Shown: positions 1 to 64,000, counted from the stretch's first letter. The stretch is DNA of 64,000 bases from Bdellovibrionales bacterium (GCA_965197425.1 CBDANC010000015.1:1-64000); one strand, 5' to 3'. Notes: generated from the sequence alone by a model not told the origin. Program-made: numbers and translations.

Positions 1-36
1 GGCATCGGCCGATGGCTTGGCGGGCCTGTCCGCTGT

Positions 37-2480
<2,444 letters not shown>

Positions 2481-2899
2481 CAACGACTCCTAGTTACGGC
2501 TCAACCCCGTGCTGTTGGGGGCTTTTGTGCCTCCATCGGGCGCGCAGCTCCCCTGTCGGATAAAAGCGGATGAGAGCTTCCCAACGCGGCGTGGTAGAGA
2601 CCGATTCCAGACAACCTGGCCCACAGGGTGGGCGGCAACGGGGGGCCAATTGTGCGCCTGGCCTGCGCATAGTAACAACATCTGCCTAAATTATACCATT
2701 AGCTGCGGCTTTTTTCGCGGTTTTTACTGGTGTTCTTGGGCAATTTTTGTTGCACTGTGGTCGCCCCTGTTAGGGGAGTGAGAAGCCGTCCGTGGTCTCT
2801 GGAGGTCACCTTCCACCTTGTCCCTGCTACGCGGCCGTCAGTAGAACCGTGAGATTGTGTTTCAGGCCGGGTTCAACCCTCCGCCGTCTCCACCGGTTA

Positions 2900-2930
2900 T
2901 CGGCTGGCGCTCAGTACGAAACCTCTATAG
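2900..2930. other. Compositional junction, GC-rich to AT-rich (probable chimera breakpoint)
   Basis: Base composition and codon style change within ~30 bp; the ORF on the right has no native start. Confidence 0.85.
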
Positions 2931-4840
2931 CTAAATCAGGTAGTGGCAAAAATGAAATTAAAAACATTCAAAACATTGTAAGCAATGCAGAGTTTACCAA
3001 TGTTCAAGAAATAGAAAAGAAAGGAGATCATTTAGTTGCAGCAGAGAGTTATGTTAAATTTGCAAAACAAACTAAGGATCTTAATTTAAAAAAGAAAGCG
3101 CTTTTTAATGCGGCCATAAACTTTGAAAAAGCAAATACAACTCTAAAGGCTATAAATCACTATGAGTTATATCTAAAAACAAATAAAAACACTAAAGATG
3201 AATCTGTAAAAAGAGCAATTAGGCTTGTTGCTAATCTATATGAACAAACCGGCGTGCTAGAAAAGGCAGCTATAGAGTTTGAAAAATATGCTAGTACTTA
3301 TCCTAGAGATCAATATGCAGATGAGTCTATCTTAAATTCTGCTAGAATCTTTAGAGCCTTTAGAAAGTTCCCCAAGGCTCTTTCAAACTATAGAACATAT
3401 CGTAATAAAGTTAAATCAAAAGAGACTAAGGATAAAATTTTACTTGAAATAGCTCAAACAAAAGAAGAAATGAAAAACACTAGGCAGGCTTACACAGACT
3501 ATTCAAGTTATGTGGTCTCTAATCCTGCAGATGGCTATATGTTGATGGCTTCACTTTTAAAACTATTTAGAATGGCTCAAGAATTTAGAAGAGCAGATGT
3601 AAAAAAATGGCGAGACAAAATAATAAGTGTTCAAAGAAGCTTAGGCAAAAATGTTGGGATTTCTGAAGCTGCTGAGGCAAGGTTTCATATAGCAATGGAA
3701 ATCTTTAATAAATTTAGAAAAACGAAAGTACCTAATAATCCAACTAAACAACTTAATGCTATCACTAAAATGTTGGATCAATTAAATAAACTTGATAGTG
3801 AGTTAGCCAAGGTAATTAAATATGACGATGGGAATTATGTAATTCATTCTGTTGCATTGATAGCTCAAGCCAGTGAACATTTTGTTGAAACAATTAAATC
3901 AATTCCAGTTCCGAAAGTTTTAACAGAGAAAAAACAAATAGAGGAATATAAAAAGGGTGTAGAAGAAAAATACATAGCTCCTGTTATGAAAAAGGCTATT
4001 TCAAACTACAAACTTGCTATTGAAAAAGCGTATGAGATACCAGCTTACAATGAAAGTGTAACCAAATCATTTGAAAGGTTGTCTAAACTTAAACCTGACA
4101 ACTATGCTCATATGACAGAAAAGGTAATGCCAGTTGAAAAGCTAGATATATTTGGGTTAGACGAAAAAATGGATGGCAAAAAAGTATACGAAGGCCTTTC
4201 ATTAGCCCTAAAGTCAAGGGACCTTAAGCTAGCAATACAAGAAGCATCTAAAATTTTAGCTAAGAACCCAGACGATGCAATAGTTTATAACACGCTTGCT
4301 GTTGTTGCCTTAAATAGAGGGTATAATTATTTGGCGAGGCTTTATTTGGGCAAGATTAAAAATTCTGACATAGTACCAGAAACAACCAAACGTAATAATT
4401 TGGCTATGGTTTTATTAAAAGATAAAGAGACAAACAGATCTTTTTCTGAGTTCTATGGTTCTGCTTTAGACAATGACAACTCTGTAGCCAGTGCTAATGC
4501 AAGTAGTATTCTTGTAAAATATCAGAATTTTGAAACTGCGATGCCATACCTAACAATTGCATCAAAAGCATTTTCCAAAGACGCATCTATATTAAATAAC
4601 TATGCAATTGCATTAAAGCACACAGGCAATCTCAAAAGATCCAGTGCGGTTTATAAAAGAGCTTTAGAGTATGCTCCTATGGAAAAGTCAGGTTGGATAA
4701 AACTAAACTATGCCTTGCTAATGAGTAAGAGTCCTACCAATAAAGCAGAAGCTCAAAAGACTTTAAATGATATTGCATTTAATGAAGATGATACGGAACT
4801 TATAGCAGAGGCAAGAAGTTTACTTAGGAAAATAAAATAG
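2921..4840 (+). CDS. 5'-truncated TPR protein of the gliding cluster (GltD/AgmU-like, possibly with a GltE/AglT-like C-terminus)
   Basis: TPR-like helices (ALFNAAINFEKA, ILNNYAIALKHTG) directly upstream of gltF/gltG/aglRQS-like genes. The first ~43 aa of the track ORF come from the foreign GC-rich DNA. Confidence 0.7.
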   Translation, partial: TSIAKSGSGKNEIKNIQNIVSNAEFTNVQEIEKKGDHLVAAESYVKFAKQTKDLNLKKKALFNAAINFEKANTTLKAINHYELYLKTNKNTKDESVKRAIRLVANLYEQTGVLEKAAIEFEKYASTYPRDQYADESILNSARIFRAFRKFPKALSNYRTYRNKVKSKETKDKILLEIAQTKEEMKNTRQAYTDYSSYVVSNPADGYMLMASLLKLFRMAQEFRRADVKKWRDKIISVQRSLGKNVGISEAAEARFHIAMEIFNKFRKTKVPNNPTKQLNAITKMLDQLNKLDSELAKVIKYDDGNYVIHSVALIAQASEHFVETIKSIPVPKVLTEKKQIEEYKKGVEEKYIAPVMKKAISNYKLAIEKAYEIPAYNESVTKSFERLSKLKPDNYAHMTEKVMPVEKLDIFGLDEKMDGKKVYEGLSLALKSRDLKLAIQEASKILAKNPDDAIVYNTLAVVALNRGYNYLARLYLGKIKNSDIVPETTKRNNLAMVLLKDKETNRSFSEFYGSALDNDNSVASANASSILVKYQNFETAMPYLTIASKAFSKDASILNNYAIALKHTGNLKRSSAVYKRALEYAPMEKSGWIKLNYALLMSKSPTNKAEAQKTLNDIAFNEDDTELIAEARSLLRKIK

Positions 4841-4858
4841 ACAGTAAGGCAAGTAATT

Positions 4859-5128
4859 ATGATTAGGTTTTGGATTTTAATTTTAGTAACTTTGTTTTCT
4901 TCTGATCTATACGCTCAGGGAAAAAGAAACAAAAGAACAGCGATTAACTTTGAAGATCAGTTAATTGAGGGTAGTTCGCAGACTCCAGATCTATTCTTTT
5001 TAATGCAAAGAGGTGATTTTGATTTTAGTAAACTTATAAAACTCAGAGATAATTTTTTGCCGGAAATGAGAAGGTCTGCTGGAGAAATAGTGGTTAAACG
5101 AGGAAATCAGGAGGATAGTCAAAAGTGA
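4859..5128 (+). CDS. gltF: Small secreted gliding protein, GltF/CglF-like
   Basis: Signal peptide, TAINFEDQLIEG motif and position before gltG. Confidence 0.65.
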   Translation: MIRFWILILVTLFSSDLYAQGKRNKRTAINFEDQLIEGSSQTPDLFFLMQRGDFDFSKLIKLRDNFLPEMRRSAGEIVVKRGNQEDSQK

Positions 5129-7356
5129 AATTGGTCTTTATTAGGGTATATAGGGATAATAAGCTTTTATTTGTTAAGCAATATTCGCCTTCTAACCACA
5201 TCCTTATAGGAAGTGATCCAGAAGCATCACTTAGACTTGATTCACCTAAGGTGTCAACTGCACATGCACTTATTGAAAAAAGAGGTGATGACTTTTTTAT
5301 ATCTGATCTTGGGGCAGAAGAAGGGGTATTTATAAATGAGGTTAAATCTGTAGATGCTAATATTAAATACGGAGATAACATTCAAATTGGTGATTTCAGA
5401 TTAGAATTTTTTGACTCTATTCCAAAACCAACAAACACCTCAAGTATTAATCCTAAAAATGATGGCCAAAAAGCAGATAGTACCGAAGTTGTCGAGAGTG
5501 TTTCTGATAAACCCAAATCTCCACCTGAACCTCCTGTGTCTAAGACTTTACCTAAGATGCCACCTAAGCCCCCTGCGAAAGTGGCAGGCCCGAAGCCTCC
5601 TGTGCCACCTAAGTTTAATCCTCCTAAACCTAAAAAACCATCTGTTAAACCACCGCCCCCACCTAACGTAAAAGCTTCTACAGCAAAGGCTGGAAAGCCG
5701 TCCTTAAAAGATAGGATAAAAGATTTAAAAGATAAAAAATTAGAAGCGCCTAGTATAGAAGATGTGAACATTCCAAAGTCTCCTAAGTTTCAAGCTCCTT
5801 CGGCTAATGTAAAAGCTGTAGCAGATGAAGTATCAACCTCTCGTGCAACAGAAAAAACCTCATTTGCAGATGTTAAGGATAAAATAAGTCTAGACGACAT
5901 AAAGCCTAATAAAGGTTCTGTGGTTGAAATATTAGTAGCTTGGGGAAATAGAATAATAGACTGTAAGCACTTTACTAAAAAAATAGTAACCATTGGATCA
6001 AATTCTGGTAATGATGTTTTGCTACCTTATGCTAGAGGGGCTAATCATAGACTTGTTAGTAAAAAATCAGGGCAAATACTTGTATTTGTGCCAGGAGGTT
6101 GTGACGCTTCTGTAATTACTAAGACATCAAAACTAAGTCTAAAACAAATAGAAAGCGCAGGCGGAGCTAAACCTGTAAAAGATGGTTTAAATGTTATCTT
6201 AAAACAAGAAGAAATGGTTAAAGTAAATTTAAGCGAGAACATATCAGTGTTGATCAGACGTGTTCCACGTACAATAAAACCTATGATGCTTCCTTTGACA
6301 GGACTTTCCGTTCAAGAACTGACAAATGTAGTATTAACCATAGGGCTCTCAGTTTTGATGGCGGTGTTTTTTGTTATATCAGATCAAAGTGAAACTGTTG
6401 CAAAGGAAGAAGAACTAGAAGACAAAAAAGAAAGGAAGGCTTTATTTGTATATAAGCCACCACCTCAACCTGAAACCAGAATAAAACCACCACCGCCCCC
6501 ACCACCTACAACAGTAAAAATCGTTAAGGTGAAAAAATTAAAAAAAGTGGTAAAAAAGAAAAAGATCAAAGCTCGTAAAAAAACCAGAATTGTCAAAAAT
6601 GCTGCTAGAAAAGGAAAAGCAAGTGATGCTCCTAAAACCAATAGTAAGTCTAAAGAGAAAATTTTAACTGCTAAAAACCCGGGTAAAGGTAAAGGCATAA
6701 GCCGTGGAACTAGTCCTAAAAAAGCACCTATAGATACTCAGACAGTAGGGCTTTTAGGGTTATTTGCCAAAGGTGGAAAACAAAAGAGCTTAAAAAATGC
6801 AGTGGATGGTTCAGGAGTATCTGCCGCAGCTAAAGGAGCTACCGGGGTTGGATCTAAAAAAGCGGCAGGTTCTGGAACAGTTGTTGGAAGTGGTTTAAAT
6901 AAAGTAGGAAAAAGTGGTAAAGGTGAAAGCACCTTTGGAATTTCAGGAGTGAAAACCAAAGGAAGAGGAAGTGGAGATAGTGGATATGGTAGCGGTGGAA
7001 ACATAGGAGGAAGAGGTGGAACCAACATTGAAGCAGGTGGTGATGAGGAAAGTTTCGAAGGTTCTATGGATAGAGAAGCAATAAAACGAGTTGTACAAAG
7101 ACACTTAAGACAGCTTAAAACATGTTACGACAGAGTTTTAGATAAAGATCCAAAGGCCGAAGGAAAAGTTGTACTTAATTGGACAATTTTATCGGGAGGA
7201 AATGTGGGTACAGCAAGATCTGTTAGTAGTGAAATCAATAGTAAAACAATGTTAAATTGTATGAATTCAAGGTTACGTTCGTGGAAATTTCCATCTCCAC
7301 CGGACGGACAAATTGGAGATATTACTTATCCATTTGTATTTACATCAGCTAAATAA
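5125..7356 (+). CDS. gltG: GltG/PglI-like protein: FHA domain, Pro-rich linker, TM helix, Gly-rich linker, TonB-C-like AgmX/PglI C-terminal domain
   Basis: FHA (ILIGS...VSTAHA...DLG), one TM helix, C-terminal IKRVVQRH...CYDRVL...WKFPSP...YPFVF. Confidence 0.8.
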   Translation: MKLVFIRVYRDNKLLFVKQYSPSNHILIGSDPEASLRLDSPKVSTAHALIEKRGDDFFISDLGAEEGVFINEVKSVDANIKYGDNIQIGDFRLEFFDSIPKPTNTSSINPKNDGQKADSTEVVESVSDKPKSPPEPPVSKTLPKMPPKPPAKVAGPKPPVPPKFNPPKPKKPSVKPPPPPNVKASTAKAGKPSLKDRIKDLKDKKLEAPSIEDVNIPKSPKFQAPSANVKAVADEVSTSRATEKTSFADVKDKISLDDIKPNKGSVVEILVAWGNRIIDCKHFTKKIVTIGSNSGNDVLLPYARGANHRLVSKKSGQILVFVPGGCDASVITKTSKLSLKQIESAGGAKPVKDGLNVILKQEEMVKVNLSENISVLIRRVPRTIKPMMLPLTGLSVQELTNVVLTIGLSVLMAVFFVISDQSETVAKEEELEDKKERKALFVYKPPPQPETRIKPPPPPPPTTVKIVKVKKLKKVVKKKKIKARKKTRIVKNAARKGKASDAPKTNSKSKEKILTAKNPGKGKGISRGTSPKKAPIDTQTVGLLGLFAKGGKQKSLKNAVDGSGVSAAAKGATGVGSKKAAGSGTVVGSGLNKVGKSGKGESTFGISGVKTKGRGSGDSGYGSGGNIGGRGGTNIEAGGDEESFEGSMDREAIKRVVQRHLRQLKTCYDRVLDKDPKAEGKVVLNWTILSGGNVGTARSVSSEINSKTMLNCMNSRLRSWKFPSPPDGQIGDITYPFVFTSAK

Positions 7357-7367
7357 AAGGAGGGATT

Positions 7368-8048
7368 GTGGAAGAAGAAGTAATGCAAGAAGTAGTAGAG
7401 CGCAACTTTGTAGTACAGGCGTTTATAGACGGTGGGGTACCAACAATGACAGCCATTGCTGTAGTTGGTGTACTAACCGTGCTGCTCATAATAGAGAGGT
7501 TTTCAACACTTAGTAAGTTTGGAGTGGATAAAAGGAGTGTAACAGATGGTGTTTTTAACTCGATACTAAGAGGAGACATACAGACCGCAATTTCGTTTTG
7601 TGATGCCAAAATAAGTCCGTTAACAGACACACTTAAGGCAGGTTTAGTTCAAGTTATGAACAAGCGAAATGATGATGAGGTACAAGTTGCAATGGATGCA
7701 GCTGTATTAAGACATACACCTAAAATAGAAGGTTGGACGGGTTTTTTAGCTGTGTTTGGGAACGTGGCAACTTTGGCCGGGTTGCTTGGTACAATCATAG
7801 GTTTGATAAAAGGGTTTGGAGCATTAGGTGAGGTTGATCCAGCAGAAAAGGCTAACATGCTAGCTTCTGCAATATCCCATGCACTTAACTGTACGGCATT
7901 TGGTTTGATAGTGGCCATACCTGCAATCATAGGGTATGGATTTTTCCAAGTAAGAGTTGGAAGGCTTCTTAACGACATGACTGAAAGCTCGATGAGCTTG
8001 ATGAATGTGGTAGTATCTAACAGGGATAAAATTTTCCGAGGCAAGTAA
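7368..8048 (+). CDS. aglR: MotA/TolQ/ExbB proton-channel protein (AglR-like)
   Basis: ATLAGLLGTIIGLI and TAFGLIVAIPA motifs; AGGAGG RBS before GTG. Confidence 0.85.
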   Translation: MEEEVMQEVVERNFVVQAFIDGGVPTMTAIAVVGVLTVLLIIERFSTLSKFGVDKRSVTDGVFNSILRGDIQTAISFCDAKISPLTDTLKAGLVQVMNKRNDDEVQVAMDAAVLRHTPKIEGWTGFLAVFGNVATLAGLLGTIIGLIKGFGALGEVDPAEKANMLASAISHALNCTAFGLIVAIPAIIGYGFFQVRVGRLLNDMTESSMSLMNVVVSNRDKIFRGK

Positions 8049-8518
8049 TGGCTAATATCGAAGAAGGTGGTGGTGGGAGAGAGATAAACTCAGAACCGAA
8101 CATCATACCTTTCATAGATTTGATGAGTGTGTGTATCATATTTTTGCTTTTAACAGCAGTGTGGACACAAGTATCCATGATTCAGATAGGCAGTTCAGTC
8201 TATGGTAGAAAATCCACTGATCAACAAGAACCACCGCCCCCCCCCCCTAAGATGCCAATGGTGATCCAAGTATATGGTCAAGGGTATGTGATTAATCTTG
8301 CTGGTAGACGAACTAACATTCCAAAAGCAGAAGATGAGTTTGACCAAAGAGCATTAATCCTAGCGCTTCAAGACATAAAAGATCGATACCCTGATAAAAA
8401 AGATGCAATGATTTCAGTTGACGAAAGACTTAATTATGAAAGCCTTATTGTAGGTATGGACAGTCTCTTATTGTCAGGATTTCCAGAAATCACTATTCAA
8501 ACTGGGAGAGTCAGATAG
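8048..8518 (+). CDS. aglQ: ExbD/TolR family protein (AglQ-like)
   Basis: NIIPFIDLMSV TM segment with the conserved Asp; coupled to aglR. Confidence 0.8.
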   Translation: MANIEEGGGGREINSEPNIIPFIDLMSVCIIFLLLTAVWTQVSMIQIGSSVYGRKSTDQQEPPPPPPKMPMVIQVYGQGYVINLAGRRTNIPKAEDEFDQRALILALQDIKDRYPDKKDAMISVDERLNYESLIVGMDSLLLSGFPEITIQTGRVR

Positions 8519-9145
8519 ATGCCAATATATGCCCCTGGCAAGAGATATAAAGGGAGGACAGCAGGGTTTAAACCTGGAAGAAAACTCGTAGCACAGCTCT
8601 CTCTAACAGCCATGGTGGATATGTTCACCGTGCTTGTGGTGTTTTTACTTATGAACTACAAAACAACAGAGACAGTGTTGTATATTCCAAAAGAAGTAAC
8701 TCTTCCAGAGGCGAGTGAGATTAAAGAATTACAACCAGCACATGTTGTTACCATAACGGACGAAGAAGTTTATTTAGACAGGGAATTGATAGCAACTTAT
8801 GATGATGTAAAACAACAAACTAGTTGGATGATAGAGAGGCTCAGATACAGAACACAAGAGATGTTTAGAGAAGATGATATTGAGTTTAACGAAAGACTAA
8901 GTACTACTTTAAAATCAGCTATTGGTCGGATAGACGAAGTTGAAAAATTAAAAGAAAAAGATAACAGAAGAAAAGTTACAATACAGGCTGACAAAGAAAC
9001 CGATTTTTTGACGGTAAAAAAAATTATGTATACAATCAGTGAAGCTGGTGCAAAAGAAATTAGTTTTGCAGTGGCTTCCATACCTCCTGATACAGATATA
9101 ACAGAGATACTAAGACACTACGACCTTAAAGATCTTCCTAATTAA
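8519..9145 (+). CDS. aglS: ExbD/TolR family protein (AglS-like)
   Basis: LTAMVDMFTVLVVFLL and IQADK...VKKIMYT motifs. Confidence 0.8.
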   Translation: MPIYAPGKRYKGRTAGFKPGRKLVAQLSLTAMVDMFTVLVVFLLMNYKTTETVLYIPKEVTLPEASEIKELQPAHVVTITDEEVYLDRELIATYDDVKQQTSWMIERLRYRTQEMFREDDIEFNERLSTTLKSAIGRIDEVEKLKEKDNRRKVTIQADKETDFLTVKKIMYTISEAGAKEISFAVASIPPDTDITEILRHYDLKDLPN

Positions 9146-9165
9146 TTGGACACCTATTTTAATAT

Positions 9166-9765
9166 TTAGTTTGCTGGCTCTTCTTTTTTAGCGGTGAGCC
9201 ATCCGGTAACAGTTTGGCTTAGAGCTTTCTCTGCAGGTATATCGACTTCCTTTACCTGCTTTTTAGGTAGTAATACTGTATAGCCGCCTATTTGATAACT
9301 CATGGGTAAATATACAGCTATATAACCACTGTTGTCTTTTATAAGATTTAAACCATCTAAGTTATCTCTTGTTACAAATCCAACTAACTTCCTGTTGTTT
9401 CCTATATCAACGGTAACAACTTTACCAATATCCCCTCTTGATTGAGAAAACATGTTAGTTATATCTTTAACAGAGCTATAGATTGTTTTTATGAGCGGGA
9501 TTTTGCCTAATAACTTTTCACCAAAGCTAAAAAGTCGTCTTGCGATCCATGCATTTAAAATAAACCCAACTATAAAAATTAAAATTAACACAAACACCAA
9601 ACCCATACCAGGAATATATGTTATGTTAGGTGGAAGAATGTTTTTAATGGTGTCAGCTAAAAGTTTTTCAGTTGTTTGAAATAACCAGACTAACAAAAAA
9701 ATTGTGGCGGTGAGAGGAATTATAGTAATAAGGCCATTGATAAAAGTTCTTTTTATACTTGCCAT
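9166..9765 (-). CDS. DUF502 family membrane protein
   Basis: Two TM helices; IPLIKTIYSSVK and VYLPMSYQIGG motifs. Confidence 0.85.
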   Translation of the reverse strand: MASIKRTFINGLITIIPLTATIFLLVWLFQTTEKLLADTIKNILPPNITYIPGMGLVFVLILIFIVGFILNAWIARRLFSFGEKLLGKIPLIKTIYSSVKDITNMFSQSRGDIGKVVTVDIGNNRKLVGFVTRDNLDGLNLIKDNSGYIAVYLPMSYQIGGYTVLLPKKQVKEVDIPAEKALSQTVTGWLTAKKEEPAN

Positions 9766-9788
9766 TTAATTGATCCCCACTAAATTTT

Positions 9789-12137
9789 TTAGCTTCCGCA
9801 AGAAATACATTCTTCCTGATCTTCTATAGAACAGATCATAGATTCCATATTTTTTTCTTCACCACTTTCTACCTCTGACTTATCAATGCTAAATTGAATT
9901 GCCTGTGCAGCTGCTTGAGTTCTTAAGTAATACATTCCTGTTTTTAGTCCCTGCTCCCATGCATAAAAATGCATAGACGACATTTTTCCAAAATCAGGTT
10001 TTTCTAAAAAGAGGTTTAAACTTTGACTTTGATCAATAAATGCGCCTCTATCTCTTGCCATATCAATTAAAGTTTTTTGTGAAATTTCCCAGACCGTTTT
10101 ATACAAAGCTTTCAATGTGTCAGGTATTTCTTCTATGTTTTGTATGGAACCATTGCTTAAAATAATTTTGTCTTTTAATCTACTATTCCATAAACCTAGA
10201 TCTATTAGGTCATTCATTAAATGTTTGTTTACTATTGTAAACTCTCCAGATAACACTCTTCTTGTATAGATGTTGGTGGTATAGGGCTCAATGCACTCGT
10301 TGTTACTTAACATCTGGGAGGTAGAAGCAGTAGGCATCGGAGCTATAAGCAAACTATTTCTTAGACCATATTTTTTTATGTCTTCTTTAAGCCCATCCCA
10401 ATCCCATCTAGAAGTTGGTTTAATATTCCACATGTCAAACTGCAAAACACCCTCACTTGTAGGAGAGCCTTTAAAAGTACTATAAGGTCCGTCTTTTTTA
10501 CTAAGCTCAAGGCTCTTTTTTAAAGCCGCAAAGTATATTGTTTCAAAAATTTCTTTATTTAACTTTTTCGCTTTTTCAGATTCAAATGGCAATCTCATTA
10601 AAATAAAAATATCTGCTAACCCTTGCACTCCTATTCCAATTGGCCTGTGTCTAAAGTTAGAGTTTTCGGCTTCTTTTATAGGATAAAAGTTAAGGTCAAT
10701 TATCTTGTTTAAGTTCTCTGTTATTGTTTGAGTTACTTCAAAGAGATGTTTGTGATCAAATTGTCTTTTGTTTAAAAATTTGGGCAAAGCAATTGAAGCT
10801 AGATTACATACAGCGACCTCATCTTTTGAAGTGTATTCCATTATTTCTGTGCATAGATTGCTTGATTTTATTGTCCCTAGATTTTTTTGATTAGATTTCA
10901 TGTTAACACTATCTTTATAGAGCATATAAGGAGTGCCTGTTTCTATTTGTGATTCTAAAATTTTAAACCAAATCTCTCTAGCAGGAATTGTGTTTCTAGC
11001 TTTTCCCTCTTTTTCATATTTTGTGTATAGAGTTTCAAACTCTTCTCCGTAGCAGTCACTTAAACCAGGAGCTTCATTTGGACAAAATAACGACCACTGA
11101 CCACTTTCCTTTACCCTTTTCATAAATAGATCAGGTGTCCATAGAGCATAAAATAGATCTCTTGCACGATTTTCTTCTTTACCATGGTTTTTTCTTAAAT
11201 CTAGAAAGTCAAAAATATCTGCATGCCAAGGTTCGATATAAATTGCAAAAGCACCCTTTCTTTTGCCCCCACCTTGATCCACGTATCTAGCGGTATCATT
11301 GTAAACTCTCAACATTGGAACAATTCCATTAGAAACACCATTTGTTCCGCTGATATAACTTCCCTTAGCTCTTATGTTGTGAACGCTAAGCCCGATCCCT
11401 CCTGCAGACTGAGATATAAGAGCGCATCTTCTAAGAGTCTCATATATCCCGTCAATACTATCATCTGTCATAGATAACAGAAAACAAGATGACAACTGTG
11501 GTTTTGGAGTTCCTGAATTAAATAGGGTTGGAGAAGCGTGTGTAAACCATTTCTCAGAAAGAAGGTTATAAGTTTTTATAGCAGCCTCTATATCTTCTTT
11601 GTGTATACCAACGGCAACCCTCATCAACATATGCTGAGGTCGCTCCGCAACCTTATTGTCTATTTTTAATAAATAAGATCTCTCAAGTGTTTTAAAACCA
11701 AAGTAGTCATACTCAAAATCACGGCTATAAATTATAGATGAATCCAAAATGTCTTTGTTATCCATAATTATTTCGTAGACATCATCAGACACAAGAGGGG
11801 CTTTTTGTCCATTTTTAGGGTTTACATACTTATACAGGCGGGTCATGGTTTTTGAAAAAGATTTTTCTGTGTTTTTGTGTAAGTTGGATACCGCAATTCT
11901 AGCTGCTAAAATAGCAAAGTCAGGGTGAGTAGTGGCCAAATAAGCTGCTGTTTCTGCAGCTAAGTTATCTAGCTCGCTGGTAGATACACCATCATAGACC
12001 CCAACAATTACCTTCTTAGCCACCTCTGTTGGATCTACATAGTCACTGTCTAGAGAGTAACATAGCTTTCTTATCCTAGAGGTAATTTTATCAAACTTAA
12101 CAACTTCTTTTTTGCCACTTCTCTTTACTACATACAT
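9789..12137 (-). CDS. nrdA: Class Ia ribonucleotide reductase alpha subunit with ATP cone
   Basis: VVKRSG ATP cone, [24 protein letters not shown] and C-terminal CISCGS. Confidence 0.97.
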
Positions 12138-12585
12138 ACTAATGCTACCTTAATTAACAATTATAAATTTGATATTTGAGGTTTAAGTTTCAATAAAAAT
12201 ATTTCCTTTCTTTAGAATCCAAGTATTTCTTAAGAAAGATAAAACCAGCTCTTATCAAATCTGTTTTAATGTGAAGGACTAAAACAGCTCCTACGATAAT
12301 CCCACAGCAGATAAGACAACAAGCAAAGCCAAACCGTATCACGACCAAATATGTGCAAAAGTCTAGCTAGTAAGTTTTAAACGACAAACGGGTCTTTTGT
12401 ATAGGTTTTACGCTTATAAAAAATCAAAAATTTGTAGTAGTAAAAAACAAAATAATTTTAGTGAGTTATAGATGCTCAATAATCACCATAATTCCTCGCA
12501 ATATAAAATATAAAAACAAATTGAATAAACCCCGTACTCAATGTAGTGTCCCGACCGACTTTATATTGATCGCAACTAGAGCTTA

Positions 12586-12879
12586 CCTTTACTAAAGTTC
12601 TATTTTCGTGGTCGCTGACCGGAACGTAATTCACCCGCCAAAATGGAACAAGTCCCATTGTTTGCTGTTCATTAGCCTCACCTTAAGTTACAGGATCGGT
12701 ATCGTGTTCAGAGCTGGGCAACCACTCGGATAAAAAAAGTGAACAAGTCCATTTGTTTTTATTATCGCTCGGAAGACCTTAAGCTACAGGATCAACATCT
12801 TGTTCTAGTGCTGGTCAGGCACTCGGCCAAAAAAAAAGCAACAAAGTCACTTTGTTTTTGGCCTCATTAACCTCACCTT
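12586..12879 (-). repeat. Locus A of the dispersed repeat family: three tandem units (periods 95, 96, 99 bp), leftmost degenerate
   Basis: CCTT boundaries at 12586, 12681, 12777 and 12876; core GGATCGGTATCGTGTTCAGAGCTGGGCAACC from 12693; GAACAAGTCC in two units. Confidence 0.85.
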
Positions 12880-12884
12880 TGGTT

Positions 12885-13880
12885 TTAAAAATCGGCGTCC
12901 AGTTTGAACACCTGGTCTTTTCTCTTTGCTCTTACCCCAGATTTTTGGTAATCACCTACTCTTTTCTCAAAAAAGTTAGTTTTTCCCTGAAGAGAGATAA
13001 GCTCCATCCAATCAAATGGGCTTTTAGAGTTATACACTTTGTTAGCACCCAGGCTTAACAGAAGTCTATCTGCTACAAACTCAATATATTGGCTCATCAG
13101 CTCCGCATTCATGCCTATTAAGCTAACTGGAAGAGCGGATGTAACAAAACTTTTTTCTATCTCAACAGCCTCTGTAATTATCTGTGTAACCATATCAGTG
13201 TGTGGTTTGTTGTTAAGAAGACCAAACAGTAGACATGCAAAGTCTGTATGTAATCCTTCGTCTCTACTTATAAGTTCATTAGAAAAAGTAAGTCCTGGCA
13301 TAAGGCCACGCTTTTTTAACCAGAAGATAGAACAAAAACTACCAGAGAAGAAAATCCCTTCAACGGCAGCGAAAGCTATAAGCCTGTGAGCAAAGGAATC
13401 ACTATCGTTAATCCAACGAAGTGCCCAGTTCGCTTTTTGTTTCACAGCAGGTATGGTTTCTATAGCATCAAATAAATACTGTTTTTCCTCTTCATCTTTT
13501 ATGTATGTGTCTATAAGTAGACTGTAGGTTTCTGAGTGTATGTTTTCTACTGCCATTTGAAAGCCATAAAAACATCTGGCCTCTGGTATTTGTACCTCAT
13601 TACAAAACTGTATTGCTAAGTTCTCGTTTACTATACCATCACTTGCAGCAAAAAATGCCAGTACGTGTTTTATAAAATGTTGTTCATCAGAACTTAACTT
13701 TTCCCAGTCATTCATGTCTGCTGAGAGATCGATCTCCTCCGCTGTCCAAAAACTAGCTTCTGCTTTTTTGTACATATCCCAAACAGAAGGATACTTGATA
13801 GGCAACAACACAAATCTATTTGGATTTTCTTTTAAAATTGGTTCCTCTGCTAAATTTTTTGTAGTCACATCATCTGTCAT
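12885..13880 (-). CDS. nrdB: Class Ia ribonucleotide reductase beta subunit
   Basis: [38 protein letters not shown] and KTNFFEKRV motifs. Confidence 0.97.
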
Positions 13881-14168
13881 ATCATCTACCTCTAATTAAA
13901 TGTCTAAACACAACCAACCAAACATTATGGGTCTTAATTTTTAACTTATGATCGCATACTAAATCAAACCTATAATTTATTTATCTTGTAACCTATTAAA
14001 AGAACTAGAAATGTCTATGCCACGCTGGGTCTTTTGTTTGTATAGAAGTAAAACAAGCAGGTGGGCTTTACGATGTATAAAATGGACATATATAATGCAA
14101 AGATGTATAAGGACAGACTAAAGTGATATTAAGATTTTAGAAAATATTTAATGGAATTTAGAAAATAA

Positions 14169-15116
14169 ATGAACAGCATCATTGTAAAAGCAAAAATACT
14201 AGAGGCTTATAGATCTGCACTTTATGTAGTCATATCAAGTATTATATTGAGCTTATTTTTTTCTATAGCTTTTGCACAGACAGGGCCTGTTGGTACGGCT
14301 CTATCGGGCCCTGCTAGTGCAAAAAGTGGAATTAACCCAGAGCTTATGCTGTCTAACCCAGCATCCCTGTCTGCGGCAAAAAATGTTTATCTAGGTACTA
14401 TAACAACATTTGGAAATAGCGGTAGGCTTGAACTTACTCGCAATATATCTTTGCGGAATACTTATAGTGTATATGTGGTAGATAGAGGAAGTGATTTGTT
14501 GCTTCCGCTTTCGCTTTTTTATACTCGTAGTTACTTGGATATACGAAGCCCAATGGCACAAAGTGATATGAGCAGCGTCTATGTTGCAACTGTGTTTGAT
14601 ATCACCCCAACGCTGTCTTTGGGTGCAGGGTATTATAGGAGCAATCTTGGAGATAGTAACAGTAATTACTTAAAACTTGGGACAATATATGCTTTTTCTG
14701 AAACCGTAAGTTTTGGAGCATCCTATCACCAAGACATATTTAACAATAACACAAGTGACAACGCAATCTCTCTAGGCGCGAGGGTGCTTTTGCTAAACAA
14801 GATAAATGTGTTTTTAGATCTTACTCGTAGAAGTTGGACGTACACTATAAGAAGTAATGATGGTGTGGCTAATAGAAATAGCATGATTAGTTTGGCATTA
14901 GAAAATAAAATTTCTGATTTTATAATACGGCTCGGAGTGAACACACCTTTTTCAAAAGATATTAAAGACGCGCATTTTTCTTGTGGACTTGGATTTGAAG
15001 GACCTAAAATTGGTGTAGATTATGGACTGGGATACTATAGGCCCGTAACAAACAACACAACTTATGAATCTATACGTGAGTTTACACATAGCTTTGACTT
15101 AAACATTTATTTTTGA
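14169..15116 (+). CDS. Putative outer-membrane beta-barrel protein
   Basis: Signal peptide (AFA/Q), NPA motif, alternating beta strands and C-terminal DLNIYF. Confidence 0.6.
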   Translation: MNSIIVKAKILEAYRSALYVVISSIILSLFFSIAFAQTGPVGTALSGPASAKSGINPELMLSNPASLSAAKNVYLGTITTFGNSGRLELTRNISLRNTYSVYVVDRGSDLLLPLSLFYTRSYLDIRSPMAQSDMSSVYVATVFDITPTLSLGAGYYRSNLGDSNSNYLKLGTIYAFSETVSFGASYHQDIFNNNTSDNAISLGARVLLLNKINVFLDLTRRSWTYTIRSNDGVANRNSMISLALENKISDFIIRLGVNTPFSKDIKDAHFSCGLGFEGPKIGVDYGLGYYRPVTNNTTYESIREFTHSFDLNIYF

Positions 15117-15129
15117 GAAACTACAGCGC

Positions 15130-15258
15130 ATGGCATCTCCAACAAAACAGACAAGACTTAGAAGAAAGATGAAGAAAGCTAAGGCAGGTGCTGAAAGAAA
15201 GAAGAAAAATAAAAACCAAGGCACTACTAAAAGTGCTAAAGTACTCTTCAAAGACTAA
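15130..15258 (+). CDS. Small basic protein, 42 aa (MASPTKQTRLRRKMKKAKAGAERKKKNKNQGTTKSAKVLFKD), absent from the ORF track
   Basis: Intact ATG..TAA frame read by hand; 16 of 42 residues are K/R. Confidence 0.65.
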   Translation: MASPTKQTRLRRKMKKAKAGAERKKKNKNQGTTKSAKVLFKD

Positions 15259-15318
15259 TGCTTCCCTCCATCACATAAAAATGCAAGGATGCTATTTGAA
15301 GGTGAGAGATAGTAGGGG

Positions 15319-15999
15319 TTGTCTTTTAAGGAAGTTGAAAATGGGACACTTAAACTTAGAGCAAATAACAGAGACTTAAAGTTGATAACAGGGTTTGGTT
15401 CTAAACACTTTTTGGTACTTGTTCTCTCATCAGCTTTTTTGATTTCTTGTGAAACCACACAAAAATCCGCAGACTCAACTAGAGATTCCTTGCCTTCTAG
15501 AGGAATTTCCAGCGTTAATTCCTTCGTAGATAGCAGAGGACACTCTCCCTTGCACGAAGCAACCAGAAGTGGTGATGTAAGATTAATTACTAGCTTAGTG
15601 CAATCAGGAGGAGATATAAACATTGGAGATGCAATGGATGAAACTCCATTACATCTGGCGGCCAGAACAGGTCAAACAGCAGCGGTTAGAACTTTGGTGC
15701 GGTTGGGCGCTACGGTAAGCACAAAAGACAGGAAAGGACATACCCCTTTGCATGAAGTAGCTAGAAATGGTGATTCAGAAGCTGTTCGTTTTTTGGTAGG
15801 AGCTGGTGCAAATATAAATGAAATAGAGAAAACGAAACTGCACTTCACTTATCAGCTAAAAACAACCAACTAGAAACTTCAAGAGCTTTGGTTGAGTTGG
15901 GTGCTGACACAACGCTGAGAGACAGAGGTGGAAATACAGCCCTCCAAATCGCAACGAGAAAGGGTTATCGAGAAATCGTGTTCTGTACTTGAAAGGTAA
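15319..15999 (+). CDS. Ankyrin-repeat lipoprotein with apparent frameshifts (~15825 and ~15980)
   Basis: Lipobox LISC; SPLHEA, TPLHLA and TPLHEV repeats; two more repeats (NETALHLSAK, GNTALQIA) continue in another frame. The true start is probably downstream of 15319. Confidence 0.8.
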
Positions 16000-16013
16000 A
16001 GTTATTGTTTTAC

Positions 16014-16039
16014 CTCGCCCACTTTAGAAGTCGGGCGGG
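16014..16039. terminator. Hairpin between the convergent ankyrin and histone genes
   Basis: CTCGCCC-ACTT/AAGT-C-GGGCGGG stem followed by ATTCTTT. Confidence 0.55.
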
Positions 16040-16044
16040 ATTCT

Positions 16045-16254
16045 TTACAGATGATCTACAAAGATGTCTTTATCCATAACAGTTTTTCGTTTTTGAGCTT
16101 TAGCGTTGTCCACACCTCTTTTGCAAAGTGCTTCTACAGCTTTTGAAATCTGCGTAATTGCTGAGCTAGAAGTACTAAGCCCATAATTTTCCTTTATGTG
16201 TTTTTTCACCTTGCTGGTTACAATCAGTACACTTGCTAATAAAACTTCCGGCAT
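16045..16254 (-). CDS. Bacterial histone-fold protein (Bd0055/HBb type)
   Basis: LIVTSKVKKHIK...CKRGVDNAKAQKRKTVMDKDI with the histone RKTV..D motif; AGGAGG RBS; closely resembles B. bacteriovorus Bd0055 as I recall it. Confidence 0.9.
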   Translation of the reverse strand: MPEVLLASVLIVTSKVKKHIKENYGLSTSSSAITQISKAVEALCKRGVDNAKAQKRKTVMDKDIFVDHL

Positions 16255-16480
16255 TTAAACCTCCTTTCTACTTGCTTTTTATGAAAGGTTTTTAGGTATT
16301 TATCAATAATTTAAACATAAATTTTTAAATAATCCCATAGTCAAATAAGAGGGATATATCAGTTAACATATTAAAAATACTAGATTAATTCAAATATTTG
16401 CACATCTACAAAGCTTGTCAATAAATAGTGATATTTTTTCATACATCAACCTTGGGTGAGGTTATGGGAATGCACTTTTG

Positions 16481-17731
16481 TTATGTATTTTCTACATAGA
16501 TATTGGCAGTTAGGCCTTTTAGTTTGTCTTGAATTTTTTCATACCCTCGATCTATATGGTATGCACGATGAATTATTGTTGTTCCTTTAGCTGCTAATCC
16601 TGCAATTACTAAACTTGCACTTGCTCTTAAATCAGTTGCCATCACCTGTGCCCCGCATAGATCTTTTTTTCCTCTAATAATTGCTACTGTGGTTTTAGAA
16701 GTTATGTTTGCTCCAAGTCTATTTAGCTCCGAAACATGCATAAATCTATTTTCAAAAATTGTCTCTGTTATAACACTACTACCGCAAGCTTGAGTCATTA
16801 AGGCCATGAATTGTGCTTGTAAATCCGTAGCAAATCCAGGGTATGGTGCTGTGGTAACATCTACAGGCCCTATAGTTTTTCCCGGAGTTATTTGGATATA
16901 ATCCTTCCCTGAGCTTATATTAAAACCAGCTTCTTTTAATTTGCGTGTCAGTGCATCCAGGTGTTTGGGCTCACAAATAACTTTTACATTTCCCTTTGTT
17001 ATAGCACCTGCTATCAAAAATGTGCCAGCCTCTATCCTATCAGGCATTATCTCGAAAGTTTCAGGTGTTAGTTTGTCCACCCCCTCCACTTCTAATACAC
17101 TTGTACCAACACCTTCTATCTTAGCCCCCATTTTTTTTAGGTAAGTTATCAGATCATTAATTTCAGGTTCCTTTGCAGCATTTTCGATTACGGTTGTTCC
17201 CTTTGCCAGCACTGCGGCCATAAGAATATTTTCAGTCCCTCCAACGCTTACGCCATCGAATACAATTCTTGATCCAGTAAGACTCAAAGCGGTTGCACTC
17301 ACATACCCATTTTTTATTTGAATGTCAGCACCCAAACTCTTTAATCCTTCAATATGTTGATTTATGGGCCTTGTTCCAATTGCACAACCACCAGGAAGGC
17401 TCACCAAAGCTTCCCCCCATTTGGAAACAAGAGGTCCTAAGCACAGTATGCTAGCTCTCATTTGCTTTACTAATTCATAAGGGGCTTTGGTATTAGAAAT
17501 ATTAGAGGTATCAACAGTGATACAACTTTCTTGTCTGGTTGTTTTTGCGCCAAAACTATCTAGCAACTTTAAAGTCAGATCAACATCTTTTAGATCTGGA
17601 GTATTTGTAAACTCATGTTTTCCTTTGGCAAGTAGGGTAGAAAATAAAATGGGAAGAACGGCATTTTTTGCTCCACTTACTTTAACTTCACCTGTTAGGG
17701 TATTAGGACCTTTAATAACTATTTTTTTCAT
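16481..17731 (-). CDS. murA: UDP-N-acetylglucosamine 1-carboxyvinyltransferase
   Basis: SGAKNA, LPGGCAIGTRP and ATDLRA motifs. Confidence 0.98.
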   Translation of the reverse strand: MKKIVIKGPNTLTGEVKVSGAKNAVLPILFSTLLAKGKHEFTNTPDLKDVDLTLKLLDSFGAKTTRQESCITVDTSNISNTKAPYELVKQMRASILCLGPLVSKWGEALVSLPGGCAIGTRPINQHIEGLKSLGADIQIKNGYVSATALSLTGSRIVFDGVSVGGTENILMAAVLAKGTTVIENAAKEPEINDLITYLKKMGAKIEGVGTSVLEVEGVDKLTPETFEIMPDRIEAGTFLIAGAITKGNVKVICEPKHLDALTRKLKEAGFNISSGKDYIQITPGKTIGPVDVTTAPYPGFATDLQAQFMALMTQACGSSVITETIFENRFMHVSELNRLGANITSKTTVAIIRGKKDLCGAQVMATDLRASASLVIAGLAAKGTTIIHRAYHIDRGYEKIQDKLKGLTANIYVENT

Positions 17732-17741
17732 ATCTACTTCC

Positions 17742-18548
17742 TTAAGGTTTTTTAGCTTTTATAATTCTAGCTACATTATGAAGATCATTTATTAGTTCTA
17801 TTTTATCAAATCCATTTTTTTCAAAAATTTCTTTGGCTTTTGTTCTTTGGCCATATCCTATTTCAAAAATAGCTATCCCCTTTGTTTTTAAAAAATCATG
17901 TGAAAGCTTTGACCATTTTTGTATACATTCAAGTCCTGTCATTCCAGAGAACAAAGCTTCCCAAGGTTCGTAGTTTTTAACCCCATCATCTAAATGATCT
18001 AGGTATGAAACATAGGGCGGGTTTGATACTACAAGATCATAGTTTTTGCCTTTAAAATCAGAAACATCTGCTCTTTCAAATGAAAAGTTTTTTACCCCAT
18101 GTTTAAGATAGTTCTTTTCTATTACTTCAACCGCAGACTTTGATTTTTCTATTGCATGAACTTTTAAATTTTTTCTAGATAAAGCAATAGAAATTCCAAT
18201 GCATCCTGAGCCTGCACCCATGTCCAAAACAGATCCTTCTCTAGGCAAAGAGTCTATGGCTAAAGAAACCAAAAGCTCAGTTTCAGGCCTTGGGATTAAT
18301 ACATCTGGAGTTATAAAAAAATCAAATCCATAAAACTGAGTTTGACTAATTATATACTCCAAAGGCTCACCTGAATTTCTTCTTTTAATTAGTTTTGCTA
18401 GAATAAGTTTTTGATCGTTTGTTAGGTTTATGTCAGAAAATAATAAAGCTTCTTTTTTTATTTTTAGTATGTGACAAAGTAGGAGTTCTGCATCCAGCCT
18501 TGGATTTTCTGCATGAAACTCTTTTGCAATAGCGTTTATTAAAGACAT
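17742..18548 (-). CDS. prmC: Release factor glutamine methyltransferase
   Basis: LIPRPETE, DMGAGSG and SNPPY motifs; follows prfA. Confidence 0.95.
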   Translation of the reverse strand: MSLINAIAKEFHAENPRLDAELLLCHILKIKKEALLFSDINLTNDQKLILAKLIKRRNSGEPLEYIISQTQFYGFDFFITPDVLIPRPETELLVSLAIDSLPREGSVLDMGAGSGCIGISIALSRKNLKVHAIEKSKSAVEVIEKNYLKHGVKNFSFERADVSDFKGKNYDLVVSNPPYVSYLDHLDDGVKNYEPWEALFSGMTGLECIQKWSKLSHDFLKTKGIAIFEIGYGQRTKAKEIFEKNGFDKIELINDLHNVARIIKAKKP

Positions 18549-18565
18549 TACTTTACCGTATTCCT

Positions 18566-19633
18566 TTAACCATCTTTTAAAGCTTGGGTTTGAAAATATG
18601 TTGTTACATGATCTATTAAATTTGACATCTGACCATTCATTACATCGCCTAGCGCTTTTGTGGTATATCCCACTCTGTGGTCCGTTATCCTAGATTGTGG
18701 AAAATTGTAAGTTCTAATTCTTTCTGATCTATCTCCAGTGCCTATTTGTTGGAGTCTTTTTTCAGATTCACTTTGCCTAAATTTCCTGTTTTCCATATCT
18801 AAAAGTCGTGCATATAGAACCTTCATAGCTTTATTTTTATTTTTTAACTGGGATTTCTCATCCTGACAAGACACCACTATTCCAGATGATATGTGTTTTA
18901 TCCTGACAGCAGAATCAGTAGTGTTTACATGTTGCCCTCCACTTCCACTAGATCTATAGACATCTATTTTTAAATCGTCAGGATCTATTTTTACATCTAC
19001 CTCATCTGCTTCTGGTAATACAGCAACGGTAATTGTAGAAGTATGAACTCTCCCCTGACTTTCAGTTCTGGGCACTCTTTGAACTCTATGTACTCCACTT
19101 TCATATTTTAATTTGCTAAATACCTTATCTCCACTCAAAGCTGCTATTACTTCTTTATATCCCCCGGCATTTCCTTCTGAAATAGAAATTACATCTACCT
19201 TCCATTTTTTACTTGTTGCAAAAAGGCCATATGCTCTAAACAATTCCTCCGTAAACAAACTGGCTTCGTCACCTCCAGCACCTGCTCTTATCTCTAAAAT
19301 TATGTTTTTGTTGTCATTTGGATCTTTTGGAATAAGTTGTTCTTTAAGTTTTTTTTCTAAAACCTCTTTTTTTGCTTTCAGATCTCCTATTTCATCCCTA
19401 GCAAGTTTGGTTAGTTCTTGATCTGTTGAATCATTTATTAACTCTTGGTTTGATTCAATTTGTGCTTTAATAACTTTAAATTGTCCGTAGATCTCCATCA
19501 TAGGGTTAATCTCAGAAAACTCTTTCATCAGCTCTTGATATAGGGATTTGTTTTTGATAACTTCCGCATCTTGAAGCTTTTTTTTAATCTCTTCAAATCG
19601 CAGATTGATGTCGTCTAAATCTTTAAACAACAT
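18566..19633 (-). CDS. prfA: Peptide chain release factor 1
   Basis: PRT specificity motif (RVPRTE), GGQ and ERIRTYNF. Confidence 0.97.
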   Translation of the reverse strand: MLFKDLDDINLRFEEIKKKLQDAEVIKNKSLYQELMKEFSEINPMMEIYGQFKVIKAQIESNQELINDSTDQELTKLARDEIGDLKAKKEVLEKKLKEQLIPKDPNDNKNIILEIRAGAGGDEASLFTEELFRAYGLFATSKKWKVDVISISEGNAGGYKEVIAALSGDKVFSKLKYESGVHRVQRVPRTESQGRVHTSTITVAVLPEADEVDVKIDPDDLKIDVYRSSGSGGQHVNTTDSAVRIKHISSGIVVSCQDEKSQLKNKNKAMKVLYARLLDMENRKFRQSESEKRLQQIGTGDRSERIRTYNFPQSRITDHRVGYTTKALGDVMNGQMSNLIDHVTTYFQTQALKDG

Positions 19634-19848
19634 TATTTTTTGAATTTAGCATATCGTTTGTTAAATCTTTCAACCCTTCCTTCAACATCCACCAGTTTTT
19701 GCTTTCCGGTATAGAAAGGGTGACAATTGCTACAAATATCCACTTTTATTCTAGGTAGAGTAGAGCCAGTCAAAAAAGAATTTCCACAAACACATGTGAC
19801 CTTAGAGTCTTTATGCCAACTAATATCTTTTTGTACATTTTGTTTCAT
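19633..19848 (-). CDS. rpmE: 50S ribosomal protein L31 (Zn-binding type)
   Basis: CVCG...[13 protein letters not shown]. Confidence 0.95.
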
Positions 19849-19938
19849 GTTTGTCTCTTTGTTTTTTCCTTCTTATATTCTCTTATAAAAAACAGGTTTG
19901 TGCTTTTAGTTCAAGTTAAACATTAAGGCAACTAACAT

Positions 19939-21537
19939 CTAGTTGCTCATATTTTTTATAAATTCCTCATTTGTCTTTGTGTTTTTTAACTTGTCCAGTA
20001 AAAATTCCACGCTATCAACAACATTCATAGGAGCTAAGACTTTTCTTAAAATCCAAAGTCTTTGTAAGTGACTGCTATCTAACAGAAGATCTTCTTTTCT
20101 GGTACCTGATTTGTTGATATCCATACAAGGAAATATTCGTTTTTCCATAAGTTTTCTGTCTAGGTTTATTTCGGAGTTTCCTGTTCCCTTAAATTCTTCA
20201 AAAATTACTTCATCCATTCTTGATCCGGTGTCTATCAGTGCCGTTGCAATAATGGTAAGACTTCCACCTTCTTCGATATTTCTGGCTGCCCCAAAAAATC
20301 TTTTTGGCTTATGTAATGCATTTGAATCTACACCACCCGATAAAATTTTTCCAGAAGGAGGTACAACAGTATTATAAGCTCTAGCTAATCTGGTTATTGA
20401 ATCTAGTAATATAACAACATCATGCTTATGTTCTACCAGACGCTTGGCCTTTTCCAGCACCATCTCAGCTACCTGAACATGTCTGGTAAGCGGTTCATCA
20501 AATGTAGAACTAATTACTTCCCCTTTTACATTTCTGGACATATCTGTAACTTCTTCTGGCCTTTCATCAATTAAAAGAACTATCAAAGACACTTCAGGAT
20601 GATTTATGGTGATAGCATTTGCTATATCTTGCAATATTACGGTCTTCCCAGTTCTAGGAGGAGCAACAATTAAGGCTCTTTGTCCTTTGCCTAACGGAGC
20701 CATCATATCGATAACTCTGGTAGTGAAGTTTGCAGGGCTATGTTCAAGGGTAAGTTTTTGTTTGGGATACAATGGGGTTAGGTTATCAAATAATAGTTTT
20801 TCTTTAGAGGCTTCTAATTTTTCTTTATTTAAAGTTTCTACTTTTAAGAGAGCAAAATATCTTTCATTGTCCTTTGGAGGTCTTACAGTTCCAGCAATAT
20901 CATCCCCAGTTCTTAAACCAAACCTCTTAATCTGAGATGGGCTTACATATATATCATCAGGGCCAGGCAAATAGTTGTAATCGGGAGACCTTAAGAAACC
21001 GTAACCGTCAGATAATATTTCTAAAACACCGTGCCCGTAAATATTTCCAAATTTAGCAGCCCGTTTTAAAACCTCAAACACCAAGTCTTGCCGCCTAAGT
21101 CCAGCAGCGTGTTCTATGTGAAGCTTTCCTGCTAATTCAGCCAGTGCATTTATCTTTTTGCCCTTTAAATCTTTCGAGTTTAGGGACGTTTTGTCCTCGT
21201 CTGTTAGAGCTGCTTTTATTTGTTCTATCTGTTCTTCAGATAACTCAAGTGCTATATTCTCGGAAGATTCCGTACCACCCACATTAACTTGAGATCCGGC
21301 ACTACTATTTTCATGTTGCTTTTTTCTAGATCTATCAGAGGAATAATTTCCATTATACCTTCTAGAACTACTAGCTCCGGATCTTCTCATAGAAGGGTTG
21401 TGACTACTTCTAGATCTTCTCTTTTCACCTCTTTCAGAAGAAGAGGAAGTTTCTGATTTTACATCAGACCTTACATCATCTTTGTTTACGTTTGCTATCT
21501 CTTTACTATCTACCATTTCCCTTTCATCCGAGTACAT
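19939..21537 (-). CDS. rho: Transcription termination factor Rho with a low-complexity N-terminal extension
   Basis: [24 protein letters not shown] and DERPEEV motifs. Confidence 0.97.
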
Positions 21538-22000
21538 GTAAAATTTTGCCTAAAATTGATGGTAAAGCTTTAAAACTGAATCTAACAAAATAGGTGGACT
21601 ATATTACTACAACTTAATTACAACACCTTAATTACAACACCCTAAGTTTCAGAATATCCTTAACCTTCTAGAAAACAGATCAACACCACATCTTTAATAT
21701 ACTTACCTAACATCTCTTTAATTAATATCTTCATTTTAAACAAGAGCTTTAATGTGATAGATCCTTGGTAGATTTTCTTGAAACTAAAGGCGTGAAAACA
21801 CAACCCCAGACGCTAACAACCCAAGGCCCTAAAGTCAATGCTTTTTGTAAAAGAAAGGTGCACAGGGGGTCTAAAGATGCGGTTTTTTTGAATAAAATAG
21901 TTAAGATTAAATCCTTTTCTCTGACCTAAATGAAGTCAAAAATAACTCCTGCCACTATCTCTGGGCGGGTCTGTAGATTAGCAATATTAATGTAATGAAA

Positions 22001-23380
22001 CTATATTTGTGTTTCGCCGCCAAGCCCGGCAGTGTTTTCAATATCTCTTTGCCTAGCTTTAGCTCTCTTTCTAATAGCCACAAGCAAGACAAGTGTTATC
22101 AAAACAACCCCTGCTGCAAGTATAGTTATTTTATCTCCCCCTCCAGGAAGCTTGTCCATAACCCCACCGCTGGTGGCAGCAGTGCCTTGGTTATCATCAG
22201 TATCTGCTAAGGCAGGCGGAAGTGGAGGAGGTGGAGGAGGCACATCACCCATAATATCAGAAGGAGGAGGAGGAGGTATGTCACCCATCATATCAGGAGG
22301 AGGAGGTGGAGGAGGAGGTATGTCACCCATCATATCAGGAGGAGGTGGAGGAGGCATGTCACCCATCATATCAGGAGGAGGTGAGGGAGGCATATCGCCC
22401 ATCATGTCGGAAGGAGGAGGTGGCATATCTGTTGGTGTACCACCTTCAGGTCCAACAGGCATGTCAGAAGCAGGTGGAGCTACAGCAACTGCTCCCGATG
22501 GCCAATATGCAATTTCTCTGTCTTGTGTTAATGTCCATTTTTCAGATTCTTCCAAATCTATATTTTTAGCCCAAAGCTCTTTCCAAGAATTTCTGTTGCC
22601 CAAAATATTTTCAGCAATATCTCTTATATTTTCGCCCCTCTTTGCAGAGTAAACACTAGGAGGGAGATTTGAATCTTCATAGTAAGACAAAAGCCTTCCT
22701 CTATCATCTGGCCTGTTTGGCGAGTTGTAGTAAACCTTATCACCCACAGAAATCTTATTAGCTAAATTTGGATTTATCTCTAAAAGTTCAGATTCTCTAT
22801 CAGGTGTTCTATATATCTTTGAACTTATAGAACTCAAAGAGTCTCCATCCCTTACAATGTAAACAGCGTTGACTAAACGAGAAGCCTTATCATACGGCTC
22901 TGACTTTATTTTCTTTACAGGTATAAATGTTCTTGTGCCTTCCTCAACATCATTGTATCCGGGCTCTGTATAGGCAAGATCATCTCCTCCATCTACTTCT
23001 TCATATCCTTCATCAAAACTTTCGTCAGAAGGAGCTTCTGCAGTGGTTCCATCGCCGGACCCATCTTCATCAAAAAAATCATCTCCCCCATCAGCTGCTT
23101 CGTCAGCCGATACATCATAGTCTTCTCCCTCAAAACCTTCCTCATCTAAAGACATATCATTTGCATCAGCCATTTCATCCATCGAAGGTTCTTCGAAATC
23201 TTCATCTAAGGGATCGTCTGGGAATTCTTCATCTAGGGCTCCGTCATCAAAATCTTCAAGACCAGAGTCACCTGCCATTGCTTCCGAACTATCTAAATCA
23301 CTGGCCCCATCATCTTCCTTTTTGTTGGAAGTACAGCCAATAAAACTAAACAATAGTAAAATTAAAAATAAATGTCTCAA
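22001..23380 (-). CDS. LysM-domain lipoprotein with acidic N-terminus, Pro-rich repeats and C-terminal TM helix
   Basis: Lipobox FIGC; YIVRDGDSLSSIS and YSAKRGENIRDIA LysM-like segments; C-terminal hydrophobic helix followed by a basic stop-transfer segment. Confidence 0.75.
   Translation of the reverse strand: MRHLFLILLLFSFIGCTSNKKEDDGASDLDSSEAMAGDSGLEDFDDGALDEEFPDDPLDEDFEEPSMDEMADANDMSLDEEGFEGEDYDVSADEAADGGDDFFDEDGSGDGTTAEAPSDESFDEGYEEVDGGDDLAYTEPGYNDVEEGTRTFIPVKKIKSEPYDKASRLVNAVYIVRDGDSLSSISSKIYRTPDRESELLEINPNLANKISVGDKVYYNSPNRPDDRGRLLSYYEDSNLPPSVYSAKRGENIRDIAENILGNRNSWKELWAKNIDLEESEKWTLTQDREIAYWPSGAVAVAPPASDMPVGPEGGTPTDMPPPPSDMMGDMPPSPPPDMMGDMPPPPPPDMMGDIPPPPPPPPDMMGDIPPPPPSDIMGDVPPPPPPLPPALADTDDNQGTAATSGGVMDKLPGGGDKITILAAGVVLITLVLLVAIRKRAKARQRDIENTAGLGGETQI
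22219..22430 (-). repeat. Coding tandem repeat D(M/I/V)P(n)DMMG, about 5.5 copies
   Basis: Repeated TGTCACCCATCATATCAGGAGGAGG on the + strand with variable GGA/GGT run length. Confidence 0.9.
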
Positions 23381-23531
23381 CTAGATCTCTTTTTTAATCT
23401 AATTATTCCGCCTATTGTCCAATTACAGCACAATGAAAAAATATAATAAACAGCTAACTTTAAGTTAAAGGCTTTGGTCTAGTTGTTTTAAAAATTTAAG
23501 ACTTTGGTCTAAGTAATGGACATATACAAAT

Positions 23532-24020
23532 TTAGTTGGCGTAGATTATTTTTTTATTTTTACAACTAAGTTTGTGTCCAACTGTTATTTTGTTTTTAGA
23601 AAACCACCCTTGATTTACTTCCAGTGCATACCTTGCAGGTTTTTTACTAATATAGCTTGGAATATTTTTTAAAAGCAGGCTTTGTGGATCCATCTTTTGA
23701 ATGTCTACGATAACACAATTTGAATTTATAAATGCTATGCTTAGTGGAATAAAAGTATTTTTCATCCAAAAAGACAAAGGCTGCTCATTTTCAAAAATAA
23801 AGAGCATTCCATGATCTTTTGCTAAACTTTTTCTATGCATTAAACCGGCGGATCTTTTTTCATCCGTATCAGCAATTTCTACATGTACATTTTTGTCATC
23901 TATCTTTAAAATTCTCGTTGATTTTGCCATAGAATAATTTTTGAACAAAGTCAGCGCCATAATTGTACTGAATATAAATATATTTAATGGTTTTTTTAAA
24001 AAGCATACTTGTAACTTCAA
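23532..24020 (-). CDS. DUF192 family protein
   Basis: GLMHR, GMLFIF, FWMKNTFIPLSIAF and YALEVN motifs. Confidence 0.92.
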   Translation of the reverse strand: MKLQVCFLKKPLNIFIFSTIMALTLFKNYSMAKSTRILKIDDKNVHVEIADTDEKRSAGLMHRKSLAKDHGMLFIFENEQPLSFWMKNTFIPLSIAFINSNCVIVDIQKMDPQSLLLKNIPSYISKKPARYALEVNQGWFSKNKITVGHKLSCKNKKIIYAN

Positions 24021-24040
24021 AACTATACCTTCTACAATCT

Positions 24041-24931
24041 TTATTGTTTTATTTTAAATAACATTTGTGCCGCAAGTGCTAATCTTACGCCACCATAACT
24101 TACTTCAATAGAAGTGATACCAAGGTGTTTTAAAATTTCAATTAAAATCAAATTACCTGTAACAATTATATCTGCTCTTTTTGGATGAAGGGCAAGAGAT
24201 GTTCTGTCAAAGACATTCATTGAAGATATTTTTTTAAAAACAACACTTAGATCATCTAATGACATTTGATTGCCGCTTTGTTTCAAATTAAATTTCTTTT
24301 TTAATCTTAAAAGGGTATTTATGGTTCCTCCAACACCTATTGTTTGTAGAGTTGGGGGATGTTTTACCTCAGATAGCTTATTGTATACTTCAGATGATAT
24401 TTTTTTGATCTCGTCAGATGCTATGGGATCATGTGATACATATTTTTCTTTAAATCTTAAAGCTCCCATATTTAAACTGTACGAGTAAATATTATGTAGA
24501 TTGTCTTGCCATGCGATTTCTGTAGATCCTCCTCCTATGTCTATCACCATGTATGCATCCTGAGGCTTATCGTACACAGCGCCTTTATATGAGAGGGCTC
24601 CTTCTTGCTTTCCTGATATTATAGAAACGTCCATGTTATAAGAATTTATAAGTTCTATAAATTCATCTAAATTTTTAGACTCTCTAGCAGCGCTTGTAGC
24701 CACTGCCTTAATTCTTGTTGCTTTATGTTTTTTTATTTTTCGACTAAAAAAATTTAAAACCCCATCCGCTTTTTTTAGAGAATCTTTACTAATTAAACCT
24801 GTTTTTTCTATATCCTGACCAATTCTCACTATTTTAGAATCATCAAATAAAATTTTTAACCTTTCATCTTCTAAAGTAGCTATCATGCATTTAAAAGAAT
24901 TTGTTCCTAAATCTATTGAAGCAACAATCAT
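24041..24931 (-). CDS. ppx: Ppx/GppA family phosphatase
   Basis: IDLGTNS, ATSAARE and DIGGGSTE motifs. Confidence 0.9.
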   Translation of the reverse strand: MIVASIDLGTNSFKCMIATLEDERLKILFDDSKIVRIGQDIEKTGLISKDSLKKADGVLNFFSRKIKKHKATRIKAVATSAARESKNLDEFIELINSYNMDVSIISGKQEGALSYKGAVYDKPQDAYMVIDIGGGSTEIAWQDNLHNIYSYSLNMGALRFKEKYVSHDPIASDEIKKISSEVYNKLSEVKHPPTLQTIGVGGTINTLLRLKKKFNLKQSGNQMSLDDLSVVFKKISSMNVFDRTSLALHPKRADIIVTGNLILIEILKHLGITSIEVSYGGVRLALAAQMLFKIKQ

Positions 24932-26298
24932 TTAGTTTTTAAACTCTCTATTAGTTCAACAACCACACCTGGATTGGCAGAGCCTTTGGTCTTCTGCATT
25001 ACCTTTCCTACAAAAAATTCTCTTACCTTATCTTTACCATTTATATATTCATCCCACTGAGATTTGTTTTCAATTATTAGGCTTTTTAAAATTTCTGAAA
25101 TCTTCCCTTTATCTGAGAGCTGCTTTTTTTCTCTAACTAATTTTTCTAGGTCTTGGCCTTCTAACACACTCTCAAAAATAATCTTGGCAGATCTTATCGA
25201 AATTTCTTTCTTATTTACATATCCTATTAGTTTTTTTAATTTATTTATTTTAGACAAACGATCATCTCTCTTGGCAACAGTACACAAAAGATCCGTTGCC
25301 CAACTTATATTTTTAAAATTTCTAAAAAGATTTAATATACTATCTGCTAATTCTGGGGTTTTGGTCATCCCAATAGCATCATCTGTCGATGTATATTTTA
25401 AGAACTCTTCAATTTTATCTACCTGTGGCTCCGGTACAACTATATTCAAATCATCTTCAGAAAGTTTTATTGGGATCAAATCTGGATCAGGAAAATATCT
25501 GTAATCCTCTGAGTCTTCCTTTGTTCTCATAGATATAGTTTTATCAGCAGCACTATCATATAACCTGGTTTCTTGCACTATCTCACCTTTTCTATCTATT
25601 ATGCTAGATTGTCTGGCTATTTCATACTCAAGAGCCTTGTCTATAAATCTGAAAGAGTTTAGATTTTTTAGTTCAACTTTGACACCTAAAGAATTGTCTT
25701 CATTTCTGATGCTAACGTTTAGATCAAATCTTAAAGATCCTTCCTCTAAATTGCCATCACAAATACCTAAATATACAACTAGATCCCTTATTGCTTTTGC
25801 ATAACTTGCAGCTTTGCTTGGAGAAGAAATTTCTGGTTCAGATACTATTTCTAATAAAGGTATTCCTGCCCGGTTAAAGTTTAATAAACTGAATTCTTTT
25901 AAATGCACTAATTTTCCTGCATCTTCTTCTATATGAATTCTTGTTATGTTTATTTTGTGAAGCTCTTTGGCATAATATTTTACCATCCCATTTTTTAAAA
26001 TGGGTAATTTATATTGAGAAATCTGATAGCCTTTGGGTAAATCCGGATAGAAATAATTTTTTCTTTCAAACACAGATTTTCGATTAATTTTACAATTTAA
26101 AGTTTTTCCCAATAAAATTGCTTTTTGTATCACAGCTTTGTTTATAGAAGGCAAACTGCCAGGAAGGCCCAGGCAAATGGGGCATGTGTTTTGATTATCC
26201 AGATCATCAAACTTAGTAGAGCAACCACAAAAAAGCTTTGTTGTTGTATTTAACTGAACATGAACCTCTATACCTATTGCAGCTTGGTAATGTGACAT
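24928..26298 (-). CDS. gatB: Asp/Glu-tRNA amidotransferase subunit B
   Basis: IGIEVHVQL, YFYPDLPKGYQISQ and DYRYFPDPDL motifs. Confidence 0.97.
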   Translation of the reverse strand: MSHYQAAIGIEVHVQLNTTTKLFCGCSTKFDDLDNQNTCPICLGLPGSLPSINKAVIQKAILLGKTLNCKINRKSVFERKNYFYPDLPKGYQISQYKLPILKNGMVKYYAKELHKINITRIHIEEDAGKLVHLKEFSLLNFNRAGIPLLEIVSEPEISSPSKAASYAKAIRDLVVYLGICDGNLEEGSLRFDLNVSIRNEDNSLGVKVELKNLNSFRFIDKALEYEIARQSSIIDRKGEIVQETRLYDSAADKTISMRTKEDSEDYRYFPDPDLIPIKLSEDDLNIVVPEPQVDKIEEFLKYTSTDDAIGMTKTPELADSILNLFRNFKNISWATDLLCTVAKRDDRLSKINKLKKLIGYVNKKEISIRSAKIIFESVLEGQDLEKLVREKKQLSDKGKISEILKSLIIENKSQWDEYINGKDKVREFFVGKVMQKTKGSANPGVVVELIESLKTK

Positions 26299-27674
26299 GC
26301 GTCCTCTATCGCCTTAGCAAAATTAAACAAAGTTTGTTCATCAAAATGGCGGGCCATTAATTGTACTCCAATAGGAAGGTTGTCTTTAGATAACTTCACA
26401 GGAAGACTAATACTTGGAATACCAGCAAGGTTAGAGGGTACGGTATAATAGTCATTCCAATAACGCTCCAACTTATCTTTTATAGCACCGTGTTTAAATG
26501 CCAATCCTGCTGTTACCGGAGATAAGATCACATCGCACTTGTTAAAACTTTTTTCAAAGTCGGTTTTTATAAGATTTCTCACCTTACATGCTCTTGAATA
26601 ATACTCATCGTAATATCCAGATGAGAGTGCCAATGAACCCATCAAAATTCTAAGCTTTACCTCTTTGCCAAATCCATTGCTTCTTGTGTTTTCAATAAAT
26701 TCCATAGAATTATCAAATCTAGAACCAAACTTCACCCCATCATAACGAGCTAAATTACTACTAGCTTCACTAGAACAGATTAAGTAGTAAGTAGAAATGG
26801 CATATTTTATGTGTTCTAACTTGATGTTTGTAAATTTACAGCCTAAGTTTTTTAAAATGTTTTTTACATCATCCAAGGCTGATTTTACCTCTGGGTGAAT
26901 ATCGCTTGCCTCTAACAAGCCTACTCTAAGACCTTTTATATTTGTGTCTATATTTTCATCCCAATTTGGGACAGAGACATTGGCAGTGGTGGAATCCTTG
27001 GAATCGTGACCACTTATAAATTTGGCAATTAAAGCTGTGTCTGTTACATTGTTTGTAATGGGCCCTGCCTGATCAAGGCTAGATGCAAAAGCTATAACAC
27101 CATACCTGCTAACTCTACCATAAGTTGGTTTTAACCCTACAACCCCACAGAAACTTGAAGGTTGTCTTATAGAGCCACCAGTATCAGTTCCAATAGATCC
27201 ATAGACAAATCCACTTGCAACACTTGCACAACTCCCACCACTTGAACCGCCAGCCACATGGTCTCTGTTCCATGGATTAAAGACACTTCCAAAACAAGAA
27301 GTTTCGTTACTAGAACCCATTGCAAACTCATCACAATTGTTTTTGCCCACGATAATAGCTCCAGCAGACTTTAGCCTTTCAACCAATGTGGCAGAATAAG
27401 GAGCAATAAAATTCTTCAGCAAATTTGAACAAGCAGTAGTGGGCATTCCTTTTACACAAATCATATCTTTTACAGATATAGGAACGCCTAATAATTCTAA
27501 GTTGTTATCTAAATTTAGATTGTGAGCCTCTTTTAGTGCATCATAAGATATATGTACAAGTGAATTTATATCTTTATCTTTTTTGCCTATCTTATCTAAG
27601 GAAGACTCTATGACTTCAACAGGGGTTATGGTTTTATTTTTAATTGATTGTACTAACTGTTTTATTGATCTCAT
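26274..27674 (-). CDS. gatA: Asp/Glu-tRNA amidotransferase subunit A
   Basis: Amidase signature GGSSGGS, GTDTGGSIRQP and SSNLARYDG. Confidence 0.97.
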   Translation of the reverse strand: MRSIKQLVQSIKNKTITPVEVIESSLDKIGKKDKDINSLVHISYDALKEAHNLNLDNNLELLGVPISVKDMICVKGMPTTACSNLLKNFIAPYSATLVERLKSAGAIIVGKNNCDEFAMGSSNETSCFGSVFNPWNRDHVAGGSSGGSCASVASGFVYGSIGTDTGGSIRQPSSFCGVVGLKPTYGRVSRYGVIAFASSLDQAGPITNNVTDTALIAKFISGHDSKDSTTANVSVPNWDENIDTNIKGLRVGLLEASDIHPEVKSALDDVKNILKNLGCKFTNIKLEHIKYAISTYYLICSSEASSNLARYDGVKFGSRFDNSMEFIENTRSNGFGKEVKLRILMGSLALSSGYYDEYYSRACKVRNLIKTDFEKSFNKCDVILSPVTAGLAFKHGAIKDKLERYWNDYYTVPSNLAGIPSISLPVKLSKDNLPIGVQLMARHFDEQTLFNFAKAIEDACHITKLQ

Positions 27675-27934
27675 AATTTGAAAGGTACTTTAAAACTTCT
27701 TCCAGCTAATTGCGGGGCATTTTCAAAAAAACCATCTCTATCTGGCATATCTACTATAATATCTTCTCTATATTTATCTAATACTTCTATAGGGGTGGAA
27801 GTAGGCTCTATACCCTTAGTATCTACCTCTTCTATTTGCTTAAAAGCATCCAAAATCAAATAAAGTTCTTTTTTGTTAGAAAGAATATCTTCTTTTTTAA
27901 GCCTTGTTAATTTAGCTAGTTTTTCTACATCCAT
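27671..27934 (-). CDS. gatC: Asp/Glu-tRNA amidotransferase subunit C
   Basis: KLAKLTRL, VDTKGIEPT and NAP...FKVP; upstream of gatA. Start moved to ATG 27934 to avoid overlap with ligA. Confidence 0.85.
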   Translation of the reverse strand: MDVEKLAKLTRLKKEDILSNKKELYLILDAFKQIEEVDTKGIEPTSTPIEVLDKYREDIIVDMPDRDGFFENAPQLAGRSFKVPFKL

Positions 27935-28011
27935 AGTTGCCTTATACCTAACCTTTTTGACCTCTGTAAAGCCTTGTGTTTTTTTAATGAGATTGATACT
28001 GTACCATTCTA

Positions 28012-30042
28012 GTGAACTCATTTAAAAGCGATATTAGAAAAACCATCAACAAACTTGCGTTAGAAATAAATCAACATGACTATCACTACTATGCCCTAGA
28101 TAACCCAACTATAAGTGACCTTGAATACGATAAAAAATATGCAAAATTACTAAGACTGGAAAAAAAACATCATTATATCCCTCAAAACTCACCAACACAG
28201 AGAGTCTCAGGGTTTGTTTCAAAGGGCTTTGAAAAAACCTCACATCGTATACCTATGCTGTCTATCCAAAACTGTTTTTCAGATGATGAAATTAAGGCAT
28301 TTGATGCCAGGGTACAAAAATTCTTAGATTCAAAACTTAGAAATACACTAGAGTATTTCTGTCAGCCCAAACTAGATGGGCTGGCTATGGAACTAGTATA
28401 TGAAAACGGAATACTCTCAAATGCCATAACAAGGGGGGATGGTGTCATAGGGGAAAATGTGACAGCAAACATAAAAACCATAAAATGCATACCACTTGAA
28501 ATTAATAACGCTCCTAAACTTCTGGAAATAAGAGGAGAAGTTATTATGAAAAAAAATGAATTTGAAAGTTTAAATCAAAGACAACAAGGAGAAGGACTTG
28601 GTGTTTTTTCTACTCCAAGAAATGCTGCAGCAGGTTCTGTAAGACAACTCAACTCTTCTATAACAGCTCAAAGAAAACTATTTTTTTATGCATATGCTTG
28701 TGGAGCTATGGAAGGTACCTCATTCAAAACCCACAAACAAATGGAAGACGCCTTAAGAAACTTTGGAATACCAACAATATCTACAAGAAAAAATCTAAAA
28801 GCCAAATCTATAAATAACCTGTCGTACATAGCTAGATCACTTAAAGATGCCATTGATTATAGAAATTTTATTTATAATATCAGACCAAAATTGAAGTTTG
28901 ATGTCGATGGCATAGTTATGAAAGTAAATAGATTAGACTTACGAAAGAAAATCGGCGTTACAGCTAAATATCCAAGGTGGGCATGTGCAGCTAAGTTTAA
29001 AGCAGAAGAGGGAGAAACAAAAATTGTAGACATTAAAATTCAAGTTGGGAGAACCGGAGCGTTAACTCCAGTAGCAACACTTGAACCAGTAAAGGTTGCA
29101 GGAGTTTCAATTACTCATGCATCTTTGCATAATCAAAATGAAATAGATAAAAAAGATATACGAATATCTGATACAGTAAAGATTCAAAGAGCTGGAGATG
29201 TGATTCCATATATCACAGGTGTTAATTTTGTAAAAAGAAAAAAAGGTGCGGCTAAATACACAATACCAGATAAATGCCCTACCTGTAAAAGTGCAGTAGA
29301 TAAATCTGAATCTGCGTCCAGATGTATAAATCCAAATTGCAAATCCCAAATAAAAGAAAAACTAAAACACTTTGTGTCCAGAAAAGCTATGAATATTGAC
29401 AACCTTGGAGACAAACTAATAGATAAACTTTTTTATGCAAACCTAGTAAAAAAATATTCTGATTTTTATAAACTAACCAAAGAAAATATTCTATCCCTAA
29501 AAGGATACAAAGAAAAATCTGCAAATAATGTTATAGTTAGTATCAAAAAAACAACAACACAAAAAATGGACAGATTTATATACGCTCTAGGAATAAGACA
29601 TGTTGGAGAAAATACAGCAAAATTAATAGCTAAATATTTTAAAAACATAAATGCTCTAATAAATGCTAAGGAAGAGGATTTTTTTAACATAGATGGAATA
29701 GGTGAAAAAACCAGACTTGCTACGGTTCAATACTTGTTGGAAGGAGGAAAAGAAGAAATAAAAGAACTTTTAAGTGTAATAAAACTTGCTTATAGTAAAA
29801 CTTCTGTTAGCAATAAAGCAGTGGTTTTAACTGGCAAGTTACAAAGAACTAAACAAAAAATAAAAGAAATACTAGAAAATTTTGGATACAACACTTCAAA
29901 CTCTGTCTCTAAAAACACAGACTTTGTTTTATATGGAGAAAAACCAGGATCAAAATTAAACAAAGCAAAAGAACTTAATATAAAAACAATAGATGAAGCC
30001 TCCATAGACTGGGATAACTTCAGTGACTTAGATAAAATATAA
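28012..30042 (+). CDS. ligA: NAD-dependent DNA ligase
   Basis: KLDG adenylation motif, EIRGE, PRNAAAGS, Zn finger and BRCT domain. Confidence 0.97.
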   Translation: MNSFKSDIRKTINKLALEINQHDYHYYALDNPTISDLEYDKKYAKLLRLEKKHHYIPQNSPTQRVSGFVSKGFEKTSHRIPMLSIQNCFSDDEIKAFDARVQKFLDSKLRNTLEYFCQPKLDGLAMELVYENGILSNAITRGDGVIGENVTANIKTIKCIPLEINNAPKLLEIRGEVIMKKNEFESLNQRQQGEGLGVFSTPRNAAAGSVRQLNSSITAQRKLFFYAYACGAMEGTSFKTHKQMEDALRNFGIPTISTRKNLKAKSINNLSYIARSLKDAIDYRNFIYNIRPKLKFDVDGIVMKVNRLDLRKKIGVTAKYPRWACAAKFKAEEGETKIVDIKIQVGRTGALTPVATLEPVKVAGVSITHASLHNQNEIDKKDIRISDTVKIQRAGDVIPYITGVNFVKRKKGAAKYTIPDKCPTCKSAVDKSESASRCINPNCKSQIKEKLKHFVSRKAMNIDNLGDKLIDKLFYANLVKKYSDFYKLTKENILSLKGYKEKSANNVIVSIKKTTTQKMDRFIYALGIRHVGENTAKLIAKYFKNINALINAKEEDFFNIDGIGEKTRLATVQYLLEGGKEEIKELLSVIKLAYSKTSVSNKAVVLTGKLQRTKQKIKEILENFGYNTSNSVSKNTDFVLYGEKPGSKLNKAKELNIKTIDEASIDWDNFSDLDKI

Positions 30043-30132
30043 AAGTTTTAACTTGAAAACAAAAAAATTACTGTGAGTGTTTTATCAAAAATTTGATTAT
30101 ATCAATAGTGCCCAGTAAATTTAATGGTATAT

Positions 30133-30606
30133 CTAACTATTATTAGTCACCAGATGTGCAGTTATTTTAGCTTCAGAAACTTTTATATCTTCTTCTTTAA
30201 AAATGCTTGTATTAAAAACAAACATACTCGACTTTGATCTATATACTCTAGCTTCTATTTTTAATACATCCCCTGGAGTTACAGGGCTTCTAAACTTTGC
30301 ACCATCAACCCCTGTTATAAGTGTTGTGCTGGTATCCGATGAGTTTGGTTTTAAAACCAAAAGTGCAGCAGCTTGGGCCATCGCTTCAATCTGCAAAACC
30401 CCAGGCATTATAGGTTTGTTAGGGAAATGACCTACAAAAAAAGGTTCATTAACAGTAATATTTTTTCTTGCTATTAGGTAAGCATCATCCCATTTGGATA
30501 AATTTTTATGCCTCACCCTCTTTAAAACCCTGTCTATCAGCAAAAAAGGATACCTATGAGGCAGTATTTTTAAAATTTCATCTATTGATAGACTGTCTTC
30601 AACCAT
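30133..30606 (-). CDS. fabZ: 3-hydroxyacyl-ACP dehydratase
   Basis: LPHRYPFLLID and GHFP...PGVLQIEAMAQ; start taken at ATG 30606. Confidence 0.95.
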   Translation of the reverse strand: MVEDSLSIDEILKILPHRYPFLLIDRVLKRVRHKNLSKWDDAYLIARKNITVNEPFFVGHFPNKPIMPGVLQIEAMAQAAALLVLKPNSSDTSTTLITGVDGAKFRSPVTPGDVLKIEARVYRSKSSMFVFNTSIFKEEDIKVSEAKITAHLVTNNS

Positions 30607-30608
30607 TT

Positions 30609-31124
30609 CTACTTTTTGCCATCTGATTTTGTACCATCTACTTCTTTCATAATTTGATCCGTCAAATCCAAAGAAGGTTTTCCCCATAACAAAGACATTT
30701 CATTTTTCTGTAAAATCAAATCATAACCATTTGCAGTGCCAACCTTGCTTGCAACACTTAGTATTTTAGTCAAAATAGGTTTAGTTAATTCCTGCTCTTT
30801 TTTCTGGATACTTAGCTGGCTCTCGGCTACTTTTTGTTGAAAAGCCACAAATTTTCTTTGCAACTCTGTTTGCTGCTTTACAAAAACATCCTTCGATAAA
30901 ACAGCTTCTTTTCTCTTCAAGTCCTCGCTTTGCTTTTTTAAATCAGACTCAGTTTTGCCTATTTCCCTCTTTATTTTATCTATTTCAGACTCCAACTGTT
31001 TCTTTGCAGCCATACCAACCTTGGTTTGCTGTAATGCTTTCTGCACATCAACATAACCTATCTTCAACTCAGCCCGTAAAGGGGCTGCAATCAACATCAA
31101 AGAAATGATTAAAAATATACGCAT
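30609..31124 (-). CDS. skp: OmpH/Skp chaperone
   Basis: Signal peptide, KIGYVD, coiled coil and DLTD; follows bamA. Confidence 0.92.
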   Translation of the reverse strand: MRIFLIISLMLIAAPLRAELKIGYVDVQKALQQTKVGMAAKKQLESEIDKIKREIGKTESDLKKQSEDLKRKEAVLSKDVFVKQQTELQRKFVAFQQKVAESQLSIQKKEQELTKPILTKILSVASKVGTANGYDLILQKNEMSLLWGKPSLDLTDQIMKEVDGTKSDGKK

Positions 31125-31144
31125 CTTTCCTCCTAAAAATTTTT

Positions 31145-33447
31145 TTAAAACGGTGCTCCTAAAGAAAATTGAAACATCGAACCCTCCATTTCACATTCTC
31201 CGTCTGAAGATTCCCTTTTTATACATTTTCTATTTACAGGAAATCCCCACTCAAATCTCAAAGGACCCATAGGGGAAAACCATCTAAATCCAACTCCAAA
31301 ATTAGCCCTAAGCTTGCTTAGTTCTAATACATCTTCTGCCATACCAATATCATAAAATACCACTCCAAAAATTTTAGTAGCATCTACCAGAGGAAACTGC
31401 AACTCCAGATTATAATATGCCTGCTTTGTACCACCCTTTACTACTTCTACTACTTCCTCTCCTGTACTACTTGTAACAGTTCTTCCTATATCAAACCACC
31501 CAAAACCACGCAATGTATTTACTCCGCCAAGCCTGTACAAATCGTTAAAAGGAATCTCTCGTTCACCATAGGGAAACAACATAGAATATGTAAAATTATT
31601 TCTTACAACCAATTCACGCCATATAGGTTTATAAAATCTTGCGTTAAACTCAGTTTCTACAAATCTTTTATCTCCCCCGAGGCCCGCTATCTCTGCAGAA
31701 ACACTTGCAAGGAAACCATCACTCGGCATCCATCTATCATTTCTTTTGTCATAGTCTAAAGAAAATGTCATGGAACTTAAAATGCCTTCTGCAGAATCTA
31801 CATTAAAAACATCACTTCTAAAATCATCGCGGGATTCAATTGATGTATTTTCATATAGATATTTTATAAATCCATACAGGTAAGGAGCTACGGGATGGCC
31901 TAATCTAACAGCTCCACCCTTTCTAAAATCTCTGTACTGCTCCTGAACTATATAGTTTGTACTATAAACATCTAAGCCCGCAGTCCATCTAGTATCTAAA
32001 AAATATGGATCAGTAAAACTTAAAGTATAAAATTTCTCTTGTCCAGATAAATTAGTACTTAAACCTAATGTTTGACCTCTTCCAAGTAAATTTGTTTTTT
32101 CAATTCTTCCATTAAAAATAAAACCACTATAAGAACCATAACCAGCACCAACTTGAATGCTACCAGTGCTTCTTTCTTCAACCGATATATCATAATTAAC
32201 TGTATTTGGACTTTCAGCATCCACTTTTTGTTGAAAAGTTACATTCTCAAAAAATCCAAGTCTTCTAATATCATTCAGAGACTTTCTTTTATTAGTCTCA
32301 TTATATAGTTCTCCTTCAATTATACTCATCTCTCTTCTTATAACTTTATCCCTAGTGCTATGATTTCCTACAATATCAAACTTTCCAAAGTAAACTTTTT
32401 CACCTGTATCTATTGAAAAATCTAAATCAACTACCTTGTTTTCTCGATCTAACTTAGTATTTGGTATGATGTTTACAAATGCATAACCCAAATCACCATA
32501 CATTGCCTGCAATCTCTCTAGGTCACTTTGTAAAACATCGTAGGCAAAGACAGATCCATTGGATGTTTTTATTTTTTGTAAATGCTCATCTGCTGTGAAT
32601 AATAAATCTCCACTAAAGCCGATTTGTCCGACAGTATGTTGATCTCCTTCCTCAATCTCTATGTTAATAATTATATCCCGTTTGTTAGGAGAAATAAAAA
32701 TTTGAGATCCAACAACCTTTGCATTAATATATCCTTCATTTAGATATAAATATTTTATTACCTGAAGATCTCTTTCAAAACCCACCTCACTATACCGACC
32801 ACCGCCAGAGAAGAAGCTAAAAAAAGTCTTCTCTTTGTTCACCAAAGCTGACTTTAATGCTTCATCAGTTATAGCTGTATTTCCCTGTATATTTATTTTC
32901 TTTATTTTTACTTTTTGATTTTCATTTATTTTAAAAACTAGTCTGACTCGTTTACTGTCTTTATTATTCTGATTGTTTTCCTCTTTGATCTCATAAATTA
33001 CATTGGCTAGAAAAAAACCTTAGACTCATACAAGTCAGTAATACTATTTATAGAAGTGTTTACCTTGGCAACATCTAAAAAATCATCTTGTTTAAAATCT
33101 AAAGCTTCAAACAGTTCATCAGACTTTATTTTTTTATTTTTTTCGAAAACTATTTCAGATATTGAAGGTCTTTCTTCCACTACATATCTTAAAACATCGT
33201 TTTCTCTGTAGATCTCTATGTCATAAAAATGCCCCATTTCAAAAATTCTTTCTAAGTCTTTTAAAACTTGATCTTTTGAATAAGGTTTGCCGGAAGAACT
33301 TTCAATTTTATCAAGTATTGCTTCTGTACCTATTTTTTTATTGCCCTCAACAACGATGTCTTTAATGAGAGCGGCATAGGAAATTTTATGCATCATAAAA
33401 AGCAACAAAAAAAACACTCTAAATATAGAAGATCTCAAGGCAAGCAT
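31145..33447 (-). CDS. bamA: Outer-membrane assembly factor BamA, split by one frameshift at ~33011-33019
   Basis: POTRA repeats, LGGVNTLRGF and WFSPMGPLRF. The second frame is open from ~33015 (FLANVIYEIKE...) into ORF 31145..32845. Confidence 0.95.
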
Positions 33448-33479
33448 CCAAGCGGTTCTAGCATAGTTTCATAAAACAA

Positions 33480-34148
33480 TCAAACTAACCATTTGCCGTC
33501 CTTCATATTTAAAACCCTTGGAAACATCTTAGAAAAACCCAAGTCATGTGTGACAACAACTAATGTTATACCCATCTTACTATTTAACTCCAATAACATA
33601 TTTTTTATAATTTCTTCATTTCTACTATCTAAATTTCCTGTAGGTTCATCAGAAAACAAAATATCAGGACTTTGCATCAATGCCCTGGCTATAGCAACTC
33701 TCTGTTGCTCCCCACCGCTTAACTCCTTTGGAAGATGGTTTTTTCTGTGATCAAGCCCCAACGATTCTAAAAGCTCCATAGCCCTGTCCTTAATATTAAA
33801 CTCATTTGCAATTTGCGCCGGTAACATTACATTCTCAAGAGCTGTGAACTCTTTTAATAAATGGTAAGCTTGAAATACAAATCCTACAGTTTTATTTCTG
33901 AACCTCGCAAGTTTCTCGGAATCAAAACTATATACATCCTCCCCATCATATAGCACCTTACCGTTAGTCGGTTTATCTAATGTTCCTAAAATGTGAAGCA
34001 AGGTACTTTTTCCAGCTCCAGAAGAGCCCATAATACAAAGAGCCTCTTTCTTATAAATCTTTAGACATATTTCGTGTAATACTCTTACTGTTTTGATATT
34101 AGTTGTGTAAGTTTTAGAAACGCTTACAGCCTCTAATAAAGCACTCAT
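33480..34148 (-). CDS. lolD: Lipoprotein-release ABC ATPase
   Basis: GSSGAGKS, LSGGEQQRVAIARAL and DEPTGNLD motifs. Confidence 0.9.
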   Translation of the reverse strand: MSALLEAVSVSKTYTTNIKTVRVLHEICLKIYKKEALCIMGSSGAGKSTLLHILGTLDKPTNGKVLYDGEDVYSFDSEKLARFRNKTVGFVFQAYHLLKEFTALENVMLPAQIANEFNIKDRAMELLESLGLDHRKNHLPKELSGGEQQRVAIARALMQSPDILFSDEPTGNLDSRNEEIIKNMLLELNSKMGITLVVVTHDLGFSKMFPRVLNMKDGKWLV

Positions 34149-35401
34149 GTTCGAAATCCCTCAACAGGATCTAATTTTGCTCCCTTTATTGCTGGCAGTA
34201 TAGTAGATACAAAACAGATAAGCAAAGTTGACAAAACTATAATAAACATATCAAAAATCTCAACATCCACTGGAAGACCGCTAAATTGATAAATATTCGC
34301 TGGAACCTCTATTATCTGAAGATGTTTTACCATCATACATAAAATAAAACCCAAAACAATCCCGGCAAAAGATCCTATTACACCAATCAATAAACCTTGA
34401 CTTATAAATAACTTTATCAAAAAACGATCTGAAGCTCCTAAGGTCTTTAAAATACTAATGTCATAAAATCTCTTAATCACATAGACAAAAAGAGTGCTAC
34501 ACACATTAAAGCATGCAACCAATATGATAAAAGACAGTATTACAAACACAGCCCACTTTTCTAATTCTAATGAAGAAAAGAAATTATAGTTCATGTTAAA
34601 CCAATTTTGCATGTGATATTCAAACCCCAACTTCTCCTGGAGTCTATACTCTAAATTAACAGCAACATCAGCATCATTTAATAAGAGTTTAATGCCAGAA
34701 TACACACGGCCTAAACCCAACATTTCCTGTGCAGCAGCATCTTCAATAAACACAATTCGTTCATTATAATCGTACTTGCCTAAATCAAGTACTCCAGATA
34801 CATAAAAATCCTTAGACTGAGGAGCAAAAGAACCTTCCATTACACTGTCTTTTGTTCTAGGAACAACAATTTGAAACTTGTCTCCCACATTTAGATTTAA
34901 CTTTTCACTCAGAACACTACCAATCATAGCTTGACTCTGATTATTCTTAGAAAATAAAAATTCTCCTGTAATAATCCTTTCATCTAAATTAAGGGTGCTT
35001 TGATAGGTGTTTTTGTCTAATCCATTTACCAAAATACCACCTATATCACCTTTATTTATAGCCAATGCCTCCATTGTTATAAATGGACTCGTATGTTTAA
35101 GCTCAGGAACAGAGCTTTTAATGATATCTTCTTCCTGCTTAGTTATGTTTCCATAGATAATAAAATGTCCATTAATATCTATAACAGATTGTTTAATTAC
35201 ATGTTCTACACCATTCATTATAGACATAGCTAACATTAAACAAGCAACGCCGACTATAATGCCTAAAACTCCAAACCCAGATGTCCAAGTTACAAACTTA
35301 CCACCACCTCTTAGATACTTTAAAATCATCCATATACTTAGAGGTTTTTTTAACAATCTCTTTTTTATGCTTTTCATAAACTCTATGCCACGACTTTTCA
35401 T
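34145..35401 (-). CDS. Lipoprotein-release ABC permease (LolC/E/F)
   Basis: FtsX-type four-TM layout, ISILKTLGA and LDPVE; adjacent to lolD. Confidence 0.88.
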   Translation of the reverse strand: MKSRGIEFMKSIKKRLLKKPLSIWMILKYLRGGGKFVTWTSGFGVLGIIVGVACLMLAMSIMNGVEHVIKQSVIDINGHFIIYGNITKQEEDIIKSSVPELKHTSPFITMEALAINKGDIGGILVNGLDKNTYQSTLNLDERIITGEFLFSKNNQSQAMIGSVLSEKLNLNVGDKFQIVVPRTKDSVMEGSFAPQSKDFYVSGVLDLGKYDYNERIVFIEDAAAQEMLGLGRVYSGIKLLLNDADVAVNLEYRLQEKLGFEYHMQNWFNMNYNFFSSLELEKWAVFVILSFIILVACFNVCSTLFVYVIKRFYDISILKTLGASDRFLIKLFISQGLLIGVIGSFAGIVLGFILCMMVKHLQIIEVPANIYQFSGLPVDVEIFDMFIIVLSTLLICFVSTILPAIKGAKLDPVEGFRT

Positions 35402-35412
35402 ACAACCACCAT

Positions 35413-36520
35413 CTATTTCAAACTTAAATATCCATGTATGAACGCTTCAATATCTCCATCCATCACTTTTTCTACATTCGAAACTTCAATCTTAGTTCGG
35501 TGATCTTTTGCGAGTCTATATGGATGCATGATATAAGATCTTATTTGACTGCCCCACTCATTTGCCTTCTTAGTTGCATTTAGTTCTTCTTTTTGTGCTT
35601 CCTTCTTGCCCCGTTCATTCTCATATAATGCTGATCTTAGCATTTTCATAGCTCTTTTTTTATTTGCATGTTGAGATCTTTCTCTCTGACAACTTACAAC
35701 CAAACCTGTAGGAACATGCGTAATTCTTATGGCAGAGTCTGTTTTATTTACATGTTGCCCACCAGCACCACTTGCTCTAAATGTATCTATTTTTAGATCT
35801 TCATTTTTAATATCAATATCTATGCTGTCATCAATATCAGGAGTGGCAAAAACTGCAGCAAAAGAAGTATGTCTTCTTGCATTTGAATCAAATGGGCTTA
35901 TCCTGACAAGTCTATGTACTCCATTTTCGCACTTCAAATATCCATAAGCGTTCTCACCCTTAATTTGAATGATAACGCTCTTAATGCCAGCTTCATCACC
36001 ATAATTTATGTCCATTACATTGAAATTGAACTTCATCCTCTCCGCCCACCTAGAATATAGACGCATCAACATCTGTGCCCAATCACATGCTTCAGTTCCT
36101 CCTGCTCCAGATTTTATGGTTAAATAAGCGTCACTTACATCTAACTCTCCTTTTAAAAGAGCTTTCAGCTCGAGTGTTTTTATTTGATTTGAAGCATTGG
36201 ATATCTCTTGTTTTAACTCTAAAAAAAGATCTTCGTCAGATTCCTCAATACATATATCAAGCATTGTTTTTATATCTTGGATGTTAGCGTCTAACTTATT
36301 AAAAACCTCTAAAATCTTTTCCAAAGAAGAAATTTCAGAGTTTATTTTATTGAGCCTGGAATGATCAGACCAGAGGCTAGAATCTTTTGTGGATTCTTTT
36401 AATTTTCGCAAATTATCTGTTTTTGAATCGACCTCAAAGATACCCCCTTAACTTATTTATGTCTGAGGCTAGCTTTGTAACTTTGGAACTTACTAAATGT
36501 ACTTCTTCTTGTATTGACAT
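35413..36520 (-). CDS. prfB: Peptide chain release factor 2 with programmed +1 frameshift
   Basis: ATG 36520 gives 28 codons ending ...RGYL-TGA; the +1 frame continues EVDSKTDNLRK into the SPF and GGQ-containing ORF. Confidence 0.96.
36433..36448 (-). promoter_or_regulatory. prfB frameshift cassette AGGGGG-TAT-CTT-TGA-G
   Basis: Internal SD-like sequence followed by the CTT-TGA slippery stop. Confidence 0.93.
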
Positions 36521-36552
36521 AGATACCTACAAAAATTCTAACACAAGACTAG

Positions 36553-37356
36553 CTATTCACTAGGATTCTTTATGGATTGTCTTACAATGTCATGTACATA
36601 CATATCAGCCTTGGAACCGCCTAAAAGAGTCTTAATCCTAGAATGAATAGCTGGGTCATTTATAATCGCTCCTAAAGTACCCTGACCTCTTTCAATTTTG
36701 TTAATTACACTAGACAGATCGGCTAACAGGTTTTTTAACTCATCTTTCGTTGTGCCATCCAAAATTTTATTTATATTAGCCAGCAAGGTTTTTAATTCCA
36801 TAGTTACTTCTTCAAGGCTATTTAATATGTTGTCATCTTCTTCTTCTGAACCAATTTTTTCTAATAAAACTTTTATATTAGTCAATATGTCCGACAACTT
36901 ATCCAGAGGAGAGTTGTCGTCTGACAGGGCTGCTAAAATACCAGTAGGGGCGCCTAATTCTATGAAATCTTCATCCTTTAAAAGCTCACCGTGATTGTCT
37001 CCAGGTCTTATTAAAACAAACATATCACCTAACGCCCCTTGAGATTTGATATATGCCTTAGAGTCTACAGGTATCATAGATTGAAATTCTTCATATATAT
37101 TTAAAATAACCAGTACTTCATTGCTTTTTTCTGGTATCAGTTTAATTTTTTTTACATTACCAATAGGTACTCCCAACAGTTGAATCACACTTCCAGGACC
37201 AAGTCCTTCCACTGATCTTGCTTTCAAGTTGATCTGATACCTGTCTCTGAAAAAACTTACTCCACCATCTTCCAGTGACAGCAGAGCTATAATACAAATA
37301 ACGATTGCTGATGTGACAAATATACCAACCTGTATTTCTATACTTCTTTTATTCAT
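36553..37356 (-). CDS. mlaD: MlaD/MCE family protein
   Basis: N-terminal TM helix, GLGPGSVIQLLGVPIGNV and GALGD; in an operon with mlaE/F. Confidence 0.88.
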   Translation of the reverse strand: MNKRSIEIQVGIFVTSAIVICIIALLSLEDGGVSFFRDRYQINLKARSVEGLGPGSVIQLLGVPIGNVKKIKLIPEKSNEVLVILNIYEEFQSMIPVDSKAYIKSQGALGDMFVLIRPGDNHGELLKDEDFIELGAPTGILAALSDDNSPLDKLSDILTNIKVLLEKIGSEEEDDNILNSLEEVTMELKTLLANINKILDGTTKDELKNLLADLSSVINKIERGQGTLGAIINDPAIHSRIKTLLGGSKADMYVHDIVRQSIKNPSE

Positions 37357-38113
37357 AAACTTTCTCCGAAAGAATTTCACCCTCTGTGAATTGCTTAATC
37401 ATACTGTTTTCTTTATTTCTAAACTCCTCTTTGGTGCCTATTTCACCTATCTTGCCTTTATATAGAATTGCTATTCTATCACATACTGCATAGACGGTGG
37501 GTATATCGTGTGTAACCAAGATAGACGTTATACCAATTTTTTTTAACTGCAAGATCATTTTTCTAATTTTTAATGTGTTAAACGGATCAAGCCCAGCAGT
37601 TGGTTCATCATATAAAATTACTTCAGGCTCCAATATTATGGCTCTCGCTAAACCAAGTCTTTTCTGCATACCTCCAGATAGCTCAGAAGGTAAAAGCTTT
37701 GCGCTCTCTTGAAGGCCAAACATACTCAAAGTTTCAAATATTTTTTTTGATATTTCATGCTCACTTAACTTTGAATGTTCTCTTAGTGGGTATGCTAAGT
37801 TATCGAATACACTCATTGAATCAAACAGCGCGCCTCCCTGGAATGCATATGCAACTTTTTTCCTAACATCCACCAATTGGCGCTCTTCTAATTTGGTAAT
37901 CTCTTCTCCATTTATTTTTACACTTCCGGAATCGGGCATTTCTAGCCCTATTATACCCCTAAGTATTATGCTTTTTCCGGCACCACTACCTCCTATCAAA
38001 CCAAGACATTCTCCTTTTTGTACATCAAAACTAACATCCGTATGTATTGTTTTTTCGCCAAAACTTTTGGCAAAACTTTTAACTTCTATAATAACCATTT
38101 TTCTATTATCCAA
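37349..38113 (-). CDS. mlaF: MlaF family ABC ATPase
   Basis: FQGGALFDSM, LSGGMQKR and YDEPTAGLDP motifs. Confidence 0.9.
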   Translation of the reverse strand: MDNRKMVIIEVKSFAKSFGEKTIHTDVSFDVQKGECLGLIGGSGAGKSIILRGIIGLEMPDSGSVKINGEEITKLEERQLVDVRKKVAYAFQGGALFDSMSVFDNLAYPLREHSKLSEHEISKKIFETLSMFGLQESAKLLPSELSGGMQKRLGLARAIILEPEVILYDEPTAGLDPFNTLKIRKMILQLKKIGITSILVTHDIPTVYAVCDRIAILYKGKIGEIGTKEEFRNKENSMIKQFTEGEILSEKVYE

Positions 38114-38877
38114 AATACTTTACTTATGAAAAAATCACTTATTACTATCATTATAGATGACACAACAACAGAATGTCTGGTTGCCATGCCGACAGCCTTC
38201 GTTCCACCTTTGGCACTAAGACCGTAGTGACAAGCTATAATTGAAATGAAAAATGCAAACACAAATGGTTTGGCAAAACCACTCATAAAATCTATAAAAA
38301 ATACAGATTGATATACTTTCAAAAGAAAGAACCCAACATCAACATTCAACTCTACACTAGCAACCAACGCTGCTCCAAATAAACCAATAAAATTTGCAAT
38401 TAAAACCAATGCAGGCAAAGCTATCAAACAAGCTATAACTCTAGGAATAACTATTTTTTTTATTGGAGATGTGCCTAAAGCCCTAATAGCATCAACCTGT
38501 TGAGTTACAGACATAGAAGCAACTTCTGAAGCTATACCAGCTCCAACTCTTGCTGCAAACATGAGGCTAGTAAGCACAGGGCCCATCTCTTTTACTATAG
38601 CTAAGGACACCATTCTAGGAACATAGAGCTTCATACCGAATTTTTCTAACCCTAAACCAAACTGAAGTGAGATAACCATACCTATACTAAGTGCGGTTAC
38701 AACTATTAAACCCAAAGACCTGATACCTACATGGTTTAGGTGGTGTATAATAAGTCCGGGATAGTAAGGAGGCCTCACGCACTCTTTTGCTGATTGAATT
38801 AACAAAAGCCAAGATCCGCCAACAAATCTGATTTGTGTTATTAAAAAGGAACCTATGGACTGTGCTAATGCACTCAT
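38086..38877 (-). CDS. mlaE: MlaE family permease
   Basis: EMGPVLT, QVDAIRALG and GGTKAVG motifs. Confidence 0.92.
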   Translation of the reverse strand: MSALAQSIGSFLITQIRFVGGSWLLLIQSAKECVRPPYYPGLIIHHLNHVGIRSLGLIVVTALSIGMVISLQFGLGLEKFGMKLYVPRMVSLAIVKEMGPVLTSLMFAARVGAGIASEVASMSVTQQVDAIRALGTSPIKKIVIPRVIACLIALPALVLIANFIGLFGAALVASVELNVDVGFFLLKVYQSVFFIDFMSGFAKPFVFAFFISIIACHYGLSAKGGTKAVGMATRHSVVVSSIMIVISDFFISKVFWIIEKWLL

Positions 38878-39369
38878 TTATTCCACCCTAAAGCTTTCTA
38901 TAAAATCATCAAACACACCCTTAGCTTGAGAGATTTTGTCTGGGTGCCCTACCAACATAATGTTGTAGTGACAATAGCCTTTTGCAAATACCATCATATC
39001 TATTTGCCGTTTTATGCTGTCTATCTTTGATAAAAAATCGGCTCGTATAGCAAGGCTGTTGTTATATCTAAATTTGGTTTTTTCTGCATCCTCTATTGTC
39101 AATAATCCGGCAACATATTTGTCAAATACAACCTCCACATCTGGAGCTGGTTCATTACTACACTCTGTATGATATGAGATAATATTGTCATTAGAATCTT
39201 TCCAGGATCTGTCAGCAAAATTTGATTTAATCCAATTAAAACCAACTGGCTTTAGATAACTCACTTGTTTTGAGCTCTTTATTTTGTTTGGATCCAACCT
39301 TACAGATATGCAACCTGTAGCAAGGCTTAAAAAAATTAGCAAAAAAAATCTCATTTTTAACTTATTCAA
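38878..39369 (-). CDS. Lipoprotein of unknown function at the head of the mla operon
   Basis: Lipobox ATGC; abuts mlaE; probable start at MRFF. Confidence 0.65.
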   Translation of the reverse strand: MNKLKMRFFLLIFLSLATGCISVRLDPNKIKSSKQVSYLKPVGFNWIKSNFADRSWKDSNDNIISYHTECSNEPAPDVEVVFDKYVAGLLTIEDAEKTKFRYNNSLAIRADFLSKIDSIKRQIDMMVFAKGYCHYNIMLVGHPDKISQAKGVFDDFIESFRVE

Positions 39370-39384
39370 GACGGGAATCTTGGA

Positions 39385-39429
39385 TCAAAACCCCTTTAAT
39401 TTAAGGCTAGTTAGATTTCTTCTACTCAT
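39385..39429 (-). CDS. Candidate 14-aa micropeptide MSRRNLTSLKLKGF
   Basis: GGAGG 5 nt before the ATG in an otherwise AT-rich spacer. Confidence 0.35.
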   Translation of the reverse strand: MSRRNLTSLKLKGF

Positions 39430-39606
39430 AAGCACCTCCACTAGATAAGAAAATAAAATCAAAATAAACTATCTAGGTCAACAAAACTACCGCATTTTAG
39501 CCATTGTTGACTCATATCGCTTGTCAACTTAAGCCCTATCGGCAACTTATGCTCTATTTTCTATAGTAAGTAGGAAAAAAACAACAGTTATTATTTTTAT
39601 TGAGCT

Positions 39607-40410
39607 TTATCGGTTATTCCTATAGCAACTGCTGTCTGATAGAAACATATTACCTCTTGCTATTTGTTGGTTGGCAAATGAAACAGTAAAACTAGCATTG
39701 TTGCAATCTTCAAGATCTTCTGGAGAACCATTTACCCTAATTTTTAAATTGGTATGTCTTTCTGAAAAAAGATCATATATTATCTCAAATTCTCTATCCT
39801 CATTTACTCTTGTAAACCTTCCCTCTTGTATAACCCAAGGCTCTAGCTGACCTAATTGTGTTAATTGTTTATGCCATACATATGCATCTGCTTCTGCATA
39901 TGAATCTTGTTGAGGATTGTAATCTAAGAATACATTAAAGCCTAATCTAAGATTTTCTACAGCACTACCACAAGAGTGGCTGCCAATAACAAGCTGCGCA
40001 TGCAACCCACTCCATCTGGAGTTTGCACATACTCCTAACAATTCTAAAAAGTTATTAAATACATCTTTATTTGTAATCCTGAGAGTTTCTCTACCACTAG
40101 GGTTTGCGGTTGTTAACTGCATGCCATTCCAACTGCTGCCAGTGTACCTACCATCTTCACATTTATATCTGTGTTGGTTTGATCCAGGATAATTATAGTC
40201 TAGATCACCCAACATATTTGGATCTGAAGTGGCAGCATAATCCTGTGAGTGCTGTCTGCCGTAGTCTTCGCAATATTTGCCGCCATGAAATGGACCTGCA
40301 TACTTACTTCCCTTCCTACCGCAATTAGTTACACTCATAGCAATAATCGCCACGCCGACTATTATGTAGGTTATGTTCCACTTATTTTGTCTTATCTTCT
40401 TAAGATTCAT
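39607..40410 (-). CDS. Cys-containing putative lipoprotein of unknown function
   Basis: Basic N-terminus, hydrophobic stretch, then VTNC; 267-aa ORF. Confidence 0.65.
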   Translation of the reverse strand: MNLKKIRQNKWNITYIIVGVAIIAMSVTNCGRKGSKYAGPFHGGKYCEDYGRQHSQDYAATSDPNMLGDLDYNYPGSNQHRYKCEDGRYTGSSWNGMQLTTANPSGRETLRITNKDVFNNFLELLGVCANSRWSGLHAQLVIGSHSCGSAVENLRLGFNVFLDYNPQQDSYAEADAYVWHKQLTQLGQLEPWVIQEGRFTRVNEDREFEIIYDLFSERHTNLKIRVNGSPEDLEDCNNASFTVSFANQQIARGNMFLSDSSCYRNNR

Positions 40411-40472
40411 TAGGCCCCTAATCGGAGTACCCTGGTGATAAATTTAGGGTAAAACTAGGATTCAGGCCTTTT

Positions 40473-41192
40473 TTATAGGTTGGACTTAGTGTTTGAAAAA
40501 AGAGGTCTAAGCGAATAGAACCCAAAAATAACAAGCATAATGCTAATAAAGGTAGATATCGGATAGTGCCCTCTAAAATCTCCCCTCAAACTTTCTAATA
40601 AGATCCTAGATATGCCATATAAAATCAAATATACAAAAAATCTTTTTTTATAAAATAACCCATGTCTTTCTAAATAAAGAATCATTGCTGTTATCAAAAA
40701 CCCTAAAAAGGAAGAATATAGTTGTGTAGGATGAGATGTAATGCCACTTAATCCAATAGACTTAAAAAAATTAGTATTTTCTCCAAAGCAACATCCTGCT
40801 AAAAAACATCCAATCCTGCCCAAGGCATAGCCCAGAGGTATAACAGGTGCAAGTAAATCTAAAAAATCCGAGATATTTTGTTTCTTAAAAGTTAAAAATA
40901 AAAAACCAAATAAAAATGCAAATATAAATCCCCCATAAAACACAAAACCACCCTGATGCAATTTAATAATGTTAATGGGGTTTTCTATATAATACTTAGG
41001 ATACTCTACTATTACATGAAATAACCTTCCGCCCACAAGCCCAGAGATCATTAAAATTAAACATAAATCCAAGGCATCTTTTAAGTTTTGCTTTTTTGAT
41101 CGAAGATAAACCCATACAATGCATATACAAAAAGACAAGGACATCACAAACAAATAAGTAGATAAATGTAATGGACTTAAAGTAGGCGCCAA
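40473..41192 (-). CDS. Prolipoprotein diacylglyceryl transferase family, divergent copy
   Basis: GGFVFYGG, GRIGCFLAGCC and HPTQLY motifs. Confidence 0.85.
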   Translation of the reverse strand: MAPTLSPLHLSTYLFVMSLSFCICIVWVYLRSKKQNLKDALDLCLILMISGLVGGRLFHVIVEYPKYYIENPINIIKLHQGGFVFYGGFIFAFLFGFLFLTFKKQNISDFLDLLAPVIPLGYALGRIGCFLAGCCFGENTNFFKSIGLSGITSHPTQLYSSFLGFLITAMILYLERHGLFYKKRFFVYLILYGISRILLESLRGDFRGHYPISTFISIMLVIFGFYSLRPLFSNTKSNL

Positions 41193-41193
41193 T

Positions 41194-42036
41194 TTATGGT
41201 ATGGACTCCTTTATTGGATTTTTTATTCTAACATACAAAAGTATTATGCCAAATATAATCATTATAGAACAAAGTATTTGACCCATACTAAAATATTCTG
41301 CAAAAAATCCAAGTTGACTATCAGGTTGTCTAAAAAATTCCATAATAAATCTAAACATTCCATATAAAATTAAATATGAAGTACACATTACACCTGTTCT
41401 CTTCCATACACCGCTTCGATTGTTTTTTGGTGCAAAACCTAAACCTATCTCCCTTTTTTCTATCAGAAGTAGAATAAAAAAGATTAAAAGTCCTTCTGTT
41501 AGAGATTGATATATTTGAGAAGGATGTCTTGGCATGTTATCTATTGCAGGGAAAATTACAGCCCACGGAACTTCTGTGACCCGACCTACAAGTTCTCCAT
41601 TAGCAAAATTTCCCAATCTTCCCCAAAAAACCCCAAAAGCTGCCGCAAGCACTATAGTATCCATTATATGAAAAAAACCAACTTTTAATTTCTTTGAAGC
41701 TACTATACAAGCAACAGTAAACCCAATAGCAGCTCCATGATAAGATAAACCCCCTTGCCAAATAGCAAACACACTTAAAGGAGATTCAATATAAGCCCAG
41801 TAGTCATACACAGTTACATAAAACAACCTGGCTCCCAAGATCATGCCAATCATTAAATAGGTTATAAGTAATTGAGATGCTTCAGGGTTTAATGCAAATC
41901 TTTTTTTTTTCCACCTTCTTACAAAAATTAGATAACCTACGAAAAACCCAAGTACATACATAAGCCCGTACCATCTTATTTGGATAACGCCCAACTTTAA
42001 AATAGCAGGATCTATATCATGTATATAGTATTGCAT
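41194..42036 (-). CDS. lgt: Prolipoprotein diacylglyceryl transferase
   Basis: IRWYGLMY, GGLSYHG, GRLGNFANGE and RHPSQ motifs. Confidence 0.95.
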   Translation of the reverse strand: MQYYIHDIDPAILKLGVIQIRWYGLMYVLGFFVGYLIFVRRWKKKRFALNPEASQLLITYLMIGMILGARLFYVTVYDYWAYIESPLSVFAIWQGGLSYHGAAIGFTVACIVASKKLKVGFFHIMDTIVLAAAFGVFWGRLGNFANGELVGRVTEVPWAVIFPAIDNMPRHPSQIYQSLTEGLLIFFILLLIEKREIGLGFAPKNNRSGVWKRTGVMCTSYLILYGMFRFIMEFFRQPDSQLGFFAEYFSMGQILCSIMIIFGIILLYVRIKNPIKESIP

Positions 42037-42136
42037 TAATAGATTGTATTCTTATTTAGATCGCATTTTCAAGAATAAATAGAAAGCAAATAAAAAGAAG
42101 CTTTAATAAATTACAAGTTGGATACTTTTGTTTTAA

Positions 42137-42685
42137 CTAAGCCTTGGCCTCTTTTTTCTTCTTGGAAGCTGCCAAAGCTTTCTTAGAATCTCTTATCATA
42201 ACTAAAATTAAAAGTGCTATCCCGCATACAATGCTTATGTCAGCTACATTAAATGCAGGCCAAGAATAATCTTTGTAATAAAAATCTAAAAAATCAATTA
42301 CATACTGAGTACCTTCTCCAGATAACTTGGCACGAACTCTATCAATATAATTTCCAATGGCCCCACCAAATATCAAGGCAAGGCTGGTTATTTGAACTCT
42401 ATCACTGTTTTCTACTGATCTGAGTACAGAGATCACAATTGCAAGTGCAACAGGAGGAATTAAAAAAAAGAAAATATCTCTGAATAATGGATGTGATTCT
42501 GATAAAAATCCGAAAGCAGCTCCAGGATTTCTAACATAAGTTATGTTAAAAAATTCAGGAATCACTTCTATTATATCCCCTACCCTTAAACGAACGTGAA
42601 TGTACATCTTTGTCAACTGATCTAAGGCACATACAAAACCGGACATAGAAACTAACAACAAATATTTAAAGTACTTAACCCTCAT
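42137..42685 (-). CDS. lspA: Lipoprotein signal peptidase II
   Basis: DQLTK, NPGAAFG, GAIGNYIDR and FNVAD motifs. Confidence 0.96.
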   Translation of the reverse strand: MRVKYFKYLLLVSMSGFVCALDQLTKMYIHVRLRVGDIIEVIPEFFNITYVRNPGAAFGFLSESHPLFRDIFFFLIPPVALAIVISVLRSVENSDRVQITSLALIFGGAIGNYIDRVRAKLSGEGTQYVIDFLDFYYKDYSWPAFNVADISIVCGIALLILVMIRDSKKALAASKKKKEAKA

Positions 42686-42814
42686 GTTTAAATTCTCATG
42701 TTTAACTTTTATGTTTAACTCTAATATAAAATCTCAACATCAACTCTGCCCCCATGAACTCTTTTTATTAAATATATTCTATCAAAATTTACACTTATTA
42801 AACTTTACATTAAT

Positions 42815-45526
42815 CTACTTGAGTGCGTCTATACACTTGGAGCAAATATTGGGAAATTTGTCTTTTGGATTAACAGTATCACTGTATTTCCAACACCTAG
42901 CACATTTGTTCCCCAAAGCTTTGTATACCATAATATTATATTCTCCCGAATTTAGCTCCACATCTGATACTATGAAAAACTCACTTAGAGAATCTTTGTA
43001 CCTAGAGATAAGTTCATAGGTTTTTTTATCTAAAGTCAAAGAAACTCTTGATTCTAAACTTGATCCTATCTGTTTTGATTCTCTTAAAACTTCCAATTTC
43101 TTTTTAATTTGCTCTCTTATATTGAACATTATTTCATAATCAGAATCTATTTTTGCATTTTCCCAAAGATTTTCAGAATCAGGCTGACTATCTAAAAAGA
43201 CACTTTCTTCTTTTTTATTAGGTAAAAATTCGTAAACTTCTTCCGACAAAAAGCTAAGTATAGGGGCCATAAGTCTAGTAAGATTGTCTATAAGATATAG
43301 CAATACAGTTTGAGTTGATCTTCTTAATTCACCATCCCTTTTGCTAGTATAAAGTCTGTCTTTTATTATATCCAAATATAAAGAAGACAAATCCACACTA
43401 AAAAAATTATTTAACAGATGGTATATCTTAAAAAATTCATAGTTTTCATAATAATTTCTGGAAGTTTTGATTAGCTTGTTAAGTCTGTGCAAGATCCACT
43501 GTTCAAGTGAGTGTAACTTTTCATACTGGACAAGATTATTGTGATCAAACTCGTGGAGATTTCCTAACATAAACCGCATTGTATTTCTGATCCTTCTATA
43601 GGTTTCTTTTAGTCTATCGAAGGATTCAGGGCTGCAATTTATATCTTGTGTATAGTCCTCGTGTGATGCCCAAAGTCTTAGTATTTCTGCACCATCTTTG
43701 CTTATTATATTTTTAGGATCTACAACATTACCTTTGCTTTTACTCATCTTTATGCCTTTGGAAAACATAACAAATCCATGAGTAAGCACTGTTTTAAAGG
43801 GAGCTTTTTTTTGATTAGCAATTGAAGTTAAAAGGCTTGTATGGAACCATCCTCTGTGTTGGTCACTACCTTCTAAATATATATCGGCAGGAAAAGGACG
43901 GTTTTTATATAAAGAATAGGCCCATGCAACACCACTATCAAACCACACATCTAAAATGTCCTTTCCTTTTATAAAGTCTCTAGTATTACAACAAGAAATA
44001 CTTTTGTCCAACAATGTGTCTATGTCATTTGACCAGTATTCTTCTATTCCATCTTCTTTTTCCATCAAGCTTGCTAGTCTTAGCATTGTATTTTTTTCGA
44101 TGTGTTCTTTGCCACACTTAGCACAATAAAACACCGGAATTGGTACGCCCCAAACCCTCTGTCTGCTAACACACCAATCAGGCCTTGCCTCTATCATAGA
44201 ACTTATTCTATTTGCTCCCCATTCAGGAATCCAGGAAACTTTTTGTACTTCTTCTAATGCTAGCTTTCTTACGTTTAAATCTGCATGATCCATTTTTATA
44301 AACCATTGAGGAGTAGCTCTAAAGATTACAGGAGTCTTGCTTCTCCAGCAGTGAGGATAGCTATGTTTTATCTGGTCTGCAAAAACTAGATGTCCTGATT
44401 TTCTAAACCTTTCAATTAAAAGTGGATTGGCTTCAAATACATGCACGCCTTCATAATCTGAAACTTTATTTGTATAATTCCCAAATTCATTTACGGGGCT
44501 GAATATTTCTAAGTTGTACTTTTTCCCTATCTCAAAATCTTCTTGTCCATGCCCAGGAGCTGTATGAACTATCCCAGTACCTGCGTCCAAAGTTACATGC
44601 TCTCCAGATACAATAGGAGATTCTTTTTCTGGATACATTACATGTTTTGTTTTTAAGCCTAAAAGCTTTTCACCTTTAAATGAATCAGATTTTTTCTCTA
44701 AGACTAAGCCAGTTGTATTTTCGAAGTGCTCTTTCAGTCCATCTGCCATTATCACATAGTCACAAGACAGTTTATATATGCTGTAATCAAATTCTTCTTT
44801 TACAGCGTGGGCCCTGTTAGCAGGTATTGTCCAGGGAGTGGTTGTCCAAATCATTATGCTTAGGTTTTTATATTTAAAAGGGCTTTTCGTAATTGGAAAC
44901 TTAACATAAATAGAAGGGCTTTCTCGATCCATGTACTCTATCTCTGCTTCAGCAAGAGATGTTTGTAGAGCGTAACACCAATAAACCGCTTTTTCGCCAC
45001 GATACAAGAGGCCTTTTTCCACTAAATCAGAAAGCACTCTGATTTGTGAAGCCTCATATTCTCTATCCAAAGTGAGATAAGGTTTGTCCCAAGTAGCTAA
45101 AACCCCAAATCTAATAAATTGTTGAGTTTGAATTTTTACCCACTTGTTTGCTTCATCTCTACATAACTTTCTTATCTGGCTGTCAGTTTTTTCTTTTAGG
45201 TTGAATTTTTTGGTAACCACATGCTCAATTGGCAAACCATGGCAATCCCAGCTAGGTAAAAACTCTGCACTATACCCAGTCATGTTTTTGTACTTAATTA
45301 CTATGTCTTTAAGCACCTTATTTAAAACATGCCCCATATGTAACTCACCATTGGCATAAGGTGGACCATCTATTAGAGTAAATGGTTTTTTGTTTTTATT
45401 TACCTGCTTGGCATGTAAACCTATACTGTTCCACTGTTTAATAATTTCAGGTTCCCTTTGAGGAAGATTACCTTTCATAGGAAAGTTGGTTTTAGGCAAA
45501 TTAAGAGTGTGTTTATAATCCTGCAA
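42815..45526 (-). CDS. ileS: Isoleucine-tRNA ligase (type 1)
   Basis: HMGH, WTTTPWT, KMSKS and C-terminal CARC..CSKC; start taken at TTG 45526 after GGAG. Confidence 0.97.
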   Translation of the reverse strand: MQDYKHTLNLPKTNFPMKGNLPQREPEIIKQWNSIGLHAKQVNKNKKPFTLIDGPPYANGELHMGHVLNKVLKDIVIKYKNMTGYSAEFLPSWDCHGLPIEHVVTKKFNLKEKTDSQIRKLCRDEANKWVKIQTQQFIRFGVLATWDKPYLTLDREYEASQIRVLSDLVEKGLLYRGEKAVYWCYALQTSLAEAEIEYMDRESPSIYVKFPITKSPFKYKNLSIMIWTTTPWTIPANRAHAVKEEFDYSIYKLSCDYVIMADGLKEHFENTTGLVLEKKSDSFKGEKLLGLKTKHVMYPEKESPIVSGEHVTLDAGTGIVHTAPGHGQEDFEIGKKYNLEIFSPVNEFGNYTNKVSDYEGVHVFEANPLLIERFRKSGHLVFADQIKHSYPHCWRSKTPVIFRATPQWFIKMDHADLNVRKLALEEVQKVSWIPEWGANRISSMIEARPDWCVSRQRVWGVPIPVFYCAKCGKEHIEKNTMLRLASLMEKEDGIEEYWSNDIDTLLDKSISCCNTRDFIKGKDILDVWFDSGVAWAYSLYKNRPFPADIYLEGSDQHRGWFHTSLLTSIANQKKAPFKTVLTHGFVMFSKGIKMSKSKGNVVDPKNIISKDGAEILRLWASHEDYTQDINCSPESFDRLKETYRRIRNTMRFMLGNLHEFDHNNLVQYEKLHSLEQWILHRLNKLIKTSRNYYENYEFFKIYHLLNNFFSVDLSSLYLDIIKDRLYTSKRDGELRRSTQTVLLYLIDNLTRLMAPILSFLSEEVYEFLPNKKEESVFLDSQPDSENLWENAKIDSDYEIMFNIREQIKKKLEVLRESKQIGSSLESRVSLTLDKKTYELISRYKDSLSEFFIVSDVELNSGEYNIMVYKALGNKCARCWKYSDTVNPKDKFPNICSKCIDALK

Positions 45527-45834
45527 GGCTAATACTCCCAAAAATAAAACTTGTAGTTTTCAATCCAAGAGAGACTACCAAATTGTACTTAATCTCGCCA
45601 GCACCTAGAAAGCTTGTAAAAAAATCATGTTTACTTTCAAACATAATCGTCACTTTATCACTAAAGGTTTTTAATACTAAATACTTACCAAAAACCCTAG
45701 ATATTAAACCCAAAACTAGACATACTATGTGAGGCATGCGTAGCGTCACATAGGTCTTTATCAAATTTTTACATAGGCAATTTATTTGTTCTTGAAAAGT
45801 ATTATTTTGCAAACTACTCTTCTAGGCTTATTAA

Positions 45835-46116
45835 ATGGAATTACCTGATGTACAAATACAGAGGCTGGCACGAAATATTGTGGATAGCCTTGAGAGGGAC
45901 AATGCGTCTCAGTTTATTTCCAAAAAGGAGGTTGTGATATCTAAAACCTCAGATATTATAAAGGACAATTTTAATGCTGAAAAAAAACTAGATATTGAAG
46001 CAAGGCGACTAGCAGATCAGTTGATTGCGGGCTCAGGTGACTCCTCACTTGATAGACATAAGTTATTTAAAATGACAAAGAAACGGTTGGCTAAGAGAAA
46101 AGGCTTTATACTATGA
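45835..46116 (+). CDS. DUF507 family protein
   Basis: EKKLDIEAR...KLFKMTKKRLAKRKGFIL; paired with the next gene. Confidence 0.75.
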   Translation: MELPDVQIQRLARNIVDSLERDNASQFISKKEVVISKTSDIIKDNFNAEKKLDIEARRLADQLIAGSGDSSLDRHKLFKMTKKRLAKRKGFIL

Positions 46117-46370
46117 TTTCTCTGGATAGACAGGCTTACTTGGCAAAAGAAATTATAAATGGTTTAGGTGAACATCTAAAAATTGATAATAAAGATAGAG
46201 CGGTGAAAATTGCAAAAAGGACAATTGAACAATTTGTATCCTCTTTGTCTGACATAGATACTGTTGTGAAACAAAAAATTACTTCGATAAAAAGGGGCAT
46301 TATGGAAGGAACAAGTGAATGGAAAGCACTTTATGACAGGTTCTATTTAGAAGAGTTAAATAAGAGATGA
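46113..46370 (+). CDS. DUF507 family protein
   Basis: KITSIKRGIMEGTSEWKALY...EELNKR. Confidence 0.75.
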   Translation: MISLDRQAYLAKEIINGLGEHLKIDNKDRAVKIAKRTIEQFVSSLSDIDTVVKQKITSIKRGIMEGTSEWKALYDRFYLEELNKR

Positions 46371-47692
46371 GGATTTTTGTTCTATTCTTGTGTCTTTTTT
46401 TTGCTCACCAAAGTTTTGGGTTCGATTTTAGTTTTCACGGAGGCTATAAGTTTGGTGGAACTTATTTAAATCAAGAATCTGATACAGAAGGTGAAGAAAA
46501 CTTCACCAAAACATATCTAATGCACAATCTAATTTTGGCTCCAGAGATAGTTGCATATGACGACATTAATATCTACACAAGACTTGGTATATTTAACTCT
46601 GATTACTCAGAATACTTGGGAGGGAGTTTTTTAGGAGGTAATAAGATAGGAAACTTCCAATATCAAATGCCATCTGGAATATATGCTAGCCTAGCTTATT
46701 TGTCCTGGACAAGGGAGTATGGAAGTCTGCTATTAGGTAGAATTCCTTTGAATTTTGGGTTGGGCTTAAATCTATCGGATAAAGGGGAACATTATTTAGA
46801 TAACCTAGATGGGATGGCAATAAAAGCAATACTAGGAAACTTTACTCTTATGCCAGCTTATGGAGTCTCCAAATCAGAAGGAACCACCATAGAAGCAAGT
46901 GAATTTATTGTAAACTTGCTATATGAAATTCCAGAAATTACTCTAGGGGCTGTTTATCATAGAAAAATTGGGCACTCTGAAGGAACAGAGTCAGACGGTC
47001 TCTACAGCACTGATACATCAGAATCTATAGGAAGCGTAGGCATAACATCCATGGGTGCATATGTTGAAAAATCTTATAAAAAACTCAAACTTAGATCAGA
47101 GCTAACTATTCAATCAGGTGGCACAGGTATTACGCCATCAGATAGTACCGAAGGAGAGCTTACATTGGATGCATTTGGATTAGCTGCAGTACTAAGTGCA
47201 GATGATGTTGTCTTAAACAACAAAATGGGATTTGGCCTTCACACAGGTTACATCTCCGGAGATGATCCAGAAACTCAAAATGTATACGAAGGATTTTTAG
47301 CAGATCGAGATTATGAAGTTGGTTTAATTTTGTTCAACCATGTTCTAACAGAGGACTTTTTAGGTACCAAAAGATTTTTTGACAAAGATAATTTAGATGT
47401 AACTAGTGTACCTGATGTTGAGTTTTTAACAAACTCTTTCTATATGTCAGGAGAGGTAAACTATTCTCTTACAGAAAAAATAAATCTAAAAACAAATATT
47501 CTGTTGGCAAAGATACTAAATATAAATCTCAATGAAGATATTAGCCAATATGGCGTGGAACTTGATTTTAGGGCTGATTATAAAATAAATGACATTACAA
47601 ATATCTCATTAGATCTGGGTTACTTATTCCCGGGGGGAGTAGTACCCTTCGGTGCAATGGCTGCACAAGCTAATTTACATTTTTTATTTTGA
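46367..47692 (+). CDS. Putative outer-membrane beta-barrel protein
   Basis: Signal peptide, GRIPLNFGLG, SGDDP, GVELD and C-terminal Phe. Confidence 0.7.
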   Translation: MRIFVLFLCLFFAHQSFGFDFSFHGGYKFGGTYLNQESDTEGEENFTKTYLMHNLILAPEIVAYDDINIYTRLGIFNSDYSEYLGGSFLGGNKIGNFQYQMPSGIYASLAYLSWTREYGSLLLGRIPLNFGLGLNLSDKGEHYLDNLDGMAIKAILGNFTLMPAYGVSKSEGTTIEASEFIVNLLYEIPEITLGAVYHRKIGHSEGTESDGLYSTDTSESIGSVGITSMGAYVEKSYKKLKLRSELTIQSGGTGITPSDSTEGELTLDAFGLAAVLSADDVVLNNKMGFGLHTGYISGDDPETQNVYEGFLADRDYEVGLILFNHVLTEDFLGTKRFFDKDNLDVTSVPDVEFLTNSFYMSGEVNYSLTEKINLKTNILLAKILNINLNEDISQYGVELDFRADYKINDITNISLDLGYLFPGGVVPFGAMAAQANLHFLF

Positions 47693-50215
47693 TTATAGAA
47701 TTTTTAAGACAGTCTGAACAATATTATCAGAATTCAACCCGTGATAAGTATATATATCACTTGGGTTGCCACATTTAGAGTGAACTCTTGTAGCAAGTGT
47801 TTCTGATTTTGCACCTAATATAGAACCAGCATTATCTAAAAGGCCAGGCTCTCCATCATGGATTGTAACTATAGGAGCATTTTGTGCTATAAGACTTTTA
47901 AAGTGCAAAAATTCATTTTTGTATGCTAAATTACCTAGTAGTAGATCAGGGCTTGTAACCACCAATAAGTTTGCATAAATTCCAAACTTTAATAATTTGT
48001 CAGACGCTTCTATTGCTTCCGTTGTAAGAGAGCCCATAGACACTAGATTTATTACATTATCTCCTACTTCATATGCATGATAGTTGGAATAGTTTATCAA
48101 ACTATATCCTCCTGCAAGCACATCAAATTTTACTGTATTTAAAATTTCATTGTCATTTATATTAGAAACTGTTTGTTCATAAGCAAATGTTGTATTCTCT
48201 TCCGCACTCAAAATGTTCTTGTCTGTTTTAAACCTGCTTTGTTTTTTTAAATATTTTAATAAGTCTTTTTGCTGAACACCTCTTGTAGTTGCCCTTATTA
48301 AAACTCCTGTCCTGTCTTTGTTATTTCCAAAGTGTCTTTTTAAAGCATCTACAAAAATCCAATCCATTTCCTGGCAGAAAAAAGGTTCCCATGTAATTTG
48401 ATTGGGAATTTGAAAATCTGATTTCCAACCATGCTGAGCTCCTTCAGGAGATAAAGTAATTCCAGAAGGAGTACCTATTAAAATAAAATTAGAATCCCAA
48501 TATAAATTGTAAAAGTACTGGTCATGAGCTCTTTTTATAAAAAAATCATATATAGACATGATGGGTATTATAGGGGCTCCCAACAATTCTTTTATTTTAC
48601 CAAAAGATCCAACACAGCTCATTGTGTTTGCTTCTGTTATATCAAACCTAAAAAACCTATTTGTATTATCTTTATCAGGAGCAAGGTGCGGTGATTTTGG
48701 ATCCCTAACATTCAGATCGCTTTCTAAATCATGAACTTTAGTACCATATACTTTTCCATCCATAGTAGGATTTAAGTTTGTAGAAGTTCCAACATCAGGA
48801 GACATTATAGCTAAGAGCTTAGCTATAGGCTTAAACATCTTTTCGTTTTTTTCTTTAACCTCAGTGTTAGCTATTCTGGTAAGTTTAGCTATTAGTTGCC
48901 CTAGCATCCACTGTGTGTGCGGAAAAATAGCAAATTTTAAATTTATATCTAAACTGTCAGGAATATCTGTAATGTTAATCTTGTTGTTTTGCTTTATCTT
49001 TGACACCTGCTTAAAGTCATCCAATAGTTCAGTGTGTCTTTTTTGTAAAAACTTATGCACATCTGTACCAGGTTTAAAAGTTTCAAAAGTATCTTGTACA
49101 TTTTCTATGTTTTTTAAATAGGAAACCTCTTCTTTGGTTGGCAATGTATTATGATTAGAGCATTCGGCTTTTGATTTAAGACCCCAACCTTTAACAGTGT
49201 GTGCAATTATTATTGTGGGTCTATCTGATGTTTTGCTTTGATTTAAACATTTGAGTATCTCTAAAAAGTCATGGCCTCCAAAATCATTCAAACCACCTGC
49301 TAAATCTTCATCACTTATATTATCTAAAAATAATTTTAGGTTTGTGTTTTGTTCTAAAATTTTTTCTCTTACATCAGATATGTTGGAAGACAAAATAAGT
49401 GCTTGTAGTTCAAAATCTGATAAATCTTTTTCTAGTAAATTTTTAAAAAACTCTCCGCCAGGTTTTGTAAATAATTTTTGTCTTAAACTACCATGTTGTA
49501 GTTCAATGCAATTCCAACCGTTAACCTTAGCTGTATGATATATTCTTTCGCAGTCATTTCCATAAACATTTTGGTCTATTACTCTATGGCCATCTAAACT
49601 CTGTCTGTTATAATCTATGATCCAGGTTACATTATTTAAATTTCTTTCAGCAAAATCAGGCATGGCTTCCATAAGTGATCCTTCCCTAAACTCAGAATCT
49701 CCAATCAAAGCCCAAAAGTGTGCCTTATCAGGTATAGTAAAACCTTGTGCTTGCGCAAATTTGTAAGCCAAGGCTAAATAACCTAAATTGACAGGAGGAA
49801 TACCAACAGTGCCCGAAGGAAGAAATCCCATATGATCAGGATCGTATTTAGAATGATAGGATTGAAATACGTACTCATCATTAGAAAAAGCTCTTAAGTT
49901 ATGCATGGCTTTTACTGCTTGATCTTTGCTAATAGGATTTAGGTTTTTATCTAATAATAAGTTTAGCAAATAATTATAAGAATGGTCACAAGGAGCAGCA
50001 TGGGGCTTTACAGCCATATAGTCAAACCCTGATTTAACAACTAAATGTAATGCTCCTAACAAATGTAGTGAGCTGGCGCAAGCAGCAGGGTGACCACCAA
50101 TTTTAGGATCCCCTTTTTGTTTGTCACTTCTATTGTTTGCTAGATAAATCATCTGTACAGTGAAGTACAAAGCTCTCTTTGCTACAGAGTTTAGTAGGTT
50201 GATATTATGATCCAT
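47693..50215 (-). CDS. aceE: Pyruvate dehydrogenase E1, single-chain AceE/transketolase-like
   Basis: KIGGH, TPP motif GDSE...DYNRQSLDG, HTVKG and SPEGAQH. Confidence 0.8.
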   Translation of the reverse strand: MDHNINLLNSVAKRALYFTVQMIYLANNRSDKQKGDPKIGGHPAACASSLHLLGALHLVVKSGFDYMAVKPHAAPCDHSYNYLLNLLLDKNLNPISKDQAVKAMHNLRAFSNDEYVFQSYHSKYDPDHMGFLPSGTVGIPPVNLGYLALAYKFAQAQGFTIPDKAHFWALIGDSEFREGSLMEAMPDFAERNLNNVTWIIDYNRQSLDGHRVIDQNVYGNDCERIYHTAKVNGWNCIELQHGSLRQKLFTKPGGEFFKNLLEKDLSDFELQALILSSNISDVREKILEQNTNLKLFLDNISDEDLAGGLNDFGGHDFLEILKCLNQSKTSDRPTIIIAHTVKGWGLKSKAECSNHNTLPTKEEVSYLKNIENVQDTFETFKPGTDVHKFLQKRHTELLDDFKQVSKIKQNNKINITDIPDSLDINLKFAIFPHTQWMLGQLIAKLTRIANTEVKEKNEKMFKPIAKLLAIMSPDVGTSTNLNPTMDGKVYGTKVHDLESDLNVRDPKSPHLAPDKDNTNRFFRFDITEANTMSCVGSFGKIKELLGAPIIPIMSIYDFFIKRAHDQYFYNLYWDSNFILIGTPSGITLSPEGAQHGWKSDFQIPNQITWEPFFCQEMDWIFVDALKRHFGNNKDRTGVLIRATTRGVQQKDLLKYLKKQSRFKTDKNILSAEENTTFAYEQTVSNINDNEILNTVKFDVLAGGYSLINYSNYHAYEVGDNVINLVSMGSLTTEAIEASDKLLKFGIYANLLVVTSPDLLLGNLAYKNEFLHFKSLIAQNAPIVTIHDGEPGLLDNAGSILGAKSETLATRVHSKCGNPSDIYTYHGLNSDNIVQTVLKIL

Positions 50216-50289
50216 ATGAAACCTTATTAGAGAGTAAATGATACAGTAAGTAGGTCAATGTTTCAAGCATAAGATAGTAGTGCTGGGGT

Positions 50290-51867
50290 CTACTTGTTTT
50301 TCGAGATAGCAGCTTTAATTAAACCATCAAACAAAGGGTGTGGGAGGAAGGGTTTTGACTTAAACTCTGGGTGAAACTGAACTCCAATAAACCAGGGATG
50401 GTCTTTTATTTCAATCATTTCAATTAAATTTTTTTCTTTGTTTATCCCAGACAAAATCAATCCATGTTTTTTTAAAACAGATGCATATTTATTGTTTACT
50501 TCATATCTGTGCCTATGCCGCTCTTTAATCTTTGTTTTCTTATAGAGTCTTTTGGCCAAAGTATTGTTAGATAAATGGCAAGTATATGATCCCAATCTCA
50601 TTGTTCCACCCTTATTTATTTTTTTCTTTTGATCTTTCATAGTATGAATAATATGAGTACCAGTTTTTGAAAACTCACTACTAGTTGCCGTTTTAATGCC
50701 ACATATGTTTTTTGCATATTCAATTATACAAAGTTGCATTCCAAGACAAATGCCTAGGAATGGAATTTTATTTTCCCTAGCATATTTAGCTGCTGCAATT
50801 TTTCCTTTAATACCTCTGTTACCAAAACCTCCTGGAATTATAACGGCGTCTATATTTTTTAAACTATTTTCTTTAAATTTCTCTGAGTCTATGTATCTAA
50901 TTTCAATTCTTACCCTATTTTTTATACCACTGTGAATTATTGCTTCATGTAGAGATTTGTAACTTTCCTTTAAATCCACATACTTACCTATAAATGCTAT
51001 TTTTACTTTTTGTGTTGCTTTTTTCAGATCTAGTATTACGTTGTTCCATTTAGATATGTTGGGCTTTTTACTTTTCAGCTTCAGTTTTTTAACTATGTTT
51101 GTGTCTAGTGATTCTTTATGCATAAAAATAGGAAGAGTATAGATAGATTCTACATCTGGTGATGAAACAATTTTGTCTATATCCACACTGCATTGGAGAG
51201 ATATTTTTTCCTTAGCACTAGAAGTAATTATATCTTTGCTTCTACAAACCAAAAAATCTGGTTGCAATCCAAGGCTTCTCAACTCTCTTACAGAGTGTTG
51301 AGTGGGTTTTGTTTTGATCTCACCCGCAACATCAATTTTTGGGAGCAAGGTAACATGAACGATAACAGAATTTCCTGCACCTACACTACTTCTGACCTGC
51401 CGTATGGTCTCTAAAAATGGCAACCCCTCAATATCTCCTACGGTTCCTCCTATCTCTACCAAGGTAACTTCTTTGTTTTTTGACACTTTAAAAATACGTC
51501 TCTTTATTTCGTCTGTTATGTGCGGGATGACTTGTACAGTGCCTCCCAAATATTTGCCTTGTCTTTCATTTTGTATAACTGTCTCATATATCTGCCCGGT
51601 GCTAACAGAGTTTTGATAAGACATAGTACAATTTGTAAATCTCTCGTAATGCCCTAAATCCAGATCTGTTTCTGCACCATCCTCAGTAACATATACTTCA
51701 CCATGTTGAAATGGATTCATCGTTCCAGGGTCTACATTTATGTAAGGGTCAAATTTTATTATAGAGATTTTATGACCTCTTTCCTCAAGAAGTGATGCAA
51801 TTGATGCCGTCGTAAGACCTTTCCCTACAGACGATGCCACGCCCCCTGTTATAAAAATATATTTCAA
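50290..51867 (-). CDS. pyrG: CTP synthase
   Basis: YIFITGGVASSVGKG, GICLGMQ and QFHPE; likely start TTG 51867 after AGGAG. Confidence 0.97.
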   Translation of the reverse strand: MKYIFITGGVASSVGKGLTTASIASLLEERGHKISIIKFDPYINVDPGTMNPFQHGEVYVTEDGAETDLDLGHYERFTNCTMSYQNSVSTGQIYETVIQNERQGKYLGGTVQVIPHITDEIKRRIFKVSKNKEVTLVEIGGTVGDIEGLPFLETIRQVRSSVGAGNSVIVHVTLLPKIDVAGEIKTKPTQHSVRELRSLGLQPDFLVCRSKDIITSSAKEKISLQCSVDIDKIVSSPDVESIYTLPIFMHKESLDTNIVKKLKLKSKKPNISKWNNVILDLKKATQKVKIAFIGKYVDLKESYKSLHEAIIHSGIKNRVRIEIRYIDSEKFKENSLKNIDAVIIPGGFGNRGIKGKIAAAKYARENKIPFLGICLGMQLCIIEYAKNICGIKTATSSEFSKTGTHIIHTMKDQKKKINKGGTMRLGSYTCHLSNNTLAKRLYKKTKIKERHRHRYEVNNKYASVLKKHGLILSGINKEKNLIEMIEIKDHPWFIGVQFHPEFKSKPFLPHPLFDGLIKAAISKNK

Positions 51868-51889
51868 ATTCTCACTCCTATTAGTCTTT

Positions 51890-52199
51890 GGTCTCATTAA
51901 ACTTACTTTTAGCAAATGGATCGGCATCGTGTCCAGAGCTGGGCAACCATTCAGCTAAAAAAGTTTCTTTGCTCAGCGACGTGCTTTGCACACCGCTACG
52001 CCAATCAACTTTTATTAGCCTAATTAGGAAGACCTTTGGCAAATGGATCGGCATCGTGTCCAGAGCTGGGCAACCTCTCAGTAAAAAAACCGACCTTGGG
52101 GAGGTTGTTTCAATTGGAAAACATAAAGATTTATCTCGTGAGCCAATTGAACCAAAGAAGGCAAAGCCTCCTTATTTTTTACCTCGTTAACCTCACCTT
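51890..52199 (-). repeat. Locus B of the dispersed repeat family: two tandem units (127 and 163 bp)
   Basis: Identical 37-mer GCAAATGGATCGGCATCGTGTCCAGAGCTGGGCAACC at 51912 and 52039; same end motifs as loci A and C. Confidence 0.92.
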
Positions 52200-52724
52200 T
52201 AGCTTTTTTTTTACTTCTAAAATACCCTTTTTGGTTTTTGAAGAACACACAAAAACATTATTAATTCCAGACACACTCTTTATTTTATCCATTTTTTTAT
52301 TTGTATCTTTTAATTTATCAGCTTTACTTAGTATTATATAAATGGGAATCGACTTGTTTTTAGCTAATTTTATCAACATAATTTCATCTTTTGTTAAATC
52401 TCTTCGTATATCCATCAAAAGAAGCATTAGCCTTAGCTCAGATCTTGTTTGTAGATAATTTTCTACCATATTCTTCCATTTATTTATCTCATCAAAACTT
52501 CTTTTGGCATAACCATATCCTGGCATATCTACTAAAATATAATCTTTCATATCAAAAAAGTTTAAAAGATTTGTTTTGCCAGGTATTTTAGACACTCTGG
52601 CAACTTTGGCACCCGATAATGAATTTAAAAAGGAAGACTTGCCAGCGTTAGAACGACCTACCAGGGCAACTTCAGGCATTGAATGTACAGGATAGTCATA
52701 GTCACAACTTTTTATAAACATCAA
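52179..52724 (-). CDS. engB: Ribosome biogenesis GTPase YihA/YsxC
   Basis: GRSNAGKS, PGKT, DMPGYGYA and SKAD motifs. Confidence 0.95.
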   Translation of the reverse strand: MMFIKSCDYDYPVHSMPEVALVGRSNAGKSSFLNSLSGAKVARVSKIPGKTNLLNFFDMKDYILVDMPGYGYAKRSFDEINKWKNMVENYLQTRSELRLMLLLMDIRRDLTKDEIMLIKLAKNKSIPIYIILSKADKLKDTNKKMDKIKSVSGINNVFVCSSKTKKGILEVKKKLKVRLTR

Positions 52725-52726
52725 AG

Positions 52727-52855
52727 AGTCTCATTCCTGAGACTTAAAATCTCAAAAACGGTACTCAAGCTAAGGTTAAGTTTTCAAGCTGTCAATAAAT
52801 TTATAAGTGTTTATAGGTAGTAATAATTTTTAATATGTGTGGCATAATTTTTGAT
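52727..52855 (+). promoter_or_regulatory. Palindrome AGTCTCA-N4-TGAGACT (52727-52744) and sigma54-like TGGCAT-N5-TTGA (52840-52854)
   Basis: Perfect 7-bp inverted repeat ~100 bp upstream of a -24/-12-like element (GA instead of GC at -12). Confidence 0.5.
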
Positions 52856-52884
52856 TACCTTATTTGAGCTGAGGAGGATTTCTT

Positions 52885-54126
52885 ATGATAGTTGCAAATA
52901 ATACATGCTATGGATACCTTTTGCCGTGTGATTTAAACGGCAGCTTTATGCCTTTAACTAAAAGTTCTAGTCTAAGTTCTTTTGTAAGTTCAAAACAAAA
53001 TAGCTCAAGGCTTTCCAACATCTTGCTTAAGATCAATGGGTCTAATGTTTATATAAATAACTTGAATCTAACTTCCAAGGTATATGTCAATGGAACACAG
53101 ATTATAGATGCTGTTTTAAATAATGGAGATATAATATCAGCATATGATAATGAATTTATGTTTCTTAGAACCAAGTTAGACATAACCAACATAGAATCTA
53201 AAAACTATAACTGGAAAAAGGAGCTTTCTAAGCTACTAGGTTTTGCTACAACAAACCACCCTGTTTTGTTAGTAGGGGAATCGGGTACTGGAAAAGATGT
53301 AATATCCAGATTTATACATCAGTCTTCTAAACGAAATGGAAAACCATTTATCAGTATAAATTGTAGTACTCTTACTGAAAATATGATTGAAAGTGAATTG
53401 TTTGGACATAAAAAAGGGAGTTTCACCGGATCAGTTAATGATAGAAAAGGAGCTTTTTTAGCCTCAGAGGGTGGTACTTTATTTTTAGATGAAATAGGAG
53501 ATTTGCCCATACACCTGCAACCAAAACTTTTAAGAGCACTGGAGAATAAAGAAATAAAACCCCTAGGTTCGGATAGAAGTATTAAAACAGATGTAAGATT
53601 TATTTCAGCAACTCACAGAGATTTAAAAGATTTAATTAGACAGGGAAAATTTAGATCAGATTTGTATTATAGGCTAAATGTAATTAGTATTCATATACCT
53701 CCTTTAAGAGACAGAACAGAGGATATAGAGCCTTTGCTTTTCAAGCTTAGTTTAACCAACAAAGTGAAATTTTCAGATTGTGCTGTTGATGTATTGAAAT
53801 CTCACACATGGCCAGGGAACATTAGAGAACTAAAAAATTTTGTATCTAGAGTGTCTGCTATACATAGATATAAAACTTTGTACAAAAGTGATCTGAGCAA
53901 TCTTTTGGAGCTAGAAAATTGTGAAACTGAGAATTATGAAATTGGGAAAAGTTCTGAGCAATTTGAAAAAAATGAAAAAAAGATGATGCTGAAAATTTTA
54001 GATAAACACAAGGGGAATGTAAGAAAAGCTGCACAAGAGTTTAAAGTATCAAGAGGTAAATTTTACTATAACTTAAAAAAATGGGGTATTAAACCAAATG
54101 AGTTAGCATCTAAATTTTGTAGGTAG
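52885..54126 (+). CDS. Sigma54-dependent enhancer-binding protein (degenerate FHA-like N-terminus, AAA+, HTH)
   Basis: GESGTGKD, ESELFGHKKGSFTGS, LFLDEIGD and WPGNIREL motifs. Confidence 0.92.
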   Translation: MIVANNTCYGYLLPCDLNGSFMPLTKSSSLSSFVSSKQNSSRLSNILLKINGSNVYINNLNLTSKVYVNGTQIIDAVLNNGDIISAYDNEFMFLRTKLDITNIESKNYNWKKELSKLLGFATTNHPVLLVGESGTGKDVISRFIHQSSKRNGKPFISINCSTLTENMIESELFGHKKGSFTGSVNDRKGAFLASEGGTLFLDEIGDLPIHLQPKLLRALENKEIKPLGSDRSIKTDVRFISATHRDLKDLIRQGKFRSDLYYRLNVISIHIPPLRDRTEDIEPLLFKLSLTNKVKFSDCAVDVLKSHTWPGNIRELKNFVSRVSAIHRYKTLYKSDLSNLLELENCETENYEIGKSSEQFEKNEKKMMLKILDKHKGNVRKAAQEFKVSRGKFYYNLKKWGIKPNELASKFCR

Positions 54127-55185
54127 TAGGTGTTCTAATTTTGCAAATTTTAATACCGTAGCATAACCTATTTCATCAAAAAGTGCAGAGTCATGATGCT
54201 GATCTTTTATTAGGTGAAAATTTTCTAAGAAATTACAAATTTGTATAATCTCTGTTGGAAATACTCCAAGCTCTTCTTTCATAAAATTTGTAAGGCCGGT
54301 ATCCTTAGAAAGGCTGCCTCTTCTTATTTTATTTTCTGGATTGTAATTCTTAAATGCTGTTAGGAATCCTAGGGTTAAATAGGCAAAATGTTCTTTTGGA
54401 TTGTTTGTATCACATATATTCATATTATTTAGATAAATCTCAAATTCCGGCAGTTTGGTTTTGTTCTGCATGGCCTCATGTAAGGTAGGCATAATATGTT
54501 TCATAATTTCTAGATCAAAAAGTTCAAAAAACACTGATTTTGGGTGTTCTAGTTTTAAAATTTTCAAAATTTCTTCCCTTATTCTAGGTAACTTTGAATT
54601 TTTTAGTTCAGAACCTAAACCTTCTATTGCTTTCCTTAATTGTGATTCTATGGAAAAATTTAATTTTTCAGCAAATCTTAGTGCCCGTAAAATTCTTATT
54701 GGATCTTCTCTTAGTCGGATAATAGGATTTCCAATCATTCTTATTAATCTTTTCTTTATGTCTTTAATGCCTTTTTCGTAGTCTATAATTTTTTTATTAA
54801 TTGGATCGTAGAAAATACTGTTGATGGTAAAGTCTCTTCGGGAAGCATCCTCCTGTGGTTTTCCAAAGACATTATCTCGATCGGGTATACTTTTTTTATC
54901 CTCTGGATCTTTTCTAAAAGTTGCAACCTCGAATTGCTTAAACCCTCTTTTGACCAGCACAAGCTTAAAACGCCTTCCTATAATATAGCTGTTTTTTATT
55001 ATACGCTTGACTTCTCTGGGCTTCGCATTTGTTGCTATGTCGAAGTCTTTGGGCTTAAGCCCTAAGAGAAGGTCCCGGACACAACCTCCTACTAAATATG
55101 CGGTAAAACCTTCATTTTGTAGTCTTTTTACAATGTCTATTGCCTCTGAATCTACAAGACTGGTTACATCATTTAAATGAGTCAT
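54103..55185 (-). CDS. pcnB: Poly(A) polymerase I-like nucleotidyltransferase
   Basis: VGGCVRD...DFD, PAP signature IIGRRFKLVLV, RRDFTIN and EDPIRILR. Confidence 0.85.
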   Translation of the reverse strand: MTHLNDVTSLVDSEAIDIVKRLQNEGFTAYLVGGCVRDLLLGLKPKDFDIATNAKPREVKRIIKNSYIIGRRFKLVLVKRGFKQFEVATFRKDPEDKKSIPDRDNVFGKPQEDASRRDFTINSIFYDPINKKIIDYEKGIKDIKKRLIRMIGNPIIRLREDPIRILRALRFAEKLNFSIESQLRKAIEGLGSELKNSKLPRIREEILKILKLEHPKSVFFELFDLEIMKHIMPTLHEAMQNKTKLPEFEIYLNNMNICDTNNPKEHFAYLTLGFLTAFKNYNPENKIRRGSLSKDTGLTNFMKEELGVFPTEIIQICNFLENFHLIKDQHHDSALFDEIGYATVLKFAKLEHLLPTKFRC

Positions 55186-55293
55186 TTTTTAACGTTTCCT
55201 TAATTTTATTAACAAATTGTTAACATGGAACCTAAAAGGTGATAAACATCAGGTTAATTGGTTTTAGCGATTTTGTTATAAAGCTGCAAGTGA

Positions 55294-56754
55294 ATGTATT
55301 TCAAAGACTTAAATCTTTCTGATGAATTGTTTCAAGGTGTCAACTCTAATGGCTTTGAGGAGTGTACTCCCATACAATCTGTCACTATCGTTGATGGCCT
55401 AAAGGGCAAGGATATTTCTGGGCTTGCTCAAACTGGCACAGGCAAGACAGCTGCATTTTTAATACCTCTGATGGAACGGGTGTTTTTAGGAAAACTAAAA
55501 ACAGGAGGATTTTCTAACTGGCAGAAAGGCCATTTTTGTTTGGTTTTGGTACCCACTAGAGAGTTAGCAGAGCAGGTATATCAGGATTTTTGTTCCTTAA
55601 GAGGAAAAACAAATCTTAGTGCCGTCCAAGTGTATGGCGGCACCACTTATGATAGACAGATTAAGATGATTAAAAGCAGCGTTGAATTTATTGTAAGTAC
55701 TCCAGGGAGACTTATTGACCTGTATAAATCACACTCCTTGGATCTAAGGCAATGTAGAGCAGTTGTGTTTGATGAAGCTGATAAAATGTTTGATATGGGA
55801 TTTAAAGATGATATGCAGTTTTTGCTACACAGAATTCCAAGAAATAGACAACTTATGTTTTTTAGTGCAACTTTGAATTTTTCTGTAACCAATATGGCGT
55901 ATAAATTCGGCGCACACCCCATTGAAATAGATTTGAGTAAAAAACATGTAAGAACTGAGAACGTAGAAGATTTTATACATCATGTGGGGGAATCACAAAA
56001 ACCCCAATACTTATTGTCGTTGTTAAGAAAACTTAAACCTAAGCAGACTATAGTATTCAGTAACTTTAAACATAAGGTTGAGTTGATAGAAGCCTTTCTA
56101 AATAAAAATAATATTCCATCTGTTGGAATTTCGAGCCTTCTAACCCAGCTTCAGAGAAAACGAGTTATGGAGCAATTTAGAAATAATTCTAACTTTAATG
56201 TTTTGGTCGCAACAGATGTTGCCGCCAGAGGCTTAGATGTGGAAGATGTTGATTTAGTAGTTAATTATGAAATTTCTGATGACCCAGAAAATTATGTTCA
56301 TAGAATAGGTAGAACTGGCAGAGCTAAAAAAACTGGCTTTGCGTGTAGTTTGGTGTGCGATTCAGATATCCCTAACCTTTTAAGAGTGGAAGAATATCTA
56401 TCATGTAAACTTGAAGTTAAATGGCTTGAAGACAAGGATTTAATAGAAAACTTTCTGAGCCTAAAAAATATAAAAAACAACTTACGGAAACAAAAAACTA
56501 TATCTAAGCACAGCCAGATGACAAAAAAGAAAGTGAAAAAGAAGACAAAAAAGATCCAAAAATCAAACAATAAGTTGCCAGAAGTAAAAGGAAATAAAAA
56601 TCTTAATAGATCTGTTAAGCAAACAAGAAAAATTTCAAAGAATCTAAATAAAAACAAAGCGATAAGAAGAGGAAAAAGTAGCAAAAGAATTACTAGTAGC
56701 GAAAAGAAAGGCATCTTAGCAATTATAAAGAAAGTACTAACCCTAAGAGGTTAA
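55294..56754 (+). CDS. DEAD-box RNA helicase (RhlB-like) with a Lys-rich tail
   Basis: AQTGTGKT, PTRELA, DEAD, SAT and HRIGRTGR motifs. Confidence 0.95.
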   Translation: MYFKDLNLSDELFQGVNSNGFEECTPIQSVTIVDGLKGKDISGLAQTGTGKTAAFLIPLMERVFLGKLKTGGFSNWQKGHFCLVLVPTRELAEQVYQDFCSLRGKTNLSAVQVYGGTTYDRQIKMIKSSVEFIVSTPGRLIDLYKSHSLDLRQCRAVVFDEADKMFDMGFKDDMQFLLHRIPRNRQLMFFSATLNFSVTNMAYKFGAHPIEIDLSKKHVRTENVEDFIHHVGESQKPQYLLSLLRKLKPKQTIVFSNFKHKVELIEAFLNKNNIPSVGISSLLTQLQRKRVMEQFRNNSNFNVLVATDVAARGLDVEDVDLVVNYEISDDPENYVHRIGRTGRAKKTGFACSLVCDSDIPNLLRVEEYLSCKLEVKWLEDKDLIENFLSLKNIKNNLRKQKTISKHSQMTKKKVKKKTKKIQKSNNKLPEVKGNKNLNRSVKQTRKISKNLNKNKAIRRGKSSKRITSSEKKGILAIIKKVLTLRG

Positions 56755-56853
56755 TTAAAACCTTAGACCGCTAATTTTTTGATAAGCTTTGCCCCTCAGC
56801 ATCTTATTACTTTCATATTATTCTCTAGACTTATGTATGATTAAAAAATTCAT

Positions 56854-58245
56854 ATGGTTAATTGTCTAAGAGTTTTTTTAATATGTGTCGATATTTATAT
56901 TATGGCATTAAATACAAAATTGGATCTGAGTAAAAACACTATTGTGTATGGCAATTGCTCTGATGAAGATGGTCAGGGTTGGCTTAATTTAATATCCGAA
57001 AAATCTGTTGATTTGATTTATATAGATCCTCCATTTTTTTCAAACAGGGATTATAAAGTTGTGTGGGGCAATGGTTACGAAGTTCGCTCTTTTGGAGATC
57101 GATTTAAAGGTGGAATTGATCATTACATTAATTGGATGAAACCAAAAATTTTAGAATCAAAAAGAGTATTAAATGATACAGGATCTATTTTTTTACATTG
57201 TGACTGGCATGCAAGTCATAGACTTAGGTGTTTATTAGATGAAGTATTTGGAGAAAAAAGTTTTATAAATGAAATAATATGGTTTTATCCCAATGGTGGA
57301 GGAAGGAGTAAATCTTGGCTTAACAAAAAACATGACACAATTTTTTGGTACGCTAAAGACAAAAACAAATTTAAATATAATTGGAAAGAAATAGCTTTAA
57401 GTCGAAATCAAGATCAAAAAACTTTTGGAGGGTATTTTAAAACAGATAATAAGGGAACTTATCAAGAAGTAAGATCAAACGGTAAGGTATATAAGTACTA
57501 TGTTGACGAGCCAAAAAATAATGATGATGTTTGGTTTTTAAATATTATTTCTCAAAGAGATACAACAGAGAGAATTGGATATAGAACTCAAAAACCTGAA
57601 GCTTTGATAAAAAGGATTGTAGAGTGTTCTACTGATAAAAATGATGTAGTGTTAGATTTTTTTGGTGGGGGCGGTACTACTGCAAAGGTTTGTTCTGATT
57701 TAGATAGGAGATTTATCACAGGTGATGTATCTCCTATTGCTGTTAGAGTAACAGCAGATCGGTTGAGTGATAATGGATATAGAGACTATGAAATAAAAGG
57801 ATTGCCTTCTACAAAAAAAGAATACCATAGTATGCACAAAAACAAGTTTGTTCAAATAATATGCGACCTAATGGGCTGGGATAGGAATTTAAAAAAATCA
57901 TTAAACAATACTTTTGATGGATTTGCTGATGAGGGTAATATACCTGTTTTTATTCAAAATCAAAGTGAGAAAACTTCTATACCCGATATTAAAAAATTCT
58001 TAAAGCTTTTAGCTAAACATAAAAAAGGAATCTTTGTTTCTTGGGATTTTTCCAAAGAAGCGTCAGAATATGTGTATAGTTTAATACAACAAAAAATAAC
58101 ACTACTTGCAGTTAAGGAAATTTTAAACGGCTTATTAATTTCTGATGAATTATCTAAAAAGCCAAAGAAATTATATGATGCTGATACAAAAAAGATTTCT
58201 TGGGAAGACAAGTCTGTGCATGGATTAAAGCAAAAAACAGCATAA
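56854..58245 (+). CDS. N4/N6 DNA methyltransferase (beta class) fused to a degenerate Mrr-like domain
   Basis: DPPF precedes TQKPE and DFFGGGGTT; extra ~140-aa C-terminal domain; probable start ATG 56902. Confidence 0.85.
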   Translation: MVNCLRVFLICVDIYIMALNTKLDLSKNTIVYGNCSDEDGQGWLNLISEKSVDLIYIDPPFFSNRDYKVVWGNGYEVRSFGDRFKGGIDHYINWMKPKILESKRVLNDTGSIFLHCDWHASHRLRCLLDEVFGEKSFINEIIWFYPNGGGRSKSWLNKKHDTIFWYAKDKNKFKYNWKEIALSRNQDQKTFGGYFKTDNKGTYQEVRSNGKVYKYYVDEPKNNDDVWFLNIISQRDTTERIGYRTQKPEALIKRIVECSTDKNDVVLDFFGGGGTTAKVCSDLDRRFITGDVSPIAVRVTADRLSDNGYRDYEIKGLPSTKKEYHSMHKNKFVQIICDLMGWDRNLKKSLNNTFDGFADEGNIPVFIQNQSEKTSIPDIKKFLKLLAKHKKGIFVSWDFSKEASEYVYSLIQQKITLLAVKEILNGLLISDELSKKPKKLYDADTKKISWEDKSVHGLKQKTA

Positions 58246-58288
58246 AATCTATAAGCAAATTTAAAATTTATAATAAGCTAGTATATTT

Positions 58289-59212
58289 TTATTCGCTTTC
58301 TTTGTTTGGCAATTCTGGTTCCTTTTGAGGCTGAGAGAAATTTGCTATTTGATTTTGTATATCAGGGTCTAGCTTCACAAACTCAATCCCATATCTAGAT
58401 GACCCCTTATCATCTTTAGTGATATTTACTACCTTACATTTAGCACTAAAAGAGGGTAGATGGTCTCCAGGTTTAAAGTCTAGCAAAATGATACTTTGAT
58501 CTTCTATATCCGCATTTTCTACTGTAATGGCAGCGCCAGATTCTCCTATGGAGATACCCGTTCCAAGATATAAAGTCTCACCTGACTGAATTACCACCGG
58601 TATGTTGCACAATCTTCTAGGATATTTTCTTCTGAAAAATTTGTCCTCAATAGGTTCATCAAAATTGACCCCTTCTAATTGGGACAACTTTTCTATACTA
58701 GACTTTTCAAAATCACTGACTTCTGCAATTTTCATCCACTGTTCAAGACCTTGTTTCCAGGTATAGTCATACTCATATACTAGGCTGGATAGAAGCATCT
58801 GAGCTATCTCTACATGGTCAAATGGTCCATATCTATCCTCATTTCTCAGCACAAACCATGTTTTTTCGGTGTATTTAGATAATTCTTCTTTAGCTTTATC
58901 TTCATCTAAACCGCTGCTATTAGCTTCTTGATTAATATCAGAAGTTCCTTTGCTAGAATTTTCTTCTCCACTGGTCCCTTCTTGTAGAGTATCTTTTCCT
59001 GGAAAAGTAGGTTCCTCAGATTGGTCTACACCAGACACACATTTCATTATATAATCATGGCTTACAATTGTAACCCAGGTTTCAGACTCTTCATCATATA
59101 TCAGATCACTTAACTTGTATGTGTTGCTCTTTAACTTTTCTATTATTTCAGACACTGGCAACGGATCTGTCTGTTCTTCATTAACGTATAAATAAAATAA
59201 CTTTTCAGACAT
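58289..59212 (-). CDS. Tandem GYF_2 (DUF4339) plus PilZ domain protein
   Basis: WFVLRNEDRYGPF...WKQGLEQW, a similar N-terminal repeat, then RRKYPR...YGIEF. Confidence 0.75.
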   Translation of the reverse strand: MSEKLFYLYVNEEQTDPLPVSEIIEKLKSNTYKLSDLIYDEESETWVTIVSHDYIMKCVSGVDQSEEPTFPGKDTLQEGTSGEENSSKGTSDINQEANSSGLDEDKAKEELSKYTEKTWFVLRNEDRYGPFDHVEIAQMLLSSLVYEYDYTWKQGLEQWMKIAEVSDFEKSSIEKLSQLEGVNFDEPIEDKFFRRKYPRRLCNIPVVIQSGETLYLGTGISIGESGAAITVENADIEDQSIILLDFKPGDHLPSFSAKCKVVNITKDDKGSSRYGIEFVKLDPDIQNQIANFSQPQKEPELPNKESE

Positions 59213-59340
59213 TTTTCTATCTCCTAACCTTTACTCTACTAAGTCACTACACGAGAGAATCGGCTTAAATTTGCCGAGACATAACAGAAATCCACATAAA
59301 ATAACGCTTCCATGTCACGAATCTTTGCTTATATTAAGCT

Positions 59341-61479
59341 TTAAATTCTGTCTGCTCTTATAACACTCTTAATTTTAGAGATCTGTTGTAAGGTTAAGTT
59401 AATATGATTGACGCTTTTTACGGCAACATCAAAAATACATATTGCCTTTTTGTTTTTAATTGTTCTGATATGGGCATTTGATATGTTTATGTTGTTCATC
59501 GTGAATGTCTCACTTATTGATTTGAGTACTCCAGATGTATCATTACATAACACACGAATTTTTGTGTTTCTGATAGGGCTTTGTGCCTGCTCTCGTTCCC
59601 ACTCTACCTCTACAATTCTATCTCGATCCATTTCAAATGTTTTTTTACAGGACGATCTATGGATAGTAACGCCCCTTTCACGAGAAATAAATCCAACTAT
59701 TGGATCGCCTGGAATAGGATGGCAGCACTTAGCATAATATATCAAAATATCCGACATTCCATCGACTTTGACCATCGACTTTCCACTAGGGCGTTTGTAT
59801 CTTCTAAATATTTTTTTCAGAAAAGAATCTTCATCTTCTGTCTTAGATTCTGTTCCTGATAGCAAGGTTGTGATCTTAGATGGAGTATGTTTTCCATATC
59901 CAATTTGAACATACAGTTCTTCGACTTTGTGTATTCCCAAACTTTCCATTACTTTTTTGGCGTTAGGTGCATTAATGATATTGTTAAGCTTTAACTTCAG
60001 CTTTGTACACTCCTGCTCTAAAAGAGTTTTGCCCAAACTTATTGAATGCTTTCTTTCATTTGCTCTTATAAAAGCTCTAATTTTGGACTGAGCTTTAGAA
60101 GAAGTGCAAAATGAAAGCCAGTCTTTTGAGGGGGTTTGATGTGGTGAAGTTAGAATTTTTACGGTATCTCCGTTTCGTAACTTGTGTTTTATAGGAACCA
60201 TCTTGCCATCAACTTTTGCTCCTACAGTTTTACTTCCTATATCAGAGTGTATTGCATATGCAAAATCCAGTGCTGTTGCGCCATCTCTTAACTCTTTAAC
60301 ATCACCCCTTGGAGTAAATACATAAATATCTTCATCCATTAGATCTAATTTTATGCTTTCTAAAAATTCACTGGAGTCGTCGATATCTCTATGCCAACTA
60401 GTTAAACTCTTTAACCACTCAAAATTTTCTTTTGTCTTGATATCCACCTGCCCTTTTTCTTTGTAAGACCAGTGCGCGGCAATGCCATTTTCTGCTACTT
60501 CATGCATCTGTTTGGTTCTGATTTGAATCTCTACCCTTTGACCTCCTGGCATAATTACAGCGGTATGTAAGCTTTGGTAATTATTAACCTTTGGCATGGC
60601 TATATAGTCCTTAAATCCTTCAGTAATTGGTCTATAGGAGCTGTGCATGAGGCCTAATATTTCATAACAATTAGAAATTGTTTCCGTGATAATTCTAAAC
60701 CCAAATATATCAAGTACATCTTCATACTCTATGTTTTTGTCTCTCATTTTTCTGTATATTGAGTAAATGTGTTTAGTTCTTCCGTATATTCGAGGTTTCA
60801 AGCTGGTATTTTGATCTATTTTTTCAGATAACACTGCTATAACTTGTTCAATGTATTTGTCGTGTTCTTCTTTTTTTTTGGTTACTTTCGAAGAGAGTTC
60901 TTGATAAATCTGAGGTTTTAAGTGCTTAAAACTTAAACCTTCCAACTCCATTTTCCATGAACTGATTCCCAATCTATTGGCTATTGGAGCGTATATATCC
61001 AAAGTTTCTTGAGATACGTTAAGTTGCTTTTCATAAGGCATATACTTCAAAGTTCTCATGTTGTGCAGACGATCTGCAATTTTTACGATTATTACCCTCA
61101 TATCTTGACCCATTGCTACTATCATCTTTCTGATATTTTCACTTTGAGCCACATGGGTATTTTTAAAATTCATCTTGGATATTTTGGTAACACCATCCAC
61201 CACATTTCTTACAGTCTTACCAAACTGTTTTTCTATTTCATCGATTGAGGCGGCAGTGTCCTCCACTGTGTCATGCAAAAGAGCTGCGACAATGGTAGTA
61301 GTGTCAAAATACAATTCGGACAATAAAAAAGCCACACCTGCAGGGTGGGTTATATAGGGCTTGCCACTTTTTCTAAATTGCCCCTGATGGACATTCTTTG
61401 CAAACTCATAAGCTCTGACTATTAAATTTAAATGTTCCTTGGAATATATCTTGGAAAAAGCACTTGTAAATTCTTCCAA
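59341..61479 (-). CDS. spoT: Bifunctional (p)ppGpp synthetase/hydrolase Rel/SpoT
   Basis: HD motif LHDTVED, YQSLHT, EIQIRT, TGS, CC and ACT domains. Confidence 0.95.
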   Translation of the reverse strand: MEEFTSAFSKIYSKEHLNLIVRAYEFAKNVHQGQFRKSGKPYITHPAGVAFLLSELYFDTTTIVAALLHDTVEDTAASIDEIEKQFGKTVRNVVDGVTKISKMNFKNTHVAQSENIRKMIVAMGQDMRVIIVKIADRLHNMRTLKYMPYEKQLNVSQETLDIYAPIANRLGISSWKMELEGLSFKHLKPQIYQELSSKVTKKKEEHDKYIEQVIAVLSEKIDQNTSLKPRIYGRTKHIYSIYRKMRDKNIEYEDVLDIFGFRIITETISNCYEILGLMHSSYRPITEGFKDYIAMPKVNNYQSLHTAVIMPGGQRVEIQIRTKQMHEVAENGIAAHWSYKEKGQVDIKTKENFEWLKSLTSWHRDIDDSSEFLESIKLDLMDEDIYVFTPRGDVKELRDGATALDFAYAIHSDIGSKTVGAKVDGKMVPIKHKLRNGDTVKILTSPHQTPSKDWLSFCTSSKAQSKIRAFIRANERKHSISLGKTLLEQECTKLKLKLNNIINAPNAKKVMESLGIHKVEELYVQIGYGKHTPSKITTLLSGTESKTEDEDSFLKKIFRRYKRPSGKSMVKVDGMSDILIYYAKCCHPIPGDPIVGFISRERGVTIHRSSCKKTFEMDRDRIVEVEWEREQAQSPIRNTKIRVLCNDTSGVLKSISETFTMNNINISNAHIRTIKNKKAICIFDVAVKSVNHINLTLQQISKIKSVIRADRI

Positions 61480-61526
61480 GCTCTTACATGTATCAGGTTG
61501 GATTTTTTTATAACTAAGCGAAATCC

Positions 61527-61766
61527 TTATTCACCTTTCAAACTTTTTTGAATCTGCATCTGAGGAGTGCCACTAGCTTCATCGTGCCTGAAGCTAACTT
61601 TTTTTGAGGCAACCTCCCTAAGAGCGGTTACAACACTCATGTTATCGGTCTTTAAAAGCGGCTCCGCCCCAGAATACAGGCTCCTAGCCCTCTTAGCAAC
61701 TAACATCACCAACTCAAACCTGTTTGTTACCTTATCTAAACAATCTTCTACAGAAATTCTAGCCAT
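61527..61766 (-). CDS. rpoZ: RNA polymerase omega subunit
   Basis: MARISVEDCL...NRFELVMLVAKRAR...ALREV. Confidence 0.96.
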   Translation of the reverse strand: MARISVEDCLDKVTNRFELVMLVAKRARSLYSGAEPLLKTDNMSVVTALREVASKKVSFRHDEASGTPQMQIQKSLKGE

Positions 61767-61926
61767 GCATTCACCTCAATCTAACACTCACTCCGACTAC
61801 TAAAAACTTGCTTTTTGGCAGACAAACTATGTTTCGGTCTATCGCTATTCCTTAAGCTCTATCTGCCTACAATTCACGTTGTTTTCGTGGTCCTTTCTTC
61901 TACCACTAAGTTTACCAAACTTCACC

Positions 61927-62502
61927 TTATTTTATAATATTCTCGACAATTTTTCTAAATTTTTTATAAGCTTCATCAAAATTGTTGTTTATTATCTGGT
62001 GATCATATTCACAGGCACTTTTCATTTCCATATCAACCACTCTTAACCTGCCTTCAATGTCTTCTGTACCTTTGTTCTTGCTTCTAGCCCTCAGCCGCTT
62101 TTCTAACTCCTCAATTGAAGGGGGAAGGATAAAAATGGTGTGGCTTTCAGGGTATAGCTTTTTTAAGCTGGTGGCCCCAGCTACATTTATATCCATCATT
62201 AGAAATTTGCTCCCTAAACTCATCCTCTCTATCTGATGCCTAGGAGTGCCATACAGCTCACCATGTACTTTTTCCCATTCTGCAAAATAATTTTCCTTTA
62301 TCTGTTTTTCGAAATAATTTTTACTGACAAAGAAATATTCTTGTTTATCTCTCTCACTTTCCCTGAGGCTCCTGGTGGTGCAACTGATGCTATAGGACAA
62401 ACAATTTTCTAGCTCCTTCAATATTTTGTTGCACAAGGTGGATTTGCCCACTCCACTAGGCCCTGATACGATAATCAAATTAGTTCCACCATAACTATTC
62501 AT
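61927..62502 (-). CDS. gmk: Guanylate kinase
   Basis: SGPSGVGKST, SCTTR, YGT and IFILPPS motifs. Confidence 0.96.
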   Translation of the reverse strand: MNSYGGTNLIIVSGPSGVGKSTLCNKILKELENCLSYSISCTTRSLRESERDKQEYFFVSKNYFEKQIKENYFAEWEKVHGELYGTPRHQIERMSLGSKFLMMDINVAGATSLKKLYPESHTIFILPPSIEELEKRLRARSKNKGTEDIEGRLRVVDMEMKSACEYDHQIINNNFDEAYKKFRKIVENIIK

Positions 62503-62504
62503 AA

Positions 62505-63356
62505 TTATTCTATATTCTGTACCTGTTCCTTTATTTGTTCAATCAATAATTTTGCTTCTATAACCATCTTGTTTGTTTGGTACTTATTGGATTTAGCTCC
62601 AATTGTATTTACTTCTCTTAACAGTTCTTGAGTATAAAAATCCATTTTTTTTCCAATAGGGTATATAGACCTCGTGTCTTTTTTAAAAGCTTTGATGTGT
62701 TCCTTTAGCCTAGAAACCTCTTCTGAAATTTCTGATTTATCTAAGTTAAACACCACCTCATATGCAAGTTTACTTAGATCTACACCACTAAACGATTGTT
62801 CTAGCCCCGATAATCTTTTTTTTATGTTTGTTCTTGGGATTTTAACTTTTTCTAGCTTAGAAATTATAAGGGTGAGTTTCTTTAAAATAGTGTCAATTTG
62901 CACCTTTGTTGCATTTCCTTCTTTTCTTCTGTTAGACAAAAGTCTTTCAGTAACCTTTTGTATTAAATTGCAAATTGACTTTTCTTCTAAATTACTTACA
63001 TATCTTTCTACCTTCACTGCTCGTTCAAACAAATTTGAGTTTAGATCAATGTTAGCTTTCAGTTTGGAAAATATTTTCTTATATACATCAGATATTTTTT
63101 TAGCAAGTTCCATGTCTAGCTCAACTTTTATGTTCTTGCCGGAGTTAATTTTGTTTATATATAAGTAAACATTTCCTCTATGGATTTTCTTTCTTATAAT
63201 GCCCCTAATTTTGGGTTCTAGAAAACTATATTCTTTAGGAAGGTTTAACTTAATATCCAAAAATCTGTTATTATAAGATTTAATGGTAATATCAATTATT
63301 GAACCATTAAATTTGTGAACTGTATTATAAAATCCAGTCATGCTATTCATATGCAT
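62505..63356 (-). CDS. yicC: YicC/YloC family endoribonuclease
   Basis: SMTGF, NNRFLDI, QELLREVNTIGAKS and EQVQNIE motifs. Confidence 0.93.
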   Translation of the reverse strand: MHMNSMTGFYNTVHKFNGSIIDITIKSYNNRFLDIKLNLPKEYSFLEPKIRGIIRKKIHRGNVYLYINKINSGKNIKVELDMELAKKISDVYKKIFSKLKANIDLNSNLFERAVKVERYVSNLEEKSICNLIQKVTERLLSNRRKEGNATKVQIDTILKKLTLIISKLEKVKIPRTNIKKRLSGLEQSFSGVDLSKLAYEVVFNLDKSEISEEVSRLKEHIKAFKKDTRSIYPIGKKMDFYTQELLREVNTIGAKSNKYQTNKMVIEAKLLIEQIKEQVQNIE

Positions 63357-63442
63357 CTCCTGTCATATGTATTCTATGATGCGCTTACTGATTATAGCAG
63401 TCCAGTTGAAAGTAACTGTGTCAAAGTGTTTGTTTAGCTTCT

Positions 63443-63636
63443 TTATTTTTTGCCTCGTTCGGAAGACCTTAGAGTAACAGGATCGGCATCGTGTTGCAGA
63501 GCTGGGCAACCACTTGGATAAAAAACCGACTGCAAAGAGGTTCATCCAATTGGAAAATATAAAGGTTTATCCCGTAAGCCAATTGAACTAAAGAGAACAA
63601 GTCCACTTGTTTTTATCCTCGTTCGGAAGACCTTAG
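63443..63636 (-). repeat. Locus C of the dispersed repeat family: one 164-bp unit between 20-bp direct repeats
   Basis: CCTCGTTCGGAAGACCTTAG at 63453 and 63617; interior aligns with 52078-52199. Confidence 0.92.
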
Positions 63637-64000
63637 GGTTAATTCTATTTTGTTCATAATGCCACGAATATTTTCATTGTGTTTTACTTTTAGTATTTTA
63701 TATTGCTCGCTCTCATATCTGTTAAACCATGTGTTTTGTTTTTTAACCAACTTCATAGTTGATTTGACTATTTCTTCTTCTAATTCTTGTTTACTAAGCG
63801 AGCCTTCAATAAATTTTATGGTTTCTTTATAACCTACACTGTTCATAGGAGACCAGTTTTTTAATCCTTTGTCTAATAAACCCTGCACCTCTTCTATTAG
63901 GCCATTATCTAACATTTGCTTTGTTCGCAAGGTTACATTTTTTTTAATTTCTGATTTATCCATTTCTATTCTTAAAAAAACATATGGATAGGGGAATTGT
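63613..64000 (-). CDS. miaA: tRNA dimethylallyltransferase, 3' part (runs off the window)
   Basis: MLDNGLIEEV, SVGYKE and TMKLVKKQNTWF motifs. Confidence 0.88.
   Translation of the reverse strand, partial: QFPYPYVFLRIEMDKSEIKKNVTLRTKQMLDNGLIEEVQGLLDKGLKNWSPMNSVGYKETIKFIEGSLSKQELEEEIVKSTMKLVKKQNTWFNRYESEQYKILKVKHNENIRGIMNKIELTLRSSERG

Follow-up and report, generated by a model that had tools for sequence, protein, structure and literature searches.

A genus-specific family of nested palindromic repeats, likely mobile and with one fixed end at stop and start codons, in a Bdellovibrionales bacterium

Results

The window, the whole stretch of 64,000 nt analysed here, comes from the small genome of a Bdellovibrionales bacterium (the host genome), and is compared with the sole sequenced genome of the same genus (the sister genome). 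It carries six repeat units at three loci (12586-12879, 51890-52199 and 63443-63636), where the first-pass annotation had placed them, and two extra tail remnants (51888-51909 and 63435-63470). CCTT boundaries lie at 12586, 12681, 12777 and 12876 in locus 1, at 51906 (degenerate), 52033 and 52196 in locus 2, and at 63467 and 63631 in locus 3; their spacings of 95, 96, 99, 127, 163 and 164 nt agree with the unit length of 95-164 bp first reported, and the stem arms quoted at that stage were found in the window sequence. The end that we call fixed is AAGG on the window minus strand. The names nrdB, ysxC/engB, miaA, pyrG, yicC and nrdA are NCBIfam matches, nrdB scoring under the curated cut-offs, and gene ends are those of our own hexamer gene caller. 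The features are:

12586..12684, minus strand: chimeric unit without the GGATC head, with a CTCACCTT-type end, a short core hairpin and an arm of another subtype
12681..12780, minus strand: short unit with an imperfect stem; GGAAGACCTT end, A/T-run stem, core hairpin and GGATC head
12777..12879, minus strand: short unit with an alternative covarying outer stem (AACCTCACCTT with GCTGGTCAGGC), fold z -3.3
12885..13880, minus strand: nrdB, its protein ending at the same residue as the sister-genome ortholog
51888..51909, minus strand: end remnant of another unit, lying just before the pyrG ribosome-binding site
51906..52036, minus strand: long unit of ancestral type; its internal loops are purine-rich and its apical loop is C-AAA-G
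52033..52199, minus strand: unit with a nested 64-nt module, giving ysxC/engB its last codons and stop
52090..52153, plus strand: the nested 64-nt module M, within the A-run of the stem and of opposite folding polarity
52179..52721, minus strand: ysxC/engB GTPase, stop at 52179-52181
63435..63470, minus strand: truncated unit, fixed end and one arm only
63467..63634, minus strand: unit with a nested module M (63526-63589), giving miaA its last six codons and stop (63613-63615)
63613..64000, minus strand: 3' part of miaA (NCBIfam match), cut by the window edge

The plus-strand layout described as common to all copies holds for five of the six units, the chimeric 12586-12684 having no GGATC head, and the arms pair generally, the exception being the imperfect second unit of locus 1 (z +0.28 and +0.86 on the two strands). 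The AAGG end had been placed within about 20 nt of the upstream stop codon at every locus. The nrdB stop lies 5 nt before the AAGG of the first unit of the array (12777..12879); those of ysxC/engB and miaA are within the element, and the last 6-7 codons of both genes come from it. All three junctions are empty in the sister genome: nrdB and nrdA are 747 nt apart here and 267 nt there, ysxC/engB and pyrG 281 and 65 nt, both element-free in the sister genome, and the miaA-yicC gap of 262 nt corresponds to a miaA stop that overlaps the yicC start (-4 nt). Recurrence of the 31-nt core is not due to chance, with three window matches at up to 3 mismatches against none in 100 shuffles, and 93 genome-wide at up to 7 substitutions against none in the reversed genome.

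The window copies are members of a genome-wide family larger than first reported. With the six units as queries, blastn found 152 loci in the host genome, and a motif search found at least 211 unit starts at 139 loci there and 127 at 73 loci in the sister genome. The sister family is homologous, having diverged past the reach of BLAST; it was recovered by a covariance model (R1) built from sister-genome units only, which matched 11 places in the host genome (best E 7.7e-14) and, with filters off, the window at 51906-52039 (29.6 bits, E 1.4e-4). R1 had no match in 59 other genomes, where 56 candidates per genome were scored under strict filters, so that distant relatives count as not found rather than absent. 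One window unit found nothing by blastn in 40 relatives, the sister genome among them; exact-pattern searches of genome, metagenome and viral contig collections gave no match in any; the sister-type pattern, sought across 201 genomes of the order, occurred in the sister genome only; and no further carrier was confirmed among metagenome contigs with yicC relatives. Rfam, a check proposed by the first-pass annotation, returned no match at the gathering threshold in the window and none at E up to 1 in four loci with units of both species, and we found no account of palindromic intergenic repeats in Bdellovibrio in the literature. The family is undescribed, as suspected, and belongs to the known class of short palindromic repeats.

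The claim of covarying stems was borne out in both species. Both sides change in 18 of 31 pairs among 21 host-genome units and in 12 of 32 among 25 sister-genome units; no shuffle out of 500 reached the covariation score in either genome (the shuffles ignore relatedness among units), and slid controls dropped to 0.03-0.08. The alignments (A2 and A3) hold units parsed as hairpins with G.T allowed, which biases the pairing counts as well as the G.T to A.C mismatch ratios of 36:1 and 27:13 in the two genomes. Folding is strand-specific, with conserved stem irregularities: the AAGG-first strand gives the better fold in 51/60 and 56/60 units with RNA parameters and in 47/60 and 51/60 with DNA parameters. 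The units have perfect stems that are long and rich in A/U, with G.U pairs and internal loops of purine-rich sequence, and their two ends, AAGG on one side and variable heads on the other, agree by eye in a few bases at most. A possible likeness to HDV-like ribozymes, integron attC sites and TIGR was set aside, the required elements missing from the sequence.

Docking at gene 3' ends, as first described, has a fixed polarity at stops, but the same end also sits on the starts of oppositely reading genes. The AAGG end lies -1 to 8 nt from a gene boundary at 47 of 124 loci and the far end at 14 of 124, against 24.7 expected under uniform placement. Stop docking was found at 32/59 sites in the host and 23/47 in the sister genome, whereas motif sites elsewhere between genes show it in 11% and 14% of cases. 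Start docking in the host genome reaches 18/83 (5% of other sites), makes up about one tenth of units and includes rpsD, rpsH, rplV, fusA, rpoC and smc. The stop codons docked on are native: the docked protein and its ortholog share their last residue position in 21 of 30 pairs (host) and 14 of 22 (sister), the background being 163/356. Docked stops are mostly TAA (30/35 and 25/28), which makes up about half of all stops. Junctions in the sister genome nearly always hold TA or TAA, with T at -3 in 80%, and heads there are followed by TA at 25-27 nt; 27% of first units in the host genome follow TCAA, with no TA adjoining the end. A second docking peak, 6-7 nt past the stop, counts against the explanation preferred below.

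Start-docked copies have features of their own. An AGGAA end was found in 14/19 of them and in 25/192 others (p = 4e-8), its AGGA predicted to be mostly paired, and an ATG-started frame-0 ORF of at least 15 codons, which we call a relay ORF, in 12/19 compared with 21/192 others (p = 7e-7), 10/64 like-oriented undocked copies (p = 1e-4) and 2/38 in the other two frames (p = 5e-6). All but one of these 12 ORFs stop on the host ATG or at most one codon from it; the other 7 of the 19 copies have none. The ATGA overlap was not enriched beyond the 52% of ATG starts followed by A in the genome. By eye, the far end aligns with the native leader and ATG of the sister genome at smc, rsmE, rpsH and fusA; ATGA or ATGGA is repeated at smc, rpsH and rsmE, which over 29 arrays is not above chance. 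In this species, AGGA and the short frame likely keep essential genes translated behind start-docked repeats.

Empty sister junctions, unshared sites and module M in paralogs are signs of the mobility that had been suggested. At a median protein identity of 71% between the two species, 151 orthologous 3' ends are occupied in either and 12 in both; the empty window junctions and the mostly unshared sites suggest that the family moves and turns over. Shared sites still exceed chance (odds ratio 2.4, p = 0.014) and are more numerous than the motif search counts, so that old copies rewritten in place make up part of the pattern. Module M, which reads as 64 nt plus an AA duplication, lies in frame in 5 of 17 paralogous four-helix-bundle genes that do not form a clade (AU p = 2e-45), and its 19-nt motif has 48 matches in the host genome and none in the sister genome. 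Copies are nested inside each other in both orientations, and inside paralogous genes. Among strains, four sequencing runs set against C13:58500-78400 (19.9 kb, six arrays) gave no clean empty site, with short contigs and cross-mapping between copies, and in one strain the same dock holds another, shorter unit, a weak case of 22 nt on one side. Across 29 arrays whose heads are intact, target duplication was not above chance (p = 0.28), a test that a 2-nt duplication would escape. Strand bias was 42:33 leading in the sister genome and 51:75 in the host genome, opposite directions on a weak replichore assignment.

Consistent with the first annotation of the window, no mobilising enzyme was found nearby or genome-wide among the families searched. 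The host and sister genomes gave no match to Y1_Tnp (PF01797; controls positive 6/14), to either IS110 domain (DEDD, Transposase_20), to RVT_1 or to tyrosine recombinases (XerC/D lacking), and IS630-type DDE_3 (PF13358) was found in none of five genomes, these two included (controls positive 5/14). Reverse transcriptases are present in two other genomes of the family. Y2_Tnp gave no match with controls equally silent, and a six-frame HUH-motif pattern, not validated on known proteins, found nothing. Genes flanked by repeats on both sides (17 and 6 in the two genomes) include, by inspection, no transposase-like sequence. Two candidates were rejected: the sole intact DDE transposase, whose ends are unlike the element and whose gene is absent from the sister genome, and the four-helix-bundle (PF05635) genes, with 20 tblastn lines in the host genome and none in the sister genome. 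YhgA-like (Rpn) proteins number one in the host genome and form a family of 24 in the sister genome.

Discussion

The explanation that we favour, as reasonably probable, is a palindromic DNA repeat family specific to the genus, with nested, gene-less units and one fixed end. It is likely mobile and likely copied as a folded single strand by some enzyme outside the set found in either genome, and its position on stop and start codons likely arises from a short target motif and selection for harmless insertions. The family very probably is or was mobile, with recombination between copies reshuffling the units. It is quite likely that T(A/C)AA is the motif behind which the fixed end joins, a TAA stop codon providing it on one strand and a start codon's CAT on the other, and that survivors pile up at gene boundaries because copies inside genes are purged. 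With good probability, too, a copy before a start codon would bury the ribosome-binding site in a stem and survive mainly if it supplied AGGA together with a short ORF; this ORF, in many cases beginning at the former ATG of the gene and ending on the new one, would re-initiate the ribosome in a MIRU-like translational coupling. More tentatively, the mover may be a hairpin-recognising enzyme that nicks and joins single strands, like TnpA-REP or an IS200/IS605/IS91 transposase, now lost or transient. It is improbable, in our estimate, that a self-nesting, single-strand-folded mobile family, its fold kept and its sequence rewritten across the genus, owes its movement to a host enzyme or an unrecognised one that belongs to none of the transposase families searched, reads boundaries from both strands with its fixed end and has captured, via relay ORFs, the initiation of translation at core ribosomal and RNA-polymerase genes.

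A possible but unlikely alternative is a MITE of the ERIC/RUP/Correia type, moved by a DDE (IS630-like) transposase that duplicates TA or AA and targets the TA of a stop codon or the T-A before an ATG. The TA or TAA at sister-genome junctions, the excess of TAA among docked stops and the AA duplication of module M speak for it, TA ends and target duplications being typical of bacterial MITEs (PMC2229807). However, the units lack a terminal inverted repeat, their far end being a separate variable head or truncated; TCAA leaves no TA beside the end in 27% of host-genome first units; duplication stayed within chance, bearing in mind that 2 nt would escape; and neither DDE_3 nor the one intact DDE transposase offers a mover.

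Nor is it likely that the units are a domesticated intercistronic RNA that acts in processing by RNase III/E, in stabilisation or in stalling ribosomes past the stop, with host selection keeping the copies, gene conversion making them alike and transposition no longer taking place. The A/U-rich stems with G.U pairs and purine-rich loops would suit such an RNA, as would the shared sites above chance, the different unit at the same dock in one strain (weak at 22 nt on one side) and stop codons no more than 15 nt away, the distance reported for ribosome stalling at REP (PMC12306157). Yet among 86 co-oriented loci in the host genome, the strand that folds better coincides with the mRNA at 31 and is antisense at 55 (25/38 are mRNA strand in the sister genome), most occupied sites differ between the species, copies lie in both orientations inside each other and paralogous genes, and no window unit end scored as an intrinsic terminator. 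The intercistronic structured RNA first offered as an alternative is weakened, because the fold strand is often not the mRNA strand and occupied sites are mostly unconserved.

A retro-element copied by target-primed reverse transcription of window-plus-strand RNA, with a fixed 3' end at CCTT and truncated 5' ends, is very improbable. It would account for one fixed and one ragged end, many copies stopping just past AGCTGGG, and for short ATG(A) duplications at some start-docked copies, and reverse transcriptases do occur elsewhere in the family; but RVT_1 is absent from both genomes, the conserved fold is on the opposite strand, and the tempting partner, an Avd-like four-helix-bundle family, is absent from the sister genome. 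IS900, of the IS110 family, targets the ribosome-binding region, a point for which we found no supporting paper. A non-autonomous IS110-family derivative of this kind (IS900-like) would explain the absence of inverted repeats and of clear duplications, tandem insertion at the end of earlier copies and insertion at ribosome-binding regions, but with neither IS110 domain in either genome it is a most doubtful candidate.

As a likely mobile palindromic DNA repeat, the family can be set beside known systems, compared here by description. MIRU elements, the mycobacterial interspersed repetitive units, insert at start codons in operons, carry an ORF and couple it at -4 nt to the gene they precede; they show filled and empty sites between species and have no known dedicated enzyme (PMC12548453, PMC3184786). 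Both families are short dispersed repeats in operons at starts, with a coupled ORF and no known enzyme. Insertion of the MIRU type, with an internal ORF overlapping the host start, fits 12 of the 19 start-docked copies and this subset only. MIRU has its own 40-100 bp, G+C-rich sequence, tetranucleotide direct repeats and imperfect terminal repeats; unlike it, the present family is start-docked in about a tenth of its units, uses the same end on stops (other strand), has nested modular units and shows no general duplication. REP/BIME sequences with TnpA-REP (RAYT) share strand-specific hairpins, conserved mismatches and mosaic tandem arrays, and their ends can supply stop codons and their arrays persist in strains from which the enzyme has been lost (PMC8266576, PMC3333891, PMC3733652). 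They measure 20-40 nt, whereas our units measure 65-165 nt and neither genome has a Y1 gene; the REP-defining GTAG (or CGTC) is absent from unit ends, GTAG occurring only in one core-hairpin subtype and the sister-genome head. ERIC/IRU, RUP, Correia and YPAL MITEs are likewise palindromic intergenic repeats of 100-170 nt, co-transcribed with genes, with TA-rich junctions and internal extra modules (PMC2229807), but the present family has no terminal inverted repeat, a polar layout with a ragged far end, no IS630-type gene and no target duplication above chance. The BOX elements of Streptococcus pneumoniae have modular subunits in variable tandem arrays, some with ORFs (PMC3184786); their modules are consecutive, whereas ours are nested in each other's stems in either polarity and codon-docked. 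IS200/IS605 elements have a lagging-strand bias, whereas ours show none that is consistent, given the weak replichore assignment.

This family, known from an uncultured organism, bears in two ways on the spread of short palindromic repeats in the absence of a transposase. A fold kept with its mismatches and loops across two species that have diverged past BLAST marks what the mover or selective agent reads. Under the MIRU hypothesis, an insertion is rendered harmless by its relay ORF. In this family the same fixed end on stops and on starts, with AGGA and relay ORF enriched in the start-docked copies (among them those upstream of rpsD, rpsH, rplV, rpoC and smc), provides an internal quantitative control for that hypothesis.

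The repeat in the window and across the genome

At each of three places in the window, all present as first described, a gene-less nested hairpin repeat occupies the junction of two genes, its fixed end reading AAGG on the minus strand (CCTT on the plus):

12586-12879, fixed ends on the minus strand, array (tandem units) between nrdB and nrdA
51890-52199, fixed ends on the minus strand, array between ysxC (engB) and pyrG
63443-63636, fixed ends on the minus strand, array between miaA and yicC

The CCTT-to-CCTT distances are 95, 96, 99, 127, 163 and 164 nt. Six units had been credited with a GGATC head at the opposite, far end; five carry it, but the remaining one is a head-less chimera, and the arrays are flanked by two additional truncated unit ends. 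The core was matched three times in the window and never in 100 shuffles of it. The proposal that the family is undescribed agrees with the absence of any Rfam match in the window at gathering scores, and searches of four loci at E up to 1 likewise returned none. In the gene order at 9789-13880, nrdB is upstream of nrdA with the array between them; the E. coli nrdAB transcript also contains a REP, according to PMC12306157. The window further holds a gliding-motility-like cluster (2792-9145, with a TPR protein and a GltG/GltJ-like FHA protein) and a LysM-like protein (22001-23380) whose gene contains, at 22224-22423, a proline-rich tandem repeat of 36-42 nt.

Blastn with the six window units matched 152 loci in the genome that holds the window (G000; 1.60 Mb, 35% G+C), the head alone matched 93 times when up to 7 substitutions were allowed and not once in the reversed genome, and motif parsing found at least 211 unit starts at 139 or more loci. 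Among the loci listed, units are assembled from matching left and right halves, heads and cores, each in several variants, and entire units or modules are nested inside one another's stems in either orientation. Across units the AAGG end is constant, while the opposite end consists of a variable head or is truncated. At C13:37554-37729 a unit is apparently inserted in a leader copy of giant pilin-like genes, fragments of whose leader recur next to arrays. The genome, which is without a Y1 transposase, has a second, unrelated tandem palindromic family of REP-like, GTAGG-tagged hairpins with a unit of about 78 nt:

C15:87340-87640, GTAGG-tagged REP-like family
C14:348230-348420, GTAGG-tagged REP-like family
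C12:155140-155290, GTAGG-tagged REP-like family

Docking at gene boundaries

Taking only the unit that comes first in each array, the fixed end is -1 to 8 nt from the stop codon of a co-oriented gene in 32/59 cases in G000 and in 23/47 in G001, the single same-genus genome (a sister species), compared with 11% and 14% of other intergenic sites bearing the same flank motif. The stop-codon docking noticed in the window thus extends to both genomes, but it is not exclusive, as start codons are docked too: the fixed end falls within -1 to 8 nt of the ATG in 18/83 (G000) and 3/27 (G001) cases with an oppositely reading gene (control, 5% in each). Stop docking peaks where TAA is directly followed by AGG and again at 6-7 nt, the flank consensus being T(A/C)AA|GG in G000 and TA(A)|AGG in G001, and 13 of the 18 start-docked first units of G000 are at CCTT-N-ATG. 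Closeness to a gene boundary belongs to the fixed end (47/124 loci) rather than the far end (14/124). The native stop is the usual docking site, because most docked proteins share the end point of their orthologs (21/30 in G000 and 14/22 in G001; background 163/356); engB and miaA, whose reading frames run into the element, are exceptions in the window.

The start-docked hosts include rpsD, rpsH, rplV, fusA, rpoC, smc, rsmE, cmk, pckA and a CusA/CzcA transporter. Their element end reads AGGAA in 14/19 copies against 25/192 others; this sequence sits 8 nt upstream of the ATG and is complementary to the genome's own 16S 3' end, and its AGGA is predicted to be mostly paired. An ATG-started reading frame of at least 15 codons that crosses the element in the frame that ends at the host start, here called a relay ORF, is found in 12/19 start-docked copies; the comparison values are 21/192 for other copies, 10/64 for undocked copies in the same orientation and 2/38 for other-frame tests. 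In 11 of the 12 its stop is on or beside the host ATG. Against coupling count the seven of 19 copies that have no relay ORF and the A that follows ATG in 52% of genes regardless. The old start of smc, rsmE, rpsH and fusA is at the far edge of the insert, since the sequence past the far end matches the native leader of G001 up to its ATG; in fusA, the ORF from the old start terminates inside the unit.

Fold and relationship to the sister species

The covarying stem reported in the first-pass annotation was borne out in G000, with both-side changes at 18/31 pairs in 21 units (one from the window and 20 of the 29 long units that could be parsed), and G001 gave 12/32 pairs in 25 units picked from 99 distinct ones for equal segment lengths. 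The covariation scores of 0.33 (G000) and 0.32 (G001) were reached by 0/500 shuffles, controls that ignore relatedness, in alignments whose rows were pre-selected as hairpins, and fell below 0.08 in both when partners were slid; the number of covarying pairs in G001 was not above shuffles (104/500). A parser-free alignment of 20 units has invariant loop adenines, and 9/11 of its predicted pairs covary. Both species share a tandem T.T mismatch of the outer stem.

The AAGG-first strand is the better folder in 51/60 and 56/60 units as RNA and in 47/60 and 51/60 as DNA. Apical loops are mostly AAA, GAA, GCA, AGA or GGA, or these plus A, and loops of this kind are especially stable in DNA, although our literature search gave no paper on this. 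At co-oriented loci the folding strand is the mRNA strand in 31/86 cases (G000) and 25/38 (G001), and therefore the fold does not depend on which strand the host gene is transcribed from.

Blastn with a window unit found no match in 40 relatives, G001 included, and the median protein identity between the two species is 71%. G001 has an abundant family of its own (127 starts at 73 loci by motif), whose units, about 125 nt long, start with TAAGG or TAAAGG, fold into a long stem that contains a purine-rich internal loop and is capped by an apical C-(purine-N-A)-G loop, and finish in a head hairpin. The families of the two species are homologous in fold, because a covariance model made from 25 G001 units, scoring 56 candidates per genome, matches 11 places in G000 (best E 7.7e-14) and, once its filters are switched off, window positions 51906-52039. 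The same model gave zero matches in 59 other genomes at 56 candidates each, and exact patterns found no carrier among genome, metagenome or viral contigs, nor in 199 further genomes of the order.

Turnover and possible mechanism

G001 lacks the element at all three window junctions, which measure 267, 65 and -4 nt there against 747, 281 and 262 nt in G000. Of the 976 3' ends compared between orthologs, 12 carry an element in both species (odds ratio 2.4), 96 in G000 alone and 43 in G001 alone. The 29 arrays with intact heads gave no sign of a long target duplication (p 0.28), and a strain comparison in four sequencing runs of other samples turned up no clean empty site; one other-sample contig gives a weak hint that another, shorter unit occupies the same dock. 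Runs X3, X5 and X7 appear to represent strains of this species at about 95-97% identity.

A nested module of 64 nt, present in two window units, also occurs in frame, as 66 nt with an AA repeat, in five of 17 four-helix-bundle genes (one non-family motif match dropped). Some 19 paralogs of this family, bordered by short tandem repeats, were noted in G000, for example:

L109:11255-11545, four-helix-bundle gene (23S_rRNA_IVP, PF05635)
C6:2366-2725, four-helix-bundle gene (23S_rRNA_IVP, PF05635)
C15:352894-353253, four-helix-bundle gene (23S_rRNA_IVP, PF05635)

The five module-bearing genes are rejected as a clade (p 2e-45), which indicates repeated insertion or conversion.

That no mobilising enzyme lies in the window was confirmed for the families searched, and profile searches with working controls extend the absence of Y1_Tnp, IS110 domains, RVT_1 and DDE_3 to the whole of G000 and G001. 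The Y2_Tnp profile stayed silent in the controls as well. The tyrosine recombinase profile (PF00589) also matched nothing in either genome, which therefore have no XerC/XerD; it is present in three other genomes of the family and in 14/14 controls. The four-helix-bundle family was rejected as a mover partner, being absent from G001. One DDE transposase and one fragment occur in G000 only, the sole intact copy seen being at C11:5853-7499, and phage-like genes on C10 of G000 are absent from G001. YhgA-like proteins are present in both genomes; their genes (Rpn, PF04754) number 24 in G001 (e.g., L058:578-1693) against one in G000, and a 22-member predicted lipoprotein family of G001 is often beside them.

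TnpA-REP and IS200/IS605 chemistry would be expected to produce several of the traits seen here: a 5' end fixed behind a four-base motif, 3' ends that are ragged, the lack of inverted repeats, growth in tandem, and a fold that is specific to one strand and keeps its mismatches (PMC8266576 and PMC3333891). Because these traits fit, but the REP tag and the gene of TnpA-REP are missing and the units have no consistent replication-strand bias of the IS200/IS605 kind, copying of units by single-strand transfer would be the leading mechanism, which we put forward tentatively, at slightly below an even chance.

A literature search aimed at such repeats in this bacterial group found no paper, and by their defining traits the family belongs to none of MIRU, BIME and ERIC. 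In its working it resembles a MIRU at start codons, where MIRUs are described (PMC12548453 and PMC3184786) as likewise docking with an ORF coupled to the host start; at stop codons the resemblance is to a BIME or ERIC array. This overall reading of the family, with single-strand transfer as the leading mechanism within it, seems to us somewhat probable.
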